Shown here: positions 1-64,000 of the stretch, piece by piece
How positions within the stretch are numbered: the stretch's first letter is position 1
Layout of the letters: every line of letters starts with the position of its first letter
DNA from: Azolla caroliniana
Lineage: Eukaryota; Plantae; Polypodiophyta
Direction of reading: 5' to 3'
DNA length: 64,000 nt
NCBI GenBank assembly: GCA_043228905.1
Contig: JBHGNT010000020.1
Coordinates: 2,852,001 to 2,916,000 of the forward strand
Position numbers and translations under genes: made by a program
Notes under the pieces: model-generated
What the model saw: only the letters and a program-made list of their open reading frames with translations
Told to the model about the DNA's origin: nothing
Database searches by the model: none

Positions 1-345
1 TAGAGCTTCAACATGTCGTAACTCCACGTTGTGTGCTTTAGAGTACAATTCCAATGGTACAAGCAAAATTTATTTGAGTCAATTCGAGAACGGCTTTTGA
101 CAAGACACGCTTTTTAACAATATTGCAGAAAATTGAATTAATATGAAGCTTTGCCCAAATGGACCGGTTTCATGGACAAGTGTCATTTGGATCTTACAAG
201 AAACGTAAGAGCACTATTGGTTTATTCAGGTAACAAATCGTAAAGATTCAATACTGAGGCTAATATACAATAACGCAGCGACAAATTTTTCTCGCACAGT
301 TTTCTTTCTGATTCTTTACGAATGCCTTGGAAATATGGCCATATT

Positions 346-417
346 GCGCTTGTAGTCCAACGGTTAGGATAATTGCCTTCCAAGCAATAGACCCGAGTTC
401 AACTCTCGGCAAGCACA
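346..417 (+). tRNA. tRNA-Gly-TCC: tRNA-Gly(TCC), acceptor-stem mismatch variant
   Basis: 72-nt cloverleaf, anticodon loop CT-TCC-AA; 3' end reads CAAGCAC. Confidence 0.8.
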
Positions 418-683
418 TACTATGTTATTTGAATCGCTACATCCAACGGAAAAGAAAAAATGATTCAATTCCATTCCAGTCCAGAATGATACGTACCTTT
501 CAAATTTTCATAACTACAACGTAACAAGACAGCACCATAGTGATTTAATCTAAAGCTTTGCCAAAACAACTATTTCCCTGAACTAGTTTCATTTCTTTCT
601 TAGAATAAACTAAGGCCCAACTTTTTCTCACTCATGTGACAAATTGTAAAGATTAAGGGCTCACACTGATATGAGATATTAGT

Positions 684-755
684 GCGGTTGTAGTCTTATC
701 GTTAATGTATTTGCTTTGCAAGCAATAGATAGAGCTTCAACATGTCGTAACTCCA
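684..755 (+). pseudogene. Degenerate tRNA-Gly-derived copy (anticodon position TGC); one per unit, about 338 nt after each tRNA start
   Basis: Colinear with the tRNA over 72 nt, about 46/72 identical. D stem and T stem no longer pair. Confidence 0.85.
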
Positions 756-1074
756 CGTTGTGTGCTTTAGAGTAGAATTCCAATGGTACAAGCAAAATTT
801 ATTTCAGTCAATTCGAGAACGGCTTTTGAGAAGACACGCTTTTTAACAATATTGCAGAAAATTGAATTAATATGAAGCTTTGCTCAAATGGACCGTTTTC
901 ATGGACAAGTTTCATTTGGATCTTACAAGAAACGTAAGAGCACTATTGGTTTATTCAGGTAACAAATCGTAAAGATTCAATACTGAGGCTAATATACAAT
1001 AACTCAGCGACAAATTTTTCTCGCACATTTTTCTTTCTGATTCTTTACGAATGCCTTGGAAATATGGCCAAATT

Positions 1075-1146
1075 GCGCTTGTAGTCCAACGGTTAGGATA
1101 ATTGCCTTCCAAGCAATAGACCCGAGTTCAACTCTCGGCAAGCGCA
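1075..1146 (+). tRNA. tRNA-Gly-TCC: tRNA-Gly(TCC), array consensus
   Basis: GCGCTTG/CAAGCGC acceptor, GTCC/GGAT D stem, ATTGC/GCAAT anticodon stem, CCGAG-TTCAACT-CTCGG T arm. Confidence 0.95.
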
Positions 1147-1803
1147 TACTATGTTATTTGAATCACTGCATCCAACAGAAAAGAGAAAATGATTTAATTC
1201 CATTCCAGTCCAGAATGATACGTACCTTCCAAATTTTCATAACTACAGCGTAAGAAGACAACACCATAGTGATTTAATCTAAAGCTTTGCCAAAACAACT
1301 ATGTTCCTGAACTAGTTTCATTTCTTTTTTAGAATAAACTAAGGCCCAACTTTTTCTCACCCATGTGACAAATTGTAAAGATTAAGGGCTCACACTGATA
1401 TGAGATATTTGTGCGGTTGTAGTCTTATTGTTAATGTATTTGCTTTGCAAGCAATAGATAGAGCTTCAACATGTCGTAACTCCACGTTGTGTGCTTTAGA
1501 GTAGAATTCCAATGGTACAAGCAAAATTTATTTGAGTCACTTCGAGAACGGCTTTTGAGAAGACACGCTTTTTAACAATATTGCAGAAAATTGAATTAAT
1601 ATGAAGCTTTGCTCAAATGGACCGTTTTCATGGACTAGTTTCATTTGGATCTTACAAGAAACGTAAGAGCACTACTAGTTTATTCAGGTAACACATCGTA
1701 AAGTTTCAATGCTGAGGCTAATATACAATAACTTAGCGACCAATTTTTCTCGCACATTTTTCTTTCTGATTCTTTACGAATGCCTTGGAAAGATGGCCAA
1801 ATT

Positions 1804-1875
1804 GCGCTTGTAGTCCAACGGTTACGATCATTGCCTTCCAAGCAATAGACCCGAGTTCAACTCTCGGCAAGCGCA
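1804..1875 (+). tRNA. tRNA-Gly-TCC: tRNA-Gly(TCC), D-arm variant
   Basis: 2 substitutions relative to consensus. Confidence 0.75.
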
Positions 1876-2553
1876 TACTATGTTATTTGAATCACTACAT
1901 CCAACGGAAAAGAAAAAATGATTCAATTCCAATGCAGTCCAGAATGATACGTACCTTTCAAATTTTCATATGTACCTTTCAAATTTTCATATCTACAACG
2001 TAACAAGACAGCACCATAGTGATTTAATCTAAAGCTTTGCCAAAACAACTATTTTCCTGAACTAGTTTCATTTCTTCCTTAGAATAAACTAAATCCCAAC
2101 ATTTTCTCACTCATGTGACAAATTGTAAAGATTAAGGGCTCACACTGATATGAGATATTAGTGCGGTTGTAGTCTTATCGTTAATGTATTTGCTTTGCAA
2201 GCAATAGATAGAGCTTCAACATGTCGTAACTCCACGTTGTGTGCTTTAGAGTAGAATTCCAATGGTACAAGCAAAATTTATTTGAGTCAATTCGAGAACG
2301 GCTTTTGAGAAGACACGCTTTTTAACAATATTGCAGAAAATTGAATTAATATGAAGCTTTGCTCAAATGGACCGTTTTCATGGACTAGTTTCATTTGGAT
2401 CTTACAAGAAACGTAAGAGCACTATTGGTTTATTCAGGTAACAAATCGTAAAGATTCAATACTGAGGCTAATATACAATAACTCAGCGACAAATTTTTCT
2501 CGCACATTTTTCTTTCTGATTCTTTACGAATGCCTTGGAAATATGGCCAAATT

Positions 2554-2625
2554 GCGCTTGTAGTCCAACGGTTAGGATAATTGCCTTCCAAGCAATAGAC
2601 CCGAGTTCAACTCTCGGCAAGCGCA
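2554..2625 (+). tRNA. tRNA-Gly-TCC: tRNA-Gly(TCC), consensus
   Basis: Intact cloverleaf. Confidence 0.95.
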
Positions 2626-3303
2626 TACTATGTTATTTGAATCACTTCATCCAACGGAAAAGAAAAAATGATTCAATTCCAATGCAGTCCAGAATGATAC
2701 GTACCTTTCAAATTTTCATATGTACCTTTCAAATTTTCATAACTACAACGTAACAAGACAACACCATAGTGATTTAATCTAAAGCTTTGCCAAAACAACT
2801 ATTTCCCTGAACTAGTTTCATTTCTTTCTTAGAATAAACTAAGGCCCAACTTTTTCTCACTCATGTGACAAATTGTAAAGATTAAGGGCTCACACTGATA
2901 TGAGATATTTGTGCGGTTGTAGTCCTATAGTTAATGTATTTGCTTTGCAAGCAATAGATAGAGCTTCAACATGTCGTAACTCCACGTTGCGTGCTTTAGA
3001 GTAGAATTCCAATGGTATAAGCAAAATTTATTTGAGTCAATTCGAGAACGGCTTTTGACAAGACACGCTTTTTAACAATATTGCAGAAAATTGAATTAAT
3101 ATGAAGCTTTGCTCAAATGGACCGTTTTCATGGACAAGTGTCATTTGGATCTTACAAGAAACGTAAGAGCACTATTGGTTTATTCAGGTAACAAATCGTA
3201 AAGATTCAATACTGAGGCTAATATACAATAACTCAGCGACAAATTTTTCTCGCACATTGTTCTTTCTGATTCTTTACGAATGCCTTGAAAATATGGCCAA
3301 ATT

Positions 3304-3375
3304 GCGCTTGTAGTCCAACGGTTAGGATAAATGCCTTCCAAGCAATAGACCCGAGTTCAACTCTCGGCAAGCGCA
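3304..3375 (+). tRNA. tRNA-Gly-TCC: tRNA-Gly(TCC), anticodon-stem mismatch
   Basis: ATTGC changed to AATGC. Confidence 0.75.
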
Positions 3376-4032
3376 TACTATGATATTTGAATCACTACAT
3401 CCAACGGAAAAGAAAAAATGATTCAATTCCATTCCACTCCAGAATGATACGTACCTTTCAAATTTTCATAACTACAACGTAACAAGACAGCACCATAGTG
3501 ATTTAATCTAAAGCTTTGCCAAAACAACTATTTTCCTGAACTAGTTTCATTTCTTTCTTAGAATAAACTAAGGCCCAACTTTTTCTCACTCATGTGACAA
3601 ATTGTAAAGATTAAGGGCTCACACTGATATGAGATATTTGTGCGGTTGTAGTCCTATAGTTAATGTATTTGCTTTGCAAGCAATAGATAGAGCTTCAACA
3701 TGTCGTAACTCCACGTTGTGTGCTTTAGAGTACAATTCCAATGGTACAAGCAAAATTTATTTGAGTCAATTCGAGAACGGCTTTTGACAAGACACGCTTT
3801 TTAACAATATTGCAGAAAATTGAATTAATATGAAGCTTTGCTCAAATGGACCGTTTTCATGGACAAGTGTCATTTGGATCTTACAAGAAACGTAAGAGCA
3901 CTATTGGTTTATTCAGGTAACAAATCGTAAAGATTCAATACTGAGGCTAATATACAATAACTCAGCGACAAATTTTTCTCGCACATTTTTCTTTCTGATT
4001 CTTTACGAATGCCTTGGAAATATGGCCAAATT

Positions 4033-4104
4033 GCGCTTGTAGTCCAACGGTTAGGATAATTGCCTTCCAAGCAATAGACCCGAGTTCAACTCTCGGCAAT
4101 CGCA
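4033..4104 (+). tRNA. tRNA-Gly-TCC: tRNA-Gly(TCC), acceptor mismatch
   Basis: 3' end reads CAATCGC. Confidence 0.78.
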
Positions 4105-4761
4105 TACTATGTCATTTGAATCACTTCATCCAACGGAAAAGAAATAATGATTCAATTCCATTCCAGTCCAGAATGATACGTACCTTTCAAATTTTCATAA
4201 CTACAACGTAACAAGACAGCACCATAGTGATTTAATCTAAAGCTTTGCCAAAACAACTATTTTCCTCAACTAGTTTCATTTCTTTCTTAGAATAAACTAA
4301 GGCCCAACTTTTTCTCACTCATGTGACAAATTGTAAAGATTAAGGGCTCACACTGATATGAGATATTTGTGCGGTTGTAGTCCTATAGTTAATGTATTTG
4401 CTTTGCAAGCAATAGATAGAGCTTCAACATGTCGTAACTCCACGTTGTGTGCTTTAGAGTACAATTCCAATGGTACAAGCAAAATTTATTTGAGTCAATT
4501 CGAGAACGGCTTTTGACAAGACACGCTTTTTAACAATATTGCAGAAAATTGAATTAATATGAAGCTTTGCCCAAATGGACCGGTTTCATGGACAACTGTC
4601 ATTTGGATCTTACAAGAAACGTAAGAGCACTATTGGTTTATTCAGGTAACAAATCGTAAAGATTCAATACTGAGGCTAATATACAATAACTCAGCGACAA
4701 ATTTTTCTCGCACATTTTTCTTTCTGATTCTTTACGAATGCCTTGGAAATATGGCCAAATT

Positions 4762-4833
4762 GCGCCTGTAGTCCAACGGTTAGGATCATTGCCTTCCAAG
4801 CAATAGACCCGAGTTCAACTCTCGGCAAGCGCA
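4762..4833 (+). tRNA. tRNA-Gly-TCC: tRNA-Gly(TCC) variant
   Basis: 2 substitutions in the 5' half. Confidence 0.75.
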
Positions 4834-5490
4834 TACTATGTTATTTGAATCACTTCATCCAACGGAGAAGAAAAAATGATTCAATTCCATTCCAGTCCAG
4901 AATGATACGTACCTTTCAAATTTTCATAACTACAACGTAACAAGACAGCACCATAGTGATTTAATCTAAAGCTTTGCCAAAACAACTATTTTCCTGAACT
5001 AGTTTCATTTTTTTCTTAGAATAAACTAAGGCCCAACTTTTTCTCACTCATGTGACAAATTGTAAAGATTAAGGGCTCACACTGATATGAGATGTTAGTG
5101 CGGTTGTAGTCTTATCGTTAATGTATTTGCTTTGCAAGCAATAGATAGAGCTTCAACATGTCGTAACTCCACGTTGTGTGCTTTAGAGTAGAATTCCAAT
5201 GGTACAAGCAAAATTTATTTCAGTCAATTCGAGAACGGCTTTTGACAAGACACGCTTTTTAACAATATTGCAGAAAATTGAATTAATATGAAGCTTTGCT
5301 CAAATGGACCGTTTTCATGGACTAGTTTCATTTGGATCTTACAAGAAACGTAAGAGCACTATTGGTTTATTCAGGTAACAAATCGTAAAGATTCAATACT
5401 GAGGCTAATATACAATAACTCAGCGACAAATTTTTCTCGCACATTTTTCTTTCTAATTCTTTACGAATGCCTTGGAAATATGGCCAAATT

Positions 5491-5562
5491 GCGCTTGTTG
5501 TCCAACGGTTAGGATAATTGCCTTCCAAGCAATAGACCCGAGTTCAACTCTCGGCAAGCGCA
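5491..5562 (+). tRNA. tRNA-Gly-TCC: tRNA-Gly(TCC) variant
   Basis: A9>T. Confidence 0.8.
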
Positions 5563-5788
5563 TACTATGTTATTTGAATCACTACATCCAACGAAAAAGA
5601 GAAAATGATTCAATTCCATTCCAGTCCAGAATGATACGTACCTTTCAAATTTTCATAACTACAACGTAACAAGACAGCACCATAGTGATTTAATCTAAAG
5701 CTTTGCCAAAACAACTATTTTCCTGAACTAGTTTCATTTTTTTCTTAGAATAAACTAAGGCCCAACATTTTCTCACTCATGTGACAAA

Positions 5789-7062
5789 ATTCTTGCATTT
5801 TTTCCACAAGGAGGTGACTAGACGACAATGGTGGGCCTATTTTATACGATCCGACAGGAGGCAGGGGAAAGCATTCCCCAATTCGTCATCCGTTTCTAAC
5901 GAATGCATAGCCAGCTTGCCCGTACACCCCCGGAGGAGGAATTACGGACGATATTTTTAAACGCACTCTGGGAACCGTTACGCACGGTGTGTACGGTAAT
6001 CGACTTTCGAGGAAGCACCATTGACCAGGTCATTGACCGGGTCAGAGAAATGGAAAAGTCAAGCTCATGGCTTACATTGGGAGCACTGCAACGGGCGTTA
6101 CCCACCGATGAAGATCTCCGGTTCCGGCAGGCAATTCAATGCACAATCTGCTTGAATGCCGGACACTCGGCAGTGGAATGCACCATGCGAACTCAGTGTG
6201 TGATTTGTCAATCCAAGAGTCATACAACGGACCGGTGCGAGTATAACCTGTTAAACCGACAAGCACCACCCGTCCGACGGATCGAGCCAAGAAGCAGCCG
6301 AGACGAAGATGACGATCGTTGGCAAAGAATGAACCGGTACCGACCGGCACAGGATGTCCGGTACGGAGACAGACAAGAGAATGATGGCCGGTACGGGAAT
6401 CGGCATGATAACTACGACCGGTATGAGCGATCGGACCGTTATCGGGAGTCCAACAGACGACACGAGCAATACGACAGAGACCATTCCCCTAGTTACCGAA
6501 GGCACCAGGAGGACTACGGCCGATTTTACGATCCACCACGACCGGACTACCGAAATAAAAATAAGAATAATAAGAAACGTAATTTCAAGAAAGGTGGTCA
6601 CACTAGGGACCCGGAACATGGAACCCCAAGGAGCCAACCGGCACAGAACGCACCACTCACTACGGGACCGACTCCGGATACCAGCAATGCTGAATCCAAC
6701 AATACCCGTAAAGAGTACTGTTATTACTGCAAGCAGGAAGGCCACTACAGTAACCAGTGCCCGGCAAAGAGCTACGATAAACGACTAGCAGTTAATATGG
6801 TGGTTCCGGAAGTGGCGGATATACAGCAAGTAACCACACGGTCGAAAGGCATGGCCAAAGAGTGGGAAACACAAGAGGCCATACGAAAACAGGCGACGGA
6901 ATGGGTGAAGGAAGCCAATGAAAGGAACGTCGCGGACGTGGAACGGCAAAAGGCGAATACCATAGGGAGTGCCGGCGGTAGCCACCCAGAAAACGAGACA
7001 TGGCAAGCACTGCAAGAATGTCAGATCACGTTGCCATTAGGAAGACTCTTGCAGCTCGTGCC
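5789..7062 (+). pseudogene. gag: Gypsy gag, 5' part (truncated, internal stop near 5897)
   Basis: RQEAGESIPQFVIRF motif, CCHC knuckles, QVTTRSK; interrupted by the copia. Confidence 0.85.
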
Positions 7063-7680
7063 TGTTGGGATTTCGGTCCCTCCGGATGGGATGTCCGGAG
7101 ATGAATGACGGCAAGCCCGGAGGCTGTTACGGAACCGTAGGATGAAGAGTACCCGGTTACGAAGCCGGATGCTGAAGACCCCGGTTACAGAGCCGGATGC
7201 CGTATGTACCCGGAGAGAGATCCAGATGCGGGGACATATCTGTGAATATGTTTGCCAAGGGCCCTTGAGGCTATATCTGTAAATAGCCCGAAAGTCATAT
7301 GTGTATAAATATGACTTAGGGCAAACAGTTTTGTGTAGTTGTTGCTCATTTTTCTGTTTTCCACTAAGAGGGAGCGAAGTGAGAGCAGCCGAGAGAGAGT
7401 GAGAGAGAAAGAGGAAGGAAGAGGTCGACGCCTCTGTGTAATACCGCCGCCTGTGGCGAGGACAGCGAGCTCAAGGTCGTCGCCTTGCAGCTCGCCATTG
7501 TACATTCCGCGTATAGTGATAGTTGGAGTCTTGCACTCCCGTGGTTTTTTCCCATTTAGGGTTTTCCACGTAAAACATCCAGTGTACCCTTCTCTCTATT
7601 GTTTTCGTGCATTGTTGTATTTCCCGTTTTCTGTGAATCGATCCTGTTCCTCGGTTGTGGCCGAGCACGGAATTTCGACA
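7063..7680 (+). repeat. Copia-1 5' LTR
   Basis: TGTTGGGA...TTCGACA; about 5 mismatches to the 3' LTR. Confidence 0.97.
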
Positions 7681-7683
7681 AAG

Positions 7684-7695
7684 TGGTATCAGAGC
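7684..7695 (+). promoter_or_regulatory. Primer-binding site (tRNA-iMet)
   Basis: TGGTATCAGAGC. Confidence 0.95.
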
Positions 7696-7711
7696 GACGG
7701 TAACACAGAAA

Positions 7712-10700
7712 ATGGAAGGCGGCAGCAGCGGGCAGCCGGGGATGATGGTGCTGAATGCGCAGAACTACGCCGACTGGAAGATAAAGATGGAGGATCTGCT
7801 CATTGTTCGGGACCTGTATGAACCGATCGACAGGTCGGAAATACCCAAGGGGGTACTTGAGACGGAGTGGAGGCTTCTGAACCGGAAAGCCGTTGCAACC
7901 ATTCGGCAATACGTCGACGTGAGCGTTCTACAACACGTGGCGAACGACACCAACGCATATGAGATGTGGAGGAAGCTGTCGGGCCTCTACGAGAGGAAGA
8001 ATGCGTTGAACCGGACCTCCCTGATGAGAAAGATAGTGAACCTCAAGTACCGGGACGGCGAGAGTATGGTGGAACACGTAAGCACGTTCATGGGATTCGT
8101 GAACCAGCTTGCGGCGATCAAGTTCCCGTTGGAGGATGCAATGCAAGCCATCATCCTGATGTGTACATTGCCGGACAGCTGGGAGAACTTGGTGGTGACT
8201 CTCAGCACCTCCTGCACCGAAGATAACTTGTCCCTACAAACGGTAAAGACAAGTATTTTGAACGAAGAAGCGCGTCAGAGAGATAAAGAACCGGCCTCCG
8301 ACTCGAAGGCGCTGCTTACCGAATCGGAACGGGGAAGACAATGGAACCGGAGTCCGCAAAGACGGGAGAAGTCGGGGACCCGGTCGCAGTCAAGAGGAAG
8401 ACCCACATGCTTCCACTGTGGGAAGCCGGGGCACTTCCGGAAGAATTGTCGGCATTACCGAAAAGACAACGGAGCCGACGACACCGATTCGAAGAAGTCA
8501 CCGGAGAGAAACGGTGCATACCGGGGAGCCACGGACCGGAGAGGTCCAGATCGGCGAGGGCAGGACCGGAAAGGAACGACGGCACTCGCGGCAAGTGAAG
8601 AGGAGATCATGCTCATCACCGAAGAAGGTGAACTAAACATTGCCGGCGATGAGACTACCTGGGTGGTCGATTCCGGAGCGTCGTTCCACCTGACCCCGGA
8701 AAGTAGATACTTCTCATCCTACACAGCCGGTGAACATGGCTGTGTTCGGATGGGAAATGAAGGTACGTGCCGGATTGCCGGCATAGGAGACGTATGGTTG
8801 ACAACCCCGACCGGATGCAAAATGCTGCTGAAGGATGTCCGACACGTTCCGGAGGTTCGATTGAACCTGATTTCGGCCGGGAGGCTAGACGATGAAGGCT
8901 ACACAGGTAGCATCCGGAACGGCGTAATGAAGTTCAGCAAGGGAAGCCTGATAGTGGCTCGGGCCCGGAAAGTCAACACACTGTACCTTATGAATGCCTG
9001 GTTGTGTCCGGAAGAGCTGAATGTGGCAGCCGACACTGCCGGTGAGCTGTGGCACAAAAGACTGTGCCACATGAGTGAGAAGGGGATGAAGAGGCTTGCA
9101 GAAGACAACCTTATTCCAGTGAAGCATGTGCACCTGGAGAACTGTACCGATTGCCTGGCCGGTAAGCAGAACCGAACCTCCTTCCACTCAAGGCCACCGA
9201 CGAGACGAAGCGCACCATTGGAGTTGGTGCACACTGATGTGTGTCAGGTAGAAACGAAGTCACATGGCGGAGCCTAGTACTTCGTGACTTTCATTGATGA
9301 TCACAGCCGGAAGCTGTGGACGGCACCGTTGAAGACAAAGGACCAAGTGTTGTCCGTCTTCAAAGAACTCCACGCGAGAGTGGAAAGAGAATCCGGCAAG
9401 AAGCTGAAAGCGATACGAGCGGATAACGGAGGAGAATACCGGGGGCAGTTCGCGGAGTACTGTCGCTCGAAGGGAATCCGGCTCGAGTTTACTGTGCCGA
9501 AGACGCCGGAACTGAACGGGCTGGCCGAGAGGATGAACCGGACCATAATGGAGAGGGTCCGGAGTATGCTAGCGCATGCGAAATTACCCAAGGGGTTTTG
9601 GGCTGAGGCGATGTCGACGGCGACATACGTGATAAATAGATCACCCTCAGTACCTTTGGACGGAGACACGCCGCAGAGAGTGTGGACCGGTAGGGAAGTG
9701 TCCTACCGGCATCTGAAGGTGTTCGGGTGCCTCGCATATGTGCATGTGGCTAAGGACCGGAGAGGAAAGCTAGATCCAAAGACCCGGCCATGCATATTCC
9801 TCGGTTACGGCGATGACGAGTTCGGCTACCGAGTATGGGACCCGGTCGACAAGAAGATATTCCGGAGTCGTGATATCATCTTCATGGAGAACAAGACACT
9901 TGCCGACTGGGAGTCGGAGAAGAAGATGAAGAGCTCCAAGTCGACCGGTGAGGATCAACTCTACGAGGAGCAGTCCCGACCGGCAAGAGACCGGTTAGCA
10001 CTCGAGGATCCGGCCGAAGACGGTGAAGAAACAGAACCGGCCGAAGAAGATGAAAATGATACCGGAACCGGCCCCGATCCCGAAATGGATTCGGATGAAG
10101 AAGAATCGGAAGAACCGGTTACCGAAGCTCCGGAACGGAGATATCCTCTAAGAGAGAGAAGGGCCCCCCGGAGATTTCCGGAACCAGAGCACGTGCTGCT
10201 AACCGACGAAGGGGAGCCGGAGAGCTTTGAAGAAGCAAAGCATGACACCCAGAGCCGCAGGTGGTTGAGTGCCATGCAGGACGAGATGGATTCCCTGCAT
10301 GAGAACCACACATATGAACTTGTGGAGTTGCCGAAAGGAAAGCGGGCACTTCGAAACAAGTGGGTGTTCAAGTTGAAACCGGGAGATGCCGAAAACCCCC
10401 CGAGATACAAAGCCAGGATCGTGGTGAAGGGGTTTCAGCAGAAGAAGGGCGTCGACTTCGACGAGATATTTGCCCCGGTAGTGAAGATGACCTCCATCCG
10501 GACGGTGCTGAGCATAGCGGCAAGCATGGACCTCGAGGTAGAACAAATGGACGTGAAGATGGCATTCCTTCATGGTGACCTCGAAGAAGAGATCTACATG
10601 CAGCAACCGGAAGGATTCGAGAAGAAAGGGAAGGAGCACCTGGTATGCCGGTTGAAGAAGAGCCTTTACGGACTGAAGCAGGCTCCCCGGCAATGGTACC

Positions 10701-11785
10701 GCAAGTTCGACTCCTTCATGACCGACGAAGGGTACCACAAAACGCAGTCTGATCACTGCGTGTTTGTGAAGAAGTTTGAAGGAGGAGACTCTCTAATACT
10801 CCTCCTGTACGTGGACGACATGTTGATCGTCGGACGGGACCAGGTCAAGATACGGACACTGAAGAAAGCGCTTCACCGAACCTTCTCAATGAAGGACCTG
10901 GGTCCGGCGAGGCAAATACTAGGGATGCACATCATCCGGGACCGGAAGAAGAAGCAGTTGTGGCTGTCACAGGAGAAGTACGTGACAAAGGTGCTTCACC
11001 GGTTCAACATGTCGGAAGCAAGACCGGTCGGGTCAACCCTCCCGGCAAACTGCAATTTGTCCAGCAAGCAAAGCCCCAAGACAAAGGCTGAGAAGGAGGA
11101 CATGATGAAAGTACCATATGCCTCTGCCGTCGGAAGCTTGATGTACGCAATGGTGTGTACAAGACCGGACATAGGATATGCAGTTGGAGTGGTGAGCCGG
11201 TACATGAGCAATCCCGGCAAAGAGCACTGGAACGCGGTCAAGTGGATACTCCGATACCTGAAGGGCACGGCAAACGTGTGCCTCCGATTCGGCTCCGGTA
11301 AGCCCGAATTCGACGGCTTTACCGATTCGGACATGTCAGCTGATGCAGATACCAGCCGGTCCACATCAGGGTATGTGATGACGTATGCAGGTGGAGCTGT
11401 TTCGTGGCAGTCGAGGCTGCAGAAGACGGTTGCGCTGTCAACCACGGAGGCGGAGTACATGGCGGCTGTTGAAGCCGGCAAGGAAATAATATGGATGAAG
11501 GACTTCATTAGAGAGCTCGGTATCCGGCAGGAGGAGTACCGACTCTACTGCGATAGTCTGAGTGCCATCCACCTTGCGAAGAACGCGGCCTACCATTCCC
11601 GGACGAAACACATCCAGCGTAGATACCACTAGATCCGGGAAAGGATAGAAGACAAGGAGTTCGTGTTGACGAAGATCCACACGGACGAGAACGGGTCGGA
11701 TATGCTGACCAAGGTGCTCACACCCAACAAGCTGGAAGCATGCCGGAAGAGGATCGGGTTGGAGAGACATCCCATGCCGAAGTGA
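7712..11785 (+). pseudogene. gag-pol: Copia gag-pol polyprotein with two in-frame stops (9275 and 11630)
   Basis: CCHC, WVVDSGAS protease, HHCC and DDE integrase, YVDD RT, RNase H, all in one frame. Confidence 0.95.
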
Positions 11786-11795
11786 AGGGGGAGTT

Positions 11796-12413
11796 TGTTG
11801 GGATTTCGGTCCCTCCGGATGGGATGTCCGGAGATGAATGACGGCAAGCCCGGAGGCTGTTACGGAACCGTAGGATGAAGAGTACCCGGTTACGGAGCCG
11901 GATGCTGAAGACCCCGGTTACAGAGCCGGATGTCGTATGTACCCGGAGAGAGATCCGGATGCGGGGACATATCTGTGAATATGTTTGCCAAGGGCCCTTG
12001 AGTCTATATCTGTAAATAGCCCGAAAGTCATATGTGTATAAATATGACTTAGGGCAAACAGTTTTGTGTAGTTGTTGCTCATTTTTCTGTTTTCCACTAA
12101 GAGGGAGCGAAGTGAGAGCAGCCGAGAGAGAGTGAGAGAGAAAGAGGAAGGAAGAGGTCGACGCCTCTGTGTAATACCGCCGCCTGTGGCGAGGACAGCA
12201 AGCTCAAGGTCGTCGCCTTGCAGCTCGCCATTGTACATTCCGCGTATAGTGATAGTTGGAGTCTTGCACTCCCGTGGTTTTTTCCCATTTAGGGTTTTCC
12301 ACGTAAAACATCCAGTGTACCCTTCTCTCTATTGTTTTCGTGCATTGTTGTATTTCCCGTTTTCTGTGAATCGATCCTGTTCCTCGGTTGTGGCCGAGCA
12401 CGGAATTTCGACA
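11796..12413 (+). repeat. Copia-1 3' LTR
   Basis: Preceded by PPT AGTGAAGGGGGAG. Confidence 0.97.
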
Positions 12414-15400
12414 GTGCCGCGATTTACGGAAGGACTAAAAACGGGCATGACAGACGGTATAGCCCCACCGGCACCAGTCCTCTTCTCGAATCCGGAGGAG
12501 GGACCGACGGTGGTGGACACTAGTAGTCCGGTGATTACAGCTATTGTCAAAGGGCACGAACTTCCCGGCACAGTAATCGATGGAGGTTCCGGGGTGAACG
12601 TAATAAGCCTCCACACGTGTGATGCCTTGGGTATACATGAATGGGAGCCATGTCCGTTCTGGCTACGGATGGCGGATACGAGCTCTGTACAGCCGACGGG
12701 CTTAATACGGAAATTGGAAGTCACCATAGGAGGTCACACATTTCACATCTCGGTTGTAGTGCTACAGCTACAGGCGCAAGGCGCGTACCCACTGTTGCTG
12801 GGCAGACCATGGTTGAAAACAGCACACATCAAGCAAAATTGGCGGAAAAATATGATTACCTTCCGGCGCGGAAAAGCCAAGGTCCGGGTACCGACACAAC
12901 CACGGACGAGCAACGGTAAGGAATGCACACCGCTCTATGCGAAATGCGTGAACATGCTTGAAGGGTTGGCAAACAACGAAGAAGCCCAGTACTTGGAGGA
13001 ACACCCGAAGATCGTACCACTCTTCGAGATTGACGTAGCTGAAGCCGTAGCGCCATACTTGCCGCAGCGGGACGAAACCGAAGCCGAACCAGACAAAGAT
13101 TCGATTCGGGAATTACGGCAAGCACAGGAAGCGTTTGAACGGGAAATGGCCGTTTCCCAACGGGTAAAAACATCCCAGCTCAACGAAGTGAACCTAGGAA
13201 GCAAGGACGAATCAAAGTCGATACACATCGTGAAAGAAATGAAGCCGGAAGATAAAGCGGCGATGATCAAACTTCTCACGGAGTTTCGCGACGTATTCGC
13301 CTGGTCATACGAAGACATGCGAGGGTTGGACCCTCAATTATATCAGCATCAGATCCACTTAGGCAAGGACGCGAAACCAGTGGCGCAAAGACGTTACCGA
13401 ATGAACCCCAACTACGCCGCCAAAGTGAAGGAGGAAATCGACAAACTCCTAAGAGTGGGCTTCATCCGGCCGGTAAAGAAAGCAACGTGGCTGAGCCCCA
13501 TCGTCGTCATCCCAAAGAAGAACGGTAAAATCCGCGTGTGTGTAGATTACAGGAAACTAAATGCAGCCACAATTACGGATGCATTCCCTCTTCCGTTCAC
13601 GGATGGAGTACTGGATGCCGTCGCCGGCCATGAAGTTTATAGTTTTTTAGACAGGTTCAGCGGATACAATCAAATCCGGATGCACCCGGACGACCAGGAG
13701 AAGACAGCGTTCGTCACCGAATGGGGGGTGTTTGTGGCCGAAGTAATGATGTTCGGCCTTAAAACGGCACCAGCAACGTTCCAGCGAATCATCATGGAGA
13801 TCTTCGGCGAATACATTCCTGCCTTCATGCAGGTTTTCCTGGATGATTTTGCAGTCTATAGCCGGGGAAAAGACCATTTGCAGCACCTACGGTTATGCCT
13901 TGAAAAGTGTAGGTTATACCGGCTAAGCTTAAACCCAGCAAAATGCATCTTTGGAGTTTCAAGTGGAATCTTACTGGGACACATTGTAAGTAAGGAGGGC
14001 ATTGCGGTCGACCCGGACAAAGTAAACGCGATACTAGGGGCACCGGCGCCGAAAACGGCCAAAGCACTAAGCCGATTCTTAGGACTGATCCGGTGGCACA
14101 GCCGGATGCTCCGTCACTTGGCTGACTTGGCTACACCATTACACACCGCGGTACATCGGACACCGTTCCAATGGACGGATACGGAGGATGAGGCATACAA
14201 TGCCCTGAAGGTACTTTTGTCGCAAGCACCCGTCGTGCAGCCTCCGGATTGGAGCAAGGAATTTCATGTGTTCGTGGACGCTTCCGACATCGCTATCGGC
14301 AGCGCCTTAATGCAACTTACGGAGCCCAAATGGTACCGGCCGGTATATTACGCAAGCCGGAAGCTGTCCCAAGCAGAGAAGAACTATTCGACGACGGAAC
14401 GGGAGGCCCTGGGCATGATCTACAGTGTAACAAAATTTCGTCATTACCTATTGGGAAGGAAGTTCTCCTTTCATGTGGATCACTCGGCGCTCCTGTACTT
14501 AGTGTCCAAGGCGTACCTGACCGGTAAGTTGGCCCGTTGGACCTTGCTGTTGCAGGAGTTCGAATTCGAGATCTTCCACCGGCCCGGTATCCAGCATGCC
14601 GTAGCAGACTACCTGAGCCGGTTAGAGTCCGAAGAATCAGGCGTCGGAGTATCGGATGAATTCCCGGACGCAGAGTTATTCCGTATCACCCCGGAAACGG
14701 CAGCGGACGACACAGTGGCATCAGAAGATAGGTGGCTGACAAACATGCACCAGTTCCTAAGCACGGGCCTGCCACCGGAGGAAATGAACCGGGACGAGAG
14801 GAAACGACTGGCGGTGCAGAGCCGCAATTTCTGTCTGTTACGGGACACTCTCTACCACAAGGGAGCAGATGGAATATGGAGACGGGCAGTCCGTAGTGAC
14901 GAGAAACAAGTAATCTTACGGTAAGCACATTGTGGGGTTGCCGGAGGACACTATGCCGGGGAAGCGACGGCAAGGAAAGTATGGCAGAGCGGCTTATGGT
15001 GGCCCACGACGTTAAAAGACGCCGTCAAGTATGCTAAGGAATGTGACCTATGCCAACGAATGGGCCAGCCTACGGAGCAAGCACGGATGCCACACCAACC
15101 GGTACTTCCACTAGAGCCATTCCAGAAGTGGGGGTTGGATTTTGTTGGACCGTTCAAGCCACCGGCAATGAGAACGGGTAATCGTTATGTCATCGTGGCA
15201 ACAGATTATTGCACTAAATGGGTGGAGGCTAGGGCCTTGAGAGACAATACCGCGTCATCCACAGCAAAATTCCTGTACGAGAACATTTGGTGCCGATATG
15301 GATGTCCGATTGAATTAATCAGCGACCAAGGAGGGCACTTCCTCGGCCAGGTAGTTGAAAGCTTAACAACGTTCTATGCCGTGGTCCATAAACGGAGCAC

Positions 15401-16142
15401 ACCGTACTACCCACAAGCGAACGGGTTAGCAGAGTCCACCAACAAAACGCTGCAGAACATTCTCCGCAAAATCGTCAATGAAAACCGGACGGACTGGGAC
15501 ACAAAGCTCCATAGCGCGCTATGGGCGTACCGGACGGCATACAAAACAAGTATCCGGACAACGCCGTTCCGGTTAGCGTTCGGCTTAGAGGCGGTCATGC
15601 CGGTGGAATTTCAGGTACCAAGCTTACGGATCCAACTACGGGAACGGCTGAATGAAAAGGAGTCGGAAGAAAGGCGGCTAGCAGCACTATGCGAACTGGA
15701 GGAGCAACGGCTGGCCAGCATCCTACACATGGAACTGGAGCAACGACGACGGAAAGCGTTCGTTGACCGTCACCGGAAAGGTAATGAAAAGATGTTCGAA
15801 ATCGGAAAGCCGGTGCTAGTATTCCAAACGAGGATGGGCAAGATGCCGGGTAAACTCCGGTTTAGATGGACAGGCCCGTATTGGCTAACACGGGAATACA
15901 ACGGGTCCTATCAGTTAGGGACACTTGCCGGTGAAGTGCTAGGCAAGTGGGTCAACGGATTTAGACTAAAGCCCTATAAAGGACCGATGCCAAGTAACCC
16001 GTTTATGCAGCCCACCGGCACTATACCGGGAACGGTACGGATGGAAGAAAAAGACGACGGGGAACCCGTAGAAGAGGCGAAGGAAGACACGGCAACCCGT
16101 AAGGAAAATGGTAAGGGTCCGAAGGGACCTACGGATGTGTAA
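12414..16142 (+). pseudogene. pol: Gypsy pol (PR, RT, RNase H, integrase), stop at 14922
   Basis: VIDGGSGVN, FLDDF, FVDASD, WGLDFVGP, YYPQANG, WTGPY. Confidence 0.95.
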
Positions 16143-16514
16143 GATCACATACAGTCATTAAAATAAAAATAAATAAATAATAAAAAATCATTAAAAATCG
16201 AGGTATGAACGGACGTGAAAGCAAGGAGCGAAAAGGTACGTAGTGGGCATTTAAGAGCCGCCACATTGCTTAATACTAAATTGGTACACGACGTGCGCAT
16301 GCTCGAAAAAGGCGCCAAGACGCACAGAGAAAAAGAAGAACGCATGGAGACCTTTTTTTTTCGCGAGCCAAGAAGCACAGAAGCACCAAGGCAGTGGAAG
16401 CTTAGCAAACGCGAACCTGCACTCAGAGAACCCCCACGTTCGGAACGCTCTCTCTCTCGCTCTCACTCTCATCACCACTCTACCTCGCCATCTTTCCTCG
16501 ACCTCGAAGCAGAC

Positions 16515-18901
16515 ATGGAACCACAAACGCTGTCGGAAGCGGCCAGGAAATGGCTCAGGCAACACGGACTGGATGGGTTCTTGACCATCATGGAGGCACC
16601 ACCGCACAGAGAAGCCGACCGGGTCATCAAGGAGCTCGACACAGAAGTCATCACCGAAGAAGCGATCCGTGCGCTAACAGGCCTTCCGGAGGGAGGTATT
16701 TTTCAGATTGATAACCCAACCTCGGAGCAACTCATCCGATATTTCGGTGAGTACTCTGTAGCCGGCAAAGGCTATCGAACGCAGGGCGGCGAAGATCCGC
16801 TATTCAGGGAGATAGCTCGAGTGCTCCATGAGTACGGCCACGTGTACCCCCGACCCCCTGTCATGCCAAAAAATCGGGCAGGGATGATCATAGCCACCTA
16901 TGAAGGGATCAAGGTGGACTGGCCGGTGTTGATTGCAGACGGTTTGTGCGCGGCAATCGACATGGTACGAGGAAAGGACGGCAAGGAGGGCCGGAAGCTG
17001 TGGCATGCCGTAGCTCAGTGGATAACATTGCTCAGTGGATAACATTGACCGCCGGGACAGCGGGGGAGCGTTCGGAACCGCAAAAGGAAGAAACGCCCCC
17101 AACTCAACCTGAGCAAACCACAAGGGAGGAACCGGAACCGGTGCGTATAGAACCGGCCTTGATACAAGAAGTCATTCCAACGGCTCCGGAGACAGCGAGA
17201 ACCGGAACTCAACAGCCGGCGAGCCCAGCCAGCACACACGGCGGCCAAGGAGTAGAACCAGAACGGCAAATACAGGCACTCAGGCCAGACAATTCCGCAG
17301 TGAACGAGCCGACCCGACCAGTACAGCAGCAAGGCACCATTAGCATGTGGCTACGGTGGGTAGGCGAGCAGATCGCCGGAGCGGTCGAGTACATAGAGGC
17401 GGAGGAGAGAGCGCACCACGAACGGTTGCTCGTCACAACCGTAGATCTAGAGACGGCCCGGTCCAAAATCCGGAGCCTTGAACAAGACTTGGACAGGGTC
17501 ACAAGGGAAATGGCTCAATTGGCTTTGACAACACAAGTCCAAGCACCGGTGACTCCGGGCAATGTACAGAATATAGCGACAGATCAACCTGTACATAGCA
17601 ATCAGACCCCGGCAACGGAAACCGTTCCGGAGAGAAATGCGGCACAAGCCCAAGAGGTTGCAGACTTAAAGGATGAGCTAGCTGCCCAAGAAGCGCTGAG
17701 GAGCCGCGAAAGAGAGTTGAAGACGGCAGCGGAGGCAGAACTCAAAAAGACTGCTGAAAATCTACGCCGGGCCGAGGAGAGCTTACGAAAAGGCCACCAA
17801 GCGTACGACCGGCTCAAGGAGGAAAAGGAGAAAATGCTGCAAGAGAAGGACAGGCTCCGGAGAAACGCCGAAACAGAAATAGAGCGCCTGAAAGAGGAAC
17901 TCCGGCAGCTAAAGGACCGGGAGGACCGGAACCATCGCCAGATCAACGGCAAGCTCAAACAAAAAATGGAGGAATTTGAGCAATTGCACCGGGAGTATAA
18001 ACGGTTGCAAACAGAGCACAAGGAACGGACGAATGAGCTCCGGCAAGCAGTTGATCAGACCGCAACGGCATACGCTAATGAACAAGCGGAAACCAGAAGA
18101 CGGTTGGAAGAGGCGGAGAAGGTTCGGACAGAGCTCCTCAGGCAACAGCAGGCGGAAAAAGAAAGAGCGGCGGAGGTACTGCAGAAGCTGCAGACAACAT
18201 ATCAAGGGCAGCTGACGCGCTACAGAGAGCAGGCGGAGGATACGGCGAATCTCATCAAGCAGTTGAAGGAGGAACGACAAGTTGTGGAAAGTAGAGCGCA
18301 AATGGGAGCAAGTCGCATCCAGGATATCATGCGGGCCTGGTTGAACCAGACCAAGAGCTTGATTGACAACGGGTCTGTCAAATGGTGGACCAAGTGGGCC
18401 ACGAACGCGGCGGAACTCCAATTGCTCCGGGCCGACGTAGAGAACCGGTGGAAGGAGGGAGATGATTGCTATATGCTGACTTCCGAAGACTTCACCGGTA
18501 TAAGAGATGAGCTGGCCGAAGACTTTCAAGCCTTGGCAGAGGACCAGCTAGGGCAAGTCCGACAACTTGTAGCTCAGCTGGACGACGACAGGCTGGAGGC
18601 GCAAATCCAGTTTGAAAGCTACGAGAGGTCCCGGATCCGGGAAGAGAAAGCACGAGAACCGGTTACGGTCAACCTCAGTGATGAGGAACCGTTACTGGAA
18701 GGAGACCGGACCGGAAGCAGTCAAACGGAGATGCCGAAGTCAGAGAAACAAACGGAGCAGCCGCCTATAGAGCAGCCGGAGCAGCCTCAGTCCCAACCGC
18801 AACCACAGCAGCAGCAGCAAGCACAGCCGCAACAACCACAACCGGAAGAACAATTCGAAAATTTGGAACAAAGTATTTTGGACAATTTGGGTGAACAATG
18901 A
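16515..18901 (+). pseudogene. Extra 3' ORF of the gypsy element (about 789 aa when repaired): PMD-like N-terminus and long coiled coil; frameshifted at 17013-17046
   Basis: Two ORFs join when a 17-bp tandem duplication is removed; ITEEAIRALTGLP and VDWPVLI motifs; E/K/R/Q-rich heptads. Confidence 0.8.
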
Positions 18902-18953
18902 AGGGGCCGAGAAGGGTTCGACGTACAAGGTACTGTCCCACGGGCGTGCCATG

Positions 18954-19372
18954 TGTTACCGGCCGGCAAGGAATCCAAAATACGGAGTGAAGGAATTAAT
19001 TAAGTATGGTTGTAAATAAGCATAGTGTGGACGGACAGACTGGAAACGGTATGCCGTTCCAGATCCTGACGGATCCCGAATAGGTGCGATAGGCACCGTT
19101 TTGTACTACGGGCCGGAAACCTATTTAAAGGCCCGGACCCCATTGTAATCGAAGCGAATAATTAATAGAGCATATGGTGTTTATACTTCTGTGTTGATTT
19201 CCGTTCTGTAGTTACTATGATATCTTACGCGTGTAATTAACCAAAGCACTCAAATCGTGTAACCTACGTAAGTCGGTGTAATCGTTGAATCTTAATCCTA
19301 TGCCGTAATCACCCTTTGGTGAAGTGTCTCCGTGACACCTTGTGTTAAGCCTTCTCCGGTCAGAGAATAACA
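18954..19372 (+). repeat. Probable gypsy 3' LTR (start approximate)
   Basis: TGTTA...TAACA termini and TATTTAAA; no partner LTR to confirm it. Confidence 0.55.
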
Positions 19373-19489
19373 GGTAACAAATCGTAAAGATTCAATACTG
19401 AGGCTAATATACAATAACTCAGCGACAAATTTTTCTCGCACATTTTTCTTTCTGATTCTTTACGAATGCCTTCGAAATATGGCCAAATT

Positions 19490-19561
19490 GCGCTTGTAGT
19501 CCAACGGTTAGGATAATTGCCTTCCAAGCAATAGACCCGAGTTCAACTCTCGGCAAGCGCA
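19490..19561 (+). tRNA. tRNA-Gly-TCC: tRNA-Gly(TCC), consensus
   Basis: Intact cloverleaf. Confidence 0.95.
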
Positions 19562-20218
19562 TACTATGTTATTTGAATCACTACATCCATCGGAAAAGAA
19601 AAAATGATTCAATTCCATTCCAGTCCAGAATGATACGTACCTTTCAAATTTTCATAACTACAACGTAACAAGACAGCACCATAGTGATTTAATCTAAAGC
19701 TTTGCCAAAACAACTATTTTCCTCAACTAGTTTCATTTCTTTCTTAGAATAAACTAAGGCCCAACTTTTTCTCACTTATGTGACAAATTGTAAATATTAA
19801 GGGCTCACACTGATAAGACATATTTGTGCGGTTTCAGTCTTATAGTTAATGTATTTGCTTTGCAAGCAATAGATAGAGCTTCAACATGTCGTTAATGCAC
19901 ATTGTGTGCTTTACAGTAGAATTCCAATGGTACAAGCAAAATTTATTTCAGTCAATTCGAGAACGGCTTTTGACAAGACACGCTTTTTAACAATATTGCA
20001 GAAAATTGAATTAATATGAAGCTTTGCTCAAATGGACCGTTTTCATGGACTAGTTTCATTTGGATCTCACAAGAAACGTAAGAGCACTATTGGTTTATTC
20101 AGGTAACAAATCGTACAGATTCAATACTGAGGCTAATATACAATAACTCAGCGACAAATTTTTCTCGCACATTTTTCTTTCTGATTCTTTACGAATGCCT
20201 TGGAAATATGGCCAAATT

Positions 20219-20290
20219 GCGCTTGTCATCCAACGGTTAGGATAATTGCCTTCCAAGCAATAGACCCGAGTTCAACTCTCGGCAAGCGCA
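20219..20290 (+). tRNA. tRNA-Gly-TCC: tRNA-Gly(TCC), A-box variant
   Basis: TAG changed to TCA. Confidence 0.7.
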
Positions 20291-20947
20291 TACTATGTTA
20301 TTTGAATCACTACATCCAACGGAAAAGAAAAAATGATTCAATTCCATTCCAGTCCAGAATGATACGTACCTTTCAAATTTTCATAACTAGAACGTAACAA
20401 GAAAGCACCATAGTGATTTAATCTAAAGCTTTGCCAAAACAACTATTTTCCTCAACTAGTTTCATTTCTTTCTTAGAATAAACTAAGGCCCAACTTTTTC
20501 TCACTCATGTGACAAATTGTAAATATTAAGGGCTCACACTTATAAGAGATATTTGTGCGGTTTCAGTCTTATAGTTAATGTATTTTCGTTACAAGCAATA
20601 GATAGAGCTTCAACATGTCGTTAACGCACATTGTGTGCTTTAGAGTAGAATTCCAATGGTACAAGCAAAATTTATTTCAGTAAATTCGAGAACGGCTTTT
20701 GACAAGACACGCTTTTTAACAATATTGCAGAAAATGGAATTAATATGAAGCTTTGCTCAAATAGACCGTTTTCATGGACTAGTTTCATTTGGATCTTACA
20801 AGAAACGTAAGAGCACTATTGGTTTATTCAGGTAACAAATCGTAAAGATTCAATACTGAGGCTAATATACAATAACTCAGCGACAAATTTTTCTCGCACA
20901 TTTTTCTTTCTGATTCTTTACGAATGCCTTGGAAATATGACCAAATT

Positions 20948-21019
20948 GCGCTTGTAGTCTAACGGTTAGGATAATTGCCTTCCAAGCAATAGACCCGAGT
21001 TCAACTCTCGGCAAGCGCA
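20948..21019 (+). tRNA. tRNA-Gly-TCC: tRNA-Gly(TCC) variant
   Basis: C13>T, gives a wobble pair. Confidence 0.85.
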
Positions 21020-21676
21020 TACTATGTTATTTGAATCACTTCATCCAACGGAAAAGAAAAAATGATTCAATTCCATTCCAGTCCAGAATGATACGTACCT
21101 TTCAAATTTTCATAACTACAACGTAACAAGACAACACCATAGTGATTTAATCTAAAGCTTTGCCAAAACAACTATTTTCCTGACCTAGTTTCATTTCTAT
21201 CTTACAATAAACTAAGGCCCAACTTTTTCTCACTTATGTGATAAATTGTAAAGATTAAGGGCTCACACTGATATGAGATATTTGTGCGGTTGTAGTCTTA
21301 TCGTTAATATATTTGCTTTGAAAACAATAGATAGAGCTTCAACATGTCGTTAATGCACATTGTGTGCTTTAGAGTAGAATTCCAATAGTACAAGCAAAAT
21401 TTATTTCAGTCACTTCGAGAACGGCTTTTGACAAGACACGCTTTTTAACAATATTGCAGAAAATTGAATTAATATCAAGCTTTGCTCAAATGGACCGTTT
21501 TCATGGAGTAGTGTCATTTGGATCTTACAAGAAACGTAAGAGCACTATTGGTTTATTCAGGTAACAAATCGTAAAGATTCAATACTGAGGCTAATATACA
21601 ATAACTCAGCGACAAATTTTTCTCGCACATTTTTCTTTCTGAATCTTTACGAATGCCTTGGAAATATGGCCAAATT

Positions 21677-21748
21677 GCGCTTGTCGTCCAACAGTTAGGA
21701 TAATTGCCTTCCAAGCAATAGACCCGAGTTCAACTCTCGGCAAGCGCA
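21677..21748 (+). tRNA. tRNA-Gly-TCC: tRNA-Gly(TCC), A-box variant
   Basis: 2 substitutions. Confidence 0.7.
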
Positions 21749-22405
21749 TACTATGTTATTTGAATCACTTCATCCAACGGAAAAGAAAAAATGATTCTAT
21801 CCCATTCCAGTCCAGAATGATACGTACCTTTCAAATTTCCATAACTACAACGGAACAAGACAACACCATAGTGATTTAATCTAAAGCTTTGCCAAAACAA
21901 CTATTTTCCTGACCTAGTTTCATTTCTATCTTAGAATAAACTAAGGCCCAACTATTTCTCACTTATGTGACAAATTGTAAAGATTAAGGGCTCACACTGA
22001 TATGAGATATTTGTGCGGTTGTAGTCTTATCGTTAATGTATTTGCTTTGCAAGCAATAGATAGAGCTTCAACATGTCGTAACTCCACGTTGTGTGCTTTA
22101 GAGTAGAATTCCAATGGTACAAGCAAAATTTATTTCAGTCAATTCGAGAACGGCTTTTGACAAGACACGCTTTTTAAAAATATTGCTAAAAATTGAATTA
22201 ATATGAAGCTTTGCTCAAATGGACCGTTTTCATGGACTAGTTTCAATTGGATCTTACAAGAAACGTAAGAGCACTATTGGTTTATTCAGGTAACAAACCG
22301 TAAAGTTTCAATACTCAGGCTAATATACAATAACTCAGCGACAAATTTTTCTCGCACATTTTTCTTTCTGATTGTTTACGAATCCCTTGGAAATATGGCC
22401 AAATT

Positions 22406-22477
22406 GCGCTTGTAGTCCAACGGTTAGGATAATTGCCTTCCAAGCAATAGACCCGAGTTCAACTCTCGGCAAGCGCA
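22406..22477 (+). tRNA. tRNA-Gly-TCC: tRNA-Gly(TCC), consensus
   Basis: Intact cloverleaf. Confidence 0.95.
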
Positions 22478-23250
22478 TACTATGTTATTTGAATCACTAC
22501 ATCCAACGGAAAAGAAAAAATGATTCAATTCCATTCCAGTCCAGAATGATACGTACCTTTCAAATTTTCATAACTAGAACGTAACAAGAAAGCACCATAG
22601 TGATTTAATATAAAGCTTTGCCAAAACAACTATTTTCCTCAACTAGTTTCATTTCTTTCTTAGAATAAACTAAGGCCCAACTTTTTCTCACTCATGTGAC
22701 AAATTGTAAATATTAAGGGCTCACACTTATAAGAGATATTTGTGCGGTTTCAGTCTTATAGTTAATGTATTTTCGTTGCAAGCAATAGATAGAGCTTCAA
22801 CATGTCGTTAATGCACATTGTGTGCTTTAGAGTAGAATTCCAATGGTACAAGCAAAATTTATTTCAGTCAATTCGAGAACGGCTTTTGACCAGACACGCT
22901 TTTTAACAATATTGCAGAAAATTGAATTAATATGAAGCTTTGCTCAAATGGACCGTTTTCATGGACTAGTTTCAATTGGATCTTACAAGAAACGTAAGAG
23001 CACTATTGGTTTATTCAGGTAACAAATCATAAAGATTCAATACTGAGGCTAATATACAATAACTCAGCGACAAATTTTTCTCGCACATTTTTTTTTCTGA
23101 TTCTTTACGATGTCGTAGTGTATTTCGTACACTACGTGAAAAAGTAAAAATAATATAACCGATTTAATTACATATAAATAAATAAAATAAGAATATCAAG
23201 ATATTTATCACCAATAAATAAAATAAAAATATCAAGATATTTATCACGTG

Positions 23251-23320
23251 GATAGGGCAAGATTTGAACCTTGTACCTCCACGTAGCCAAACCTCAACTT
23301 TACCATTATGCTACCTTATC
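23251..23320 (-). ncRNA. tRNA-like Pol III cassette in the 5' LTR
   Basis: A box TAGCATAATGG, B box GGTTCAAATC, acceptor-like GATAAGG/CCCTATC, downstream T-run. Confidence 0.6.
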
Positions 23321-23870
23321 TTTAGTGTTCTATAAATAGATTTAATAATTATAACTGCTTTATTTGCGCCTACCTTTATTAAAAGGTAAATCATGTATTT
23401 TTAGAGTGCGTGAATATTTTATAGAAAAACGCAAGCGACTAAAAAGTGACTCATGCACATCTAGCGTGCATGAGCACTATATTTAGCAAATAAAAGCAAG
23501 GATTAGAAAAGCATCACATGCACATTTAGTGTGCATGAACATATTAGAAAAAAAAAGCATGTAGCTATGCTTAGTCTCTCCCATCACTACATAAGGATGG
23601 GGAGCACAATGTAATAGGCGTGTGAAATATTTGGGAAATTGGATATATTTCCTAAAACACCAATTAATAAAATATACTCGTGGGATTCACGAAGTTTAAG
23701 ATAATCTATCTCTTTCAATCTAAATTCATATTCTTACATAAATATTGATTAAATTAATACTTGTGGGATTCACAAGATTAGCCTCAAATTCTTCCTCCTC
23801 CTAGTCCAAAACCCCGGTGGTTCCCACCCGACTCACGCAAACGATCCGGAGCCGAAAGGCACGACACAGT

Positions 23871-23887
23871 TGGTGAACCCGACGTGA
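23871..23887 (+). promoter_or_regulatory. Primer-binding site, tRNA-Trp
   Basis: TGGTGAACCCGACGTGA, complementary to the plant tRNA-Trp 3' end ...TCACGTCGGGTTCACCA (recalled sequence). Confidence 0.85.
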
Positions 23888-25557
23888 AGGCGGGTGGCAA
23901 GGAGATGGAGAATCAACAAGAGGCGATGAACATGATGATGATGATGTTCGAGAGAATGCTACAAGAACAACGCGAGATGTCGGAGATCACGACAGTAGTA
24001 CAACGGCTCGTGCAACAGAACGGGCAATTCGATGGAAAGGACGTGTCACGCTATCTACGTGACTACAAAATGGAGATGTTGCGATATGGTATCTCAGAAA
24101 GATTGCAAGTGTTATCTTTCAACCGGGTGGCTACGGATGAGCTTCAAGAGAGAATCCACGAGATACGACAACAAAGCCCGATGTGGGAGTCCTTTGAAGA
24201 AGCTATACGAGACACATATGACTATCTAAGACCGAAGCGGACGAGGACATGGTCCACGAACGGCGGTCAACAGTGGGTGAAAAGCGGCCACCGACTACCA
24301 CCGAAGGAGAGCTTGATGCGGAAGGGTTCGGAGATGCATGAAAAGTCGCAAGTCGACATTGAAGGGGAGCTTAAAACCGAACCAAAGTCGAGGCCAACAA
24401 AGGACGAGGAGGAGGAAGATCGAGGACGAAAGGGTATCCCCACACCGGTTCCAGAGACTTCGGCGGCTGTGCCCGTGCACCAACGTGAGACTGGAGAGAC
24501 GGAATGTGTCGGTGGAAAAGTGGAGGACCGGAAGGGCAACGAGGAAGACAAAGTAAATGAGCACGAACGAAGGGATTCCTTCACCATTGTTTCGGAGACT
24601 TCGGTACTGGAGCCCGGGTGTCGACATAACACCGAAGATAAGGAAAGTGGCGGCAACGAAACGAAGGTCGAAGCCGATGCATACGAAGGAGAGATAGCCA
24701 AGGAGAACATGGCTATGGGTGAAACAACGGAAGATGATAATACCGAGGATTCCTACCCACTAATTCTAGAGACTTCGGCGGTTGTGTCCGAGAACCAACG
24801 TGAGACCGGAGAGACGGGAGGTGGCAACAAGGAAGGTAAAGTCGGAAGCCGGTTCGGATGGAAGATGATCCGTATGAAATTCCGATGTAAACAAAAGCAT
24901 GACAACGCGAAGGTCGAGTCTACGATGGGAGAAGCATGTAATACGGAGCACGCACTACGGCACCAAAAGAAGCACGTGCTACGGCGTAAAGAGAAGCACA
25001 CGCTACGGCGCAAAAAGAAGCACATGCTACGGTGCAAAAATAAGCATGCACTACGGGGTAATACGGCGCATGCACTACGATGGAATACGAAGCATGCGCT
25101 ACGGCCTAATACGACGCATGCGCAACATCGAGAAATAAAGCATGCATTAAAGCCGCACAAGGACCTAACAGCGAGCGCGTATTCGGAGGTCGACATCGAC
25201 GCGTGGGTAGAACCTACGGAAGACAAGCGCGGAGTGGAGAGAGACAACACACCGAGATGCTCAAGAGTACCACAAGGGACCATGACAACCACTCATGGCA
25301 ATGCAAAGAATGAACAAAGAATATGGTGGATCGGATGGCGACAATGGTTCGGGTGGAAAGAATGGGTCTACTCAAAATGGAGAGACAAAGTTGACATAGC
25401 GGGACAAACGGAGGATGAAGGGGAGACAACGAGCATCGGCAACTTCGGCACATACCGGAGGATGTGCGGGTTCGGAGGGGGCGAGTGTCGTAGTGTATTT
25501 CGTACACTACGTGAAAAAGTAAAAAATAATATAACCGATTTAATTACATATAAATAA
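23884..25557 (+). CDS. Gag-like protein with a repetitive C-terminal region (likely ATG about 23905)
   Basis: Open 557-aa ORF; gag-like start FDGKDVSRYLRDY...WESFEEAI; runs into the 3' LTR. Confidence 0.7.
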   Translation: MKAGGKEMENQQEAMNMMMMMFERMLQEQREMSEITTVVQRLVQQNGQFDGKDVSRYLRDYKMEMLRYGISERLQVLSFNRVATDELQERIHEIRQQSPMWESFEEAIRDTYDYLRPKRTRTWSTNGGQQWVKSGHRLPPKESLMRKGSEMHEKSQVDIEGELKTEPKSRPTKDEEEEDRGRKGIPTPVPETSAAVPVHQRETGETECVGGKVEDRKGNEEDKVNEHERRDSFTIVSETSVLEPGCRHNTEDKESGGNETKVEADAYEGEIAKENMAMGETTEDDNTEDSYPLILETSAVVSENQRETGETGGGNKEGKVGSRFGWKMIRMKFRCKQKHDNAKVESTMGEACNTEHALRHQKKHVLRRKEKHTLRRKKKHMLRCKNKHALRGNTAHALRWNTKHALRPNTTHAQHREIKHALKPHKDLTASAYSEVDIDAWVEPTEDKRGVERDNTPRCSRVPQGTMTTTHGNAKNEQRIWWIGWRQWFGWKEWVYSKWRDKVDIAGQTEDEGETTSIGNFGTYRRMCGFGGGECRSVFRTLREKVKNNITDLITYK

Positions 25558-25589
25558 ATAAAATAATATATCAAGATATTTATCACGTG

Positions 25590-25659
25590 CATAGGGCAGG
25601 ATTTGAACCCTGTACCTCCACATAGCCAAACCTCAACTTTACCATTATGCTACCTTATC
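25590..25659 (-). ncRNA. tRNA-like Pol III cassette in the 3' LTR
   Basis: A box TAGCATAATGG; consensus B box GGTTCAAATCC. Confidence 0.6.
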
Positions 25660-26385
25660 TTTAGTGTTCTATAAATAGATTTAATAACTATAACTGCTTT
25701 ATTTGCGCCTACCTTTATTAAAAAGGTAAATCGTGCATTTTTAGAGTGCGTGAATATTTTATAGAAAAACGCAAGCAACTAAAAAGTGACTCATGCACAT
25801 CTAGCGTGCATGAGCACTATATTTAGCAAATAAAAGCAAGGATTAGAAAAGCATCACATGCACATTTAGTGTGCATGAACATATTAGAAAAAAAAAGCAT
25901 GTAGCTATGCTTAGTCTCTCCCATCACTACATAAGGATGGGGAGCACAATGTAATAGGTGTGTGAAAAATATTTGGGAAATTGGATATATTTCCTAAAAC
26001 ACCAACAATCAATAAAATATACTCGTGGGATTCACGAAGTTTAAGATAATCTATCTCTTTCAATCTAAATTCATATTCTTACATAAATATTGATTAATGT
26101 AATACTTGTGGGATTCACAAGGTTTGATCTCTTTTCTCAATCTACTCTAATCTATTCTAAATTATTTCAATTTATTACTACGATTTAGATAAACTAAAAC
26201 AATTATACTTGTGGGATTCACAACTTTCTATATCTCTTTCTTATAATCTATTCATATTCATAACTAGTTTAGCCTCAAATTCTTCCTCCTCCTAGTCCAA
26301 AACCCCGGTGGTTCCCACCCGACTCACGCAAACGATCCGGAGCCGAAAGGCACGACAACGAATGCCTTGGAAATATGGCCAAATT

Positions 26386-26457
26386 GCGCTTGTCGTCCAA
26401 CGGTTAGGATAATTGCCTTCCAAGCAATAGACCCGAGTTCAACTCTCGGCAAGCGCA
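26386..26457 (+). tRNA. tRNA-Gly-TCC: tRNA-Gly(TCC) variant
   Basis: A9>C. Confidence 0.8.
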
Positions 26458-27114
26458 TACTATGTTATTTGAATCACTTCATCCAACGGAAAAGAAAAAC
26501 TGATTCAATTCCAATCCAGTCCAGATTGATACGTACGTTTCAAACTTTCATAACTAGAACGTAACAAGACAGCACCATAGTGATTTAATCTAAAGCTTTG
26601 CCAAAACAACTATTTTCCTCAACTAGTTTCATTTCTTCCTTAGAATAAACTAAGGCCCAACTTTTTCTCACTCATGTGACAAATTGTAAAGATTAAGGGC
26701 TCACACTGATATGAGATATTTGTGCGGTTGTAGTCTTATCGTTAATGTATTTTCTTTGCAAGCAATAGATAGAGCTTCAACATGTCGTAACTCCACGTTG
26801 TGTGCTTTAGAGTAGAATTCCAATGGTACAAGCAAAATTTATTTCAGTCAATTCGAGAACAGCTTTTGACAAGACACGCTTTTGAACAATATTGTAGAAA
26901 ATTGAATTAATATGAAGCTTTCCTTAAATGGACCGTTTTCATGGACTAGTTTCATTTGGAACTTACAAGAAACGTAAGAGCACTATTGGTTTATTCAGGT
27001 AACAAACCGTAAAGTTTCAATACTGAGGCTAATATACAATAACTCAGCGACAAATTTTTCTCGCACATTTTTCTTTCTGATTCTTTACGAATGCCTTGGA
27101 AATATAGCCAAATT

Positions 27115-27186
27115 GCGCTTGTAGTCCAACGGTAACGATAATTGCCTTCCAAGCAATAGACCCGAGTTCAACTCTCGGCAAGCGCA
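27115..27186 (+). tRNA. tRNA-Gly-TCC: tRNA-Gly(TCC), D-arm variant
   Basis: D arm reads GGTAACGAT. Confidence 0.72.
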
Positions 27187-27842
27187 TACTATGTTATTTG
27201 AATCACTTCATCCAACGGAAAAGAAAAAATGATTCAATTCCAATCCAGTCCAGAATGATACATACCTTTCAAATTTTCATAACTACAACGTAACAAGACA
27301 GCACCATAGTGATTTAATCTAAAGCTTTGCCAAAACAAATATTTTCCTCAACTAGTTTCATTTCTTTCTTAGAATAAACTAAGGCCCAACTTTTTCTCAC
27401 TCATGTGACAAATTGTAAAGATTAAGGGCTCACACTGATATGAGATATTAGTGCGGTTGTAGTCTTATAGTTAATGTATTTGCTTTGCAAGCAATAGATA
27501 GAGCTTCAACATGTCGTAACTCCACGTTTTGTGCTTTAGAGTAGAATTCCAATGGTACAAGCAAAATTTATTTCAGTCAATTCGAGAACAGCTTTTGACA
27601 AGACACGTTTCTTAACAATATTGCAGAAAATTGAATTAATATGAAGCTTTGTCAAATGGACCGTTTTCATGGACTTGTTTCATTAGGATCTTACAAGAAA
27701 TGTAAGAGCACTACTGGTTTATTCAGGTAACAGATCGTAAAGATTCAATACTGAGGCTAATATACAATAACTCAGCGACAAAGTTTTCTCACACATTTTT
27801 CTTTCTGATTCTTTACGAATGCCTTGGAAATATGGCCAAATT

Positions 27843-27914
27843 GCGCTTGTAGTCCAACGGTTAGGATAATTGCCTTCCAAGCAATAGACCCGAGTTCAAC
27901 TCTCGGCAAGCGCA
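27843..27914 (+). tRNA. tRNA-Gly-TCC: tRNA-Gly(TCC), consensus
   Basis: Intact cloverleaf. Confidence 0.95.
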
Positions 27915-28570
27915 TACTATGTTATTTGAATAACTACATCCAACGGAAAAGAAAAAATGATTCAATTCCATTCCAGTCCAGAATGATACGTACCTTTCAA
28001 ATTTTCATAACTAGAACGTAACAAGACAGCACCATAGTGATTTAATCTAAAGCTTTACCAAAACAACTATTTTCCTCAATTAGTTTCATTTCTTTCTTAG
28101 AATAAACTAAGGCCCAACTTTTTCTGACTCATGTGACAATTTGTAAAGATTAAGGGCTCACACTGATATGAGATATTTGTGCGGTTGTAGTCTTATAGTT
28201 AATGTATTTGCTTTGCAAGCAATAGATAGAGCTTCAACATGTCGTAACTCCACGTTGTGTGCTTTAGAGTAGAATTCCAATGGTACAAGCAAAATTTATT
28301 TCAGTCAATTCGAGAACAGCTTTTGACAAGACACGTTTCTTAACAATATTGCAGAAAATTGAATTGATATGAAGCTTTGTCAAATGGACCGTTTTCATGG
28401 ACTTGTTTCATTAGGATCTTACAAGAAACGTAAGAGCACTACTGGTTTATTCAGGTAACAGATCGTAAAGATTCAATACTGAGGCTAATATACAATAACT
28501 CAGCGACAAAGTTTTCTCACACATTTTTCTTTCTGATTCTTTACGAATGCCTTGGAAATATGGCCAAATT

Positions 28571-28642
28571 GCGCTTGTAGTCCAACGGTTAGGATAATTG
28601 CCTTCCAAGCAATAGACCCGAGTTCAACTCTCGGCAAGCGCA
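28571..28642 (+). tRNA. tRNA-Gly-TCC: tRNA-Gly(TCC), consensus
   Basis: Intact cloverleaf. Confidence 0.95.
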
Positions 28643-29299
28643 TACTATGTTATTTGAATCACTACATCCAACGGAAAAGAAAAAATGATTCAATTCCATT
28701 CCAGTCCAGAATGATACGTACCTTTCAAATTTTCATAACTAGAACGTAACAAGACAGCACCATAGTGATTTAATCTAAAGCTTTACCAAAACAACTATTT
28801 TCCTCAATTAGTTTCATTTCTTTCTTAGAATAAACTAAGGCCCAACTTTTTCTGACTCATGTGACAATTTGTAAAGATTAAGGGCTCACACTGATATGAG
28901 ATATTTGTGCGGTTGTAGTCTTATAGTTAATGTATTTGCTTTGCAAGCAATAGATAGAGCTTCAACATGTCGTAACTCCACGTTGTGTGCTTTAGAGTAG
29001 AATTCCAATGGTACAAGCAAAATTTATTTCACTCAATTCGAGAACGGCTTTTGACAAGACACACTTTTTAACAATATTGCAGAAAATTGAATTAATATGA
29101 AACTTTGCTCAAATGGACCGTTTTCATGGACTAGTTTCATTTGGATCTTACAAGAAACGTAAGAGCACTATTGGTTTATTCAGGTAACAAATCGTAAAGA
29201 TTCAATAATCAGGCTAATATACAATAACTCAGCGAAAAAATTTTCTCGCACATTTTTCTTTCTGATTCTTTACGAATGCCTTGTAAATATGGCCAAATT

Positions 29300-29371
29300 G
29301 CGCTTGTAGTCCAACGGTTAGGATAATTGGCTTCCAAGCAATAGACCCGAGTTCAACTCTCGGCAAGCACA
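29300..29371 (+). tRNA. tRNA-Gly-TCC: tRNA-Gly(TCC) variant, possibly pseudo
   Basis: Anticodon-stem and acceptor mismatches. Confidence 0.65.
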
Positions 29372-30027
29372 TACTATGTTATTTGATGCACTTCATCCAA
29401 CGGAAAAGAAAAAATGATTCAATTCCATTCCAGTCCAGAATGATACGTACCTTTCAAATTTTCATAACTACAACGTAACAAGACAACACCATAGTGATTT
29501 AATCTAAAGCTTTGCCAAAACAACTATTTTCCTGACCTAGTTTCATTACTATCTTAGAATAAACTAAGGCCCAACTATTTCTCACTTATGTGACAAATTG
29601 TAAAGATTAAGGGCTCACACTGATATGAGATATTTGTGCGGTTGTAGTCTTATCGTTAATATATTTGCTTTGCAAGCAATAGATAGAGCTTCAACATGTC
29701 GTTAATGCACATTGTGTGCTTTAGAGTAGAATTCCAATAGTACAAGCAAAATTTATTTCAGTCATTTCGAGAACGGCTTTTGACAAGAAACGCTTTTTAA
29801 CAATATTGCAGAAAATGAATTAATATGAAGCTTTCCTCAAATGGACCGTTTTCATGGACTAGTTTCATTTGGATCTTACAAGAAACGTAAGAGCACTATT
29901 GGTTTATTCAGGTAACAAATCGTAAAGATTCAATACTGAGGCTAATATACAATAACTCAGCGACAAATTTTTCTCGCACATTTTTCTTTCTGATTCTTTA
30001 CGAATGCCTTGGAAATATGGCCAAATT

Positions 30028-30099
30028 GCGCTTGTCGTCGAACGGTTAGGATAATTGCCTTCCAAGCAATAGACCCGAGTTCAACTCTCGGCAAGCGCA
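30028..30099 (+). tRNA. tRNA-Gly-TCC: tRNA-Gly(TCC), A-box variant
   Basis: 2 substitutions. Confidence 0.7.
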
Positions 30100-30756
30100 T
30101 ACTATGTTATTTGAATCACTTCATCCAACGGAAAAGAAAAAATGATTCAATTCCATTCCAGTCCAGAATGATACGTACCTTTCAAATTTTCATAACTACA
30201 ACGTAACAAGACAACACCATAGTGATTTAATCTAAAGCTTTGCCAAAACAACTATTTTCCTGACCTAGTTTCATTTCTATCTTAGAATAAACTAAGGCCC
30301 AACTTTTTCTCACTTATGTGACAAATTGTAAAGATTAAGGCCTCATACTGATATGAGATATTTTTGCGGTTGTAGTCCTATGGTTAACGTATTTGCTTTG
30401 CAAGCAATAGATAGAGCTTCAACATGTCGTAAGTGCACATTGCTTGCTTTAGAGCAGTATTCCAATGGGACAAGCAAAATTTATTTCAGTCAATTCGAGA
30501 ACGGCTTTTCACAGGACACGCTTTTTAAGAATATTGCAGAAAATTGAATTAATATGAAGCTTTGCTGAAATGGACCGTTTTCAAGGACTAGTTCCATTTG
30601 GATCTTACAAGAAACGTAAGAGCACTATTGGTATATTCAGGTAACAAATCGTAAAGATTCAATACTGAGGCTAATATACAATAACTCGGCGACAAATTTT
30701 TCTCGCACATTTTTCATTCTAATGGTTTACGAATCCCTTGGAAATATGGCCAAATT

Positions 30757-30828
30757 GCGATTGTAGTCCAACGGTTAGGATAATTGCCTTCCAAGCAATA
30801 GACCCGAGTTCAACTCTCGGCAAGCGCA
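30757..30828 (+). tRNA. tRNA-Gly-TCC: tRNA-Gly(TCC), acceptor mismatch
   Basis: 5' end reads GCGATTG. Confidence 0.78.
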
Positions 30829-31485
30829 TACTATGTTATTTGAATCCGTGCATCCAACGGAAAAGAAAAAATGATTCAATTCCATTCCAGTCCAGAATGA
30901 TACGTACCTTTCAAATTTTCATAACTAGAACGTAACAAGACAGCACCATACTGATTTAATCTAAAGCTTTGCCAAAACAACTATTTTCCTCAACTAGTTT
31001 CATTTTTATCTTAGAATAAACTAAGGCCCAACTTTTTCTCACTCATGTGTCAAATTGTAAAGATTAAGGGCTCACACTGATATGAGATATTTTTGCGGTT
31101 GTAGTCTTATAGTTAATGAATTTGCTTTGCAAGCAATAGATAGAGCTTCAACATGTCGTAACTCCACGTTGTATGCTTTAGAGTAGAATTCCAATGGTAC
31201 AAGCAAAATTTATTTCAGTCAATTCGAGAACGGCTTTTGACAAGACACGCTTTTTAACAATATTGCAGAAAATTGAATTAATATGAAGCTTTGCTTAAAT
31301 GGACCGTCTTCGAGGACTAGTTTCATTTGGATCTTACAAGAAATGTAAGAGCACTATTGGTTTATTCAGGTAGTAAATCGTAAAGATTCAATACTGAGGC
31401 TAATATACAATAACTCAGCGACAAATTTTTCTCGCACATTTTTCTTTCTGATTCTTTACGAATGCCTTGGAAATATGGCCAAATT

Positions 31486-31557
31486 GCGCTTGTAGTCCAA
31501 CGGTTAGGATAATTGCCTTCCAAGCAATAGACCCGAGTTCATCTCTCGGCAAGCGCA
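31486..31557 (+). tRNA. tRNA-Gly-TCC: tRNA-Gly(TCC), B-box variant
   Basis: T loop reads TTCATCT. Confidence 0.68.
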
Positions 31558-32214
31558 TACTATGTTATTTGAATCCGTGCATCCAACGGAAAAGAAAAAA
31601 TGATTCAATTCCATTCCAGTCCAGAATGATACGTACCTTTCAAAATTTCATAACTAGATCGTAACAAGACAGCACCATACTGATTTAATCTAAAGCTTTG
31701 CCAAAACAACTATTTTCCTGAACTAGTTTCATTTTTATCTTAGAATAAACTAAGGCCCAACTTTTTCTCACTCATGTGTCAAATTGTAAAGATTAAGGGC
31801 TCACACTGATATGAGATATTTTTGCGGTTGTAGTCTTATAGTTAATGTATTTGCTTTGCAAGCAATAGATAGAGCTTCAACATGTCGTAACTCCACGTTG
31901 TATGCTTTAGAGTAGAATTCCAATGGTACAAGCAAAATTTATTTCAGTCAATTCGAGAACGGCTTTTGACAAGACACGCTTTTTAACAATATTGCAGAAA
32001 ATTGAATTAATATGAAGCTTTGCTCAAATGGACCGTTTTCATGGACTAGTTCCATTTGTATCTTACAAGAAACGTAAGAGCACTATTGGTTTATTCAGGT
32101 AACAAATCGTAAAGATTCAATACTGAGGCTAATATACAATAACTCGGCGACAAATTTTTCTCGCACATTTCTCTTTCTAATTGTTTACGAATCCCTTGGA
32201 AATATGTCCAAATT

Positions 32215-32286
32215 GCGCTTGTAGTCCAACTGTTAGGATAATTGCCTTCCAAGCAATAGACCCGAGTTCAACTCTCGGCAAGTGCA
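32215..32286 (+). tRNA. tRNA-Gly-TCC: tRNA-Gly(TCC) variant
   Basis: 2 substitutions. Confidence 0.7.
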
Positions 32287-32962
32287 TACTATGTTATTTG
32301 AATCACTACATCCAACGGAAAAGAAAAAATGATTCAATTCCATTCCAGTCCAGAATGATACGTACCTTTCAAATTTTCATAACTAGAACGTAACAAGACA
32401 GCACCATAGTGATATAATCTAAAGCTTTGCCAAAACAACTATTTTCCTCAACTAGTTTCATTTCTATCTTAGAATAAACTAAGGCCCAACTTTTTCTCAC
32501 TCATGTGACAAATGTTAAAGATTAAGACAAATGTTAAAGATTAAGGGCTCACACTGATATGAGATATTTGTGCGGTTGTAGTCCTATGGTTAATGTATTT
32601 GCTTTGCAAGCAATAGATAGAGCTTCAACATGTCGTAAGTGCACATTGCTTGCTTTAGAGTAGTATTCCAATGGGACAAGCAAAATTTATTTCAGTCAAT
32701 TCGAGAACGGCTTTTGACAAGACAAGTTTTTTAACAATATTATAGAAAATTGAATTAATATGAAGCTTTGCTCAAATGGACCGTTTTCATGGACTAGTTT
32801 CATTTGGATCTTACAAGAAACATAAGAGCACTATTGGTTTATTCAGGTAACAAATCGTAAAGATTCAATACTGAGGCTAATATACAATAACTCAGCCACA
32901 AATTTTTCTGGCACATTTTTCTTTCTGATTCTTTACGAATGCCTTGGAAATATGGCCAAATT

Positions 32963-33034
32963 GCGCTTGTAGTCCAACGGTAACGATAATTGCCTTCCAA
33001 GCAATAGACCCGAGTTCAACTCTCGGCAAGCGCA
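32963..33034 (+). tRNA. tRNA-Gly-TCC: tRNA-Gly(TCC), D-arm variant with a deletion in the 3' trailer
   Basis: GGTAACGAT; about 47 bp missing downstream. Confidence 0.7.
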
Positions 33035-33793
33035 TAATTCCATTCCAGTCCAGAATGATACGTACCTTTCAAATTTTCATAACTAGAACGTAACAAGACA
33101 GCACCATAGTGATTTAATCTAAAGCTTTGCCAAAACAACTATTTTCCTCAACTAGTTTCATTTCTATCTTAGAATAAACTAAGGCCCAACTTTTTCTCAC
33201 TCATGTGACAAATGTTAAATATTAAGGGCTCACACTGATATGAGATATTTGTGCGGTTGTAGTCCTATGGTTAATGTATTTGCTTTGCAAGCAATAGATA
33301 GAGCTTCAACATGTCGTAAGTGCACATTGCTTGCTTTAGAGTAGTATTCCAATGGGACAAGCAAAATTTATTTCAGTCAATTCGAGAACGGCTTTTGACA
33401 AGACAAGTTTTTTAACAATATTGCAGAAAATTGAATTAATATGAAACTTTGCTCAAATGGACCGTTTTCATGGACTAGTTTCATTTGGATCTTACAAGAA
33501 ACGTAAGAGCACTATGGGTTTATTCAGCACTATATATTTGACTCGATTCTAGAACGGCGTGTTAATTGACAAGTTTTATAGCTATATTGTAGGAAATTCT
33601 CCAAAATTGATTTAATATGAAACTCTACTCAAATAGGCCGTTTTCATGGACTAGTTTCATTTGTATCTTAGAAGAAACTTAGGAGCATTATTGGTTTATT
33701 TAGATAACAAATAGTAAATATTCAATACTAAGGTTAATATGCAATAAGTGAGGAAGGAATTGTTTACGAGTCCCTTGGATATGTTCTTAAATT

Positions 33794-33865
33794 GTGCTTG
33801 AAGTCCAACGGTTAGGATAATTTCCTTCCAAGCAATAGACCGGAGTTCAACTCTCGGCACGCGCA
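33794..33865 (+). pseudogene. tRNA-Gly(TCC) pseudogene
   Basis: About 5 substitutions. Confidence 0.75.
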
Positions 33866-35175
33866 CAGTATGTTATTTCAATCACTCCATCCAACAGAAA
33901 AGTAAATATGATTTAATTCCATTCTAGAATTATACATACCTTTCAAAGATTCATAACTAGAGCGTACAAAGTCGTCAACAAAGTGAATTTATCTAAATCT
34001 TTGCTAAAACAACTCTTTTTGTCCTCTAGTTTCATTTCTATCGTAGAAGAAACTAAGGCTCGACTTTTGCTCACTCATGTGACAAATGGTAAAGATTAAG
34101 GACTCACAACAAAGTCGTCCACAAAGTGAATTCATCTAAATCTTTGCTAAAACAATTATTTTTCTCAACTAGTTTCATTTCTATCTTATAAGAAACTAAG
34201 GCTCATCTTTTGCTCACTCATGTGACAAATGGTAAAGATTAAGGACTCACACTGATATGAGATATTTGTGCAGTTATAGTCCTATAGCGAATATATTTGG
34301 TTTGAAAGAGATAGATAGAACTTCAACATTTCGTAACTGCACGTTGTGTGCTTTAGAGTAGTATTCCAATGGTACAAGCAAAATTTATTTCAGTCAATTT
34401 GAGAATGGCTTTTGACAAGACAAGTTTTTTAACAATATTGCAGAAAATTCTCAAAAAACAGAATTAATATGAAGCTTTGCTCAAATAGACCATTTTTGTG
34501 GACTAGTTTCATTTGGATCCTCAAGCAATAGACCTGAGTTGATCTCTCGGCAAGTGCAGGGTATGTGATTTCAATCACTACTTCCAACGGAAAAACAAAC
34601 ATTATTCAATTCCATTCCAAAATTATACAAATCTTGAAAATTTTCATATCTAGAGTGTAAGAAGTAGTCAACAAAATGAATGTATAAAAAGTTTGGCTAA
34701 AACAACTATTTTTTCCTCACTCATGTCACAAATGGTAAATATTAAGGAGTCACGTTTATATGAGATATTTGTGCGCATCTAGTCCTACAGTTAAGATTTA
34801 TGCCTTGAAATCATTAGCTAGAACTTTAATATGTCGTAAGTGCACGTACTCTGATTTGATCACCGTACTCTAATTTGACAAGCAAAAAATATTTATTCGA
34901 TACAAGAACGACATGTTACGTCACAAGTTTTATAACTATATTATAAGAAGTTGTCGACAAATTGAATTAATACGAAGCTTTACTCAAATTGCCCGTTTTC
35001 TTGAACTAGATTCATTTGTATCTTAAAAGAAACTTAGCCGCACTAATGGTTTGCTCAGATAACAAATCATAAAGATTTAGGACTGAGGTTGATATGCAAT
35101 AACACAGCAAGAATTTTTTCTAGTACATTTTTTGTTGCTGATATGATACAAATCGCTTGGAAGTATGCTCAAATT

Positions 35176-35247
35176 ACGCTTGTAGTCCAATGGTTAGGAT
35201 AATTTCCTTCCAAGCAATAGACCCGGCTTGAACTCTTGGCAAGCGCA
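35176..35247 (+). pseudogene. tRNA-Gly(TCC) pseudogene
   Basis: T arm disrupted. Confidence 0.75.
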
Positions 35248-35354
35248 TACTATGTTATTTCAATCACTACTTCCAATGGAAAAGAAAAAAGTATGCACTT
35301 ACATTCCAGAATGATACAGACCTTGAAAAGTTTCATCACTACACTGTATGAATT

Positions 35355-35609
35355 TGTTGGGAAATCGGTCCCTCCGGATGGGATCCAGTGATGAGTAAAG
35401 AGGACCCGGTGAGAACCAGAAGAGATCCGGAAACCGGATCGGTGGACCCCGTGAGAACTGGAAGAGAAGATAGATTTGTAAATGTGTCTTCAATAAGCCC
35501 ATTGAGGCTATATCTATAAATAGCCCTAAGGTCATATAACTATAAATATGACTTAGGGCAATCACTTTAGGGTGTAGATTGGATGCATTGAATTTTGTTG
35601 TAACTGTTG

Positions 35610-35649
<40 letters not shown>

Positions 35650-35963
35650 CTGAGATAGAGAGAGGCTGAGATAGAGTGAGTCTCTGTTGTAACCGCCGCC
35701 AGGCGAAGATTGTGAGCATGAGGTCGTTGCCTCTGTGTTCCCCTGTTGTATTCCTCTAAGACATTGTGATAGTTTGGAGCTTGTGGGCTCCCGTGGTTTT
35801 TCCCGTTTAGGGTTTTCCACGTAAACATCTTGTGCACTCTCTCTTGTCTCTTGTTGTCTGCGTGTACGTGCAATTCTCCTCCATTCCCATTCTCGGTGTC
35901 TGATTCGAAACGAAACAATCTAAGACTCGGTTGTGGCCGAGCAATATTCCGTGTTGTGCAAGA
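35355..35963 (+). mobile_element. Copia solo LTR, related to the copia-1 and copia-2 LTRs
   Basis: Starts TGTTGGGA..GGTCCCTCCGGATGGGA; TSD GAATT on both sides; (GA)n tract. Confidence 0.9.
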
Positions 35964-36613
35964 GAATTCGTCAACAAATTGAATTAATGTAAAGCTTTGT
36001 TAAAACAACCATTGTTCTAAACTAGTTTCATTTCTATCTTAGAAGAAACTAAGGCTCAAAAGTTCGATAACTAGAGTGTCAGAATTCGTCAACAAATTGA
36101 ATTCATCTAAAGCTTTGCTAAAACAACCATTTTTCTCAACTAGTTTCATTTCTATCGTAGAAGAAATTAATGGTCCCCTTTTGCTAACTCATGTGACAAA
36201 TGGTAAATAGTAAGGACTCACATTGATATGACATATTTGTGCCTTGAAAACAATAGATAGAACTTCAACATGCCGTAAGTGCACGTTGTGTGCTTTAGCA
36301 TCGTACTCTAATTGGACAAGCAAAAAATATTTCATTTGATTCGAGAATGGCATGTTACTTAATAAGTTTTATAACTATATTGTAAGAAGTTGTCAACAAG
36401 TTGAATTAATATAAAGTTGTGCTCAAATAGGCTATTTTCGTGGACTAGATTCATTTGTATCTTAGAAAAAACTTCGGCGCATAATGTTTTGCTCAGATAA
36501 CAAAGTCTAAAGATTTGGGACAGAGGTTGATATGCAATAACTCAGCAAGAATTTTTTCTAGTACATTTTTGCTTTCTGATACTATACGAGTCGCTTGGAA
36601 GTATGCTCAAATT

Positions 36614-36685
36614 GTGCTTGTAGTCCAACGGTTAGGATAATTGCCTTCCAAGCAATAGACCCGAGTTTAACTCTCTGCAAGCGCA
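36614..36685 (+). pseudogene. tRNA-Gly(TCC) pseudogene
   Basis: B box reads GTTTAAC; T-stem mismatch. Confidence 0.75.
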
Positions 36686-37343
36686 CACTATGTTATTTAA
36701 ATCACTACTTCCAACGAAAAAACAAAAAATTACTCAATTCCATTCTAGAATGATACACACCTTGAAAAGTTTAATAACTGCAGTGTAAGAAGTCATCAAC
36801 AAATTGAATTCATAGAAAGCTTTGCTAAAACAACCATTTTTTCTAAACTAATTTCATTTCTATCTTAGAAGAAACTAAGGTTCAGTTTTTGCTCACTAAT
36901 GTCACAAATGGTAAATATTAAGGACTCACATTGGACATGAGATTTTTGTGCGCTTGTAGTCCAAGAGTTAAGATATTTGGCTCACTATTGGTTTGCTCAG
37001 ATAACAAATCGTAAAGATTCAGGATTGAGGTTGATATACAATAACTCAACAAGAAATTTTTTTAGGACATTCTAGTTTCTGATACTATACGAATCACTTG
37101 GAAGTATACTCAAATTGCGCTTGCCTTCCAATTGTTAGATCCGAGTTCAACTCTCAGCAAGCGCACACTATGTTATTTCAATCACAACTTCCAACGGAAA
37201 ACCAAAAATTATTCAATTCCATTCCAGAATGATACAGAACTTGAAAAGTTTCATAACTAGAGTGTAAGAACTCGTCAACAAATAAAATTCATATCAAGCT
37301 TTGCTAAGACAATCGTGTTTTTCTAAATTAGTTTCATTTTTAT

Positions 37344-37978
37344 TGTGAAATGCACATAAAAAGAAACCAAACCAGCTTGCCTAGCTTTTTACTTATCGTT
37401 CAATTTATAGAAGATACAAAGGTACCCATTTTGGGCCGGTCTAGCTACATGCGTCCCAAAAGGGTGTGCTAAATGGGTGTGCTAAAACCGGTGGTGTGCT
37501 AAAAGGGTGGTGCATTAAGAGGCAAGGACTCTTGGAAGAGGCGGACGCTTGGATGTGGAGGGTTGGCTCTTCCATCAACACCCGGAAAATCAGTTTCCCA
37601 GAAGTTCAACCAACGATGTCGCATCAGCCATAGTTATCTGGACTTGTTGCTTGTGAGACTGTTGTTGCAATTTCCGGCAGTGACGTCGGGCATGTCCATA
37701 ATTGTTGCAATAGAAACACTTCGGGCGCCCTTGGCCATTGCGATTGGGAAGGTTGTGGCATGTTTTGGACATCAATGTCCATGGGGGCCGCGCCTTGGTA
37801 TTGGGCACGCAAGTCGGTCGATGATGGATGGGTCCAACATGGTTGGGAGTCTGATAACGTAGAAGCTTCGATGCGTTGGGCAATTAGGATGGCATCATTG
37901 AATGTCATGGGACCTTGGTCTTGAGCGTGGCGAGTGATGTCATGGCGCAAACGGGGTCATAAGAAGAAAAGCTTCACA
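37344..37978 (-). mobile_element. Retroelement fragment with the C-terminus of a gypsy gag
   Basis: PMDID motif and CFYCNNYGHARRHC knuckle on the minus strand. Confidence 0.7.
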
Positions 37979-39457
37979 TGTTGGGGCACACTATTGGTTA
38001 ACTCAGATAACAAATTGTAAGAAAGAACTATTCAATTCCATTCCAGAAAGATACAGACCTTGAAACGTTTCATAACTAGAGTGTAGGAACTCATCAACAA
38101 ATAGAATTCATATTAAGCTTTACTAAAACAATTGTGTTTTCCTCAACTGGTTTCATTTCTACCATTGAGGAAACTAAAGCTCACCCTTTGTTCACTCATG
38201 TTGAAGAAACTAATTCTAAAGATTAGGGACTCACGTTGATATAAGATAGTTGTGTGCTTGTAGTTCTACAGTTAAAATATTTGCCTTAAAAGCAATAGAT
38301 AGAACTTCAACATTCGGCAAGCACACGTTGTGTGCTTTACAGCAGTAATCCAATTGGACAAGGAAAATCTATTCGATTCGATTCGATTCAAGAACAAGAG
38401 TGTAAGAAGTCGTCGACAAATTGAATTCATCTAAAGCTTTGCTAAAACAACCATTTTTCTAAACTAGTTTCATTTCTATCTTAGAAGAAACTAAGGCTCA
38501 GCTTTTGCTCACTCATGTCACAAATGGTAAAGATTAGGGACACACATTGATATGAGATATTTATGCGCTTGATGTCCTACAGTTAAGATATTTGCTTTGA
38601 AAACAATAGATAGAACTTCAACATGTCGTAAGTGCACATTGTGTGCTTTAGAGTAGTACTCCAATTGGACAAGCAAAATCTATTTGATTCGATTCGAGAA
38701 CGGCATGCTACTTGACAAGTTGTATAACTATATTGTAAGAAGATGTTAACAAATTGAATTAATATGAAGTTTTGCTCAAACAACTGTTTTTGTGAACTAG
38801 TTTCATTTCTATCTTAGAAGAAACTAAGTTTCACCTTTTGGTCACTCATGTCACAAATGGTAAAGATTAAGGACTCACGTTGATATGACATATTTGTGCG
38901 CTTGTAATCATATAGTTAAGATATATGTCTTGAAAGCAATAGATAGAATTTCAACATTCCGCAAGCTCACGTTGTGTGCTTGAGAGCAGTACTCCAATTG
39001 GACAAGCAAAATCTATTCAATTAGATTCGAGAACAGGATGTTAGTTTATAAGTTTCAGAACTATATTGTAAGATCTTGTCAACAAATTGAATTAATATGA
39101 AGTTTTGCTCAAACAACCGTTTTTCTGAACTAGTTTCATTTCTATCTCAGAAGAAACTAAGGCTCACCGTTTGCTCATTCATGTCACAAATTCTAAAGAT
39201 TAAGGACTCACATTGATCTAAGATATTTGTGCACTTGCAGTCTCACAGTTAAGATATTTGCCTTGAAAGCAATAGATAGAACTTCAACATGTTGTAAGTG
39301 CATGTTGTTTGCTTTAGAGCAGTACTCCAATTGGACAAGCAAAATCTATTTGATTTGATTCGAGAATGGCCTGTTAGTTGACAAGTTTTATAACTATATT
39401 GTAAGACGTTGTCAACAAATTGAATTAATATGAAGCTTTGCTCAAATAGGCCGTTTA

Positions 39458-40006
39458 GCTATTTTTAGAAGTTTTTATTCTCATATTGTTAGCAATGACG
39501 CAACGACCTTCTAATCATCATATCTCCCTCGCCCGAGATCCACCTTTAGTGATTTAAAGTTGTAAAGATAGTTGACTTCACGAGCGTTCTAACCCATATT
39601 TGCACATTATATTTCGGTCTCAAAAAAAGAGTTATGATCGTTCGTTTTAGGCTGTGTTCTGGTGGCTCGCTATTTTCTTCTTTTACTTTTCTCCATGTTT
39701 CTTGCTTTTAGTTTGACTTATCCTGAAGACCTTAGTTCATGTTCTTGCCCACCCGATGTGAATGCTCCATTCCTTATATTCTTGTAGTGTTCAATACCTT
39801 TAATTCTAAAAACACTTTCACATTTAGCCCCCCACCCCCTTGCTTCTTGGTGAACCATTTATGGTGAACCCTAAGCTATTAATAAAAGCAAAGATTCTCC
39901 TTGGCCTTATTCATGGCTATAGACAAAGAAGGAGAGAATGAGTAAAAAAGAAGCAAATTATGTGAGTAAAACCCCCACTAGTCGGTAGGAAAAACCTCAC
40001 ACTTCT

Positions 40007-40055
<49 letters not shown>

Positions 40056-43000
40056 AAATTGCCATCACCATCTTTCTCCTTCTCAACACAAAGAATGAGG
40101 TTACCACAATTATTATGTCTTCGTCAACTCTCCAAATACAAGTAAGCATGTCAACATATGAATAAACCTTTTAAGCGAGCGAACCTTTTGCACAAATACC
40201 TTCAAAGCTTTGAAACTTGTTGGAGTTGTCACCTTTTGAATTACTTTGATCTTTGATTCATCCATATAAATTCCTTCTTGCACACTACCTTGTTTTGTAT
40301 ACATGACTATTTCATCTACAATATCATCTCGAAAAGGAAGTGAAAATTGATCTTGTTTGGTTGAATCATTCAAGGGTTGGAAGTTGATGTCTTTCTCCTT
40401 TAGAACCACAACAATAGGTGACACACATTTCAAATCCTCCATATGATAAATGAAACTCTCTTCTAACAATGCTTTGAGATCTTCCTTTTGCGCAACCTCC
40501 AATTGTTGAAGCATTTGGGCAATGGGTACACTCTCCTTTAACATGATGTGGTGTTTGATGCCATCTTCTCCTTTTATATGAGAATAGACATTTATGAGCA
40601 ACTTTGGAAACTTAGAAAGAAGAGATATAAACCTTAGGTGCTCTTCTCCTTGGATATTGCCAGAAATCATCTTCTTTTTCCTTTCTTCAATGATTTCTCC
40701 TTCCTCGGACACCACACAGAATAATTTGTTTTCCCTATTCCACGAAGATCCATCACTTGTTGTGCTTTCCTCTTCTTGGTTGCCATTGTCGATAGATGAT
40801 TCCTTCTCCTTTATACATTTGATTAGTTGTTGTAGATACAAGTCGTAGAAGATGTTAAACACCTTTGATGGTGAGATGTTTATGATACTCCAATCATGTA
40901 TTACATGTAATTCTTGCATCCAAGGTCTTACTAGTATTAAGGAATAAGATGGACCTTTAATGAGTATTACATGTAAATCCATGGAAATGGATATGCCAAA
41001 AAAATCAATAACCTTATCCTCTATAGCTCCCAAACAAGGAACCGAACCCTTGTTAACCATGTTTGAGGACTTTTGACAAATAGGATTTCCAATTTTACTC
41101 ACTATGACATTGGATGAATGACCAATTCTAATACCACTATTTACTAAGGCATCCTTAATTAAAAGACCTTTCTTGGTTACTGAAATAACGGGTCGAATAT
41201 CCTTTCGATCCTTCACTCGTACAACTCCAGCATAGTGCATTATTTTGGTACTTTGACGTATGCTCGCTAGTCTTCCCCATTCCTTACGTATCTTTGGAGA
41301 GAGTTGAAGAAGTTGCAGTCAAGTGATCTAGAGTCCATTAGTAATCAACTCTCGCTTGAGGTCGAAAGGCTCCACTCCTTTCCCCATAGGCATGTCCTCC
41401 ATATTGATCTTTCTCCTTGAACGACGTCTATTTGAAGGATTCTCCATCTTAGACTCCATAAACTCCTTAGCCTTTTCTTTATTTGAGGGTTACTTGACTC
41501 ACCTTCCATCTCTTTGCCATTATGGGTTGCTCGAGTTCTCTTGATTGGAACAACATCACAATCATCGTCAGTATCATACATAAAATCAAGAACATTTACA
41601 TTGGGAGGTATTGTTGGAACTTGAGCCATTGGCAACGGTCCTCCATCACTAGAAACTGGATTATTGTTATTTGCATGGTTGTCAAGGGAATTTGAACCTC
41701 GAACTTGATCGATACCTCGTCCTAAACCTCCTTGTTGTTTCGAAGGACATCGTTTAGCAATATGTCCTCACAAGAATAACAAACCAGGACTCTTTTTTCT
41801 TGTGACACTACTCGAGCTTGATTGGTGTTGAAACTTGCTTGCATTTGGCGAAATTGATTCATTTGCTCATGAAGGCGTCGATTTAGTTGCTCAGGGAAAC
41901 TTCCATCTATTCTTGAATGATCTACATCTTGCATAATTGGTATACTAGTGTGGTTAGTTATATTAGAATTAAAGATGTTTGGAAAAACTTGTCCTCCATG
42001 TACAATAAAGGATAGATGTGGAGCGTTTAGAGTCGGCACCACATTCCTACCAGCTATCACCACCATTGTATCAGCTCCCATCTGCATCACTTTTAGTTTT
42101 CTATCATAAACTTGACACACTTGTAGAAGAGTTTGAAAATTGGTTGGCTCCTTCAAATTCGCCTCCATTGCAAAGTAAGGATTGAAGCCCCCCTTGAAGC
42201 GATCCATCTTGAACCACTCATCCTCTACGCCTCCTCGTAGACGGATCCATGTTGACCAAAGCTCTTTGAATACCCTCTCGTACTCAGAATACTCCATCGA
42301 TGTTGACATACGCAACACAAAGAGTTCCTCTCGCACGTCCATCGCATTACGACGTCGGATGAACCTGCTTTGAAATTGTTGAACCAACAATTGGTAGTTG
42401 GTTTGTTGGTTGGGAAATAGGGACTCATACCACTCCCGGGCCCTTGAGTAGAAAGTTACCACCAACAAGGGAAGTTTCTCTATGTCCTTCACTTTCCTTA
42501 TCGAAACCGCGTGATGCTCGAGGATGCCAAAAAGGCTCCTGCATCATGAACGCCATCACCTACAAAGGCAAATTGAAAAACCATATCCACGTAATACTAC
42601 GACACAGTCAATCTTCTCAAGATGCGGAAAAAATTGACCCTCCCTGGAGCGCCAAAATGAAAGGGTGATGATAGAAATAAGAGATAAAGAAGATATATAG
42701 AGCCAAACAACATAGATCTATTGATAATGAATGATCACACTACATGAATGGGAAAGAAAACACCACAAGAAGTAAACTTAGAACAAAACCCCCAACCTTA
42801 CTCTCCTCCCCTTATTACAAAGGTATCACTTCTTCTATATCCCCTTCTATACTCCCCTTCTCACTTCTTATAATCTTCGTCTACTCTTATTTCACGCTTT
42901 TTTTAGAAGTTTTTTATCTCCTATTTTTAGCTATGACACAACGACCTTCTAATCATCATTTGTCCCTCGTCTGACCTCCAAATTTAGAGATTTAAAAAGC

Positions 43001-43173
43001 TACAGATAACTCTCTTTACGAGCTTTCTAACCCATATTTCAACATGATGTATGGGTTACAAAAGAAAGAGTTATGATCATTCGTTTCAGACTATGTTTTG
43101 GTGGCCCGCGTTTTTCTTCTTTTACATTTCTCCATGTTTCTTGCTTTTAGTTTGACTTATCCTCAAGACCTTG
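39458..43173 (-). mobile_element. Old degenerate Ty3/gypsy element
   Basis: Diverged LTR copies (39458-39739 partial; 42658-43173); PBS TGGCGCTCCAGGGAGGG at 42638-42654, probably tRNA-Asn; gag 41722-42492; deleted pol 40113-41240. Confidence 0.85.
40008..40051. repeat. (CA)n microsatellite
   Basis: About 21 CA units. Confidence 0.95.
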
Positions 43174-43754
43174 TGTTACAGACATGACCATATAATATCC
43201 CATGGTGAGAATTTACTGTAGTATTCTATACACGTGGATAAGTGTGAGGGTTAAACGAGAGTGTAAAGAAGGGGTGGATTACTTTTAATCCTCGGGATTG
43301 AGACAACCCATTAGGCCAAGTGTGAACTTGCCTGGGGGCCTTGGGTCTCGCTATAAATATGAGGCCTCGCTACCTTTATTTGATCATCTTTAATCTACAT
43401 CGAGACTCTGACGTTGTGGTGGGTCAACTCTTGTAGTGAGCGAGCCAGCCCTAGGTACGACTCGACGCCACGACAGTGGTATGGGACGCCGATCGATACT
43501 CGAGTCCGTCTCAATCCCTTCGGTCGGGGGTAGTCGGGTGGATCGGCACCCTTCTTTCTCTCTCTCCTTCCTATCTATCTATCTTTTATCCTTATTATAT
43601 GCTTACTTTAGTGCATAATTCTTTTGACTATGTTGAGACTTTGACGTTGTGGTGGGTCAACTCTTGTAGCGAGCGCGCCATGTTGGGAGACAGGTCCCTC
43701 CGGATGGGAAGGGAGAAGAACAGTGTTGATGAACAAACTCAGCCGAGGCCGAAA

Positions 43755-44100
43755 CCGGATGAGGAGTACCCAGCTACGGAGAGTCGGATGGTGCAGACCC
43801 GGTGAGAACCGGATGAGGAGTACCCGGCTACGGAGAGCCGGATGGTGCAGACCCGGTGAGAACCGGATGAGGAGTACCCGGCTACGGAGAGCCGGATGGT
43901 GCAGGCCTAGTGAGAACCAGATGAGGAGTACCCGGCTACGGAGAGCCGGATGGTGCAGACCCGGTGAGAACCGGATGAGGAGTACCCGGCTACGGAGAGC
44001 CGGATGGTGCAGACCCGGTGAGAAGTGCTCACCGGATGAGGAGTACCTGGCTACGAAGAGCCGGATGGTGCAGACCCGGTGAGAAGTGCTCACCGGATGA
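43755..44100 (+). repeat. 54-bp tandem repeat, 6 copies, in the copia-2 5' LTR
   Basis: Unit CCGGATGAGGAGTACCCGGCTACGGAGAGCCGGATGGTGCAGACCCGGTGAGAA. Confidence 0.95.
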
Positions 44101-44580
44101 AGAGACATATTCGTAAATATGTTTCCGAGAGTCCATCGTGGCTATATTTGTAAATAGCCGAAAAGTCATATTAGTATAAATATGACTTAGGGCAAACTTT
44201 TAGTAGTTGTTGTCATTCTTGTTGGTGCAAGGAGAGAGAGTGTGTGTGTGTAACTGTGTACAGAGAGAGAGAAAGAGAAAGAGGTTGTTGCCTCTGTTGT
44301 AACCGCCGCCTGTGGCGAGGATCGTGAGCTCGAGGTCGTTGCCTCCGTGAACTCACTATTGTACATTCTAACATAGTGATAGTTTGCAGCCTGTGGGCTG
44401 CCGTGGTTTTTCCCTTAGTTTGGGTTTTCCACGTAAACATCCTGCGTACTCGCCTCTTCTTCATGTCGTTCATTATTTCCCATTTTCTGTGTATGATTCT
44501 AAGCTCGGTTGTGGCCGAGCGTTGTGTATAGGGAGCGTGCAGTGCCCGTCAAGTGGTATCAGAGCAAAACGACATAGAAA

Positions 44581-47500
44581 ATGGACGAATCGTTTGGTGG
44601 CATGTTCAAGCTCACCGGCTCCAACTATTCAATGTGGAAGTCGAAGATGAGGGACATGCTCGTGGTTAAAGATCTTTGGTTACCGGTTCAGTTCGGGGAC
44701 AAGAAACCGGACAAGATCGATGCCACAATATGGGAGGTGATGCACATGAAGACAACGGCGTACATACGGTGCTTCATCGACATGAGCCTATACAACAACT
44801 TCAATGAAGAGAGCAAGGCTCATGAGCTCTGGGAGAAGATCGGCATTATGTTTCAAAACAAAAATGCTATTAATCAGGTTTCGGTATTCCGGAAGCTTGT
44901 AAGACTTCAGTACCAAGATGGCTCCAGCATGGCGGAGCACATGAATGCCTTCCAGGGGCTGATCCACCAGGCAACTTCATTGGAAGTACCTCTCGCCGAT
45001 GAGGTACTAGCGCTACTCCTGCTCGGTTCCCTCCCAGATAGCTGGGAGACGTTGGTTGTCACTTTGGGCAACGCCGGGCCAGAAGGAAAACGGTTATCCC
45101 TAGCAAGAGTAAGGTCGAGCTTGCTAGATGAGGAGGCGCGTCGGAAAGATAAAGATACGAGCTCCGACTCCAAAGCGCTCCTTACCGAATCGGAACGCGG
45201 AAGACATAGAAACCGTAGTCCCCAGAACCGGGAGAAGTCGGGGACACGGTCAAAGTCAAGGGGAAGGCCTACTTGCTTCTATTATGGCAAGCCGGGACAC
45301 TTCCAAAACAACTGTCGGCATTTCCGAAAAGACAAGGAAACCGACGGTACCAATTCGAAGCGGACCCCGGACCAGAACAGTAAAGACCGGAGGGGGCTGG
45401 ACCGGAAGGGAACGACGGCAATCGCGGCAAGTGAAGAAGAGTTGATGCTCATCACCGAGGAGAGTGAGATAAACCTTGCCGGCGACGAGATGACCTGGGT
45501 GGTAGACTCCGGAGCGTCGTTCCACCTTACCCCGGACCGGAAATGCTTCTCATTCTACGCAGCCGGTGATCACGGCTATGTTCGGATGGGGAATGAAGGT
45601 ACATGTCGAATTGTCGGCATAGGAGACGTGTGGCTGACAACACCAACCGGATGCAAGTTACTGCTGAAGGATGTCTGACACGTTCCGGAGGTTCGTCTGA
45701 ACCTGATATCAGCCGGTCGGCTAGATGATGAAGGCTACACGGGTAGCATCCAGAACGGTGTCATGAAGTTCAGCAAAGGAAGCCTGATTGTGGCTCGGGC
45801 CCGGAAGGTCAACACACTATACCTAATGAATGCCCGGTTATGTCCAGAAGAAGTGAACGTGGCATCCGACACTGCCGGTGAGCTGTGGCACAAGAGGCTG
45901 TGTCATATGAGCAAGAAGGGGATGAAGAGGCTTGCAGACGACAACCTCATTCCAGTGAAGAATGTGCACTTGGAGAAGTGCACTGATTGTCTGGCCGGTA
46001 AGCAAAACCGGACCTCCTTCCGACCAAGGCCACCGATGAGACGTAATGCACCACTAGATTTGGTGCATACGGATGTGTGTCAAGTAGACATGAAGTCACA
46101 TGCCGGAGCGCAGTACTTCGTGACATTCATAGATGACCACAGCCGGAAGCTATGGGCCACACCGTTGAAGACGAAGGATCAGGTGCTATCCGTCTTCAAA
46201 GAGCTCCACGCGAGAGTGGAAAGAGAAACCGGCCGGAAGCTGAAGGCGGTTCGAGTAGATAACGGAGGAGAATACCGGGGGCAGTTCGAGGAGTACTGCC
46301 GCTCGAAGGGAATCCGGCTCGAATTTACCGTGCTGAAGACGCCGGAACTAAACGGACTGGCCAAGAGGATGAACCGGACCATAATGGAGAGGGTCCGGAG
46401 TATGCTAGCGCATGCAAAATTACCCAAGAAGTTTTGGGCTGAGGCATTGTCGACGGCGACATATGTTATAAATAGATCACCCTCAGTACCCTTGAACAGA
46501 GACACGCCATAGAGAGTGTGGACCGGTAAGGAAGTATCCTACCGGCATCTGAAGGTGTTCGGGTGTCTCGCGTACGTGCATGTAGCTAAGGACCGGAGAG
46601 GAAAGTTAGATCCAAAGACCCGGCCATGCATATTCCTCGGTTATGGTGACGATGAGTTCGGCTACCGAGTGTGGCACCTGATCGACAAGAAGGTATTCCG
46701 GAGTCGAGATATTATCTTCATGAAGGACAAGACGCTCGCCGACTGGGAGTCGGAGAAGAAGATAATGAACTCCGAGTCGACCGGTAAGGATCGACTCTAC
46801 GATGAGCAGACCCAACCGGTAAGAGACCGGTTAGCACTCGAGGGACCAGCCGGTTATGGTGAGGATACCGAACAGGCTAAAGAAGAAGTAGAGGAAGCTG
46901 AAACCGGAACCGGCCAAGACCCTGAATCGGATTCGGATGAAGAGTAAATGGAGGAGCCGGTTACCGAATCCCGGAGACGGAGATATCCTCTCAGAGAGAG
47001 AAGGGCGCCCCAGAGATTTCCAGATGCAGAGCATGTTCTACTGACCGATGAGGGGGAACCGGAAAGCTTCGAAGAAGTGAAGGATGACGCCCACAACTGC
47101 AAATGGTTAAATGCCATGCAGGATGAGATGCATTCCCTGCATGAGAACCATACGTACAAATTGGTGGAGTTGCGAAAAGGAAAGCGGGCACTCCGAAACA
47201 AGTGGGTGTACAAGTTGAAACCGGGAGATGCCGGCAACCCCCCAAGATACAAAGCTAGGATCGTGGTGAAGGGGTTCCAACAGAAAAAGGGCGTGGACTT
47301 TGACGAGATATTTGCCCCGGTAGTAAAGATGACCTCCATCCGGACGGTGCTGAGTATAGCGGCAAGCATGGACCTCGAGGTAGAACAGCTGGACGTGAAG
47401 ACAGCATTCCTTCACGGCGACCTCGAAGAGGAGATCTACATGCAGCAACCGGAAGGATTCGTGGAGAAAGGGAAGGAGCACCTGGTATGTCGGTTGAAGA

Positions 47501-48624
47501 AGAGCCTCTATGGGTTGAAGCAGGCCCCCCAGCAATGGTACCAGAAGTTCGACTCCTTCATGACTGATCAAGGGTACCACAAGACGCAGGCCGATCACTG
47601 CGTGTTTGTGAAGAAGTTCGAAGGAGGCGACTTCCTGATACTCCTTCTGTACGTGGACGACATGTTGATCGTCGGACGGGACCAAGCCAAAATACGAATG
47701 CTGAAGAAGGATCTCAACCGAACCTTCTCAATGAAAGACTTGGGTCCGACAAGACAGATGCTGGGGATGCATATTATTCGGAACCGGTCAATGAAGCAAT
47801 TATGGCTGTCACAGGAGAAGTACGTGACAAAGGTGCTTCAGCGGTTCAACATGTGAGATGCGAAACCGGTCGGATCGACACTTCCTGCAAACTGCAGGCT
47901 ATCCGGTAAGCAAAGCCCGAAGATGAAAGCAGAGAAGGCGGATATGATGAAGATTCCATATGCCTCTGCCGTCGGGAGCTTGATGTACGCAATGGTGTGT
48001 ACCCAACCGGATATAGGATACGCAGTCGGAGTGGTGAGCCGGTTTATAAGCAATCCCGGCAAGGAGCACTGGAACGCGGTCAAATGGATACTCCGGTATT
48101 TGAAGGGCACTTCAAATATGTGTCTCCAATTCGGCTCCGGAAAACCTCAACTTGACGGTTTCACCGATTCGGACATGTCGGCTGATGTGGATACCAGCCG
48201 GTCTACATCCGGGTATGTAATGACATATGCAGGGGGAGCTGTTTCGTGGCAGTCGAGGCTGCAGAAGACGGTTGCATTGTCAACCACGGAGGCGGAGTAC
48301 ATGGCAGCTGTGGAAGCCGGCAAGGAAATATTATGGATGGACTTCATCGGAGAGCTCGGTATCCGGCAAGATGAATACCGACTCTATTGCGACAGTCAAA
48401 GTGCCATCCATCTTGCTAAGAATGCGGCCTACCATTCCCAGACGAAGCATATCTAGCGAAGATATCACTCGATCCGGGAAAGAGTAGATGACCAGGAGTT
48501 CGCACTGACGAAGATCCACACGGCCGAGAACGGGTCAGATATGTTGACCAAAGTGCTGATACCCGACAAGCTGGATGCATGCCGGAAGAGCATTGGACTA
48601 GTAAGACAGCCCATGCCGGAGTGA
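44581..48624 (+). pseudogene. gag-pol: Copia-2 gag-pol with several in-frame stops
   Basis: Collinear ORF pieces carrying PR, INT, RT and RH motifs. Confidence 0.93.
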
Positions 48625-51600
48625 AGGGGGAGTTTGTTGGGAGACAGGTCCCTCCGGATGGGAAGGGAGAAGAACAGTGTTGATGAACAAACTCGGCCGA
48701 GGCCGAAACCGGATGAGGAGTACCCGGCTACGGAGAGCTGGATGGTGCAGACCCGGTGAGAAGTGCTCACCGGATGAAGAGACATATTCGTAAATATGTT
48801 TCCGAGAGTCCATTGTGGCTATATTTGTAAATAGCCGAAAAGTCATATTAGTATAAATATGACTTAGGGCAAACTTTTAGTAGTTGTTGTCATTCTTGTT
48901 GGTGCAAGGAGAGAGAGTGTGTGTGTGTAACTGTGTACAGAGAGAGAGAAAGAGAAAGAGGTTGTTGCCTCTGTTGTAACCGCCGCCTGTGGCGAGGATT
49001 GTGAGCTCGAGGTCGTTGCCTCCGTGAACTCACTGTTGTACATTCTAACATAGTGATAGTTTGCAGCCTGTGGGCTGCCGTGGTTTTTCCCTTAGTTTGG
49101 GTTTTCCACGTAAACATCTTGCGTACTCGCCTCTTCTTCGTGTCGTTCATTATTTCCCGTTTTGTGTATGATTCTAAGCTTGATTGTGGCCGAGCGTTGC
49201 GTATAGGGAGCGTGCACTGCCCATCACGCCAGCACCAAGCACAACTCGACGCCAAGACGGTGGTATGGGACACTGATCAAGGCTCGAGTCTGTCTGAATC
49301 CCTTCGCTCGGGGATGGTCGAGTGGATCGGCACCCTTCTTTCTCTCTCTCCTTTCTATCTATTTATCTTTTATCCTTATCATATGCTTACTCTAGATCAT
49401 AACTCTAACAATTGGTATCCGAGCTTATGTTTCTAATGTTTCCTTTGTTTGTTTTTGTGTTCTTGATTGATGGTGATCGATCGACGTGCGGTCGACCTTG
49501 ATCTAGATAGCGATCAACAAAGGAACTTCAGTAACTCTTTCTTGTTTTTTTTCTATTTTTTCTTCTCCCATCTAATCATGTATACGTTCAATATGTAATT
49601 GTTTTCATTAATTCAATGATGTTGTAGTGGTAATTAATTGGTTGTATAAAACGTTTACATATGTGTATGAGGTCAATACCTCATTTGACATATATTTAAT
49701 ATGTGATTAGTGTCGTATGCGTACGAGGTTAATACCTCAATTGCGTATTACGTTCACATACATATGTTACATATGCGTATGAGGTCAATACCTCTATTTT
49801 TATGTAATTGATATGTGTTTGGTGTCGTATGCGTAAGAGGTCAATACCTCAATTGCGTATTACGATTAACCCTTATTATTGGATGATTCGTGTGCGTAGA
49901 GGCTAAGGCTATATGCCTCAATTACGTGTCTCAATTTCATCATATGTTGGCTATTTGATGTTACGATTATTCTTAATATACACATATGTGGCCACGTGTA
50001 TACGTATTTGATCGTATATGTGTGATAAATATACATATGTGTATATTTACATGATTTCTATATCGAATGTTATCTTTTTCGCGGAGAGGATCTTGGTGGC
50101 CATCCTCACATTTTTGTGAGAATGGCATAGTCATCATCCTTTTTTCAACAATTTTTTTTGTTGACATCCATGTTGATCACTTTGATTTTGTTACATAATG
50201 AAACGATCATAGCCACAATGATGTTGAGAACGTAGGGCTTGACCCACTTCATGTGAGGTCGCTCATATGACACACATATCCAACATCCCTCCCTCATTAC
50301 ATGGATACGATGCCACCATGAGATCATTCTTATGAAAGGCATTCGTAATGATGTAACAATGTGATGGGCCACGTGGGTCTACTACGAAAAGAGGGCTCAT
50401 TTGACTTGACCATTAGGTTCCACTTTGGCATATGTCATCGTAATTATGGGACTTGAGGTTAGGTAACGTACCAACATAGTTTGTGGTAAACAAGGGGGAA
50501 ATAAGGACTCTTGACATACTATATCACCAGGTATAGTGTATGTACATGGGCAAAGGATGTGAATCTTGTTGGCGTTTGCCCTATCTCAGTTTATGGTGGG
50601 AACAAAGAGGATGAACTCGCAGGTGCATTGAAGTTTTCTCATGGTCAGTGGCATGTTTCTTTTAAAAAAACATATATGAACAAATGCCTCGCATATCTCT
50701 TATACGCATAAAACATTCAATATGGGCAACCTATTTGGTTAGCTCAAGTGTTTAATGCATTTGTTCTCGAGGTCTCGAGTTCAAATATGACCAAGACCAT
50801 ACAACATCGCTGATACATATGACTATAATACATGTTTAGACATTAGGTCTAAGTGCACTTCGGGGTCCTCGTTATAGGACTTGAAGAGCCGAAACCACAT
50901 ACGTGGGCACAGAAACATAGTTTATTGTTAATATTTTTTTTCGTGTATAAACTATTCATGACGCAAACATACATGGTTGAGCCTCGGGGAGCTACCATGA
51001 AAAAATCGATATAGAGATCAGGGTAAGACATTCATTTGTCACCCCCATGGTTTTTAAAACACCTTTGTGTTACCTCATCTCATACGTCTAGAGGGGTATT
51101 GACATGAGATGATTATATCGATTAATGTTGGCCCATGATATGTTTACATCACGACTTGATGTTATGACTATTTGTCTGACCTTATCCTATTTCTTTGCCA
51201 GAAATAAACATTCAATGGCTCATAATAACGACCCGATGTCATCCACTCAAGCGGAAGGAACTCAAGGAAATCCTTCTGGACCAATGTCCATTGAGTCCTA
51301 TTTCTTACAAATACAAAATTTCCTTAGTTCAACCGCTCATCAGATGTCCGAACTTCGGCAATCTCAAAGTGCTCTCGAGGCATGTGTCATTAGTTTCCAA
51401 TGTGAGACTAATAGACCCGATGAGCATCAAGGTGAACCATCATTTTTCGTAAAGCCATTTACGGGAGAAAAAAAGGAAAGAACCGATGAAGCAATCTGCA
51501 CATGGCTGGGCCGATGGGAGTCTCATTTTGAGCTCTATCCCACGCCAGATTGTATGAAGATTGCGTATGTCGTGCGAGAACTAGGGGGTAAGGCCGCCGC

Positions 51601-53150
51601 CTAGTGGCATGGGCTCTAAACTTTAGGGAAATTGCCCGATACTTGGAAAGATTTTGTCACAGTTTTCAAGGGCCAATTTCTGCAACCTCCCTCTCGATTC
51701 GAGGCAGTTCAAGCTTTAATGAACCTCTCTAGTAGGAAATTTTCTTTGCTAGAAGACTATGTCCACCATGCTAGAACCCAAATCCAAAAGTCGGGTCTAG
51801 AAGGGGACAATTGGTTGATAGCTTGTTTTGTCAATGGCATCCCCAATTCAGAAGTAATTGTCAATGTTCTTTCCCTCACTATGTATTGGGACCCAATGAT
51901 TTACTACGTGCAAACGGGTATATCAATGGATCTCTCGTACAAATTTTATTGATTCGGGAAGCTCACACAATTTTGTGAATGGTCATTTGGTTCAGATATG
52001 GGGAATCCAAACCACCGTAACTGATCACACCTATAAGGTGCACTTGGCTGATGGAAGAGTACAATACATCAACGGGGTGATTCATTCATTAGGAATTTCT
52101 ATTGATACTTATATAGAGGAAGTAGACTTCCATGTAATGAATCTTTGTACCACTGATGTAATATTGGGTTATCCCTGGTTTTATAATAAAAACTCTTATT
52201 TGTCTATTGATTAGGTTCGTCATTCCATTTCCTTTGTACTAAACAATCGTACTCATTTTATTCAATGTGTAAATAAACAATCCCTTTTGATTGTTTCCTC
52301 TCCATCAATATCTGAGCTGTCTTGTTTTTCTTTATTTTATTGTGTACTTGATCCAAACATTCACGTTTATAATATTGATAATGTCTCGGGTCAATTGACA
52401 TATTTTGAACAACAACAACTCGATAAAATCTTAAATGACTTTTATGATGTTTTTCCGAGTGAACTACCACATGGGTTACCTCCTAAACGTAATATAGACC
52501 ATCGTATAGATATTGTACCTGGTGTTGCACCAATAAGTATACCTCCTTATCGCTTAAGTCAATCCGAAGAGGATGAGGCATCTAAGCAACTCAAGGACTA
52601 TTTATGAATGGGTTATATATGTTATAGTAAATCTCCATGGGGTGCACCTGTTCTCTTGGTAAAAAAGAAAGAGGGCACATGGCATATGTGTATTAATTAC
52701 CGACGCTTGAATAAAGTGATGATCAAGAATTGATATCCATTGCCTCGGGCCGACGATCTAATTGACCGTCTCCAAGGAGCTCGGTATTTTACGAAACTTG
52801 ATCTTCATACGGGCTACCATCAAATTCGTATAAGTGAGGACAATGTTCCTAAAACGGCATTTCGTACGTGTTATGGCCATTATGAGTTTTTGGTTATGCC
52901 TTTTGGTTTGACTAATGCTCCGGCCACATTTCAACAAGAAATGAATGACATTTTCCGAGAACAACTTGGAAAATTTGTCGTTATTTTCTTGGATAATATT
53001 CTAGTTTATAGTCGCACATTAGAAGAACATGCGAAATATGTCCGCTTTGTTTTACAAACATTGCGCAACAAAGCAACTTTACGCGAAGATCCCAAAATGC
53101 GAGTTCTTCAAGAAATCAACTACTTATGTTGGACATCTCATAACTGAACG

Positions 53151-54856
53151 AGGAGTCTATCGTCTCGGGTTTCGACATAGTCGGGTCGATCCGGCTCTCA
53201 AAGCTCTCGGAACCATTCTTGATGAGACGTCATATGGTTCGAGGCACCGAAGTCTACGAACCATACGTCTTCCAGATTGCAGGTACTAGTTGAAGTAGAA
53301 GCCGACATAGAATTTTCTCTATGTCTCATCACGAACATTCTGCCAAGATCGTCATAGTCAAAGTTGGTGGCGTAATTGGTGAGTTGTCAGCTAGTGGAAG
53401 CCGACTCACGCACCTTCTTTCAGCACTCTTCTTCGTGGTGGCTGAGTTTGCCGCAATATCCACATTCGATCGAGTTTTGTCAACTCAAACCGGAATGGAA
53501 GCTCCACCTTCTTCCGAAGGTTCCTCGATGGCTTCCGTCTTGTTGCCGAAATTGTGAGTTGTTTTCATAATTCGGGGCTCATCCGCCTCGTCCTTAGCCG
53601 AATCGGCCTCTTGCATAGTCACGTCCGCTTCCTTCGTTCGAATGCTTGTAGAGCATGTGGCCTTCCAAGGCATTGCTCCTTGTTCGAACATGGTTTTCTT
53701 CAACCAACAACATGTATTGAAGATTGAAGAAAGAGGGAGGATTCTCTCGTGCTAGTACGACGGTCCTCATCGCAGCGAACCGTGGTGCAAGGCCGTTGAG
53801 GCATATTTGCTCCATCTCATCATCGTCCACATTGACGCTTATTGAGTCAAGCGAGTCACAAAGCTCCTTGATCTTCAAGGTGTAGCTTGTGATGGACATA
53901 TCCCTTTGTTGGATATTATTCAAGTCTTGGTGGAGTTGAAGCTTTCTTGCGGTGGTGTTGGCCACGAAAATCTTCTATAGATTCTCCCACACTTCCTTCA
54001 GCGTTTCGGCTTCTCGAATGTAGCCGAGCATGTGATCATGAACACATGTTGCCAAGCAATACATCACTCGGCTTGCCGCTTGCTCCCATGTTGAGTAGTC
54101 GACGTCTTTCGGGTCGGGTCAATTTTCTTGTGCTCCTTTGATGTAGCCCCAATATCCTTGACCGACAAGGTATTGGTGCATCTTGTACTCCCAAGATGCA
54201 AAGTTGTTTCAATCCAACTTCTCGCTAGGGAGATCGCTCCCCATTTGAGTATTCATTGTCGATGAAGCTTTCTTTCTTCTTTTCCTTCTCTCTCGAACAC
54301 GAGCTATGTAGTCGCACTACGATAGCAATGAGCCGATTTTTCTTGAACGTCAACATAGAACACAACACACGAGGATGGGCTAGATCGAGCTACCAAACCA
54401 CTCTGATACCGTGTAAAGAATCGATATGATTCTTGTGCAGCGGAAGAGATGTGTGTTATGTGTATGTGTGAGAGGAAAGAGAGAAGAGAAGAGAAAACAC
54501 AAGATAGATTAGATAGAATGGAAAATAGGATACTCAAGAAAAAAGTGTATATTCACAAGGAGAATATGAGATACAAAATGTAGCATTACAAGGAGTCACA
54601 ATCGACATTATATGAAGTAGGAGAATGGTGCTTTATATAAGGTCACCCTCTCTTTTCATTAACTCACTACAACTACTCTCTCTTAGGGAATGTGAAGGTT
54701 CATAGTCATGGGGAATATGGAACTCATGGGGAATATGATTCTATGACAAATAATTAATGTGTAGAGAGTAGTGGGGTGACTCTTGACCTTGGAGTGATCA
54801 TAGATTCTCAAAGGGTGTGTTCACATGTTGCACTAGGTTGAGCTTGATTCTCAACA
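53151..54856 (-). mobile_element. Truncated copia element 3 (LTR, PBS, gag)
   Basis: LTR 54412-54856 (TGTTGAG...TTTACA on minus strand); PBS GGTATCAGAG; gag from 54244 (NNFASWEYKMHQYL..., LNGLAPRF). Confidence 0.8.
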
Positions 54857-55311
54857 AAGGGCATGGAAAACTTGTAAAAAATCTCAATCGTAATCTTGTA
54901 TACAGAATTTTGGAATACATATCTGTCTTGCCTGACCTCCCATGTCTTTGATCTGTGTTGAACATGTCTATGTTGAGTCGTGTACTTTGTATGCGTTAAG
55001 TATGGAACATGTCAGTTGTAGCCATCATCGTAATCTCCACAATCTCCATGATCGAGATAACTATTACGATTCTAGTATACAGTCACCCGAGTTACAAGTA
55101 CGACTTGAGCATCCTTCCCTGACCACGATTCCCTTCAGCCGAACCCCAAAGAGCCGAGGATTCGGCACCGTGTTACCCTAAACCAGTAACATTGTTTCTT
55201 TCTCGAATAAGAGGTCCCTTAAGGGATTGAAAATAAGCAATAAGGAATGCAAGTTAAAATTTTATACATTGGATGGGAGAACTAAGGTTAGTAAACAACT
55301 TATGTTGAGTT

Positions 55312-57955
55312 ATGAATAATTTCCGAATTTTGTCCTGGAATGTTCAAGCGCTTGGAGGGGCTCTTAGTAAGAAGTTTAAGGGTAGAATTTGCCAAGAGTT
55401 GGATAGGTTTAATGTGGGTGTTCGTGATATGATATGTTTACAAGAAACTCACCTATGTGATAAGAGAATAACTACATATGGGAACCTGTTAAAAGGAAGT
55501 TGGAGATACTATTGTGCTCCTACGATGGACAATCAAAATAATCATGGTGGTTTATATATAGCCCAAATGGAGAAATGGAGTTAGTAGGTGTTAAGACTAT
55601 CATGTATTGGTCAATGGTAGAGGTCAATATATCATCTTCATGGTCTCTAACATTAAGTTGGGCTTTCTTAATATTTATGCTCCGAATTCAGGAGGGTTAG
55701 AAGGGAATTTTGGTTTAAGATAGGTTATGATTTATCGACAATGGATCATTGGTGTATGGTGGGTGATTTTAATATGATTGAGGATTTTGGTTATAGGACT
55801 TGAGGTTCCCATGCTTTGATAAGTGTTGCTGAGTTGACAACTTGGGAAAGATTATGTTTATCATTCAGATTGCAAGATGCATGGCATGTTACATCTCTAA
55901 GAGATTTATTAAATTTCTCTAAGTCCGATAGAAGGCTTCAAGGGGTAAATATGTCACGTTTGGACAGAATGTATATTGATTATTATTTTGTCGAAAAGAG
56001 TGGGGAGATTGGTATTTTATCGGGCTCTTTATTCTCAGATCATGCACCTGTGATTATGATTGTTGGAAAAAAGCCATATCATAGCAATAGTTGTCATCGT
56101 ATCTCGAAATGGATTTATTTTGATAGATCTTTTAGACAATATATTTTATAGATGTGGAAATTGGAAAGTCCATATTCTATAAATGTTTGCAAATGGTCAA
56201 CTTTGCTATTTAGGGTACTTCGAAATTTCATAGATTGAAAGTATACAAGGTTGTGGAGCATTGTACGTTACGAATGGCTGCTAGGAGGGCTTTGTTGTTT
56301 CTTCAACATTTTCAGGAAAAGTGTCCACATGCATCTTGGGTTGAGCAAGAGTTGCACTTAAGAAATAATTAGTATGTTTAGAAGATTAGATCTTTCTAAC
56401 AAAGTTTAATGTTGTTGTTGCGAAGTGGACTTGATTAGTTGATAATGTTAATTCCGAATTTTTGTGCATATTATAAAAGGTGGTCAATTAGGTAGTTGTA
56501 TGAGATAGCTTCAAAGGGAAGATGGGTTTATTACAAAGGACATTAATGAAATTAGGGACATTGTTATGACTTTTTATAAAAATCTATTAACAGCTCAACA
56601 ATTTTCGACTCAACAGCTTCAAAAAAGAAAAGTAGTTTTGGACTATTTGGAACATAAGATCTCAGATGAGATGGTTGAATCCTTGGTGAAAGAAATCTCT
56701 TCTATTGAGGTAAGAGTTGTGTTGTTGGCTATTGGGAAGGATGTATGCCCAGGAAATGATGGACTATCACTAGAATTCTTTCTAGAGTATTGGGATGATA
56801 TAGCCAATGTTTTCACAACCTCCTTACAATAGTTTTTCATTTGGGAAGTATGCCCGTTGAATGGAATGATATTTTATTCCCAAATTAGATGGTGTAGTGG
56901 ATGATATTAAGAAATGGAGGCCCATAACTATTTTAAATATAATAATATAAAGTTTACGCTAAGTTATTAGCTACACGTATGCAACCTTTTGTTCCACATA
57001 TAGTGCATATTTGATAATATCTTTGTGTTTTGGGAGATGATAGCAATAACGCAAGAAACAAAAGAAGACATAACAATATTGCTTTTGGATTTTGAGAAAG
57101 CTTACGATAGAGTTGACTAGAATTTTTTATATGAGGTTATGGACCGCCTAGGTCTTCCAATTGCTTGGACAAAGGTTGTTTTTGCATTATATAATTCAAT
57201 ATCTAGTCGAATTTTTGTTGGAGGAGAACTAGGTAATAATTTCCTAATGACTAGATTGGTGAGACAAGGATGTCCTTTAGCTCCATATTTATTTCTATTC
57301 GTAGGAGAAGCCTTCAGTGCATTCTTGAATAGAAATACTTTATATATTAAGGGTATACAGTGGCCAGGTATGGAGGAGGCTGTGTTAGATTGTGAATTTG
57401 CAAATGACACAACTTTGTATGTTTTAGGTGATGACAAAAATCTCTGTAATGTGTAGATTGTGATCCATTATTTTTGTGACGCTTCAGGTGCTAGTATAAA
57501 TTGGCATAAATCGGTGGGATTTTGGGTTGGGGAAGATCTTACTCCTAATTGGTGTCCAAGTGTTGGATTTTGTTAGATGCCAAAGGGCTCTCCTCTTAGA
57601 TATTTAGGGTGTCAAAGTTGGAATTAATCTTTCCCAAAAGCTCATACCCAACCCTTACTGCTTTCTTTGAGAAAGAAGTTGAATTTTTGGAGTTCTAAGA
57701 ATCTGCCATTTGCGGGTAGGTTTGTTGTTTCTAATCGAGAGTATCACTCTCCTCAATGCAGTATATTTTGTCCGTCTAGTTATTCTCTAGATCTCTGTTG
57801 TCAAAGTTGCATAGGTTGATTAGGAATTTCCTTTGGGGTTCTACTAAATTTAAGTATGTTAGACCAAAGGTAGCTTGGAAAACTATTATAGCCCCGACTT
57901 CTCAAAGGGGGTTTAGGTCTGGTGGATCCTCTGATGCAATGTAGGGCACTCACTA
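55312..57955 (+). mobile_element. Degenerate LINE (L1-like) ORF2: AP endonuclease and RT
   Basis: SWNV, LQETH, GDFN, SRLDR, SDHAP, DFEKAYDRV, RQGCPLAP, FANDT; many stops and frameshifts. Confidence 0.9.
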
Positions 57956-58103
57956 ACACGTAAAATTTAATTTCGGTCATAGAAGACGTCAATACAACTT
58001 TCTTTCTTGCTTTCTTTCATGCTCTCTTTGTATCAGTATTTATATGTCTTAGAAGACGTTAATTTTGGTTGTAGAAGACGCTAACATATCTTTCTTTCTC
58101 TCT

Positions 58104-58250
58104 TTGTATATGTATCTGTGTGTTTGTATTTGTATCTGTATCTGTGTGTTTGTATCTGTATCTGTATCTGTGTCTGTATGTTTGTATCTGTATCCGGCCA
58201 GATAAACACGATCTTTCCCTTCCGCGGCGTGTGTGTGTATGTGTATCTAT
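58104..58250. repeat. (TGTATC)n/(TG)n low-complexity tract
   Basis: Imperfect hexamer repeats. Confidence 0.8.
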
Positions 58251-58281
58251 GTGTGAAATGAGATCCAAAGAAACCCTGCCC

Positions 58282-58314
58282 AAACCCTAACCCTAACGCT
58301 AACCCTAACCCTAA
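58282..58314 (+). promoter_or_regulatory. Telo-box / CCCTAA repeats upstream of the gene (again at 58420-58442)
   Basis: AAACCCTAA followed by CCCTAA units, next to a TATA-like TATAATAA. Confidence 0.6.
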
Positions 58315-58459
58315 CTGTATAATAAGTCATTCCTTTTGAAAGTAAATCCCCCCTTACCGTGACGAAGACAGAGCCTCATTCCTTCTAATTTTTTATTCGC
58401 TCCTGCTCCTGCTCCTGCACCTAACCCTAACCCTAACCCTAATCCTGTTTCAAGCTTCC

Positions 58460-60099
58460 ATGGCCTCTCAACCCCCTCGCCAGCAACATCAGCCGAAGGC
58501 CAAACCACAGGCACAGCAGGTCCAAGCACAGACACAGACACAGACTCAAGCACAGTCTCAAGCACAGGCACAGGCACAGGCACAGGCGCAGGCGCGTCCC
58601 CCTCCACAGCAACAGCAACAGCAGCAGCAGCAGCAGCAGCAGCTTCGTAAGCCGGTGTTCATGACTGTGGAGGAGCTCCAGCCAGGGACCTCTGGCCATA
58701 ACCTCGTGGTGAAGGTCGTCAGCTGCAAGCTCGTGGTCCAGAGGTCTCGACCGAATCCCGCCACTGCTCGCCATGTCCGCATCGCCGAATGTCTGGTCGG
58801 TGACCACACCGCCTCCATCGTCTTCACCGCTCGCAATGAACAAGGTCTCTCTCTCTCTCTCTCGCTATGTCTGCAATTCTATGTGCTTCTGTTTCTCCTC
58901 TTTACTTACGTCTTCTATTTCCTGTATTTGCCTCCTTCTCTTCTGTCTTTCGTCTTTCATCAGTCATTTCCACGATTAATTTGTCTGTTTCTGCTTTTTT
59001 TTCTGTTTTCCTTATTTTCTTTCTTCTTCTTCTTCTGTGATGACTCTCTCTCTTCTCCGCTTCTGAACCTGTCAAGGTTAGGTTTTGTTCCTTTTCTTGT
59101 TATTGTCTTCCTTGATCCGAAGAAGCCGCTTCTTTATCCTCTTGTTCTCTGCTTCATACCCTCCTCCTCCTGTGACAATCATTTTCTTTCTTTCTAATCT
59201 ACGAGATCTGTGCGTATCTTTATCTGTTTTGTTCCCGACTCCTGCTTTTGCCTTCTCTTTTTCTGCTCACAGTTCTACGATATACACCTTGAAGAATGCT
59301 GATGTCTATAGACGTAATGGCTGATTTACTTCGATTGTCTTAACTTTTATCGTAAGGATGTATTTCTGTTGATGTGTTGAGGTTCTTTGCCATTTCATTC
59401 ATCTCTTGAAACTCGACACCGGGAATCCGATTTCCTAGGGATGCAATCCTTTCTAGACTTGTTAGTGAGTCCCTATTCTGTTTGAGAGTTCCTAATTGCT
59501 GAAACCTTTTCTTAGCACATTCCTGCTTGAAATTCGCTTGCGTCTGGCATTTCATCAATGTCTGCAATTAAGGCATGACTTCTCCAAATTAATGTCATTT
59601 AGTGCCTTCCCTTGCGGAAGACTTTCTTATTTGTGTACGCTTAGGAATGTTCAAGAATCTGATGCTGTTGCTAGAAATCATACTATTTTCTTAAACATGC
59701 ACACTTTAACATATACATCATTCACAGTTTTAGGTTCTGGTAACCGTTTGATATTCCCCGAAATTCTCTTCCCCTCTTTTCAACTTCAATTGTCGTGGAT
59801 ATCTTAGAGCTGTTCCTTGAATTTTCTGCTGGTTTCCTTCTATATTTGGTTTTATCATGATTGCGCCATGTGAATTGATGAATGTGTTTGCTTTATTTGT
59901 GACAGTTGACTTGGTTAAAGAGAATGCCACTTTGATTCTAAGGAATGCAAAAATAGACATGTTTCGAGGGTCTATGCGCCTAGCTGTTGACCGATGGGGT
60001 AGAGTTGAGGTGGGTGAACCTGCAACTTTTACTGTCAAGGAGGATAACAATCTCTCTCTGGTGGAGTATGAGCTTGTTAATGTCCCAGAGGAGCAATAG
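58460..60099 (+). CDS. OB-fold nucleic-acid-binding protein, At4g28440-like; exons 58460-58844 and 59906-60099; 192 aa
   Basis: LRKPVF..V..L.PGTSGHNL.VKVV, RIAECLVGD.TASIVFTARNEQ|VDL, LRNAKIDMFRGSMRLAVDRWGR, NNLSLVEYELV; GT-AG phase-1 intron. Confidence 0.93.
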
Positions 60100-60833
60100 C
60101 TTGGCTTGTTATCATTTCCAAACCGTTTCAACTCAAAAGCTATGAAAGTACTGCATTGCTTGGGTAACAAAGCAATGAATGCAAGAATATCTTGACTGGA
60201 GTTTCTTTGCCAAAGCCGAGAATCTACTTTCGATGTTTGTTAGGCGAAGTATAATAGAAGAAATATAGTCTTGTATCATTTGGAGATATCCTTTGCAGAT
60301 GTGCTCTGCATCTGGATGTGCAAATATACATGATAAGGATCCACGGGGGAGCATATACACGAAGTTGACAGATTTAAAAGCCATTAGTTTGAAAGGGTGT
60401 TCTGACTTTTAATCAATAAGGTCTGTTTCTGCTCCTCTTTGTGATGAAAGTCTTACACTCAGTACCAGTTGGTGTTTAATGTGACTATTACCTTTTTAAT
60501 TGGAAGCAGCTTGAAGTGTTATTGTTCGTCGTTATTATATGAGTGCTATTTATCTACAGGTCCAGCTGATGTATTGATGTTTTCCTGTGGGACGTGTCAT
60601 CAGTGATTGTATGCTTTACATGTTATAGACATATTGCTTGTTTCTTATGATTTCCACATGGGTGCCTACCTTGTTCATGATATGCTCAGACTTATCTGCA
60701 TTTGCGTTTGCCTCTGTTCAGTTTATATATCCTATAAAACCTGTTAATCTTCATTTGCATTTACAGACATATTACTGCTGCTGTTTATAGGTTGAGATTT
60801 GCACATCATTTATAATAACATAAAGGTGTTTGA

Positions 60834-60950
60834 CTTGTGGAATTGATGACAACTCTTTCCCCGAATGAGCGATGCTGATTCGATATTCTGATGTAATTCA
60901 TGCTCTTTTGAAAAGAAGAGCAGAAAGCCAGAGAAGTTCTGATCCACAAG
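60834..60950 (+). ncRNA. Box C/D snoRNA candidate, copy 1
   Basis: 8-bp terminal stem CTTGTGGA/TCCACAAG, box C TGATGA, box D CTGA, guide TCTTTCCCCG. Confidence 0.75.
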
Positions 60951-61037
60951 AAAAATTTCTTTTCCTGCACATATATCGAAATGCTAACATGCGTGCTTAT
61001 CTATTGTGCGTTTTATTTTTCTATTGTATATTGATGG

Positions 61038-61154
61038 TTTGTGGAATTGATGACAACTCTTTCCCCGAATGAGCGAAGCTGATTTGATATTCTGATATAA
61101 TTCATGCTCTTTTGAAAAGAAGAGCAGAAAGCCAGAGAAGTTCTGATCCACAAG
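61038..61154 (+). ncRNA. Box C/D snoRNA candidate, copy 2
   Basis: Duplicate at a 204-bp offset; boxes and guide unchanged. Confidence 0.75.
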
Positions 61155-61399
61155 ATAAAATACGTTAGTGAATTTCTTTTCTTGTGTATATATCGAAATG
61201 GTAATATTGATGTTTATCTTTTGTGCTATTTGTGTTTCTATGGTGGAATTTTGTACTATGTGTTTCTTTTGTTGTATTGTTGTGCTATTTGTTTTTCTAT
61301 TGGGAAGTTTGTGCTATTTATGGTTCTATGGTAGAAATCTGTGCTATATGCATGTTTCTTTTGTGATTTTCTTGTTAACTGAGTGAATCAAAGAAATAT

Positions 61400-61640
61400 A
61401 AGCCCTTTGGATGCTTTCCCTCTTGTCTTTGGTTTGATTTGGATTTGTATCTTCCATGCTAATGCCATACTTAATAAGAACGTTAATTTAAAATGAGTTT
61501 GTAGATGTATTATATGTCAAGCCCTTTGGATGCTTCCCCTCTTGTCTTTGGCTTAATTTGGATTTGTATCTTCCATGCTAATGGCATATTTGGTAAGTAC
61601 ATTAATTTAAAATGAGTATGTAGATGCATTATATGTCAAG
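61400..61640. repeat. ~118-bp tandem duplication
   Basis: AAGCCCTTTGGATGCT...ATTATATGTC occurs twice. Confidence 0.85.
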
Positions 61641-63244
61641 ATCTAATCATAAATCAAAATTCGAAAAAGCTTTGTTGATTAATTATGGAGATGAGGATAT
61701 GGATTGGTCGGTCTAAAAGTTATGTATCTACTCTTGTAAGTCTGTTTGCTGTAATACTAGCTAAATACTAATACCATAGATACTGTATTCTTTTTCCTGT
61801 CTATCATTACTTGTTCAGTTCAGTTATATATCAAAATGAATTAACTACATATGAATTTTTGGGCAGTAGCATGGAATGATCGAACGATTGTCATTGAAAC
61901 TCAATGCATTGACATATATTAAATTCTTGAGAGTTTTAACAGTGTAGATCATTGCAGGTGGGAATTGGTTGTCAGTCTTTGATGCGAAATTTGTAAATTA
62001 GATTTCCCACAATGAGCAATTCTTATAATTTCACTAGCCCTAGAAGCCCAAATGGATTTAGAGTGAAAGACTACACCTCTTTGTCATATATATTTTTGTG
62101 AAATGGTTAACAATGAGGTGAAAGAAAAGAACAAGGGTGATGGCAGGTGATAAGAACTGTGGCCTGTGGCTTTCAGAGCTTCTCATTATACCCAAAACCT
62201 TTCTTGAAGTGAAGGAACATAAAATAATCTTATGTAACGAGATTGAGAATTTTAAAAACTAAGTGGGGGAGAACATGATAGGGTTTGGCTTGTTGCTGAA
62301 TCAAGAGACTTGGACAGCAATCAATTAGCACTATTCAAAGGCATAATAAGCACCATTGTTGTAGCTTTGGGCCCATGCTACAATTATGTTTGGTGGATGA
62401 ATTGAATGCATAGATTTGTGTGACGTTTTGGTTTTTCTCAAGTTTTGATAATGAAATACTGTGTAAAGATATCTAAAGATGTATATGAAAAAGTTGAGGT
62501 GTTTTTAAAGTCAATGTAATAATTGTCACTAGAAGTGTTGAAATCTTAAATAGAGATCAATATCAATTGATAGTTAAAGAGTCATAGCTATTTCCTCTTT
62601 CCTAGGTAAAGAATGAAAAGTGTTTGGTGTAGTTGAGAACAATCTCAAAGGTCTTCTTATAAAAGCTTTTTAAGGTTAGCACAAACAACCCACTCTTGTT
62701 ATGAGCGATCATGTCAAAAGGTTGGAAACATGTATCATAGTGCCCTTGTTTGATGGCCTAAAGTTCTCATTATGATTGTCCAATTGATCTGACAATTCAG
62801 ATGGTTGTATTGTGAAGTGTCCCACCATGCCTAAGCTACTTTAATTCTAGAGTTATCTCATATAGAGTGAAAGAACTCCTATCATGTTGAGAGGTTATAC
62901 TCACATTGTGTTTGAACTTATTAGTTCATGTTGTGAGTGGTAAATCAGTCCCATCATGTTGGGAACTTGTATGTTCTTGTTGTGATGAGCACACCCCTAT
63001 TGTGATAGGTGATTTGTGAACCATCATTTTAAAAAGAGAGGAGAAAAACCATTATACACATAACTAAGGTCTATGGAATTATGCCTTGTACATGTTATAG
63101 GAGAATAATACTTCTTGATTGCAAGCATAGAACGTAATATTCGTGTTCGTGCAAGCATTCAAACGTTTGGAAACAAACGTGTTTGAAAAGGGAAAAATAC
63201 ATGGTCCTTTTGTTTTTATTTTATTTCATGTATTGTTGTGACTC

Positions 63245-63845
63245 CTCACCCTAGTGGTAAGGAGTCATGTCTTGGGTTCGATTCCCAATTTTCTCATCTC
63301 TCGCTTGCTCTCTCACATTAGTACCATGTCATAGCAAAATTTTATGAGTGTTATAATAGTTTTTTTCTTTTTTCTTTTGTTTCTATTATGAGTGTTATGA
63401 ACTAAGCACAACATAGTGGTAAGTGGCCGTTCTACTCAACTTTCTCATATCCTCTTGTTAGTGTCATGTTCCTTTTTCTTCTTTTTCTTTCTTTCTTTCT
63501 TATTAGAAATTAGCTCACCCTAGTGGTAAGTTGTTATACTACTACTGCCTATGTCATGGCAAAATTTTATATTAGTGTCATGTTCCTTTTTCTTTCTTTC
63601 TTTCTTTCTTATTAGAAATTAGGTCACCCTAGTGGTAAGTTGTTATGCTACTACTACCTATGTCATGTTTTCTTCATATTCTCGAATATACGTTTTATGA
63701 GTTTTTGATCATTTCTTTTTTCTTTTCTTTTTTTATTTCTTTGTCATTAGAAATTAGGTCACCCTAGTGGTAAGTTGTTATGCTACTACTGGCTATGTCA
63801 TGTTTTCTTCATATTCTTGAATATACATTTTATGAGTTTTTGAAC
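63245..63845 (+). repeat. Degenerate tRNA/SINE-derived local repeats
   Basis: CACCCTAGTGGTAAG about 4-5 times; the first is followed by GGGTTCGATTCCC. Confidence 0.55.
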
Positions 63846-64000
63846 GTTTGATTATAATTTATAATGAATCAATATATAATATAGACCATCGATGGCATGC
63901 ACCTGCTTGGGGCACATTGTTGTGATGATAATGTTTGATCATAGATTGTTTCGTGGTATAAACATTCACATTAGTGACTCACCATCTTATAAATGACATG

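Follow-up and report, generated by a model that had tools for sequence, protein, structure and literature searches.

Results

The window, that is, the whole 64-kb stretch of Azolla caroliniana DNA analyzed here, carries a tandem array of tRNA genes. Between 345 and 33035, ARAGORN predicted 23 tRNA-Gly(tcc) genes, all in the + orientation, and it predicted a 24th gene at 36614. The Rfam covariance model RF00005, whose gathering score is 29, assigned 59.9–71.4 bits to all 23 array genes and matched weaker remnants at 36614, 33794, 35176, and 38254. The start-to-start distance was mostly 729 bp, with three spacings of 728, two of 750 (a 21-bp duplication), and one of 748 bp, whereas insertions account for two large gaps (13,999 and 3,980 bp). 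The initial annotation had described at least 23 head-to-tail tRNA-Gly(TCC) genes in a 729-bp repeat at 1–33527, and gene prediction, covariance model, and spacing agree with it. Its counts were also reproduced: exactly 6 of the 23 copies are identical to the consensus and 23/23 carry the TCC anticodon. A CAA motif, said to precede the cloverleaf in every unit, is present at −6 to −4 in 22 of the 23 copies, and copy 346 has CAT instead. Since window position 1 falls inside a unit (consensus position 385 of 729), the array extends past the window start, as had been proposed. However, it does not end at 33527; a decayed edge further on had been missed, as had the dimeric nature of the unit with its dead tRNA.

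The array lies in three segments, all on the + strand. Segment 1 (1..5788; ARAGORN, Rfam, and unit alignment) begins with a partial unit, after which come eight tRNA-Gly(TCC) genes starting at 346, 1075, 1804, 2554, 3304, 4033, 4762, and 5491, and its final unit is cut off at consensus position 298. Segment 2 (19371..23110) contains five genes (19490, 20219, 20948, 21677, and 22406). Segment 3 (26358..33527) contains ten (26386 to 32963), and its last unit is only 89% like the consensus. The net array length within the window is approximately 17 kb. Array units have a mean likeness of 95%, and the edge is 70–89% identical to the consensus. A homocluster is defined as at least five tRNA genes of the same isotype within 5 kb, arranged head to tail (PMC13437025); seven tRNA-Gly genes fall within 5 kb of the present array, each in the + orientation. 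As in a higher-order-repeat satellite, the unit is composed of diverged sub-monomers and the interior is more uniform than the edge.

Three retrotransposon insertions, counting a nested one, occupy the two interruption sites. Insertion 1 (5789..19370, +) is a Ty3/gypsy-type element with a gag zinc knuckle, RT-RNase H, and integrase, and holds a nested Ty1/copia element, the LTRs of which (7063–7362 and 11796–12095) are 99% identical. The insertion site lacks unit consensus positions 299–610. A search for outer LTRs of the gypsy-type element found none, which points to truncation of the element or rearrangement of the site. Insertion 2 (23111..26357, +) is a 3.25-kb LTR element with TG..CA ends, the target duplication ACGA, and LTRs of about 750 bp that are 91–98% identical. 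It is located 25–28 nt upstream of the tRNA at 26386. Beyond segment 3, the decayed and scrambled edge of the same satellite occupies 33528..39456 (+). Its tRNA remnants differ from the consensus at 5 (33794), 7 (35176), 3 (36614), and 17 (38254) positions, and the 333-bp monomers at 38073–39446 all carry dead tRNAs.

The gene at 1075..1146 (+; Rfam, 71.4 bits) represents the exact consensus, and identical copies start at 2554, 19490, 22406, 27843, and 28571. Each of the 21 stem pairs in the consensus is of a standard type. Glycine identity in eukaryotes is set by A73, C2:G71, G3:C70, C35, and C36. The consensus sequence carries each of these elements, and single copies lose some of them, e.g., G70A at 346 and 29300. 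The gene has both internal promoter boxes, A and B, with their invariant bases; those of the B box (G53, T54, T55, C56, A58, and C61) are retained, and the 52:62 pair (A:T) and position 57 (A) are both of an allowed type. The gene presumably differs from its angiosperm counterpart by pair swaps at 4:69, 5:68, and 52:62, and by A57; the initial annotation took the acceptor- and T-stem differences to be compensatory. The initial proposal of descent from a real tRNA is borne out: the array is built on a cytosolic-type tRNA-Gly(UCC) gene, and every one of the 23 copies passed the covariance model. Single copies are less intact. Variants in the array include A9C in four copies, A9T in a fifth, G22C with T20A, and G70A. 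Ten of the 23 copies have an unpaired stem position, and there are no compensatory double changes within the array.

The 729-bp unit is dimeric, pairing a live tRNA with a dead one, and its two halves align over their whole length. The dead copy is present in every unit (consensus about 339–412; e.g., 1413..1486, +), has no Rfam match, carries TGC at the anticodon position, and has lost the B-box G53. An upstream block of about 65–70 nt (e.g., 1734..1803, +) precedes every live tRNA and is absent before the dead tRNAs. It contains the AT-rich motif GGAAATATGG and the CAA at −6 to −4. The same division is found in all families and the 333-bp monomers: a short spacer precedes dead tRNAs and the long upstream block precedes live ones.

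The predicted primary transcript (e.g., 1070..1159, +) comprises AARTT at −5 to −1, the tRNA, and 13 nt of trailer with GTTATTT at its end. This block is the sole part common to sister families and other genomic contexts. In DNA contigs under two organism labels, it lies within other flanks with the limits 1069/1070 and 1158/1159, coinciding with the predicted transcript, and its summed depth in contigs, which gives no copy number, is approximately 30-fold that of the spacer. No run of at least four T was found within 25 nt 3' of the tRNA gene. The first TTTT lies approximately 84 nt past the gene, and the only nearer candidate is TTATTT at +8 to +13, which is kept in all families. Runs of at least four T are often missing in non-angiosperm land plants (PMC13437025). 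A conserved trailer RNA covering the 84 nt to the first TTTT was rejected because identity between families falls to the spacer level beyond about +19.

Two sister families of the satellite, L001 and L002, are carried by two metagenome contigs. L001 consists of a 713-bp dimer, and its tRNA is identical to that of the array at 72/72 positions, a comparison that is partly ascertained because both contigs were retrieved with a 33-nt tRNA pattern that had to match exactly; the 39 nt at the start of the tRNA, which lie outside this pattern, are also identical. The trailer agrees at 12/13 positions, whereas the spacers are only 58–60% and the dead tRNA 63% identical. L002 consists of 377-bp monomers with spacers 58–60% identical to those of the array, and its three tRNAs, subject to the same ascertainment, have no difference, one difference, and a decayed sequence matching at 64/72. 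The spacers of all three families are homologous end to end. Conservation between families also covers the 5 nt directly upstream of the tRNA and the GTTATTT motif of the trailer. The spacer contains a conserved dyad, in which one C:G pair has been exchanged for G:C between families, a compensatory change. Within L001, 67 nt of neighboring partial tRNAs, likewise outside the search pattern, are identical, whereas the adjacent spacers are only 90.7% alike. Since their spacers are approximately 40% diverged, we consider the three families to be old.

The same contrast was observed within the window, free of selection by the search pattern. The tRNAs of the edge copies at 33794, 35176, and 36614 are 90–96% identical to the consensus, against 69–78% over the 400-nt flank (P from 1e-4 to 2e-5; these and the following P values are approximate because changes are shared by descent). 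Within the array, the live tRNA had 23 changes against 38 expected after correction for base context (approximate P 0.006). The deficit lay in the 3' half with the B box (5 changes against 19.5 expected; approximate P 1e-4), while the 5' half mutated at the spacer rate. The dead tRNA had 52 changes against 35 expected with the same correction. GC-to-AT changes were in twofold excess within the array, and C-to-T changes per site-copy amounted to 2.6% in CG, 2.2% in CHG, and 1.1% in CHH contexts.

Discussion

The present results make it probable that the array is made up of cytosolic tRNA-Gly(UCC) genes of the RNA polymerase III type, which form one branch of a multi-family satellite and evolve in the manner of 5S rDNA. 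The array anatomy and the contrast between a constant gene and diverged spacers are demonstrated; we read this contrast, from sequence comparisons, as purifying selection at the family level with single copies free to decay. Among the roles suggested initially, a dosage reservoir or working gene array is the best-fitting guess because the tRNA is identical across families despite approximately 60% spacer identity. Broken and uncompensated stems in 10/23 copies, the spacer-like mutation rate of the 5' half of the tRNA, the insertions, the methylation-like bias, and the distant TTTT were counted against a working array.

Each 729-bp unit probably descends from an ancestral monomer of about 335–390 bp by dimerization. 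The first half retains the intact tRNA, while the tRNA of the second half has lost the approximately 65-nt upstream block and has decayed. In the proposed mechanism, TFIIIC would be recruited by the A and B boxes inside the gene, and TFIIIB would occupy the AT-rich block upstream of it; transcription would start near the CAA at −6 to −4 and stop at the conserved GTTATTT at +7 to +13. The resulting pre-tRNA of approximately 90 nt would be processed to a tRNA reading GGA and GGG. Variants would spread within arrays by unequal crossing-over and gene conversion, and we infer that arrays or variants with an altered tRNA consensus are eliminated by selection acting through tRNA function; such selection would therefore hold the gene fixed while the spacers diverge freely. 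Damaging mutations may pile up in single copies because the copies are highly redundant.

In Arabidopsis, tRNA clusters show heavy CG methylation and are silent in most tissues (PMC7544208). Because of this precedent, the C-to-T and GC-to-AT bias of the Azolla array may be the mutational trace of a similar methylation. Together, the transposon insertions and the methylation-like bias suggest at least partial silencing of the array. As an alternative, the array could be an inert satellite of silent genes, in which the tRNA appears conserved through repeated overwriting by conversion from a few working dispersed genes or after recent amplification of all families from intact masters. We regard this explanation as unlikely, although it accommodates the broken stem pairs, none of which is compensated, the insertions, the mutation spectrum, and the silence of the Arabidopsis clusters. 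A search of sequencing runs with the unit also fits it: holders were found among DNA runs only and no RNA holder appeared (two presumed RNA runs gave zero contigs), a result that is neutral on expression. Working genes dispersed over the rest of the genome may themselves have maintained the conservation through gene conversion. However, the tRNA consensus is still identical at every position between families that are old, and the dead tRNA in each unit escaped rescue by conversion and drifted at the spacer rate. Moreover, a process driven by the mature tRNA would preserve neither the 5 nt upstream nor the GTTATTT trailer, both of which are kept.

The tRNA sequence may instead serve as a protein-binding site, rather than as a source of tRNA, in a structural DNA element, either a (peri)centromeric satellite or a chain of TFIIIC-bound boundaries. 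Such a role would suit three observations: the array has the tandem, higher-order organization of a satellite and decays at its edge; the best-kept part of the tRNA within the array is the 3' half with the B box, which is the main TFIIIC site; and the spacer has a conserved dyad with a compensatory change. Nevertheless, we consider it improbable. Conservation covers all 72 positions, including the acceptor stem, anticodon, and discriminator base, none of which TFIIIC binding needs, and extends to the trailer motif. Furthermore, the array is short in net length and broken by transposons, and 185–195-bp repeats were proposed to be centromeric in Azolla and Salvinia (Li et al. 2018, PMC6786969). 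The chromatin boundary and pericentromeric roles suggested in the initial annotation are unsupported. A tRNA-derived SINE or other retroposed element that was later tandemly amplified is the most improbable origin. The block common to different flanks is the predicted Pol III primary transcript, as a retroposed pre-tRNA would look. However, the full-length tRNA retains its 3' acceptor strand intact, the units abut head to tail, and the tRNA block lacks both an A-rich or LINE-like tail and a flanking target duplication. The spacers of all three families are homologous throughout, which indicates that the whole monomer was duplicated as DNA.

The Azolla array has close parallels among known gene arrays. 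It looks like an ordinary kind of plant tRNA cluster, seemingly kept for use rather than junk. The likeness noted initially is confirmed, the head-to-tail design being that of the Arabidopsis Pro and Ser-Tyr-Tyr clusters. We compared it with the Arabidopsis tRNA-Pro homoclusters and Ser-Tyr-Tyr cluster, the maize Ile and Ala arrays, and the barley Gln arrays (Hummel 2020, PMC7544208; Hummel 2025, PMC12308677; Hummel 2026, PMC13437025; Monloy and Planta 2024, PMC11700998). These clusters and the Azolla array share a short head-to-tail unit with a nuclear tRNA gene, tens of copies, and homogeneous flanks, and, like some of them, the Azolla array has a transposon-rich setting and sequence signs of methylation. 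In contrast to them, it has a unit made of a live/dead tRNA dimer, no canonical run of at least four T after the gene, and several sister families of old origin, whose spacers have diverged around an identical gene. A Gly(UCC) cluster was not found in the literature on plant tRNA clusters that we searched, and chromosome-scale surveys of plant tRNA genes include no fern (PMC13578239, PMC13437025).

The 5S rDNA resembles the Azolla array in its workings, which does not imply membership. Each is a tandem series of internally promoted Pol III genes that tolerates pseudogenized units, and each combines a constant gene with a non-transcribed spacer that diverges rapidly between array families. The Azolla array differs in its gene and in its tRNA-type (type 2) promoter without TFIIIA. 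In Entamoeba arrays and Xenopus and zebrafish clusters, much of the tRNA gene set lies in tandem repeats, mostly of multi-isotype cassettes, whereas the Azolla unit contains a single isotype and its own pseudogene.

Reviews of plant tRNA genes describe clustering as limited in land plants and clustered genes as a silenced surplus (PMC13578239, PMC13437025). We tentatively raise the possibility, which we hold to be rather doubtful, that most or all tRNA-Gly(UCC) genes and many other isoacceptors in this fern reside in satellite-like arrays of working genes maintained by concerted evolution and selection. If so, ferns would be an exception to the view of dispersed land-plant tRNA genes with a silent clustered surplus, and working arrays would account for tRNA gene counts such as the approximately 7,500 reported for Azolla. 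The dead tRNA, after loss of the 65-nt upstream block, would then represent a natural promoter-deletion experiment in a non-seed plant. The pseudogene in the same unit provides a built-in neutral control beside an identical gene and approximately 40% diverged spacers, and the gene/spacer contrast offers clean evolutionary evidence that selection can act on tRNA genes in clusters. Array-private variants and the predicted transcript of approximately 90 nt are handles for studying how a non-seed plant uses Pol III promoters and terminators, with GTTATTT as a candidate non-canonical terminator.

Results

Gene content of the array

ARAGORN predicted 24 tRNA-Gly(tcc) genes on the plus strand of the window, 23 of which were located within 345-33035. 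The initial annotation, made from the sequence alone, had described at least 23 such genes with a 729-bp period, and the present analysis agreed. All 23 copies scored 59.9-71.4 bits against the Rfam tRNA covariance model (gathering score, 29), which upholds their tRNA identity, and the spacing between starts was mostly 729 bp (728 bp in three cases, 750 bp in two, and 748 bp in one), with the 750- and 748-bp spacings being due to internal duplications of 19-21 bp. Six copies were identical to the consensus and the TCC anticodon was kept throughout, as previously annotated. The CAA motif, originally placed ahead of the tRNA in every unit, was present at -6 to -4 in 22 of the 23 copies and missing from one. 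Since window position 1 corresponds to position 385 of the unit consensus, the array does extend past the window start.

The mean pairwise identity of complete units was 94.8%. Besides the six consensus copies, seven carried only changes at unpaired sites or changes that kept pairing, and ten had one or two broken stem pairs each. No compensatory double changes were detected among the 23 array copies. Candidate array-private variants are A9C, T20A together with G22C, G70A, and A26C. Weaker tRNA remnants were recognized by Rfam at 36614 (56.6 bits), 33794 (40.3 bits), 35176 (38.9 bits), and 38254 (32.6 bits).

Insertions and the decayed edge

A BLAST search of the window with the 729-bp consensus divided the array into three segments (1-5788, 19371-23110, and 26358-33527). 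The first interruption (5789-19370) is a Ty3/gypsy-type element encoding a zinc-knuckle gag, RT-RNase H, and integrase; we searched for its LTR pair and did not find one. Nested in it is a young Ty1/copia element, the LTRs of which (7063-7362 and 11796-12095) are 99% identical. Consensus positions 299-610 (312 bp) are absent from the array at this insertion, and the break points, one in each half-unit, are at homologous positions.

The second interruption (23111-26357) is an LTR element of 3.25 kb; it has TG..CA ends and LTRs of approximately 750 bp and is bordered by a 4-bp target duplication (ACGA). The single long ORF within it (23884-25557) had no Pfam match, and the LTRs contained no tRNA-like unit matching Rfam at the gathering score. 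The element precedes the tRNA at 26386 by 25-28 nt. This position resembles that of retrotransposons whose targets are upstream of Pol III genes, but it is a single event with a chance expectation of approximately 7%.

Downstream of the array, from 33528 to approximately 39456, the satellite is scrambled and 70-89% similar to the consensus. This decayed edge terminates in 333-bp monomers and is followed by further retrotransposons.

The dimeric unit

Positions 1-336 of the consensus align with positions 337-729 over the full length of both halves, and the second half opens with a decayed tRNA. The 729-bp unit is, therefore, a dimer of one intact (live) and one decayed (dead) tRNA copy. The dead tRNA has TGC at the anticodon place, has lost G53 of the B box, and has no Rfam tRNA match. 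The C35-to-G change is common to the dead copies; under the identity rules of GlyRS, this change alone would block charging.

A short spacer ending in GATATGAGATATTTGT precedes the dead tRNAs in the alignment of all families and the 333-bp monomers, and live tRNAs carry an additional 65-70 nt upstream in all families. Because the long form is common to monomeric and dimeric families, the short form is most simply explained as a deletion. It probably arose once and so counts as one event, with no statistical weight. The pattern fits a scenario in which upstream promoter context was lost and the dead copy then decayed neutrally.

Sister families

When metagenome contigs were scanned for exact matches to the final 33 nt of the tRNA, two were recovered: L001, which has a 713-bp dimeric unit with one live and one dead tRNA, and L002, which has 377-bp monomers. 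A multiple alignment placed all monomer types in one superfamily with homologous spacers. Between the array and L001, the tRNA was identical at 72/72 positions and the 13-nt trailer at 12/13, compared with 58-60% identity in the spacers and 63% in the dead tRNA. Spacers of the array and L002 were also 58-60% identical, and the three L002 tRNAs differed at 0, 1, and 8 positions, the last being a decayed copy. The 33-nt pattern selects for an intact 3' part; it placed no selection on the trailer, on the first 39 nt of the tRNA, or on 67 nt of neighboring partial L001 tRNAs. These 39 nt and 67 nt were also identical, although the neighboring L001 spacers were only 90.7% alike. In L002, unrelated sequence of approximately 700 bp separates two tRNA copies and interrupts the 377-bp array at approximately 640-1020 (plus strand); sister arrays, therefore, carry insertions too.

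DNA contigs of two organism labels span the whole unit. The segment from 1069/1070 to 1158/1159, which surrounds the live tRNA at 1075-1146, has a summed depth approximately 30-fold that of the spacer and runs on into other flanks, which match those of L001 and L002. The L001-like downstream flank and the L002-like upstream flank both occur in DNA contigs of both labels; therefore, the sister families are paralogues older than the label split.

The limits of this block, AARTT (-5 to -1) and GTTATTT (+7 to +13), are conserved in all families. The block would match a predicted Pol III primary transcript starting near CAA, within CAAATT at approximately -5, and stopping in the T-rich motif, within TTATTT at +8 to +13. 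No run of at least four T was found within 25 nt downstream of the tRNA; such runs are often lacking in land plants outside angiosperms (PMC13437025).

Within the spacers, conservation across all monomer types is highest in a dyad, GTTTC..TTCTA-N3-TAGAA..GAAAC, which occupies approximately 1309-1345 and 1631-1667 of the unit that begins at 1075 (consensus, approximately 235-270 and 557-592) and is also present in L001 and L002. Its inner stem is TTGTA/TACAA in the 377-bp family, a compensatory change from C:G to G:C. Within the satellite, the dyad could serve as a palindrome bound by a protein or as a site of cruciform formation.

Selection and mutation within the window

Evidence from the window itself is free of the selection imposed by the 33-nt pattern. 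Three copies in the decayed edge that kept the long upstream block (33794, 35176, and 36614) have tRNAs 90-96% identical to the consensus, compared with 69-78% for their 400-nt flanks (binomial P, 1e-4 to 2e-5). Using per-base-context mutation rates estimated from array spacers, we observed 23 changes in the live tRNA against 38 expected (P 0.006), and nearly all of this deficit was in the 3' half (5 against 19.5); these P values are all approximate, since changes inherited from a common ancestor do not count as independent. The dead tRNA had 52 changes against 35 expected.

Array substitutions showed a twofold GC-to-AT excess, and C-to-T changes per site-copy amounted to 2.2-2.6% at CG/CHG sites compared with 1.1% at CHH sites. 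Clustered tRNA genes in Arabidopsis are heavily CG methylated and silent in most tissues (PMC7544208), and the substitution bias of the array may have been left by comparable methylation.

Discussion

The array shows the pattern of 5S rDNA: the gene is identical across old families, the spacers move fast, the unit contains a neutral pseudogene control, and many single copies are damaged. We interpret this as concerted evolution combined with purifying selection that acts on the gene at the family level, with selection per copy being nearly nil. Based on this likeness and on family-level selection, we regard the array as probably consisting of real Pol III tRNA-Gly(UCC) genes in use now or recently. 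The live/dead dimer, the sister families with a strictly conserved gene and predicted transcript limits, and the decayed edge take this reading beyond the initial annotation.

The main alternative, an inert satellite with a tRNA refreshed through conversion from postulated dispersed working genes, appears rather unlikely: such conversion did not rescue the dead tRNA of the same unit, and the flanking motifs are conserved along with the tRNA. A structural role as a centromere or boundary is improbable, since TFIIIC boxes alone would suffice for it and would not call for all 72 positions. The least credible explanation, with hardly any weight in our assessment, is a SINE origin; homology spans the whole monomer, and there are neither tails nor target duplications.

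The array has counterparts in the plant homoclusters of Arabidopsis (Pro), maize (Ile and Ala), and barley (Gln), which are arrays of the same kind. Homoclusters are defined by at least five genes within 5 kb (PMC13437025), a density found here, and the array is a further case. Fern genomes are absent from the chromosome-scale surveys of plant tRNA genes (PMC13437025), and no description of a tRNA array in any fern, or of a Gly(UCC) cluster, was found in our literature search. The Azolla/Salvinia genome paper gives only 185-195-bp repeats as putative centromeres (PMC6786969). For Azolla, the literature reports approximately 7,500 tRNA genes along with over 10,000 tRNA-like sequences and does not offer arrays as an explanation.

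Other features of the flank

The retrotransposon-rich flank contains a GC-rich 54-61-bp tandem repeat of approximately six copies (43753-44104). An interstitial telomere-like run of approximately six CCCTAA units (58279-58315) adjoins other short repeats (58103-58643). At 61041-61151, where the sequence is AT-rich, Rfam matched the plant C/D box snoRNA Z103 (45 bits; gathering score, 44); tandem duplications of 119-135 bp lie nearby (61400-61640 and 63458-63843). The sole non-transposon protein signal seen in the flank was an ORF at 58460-59197 with an Ssb-like OB-fold domain (Pfam PF21473, E 6e-18).
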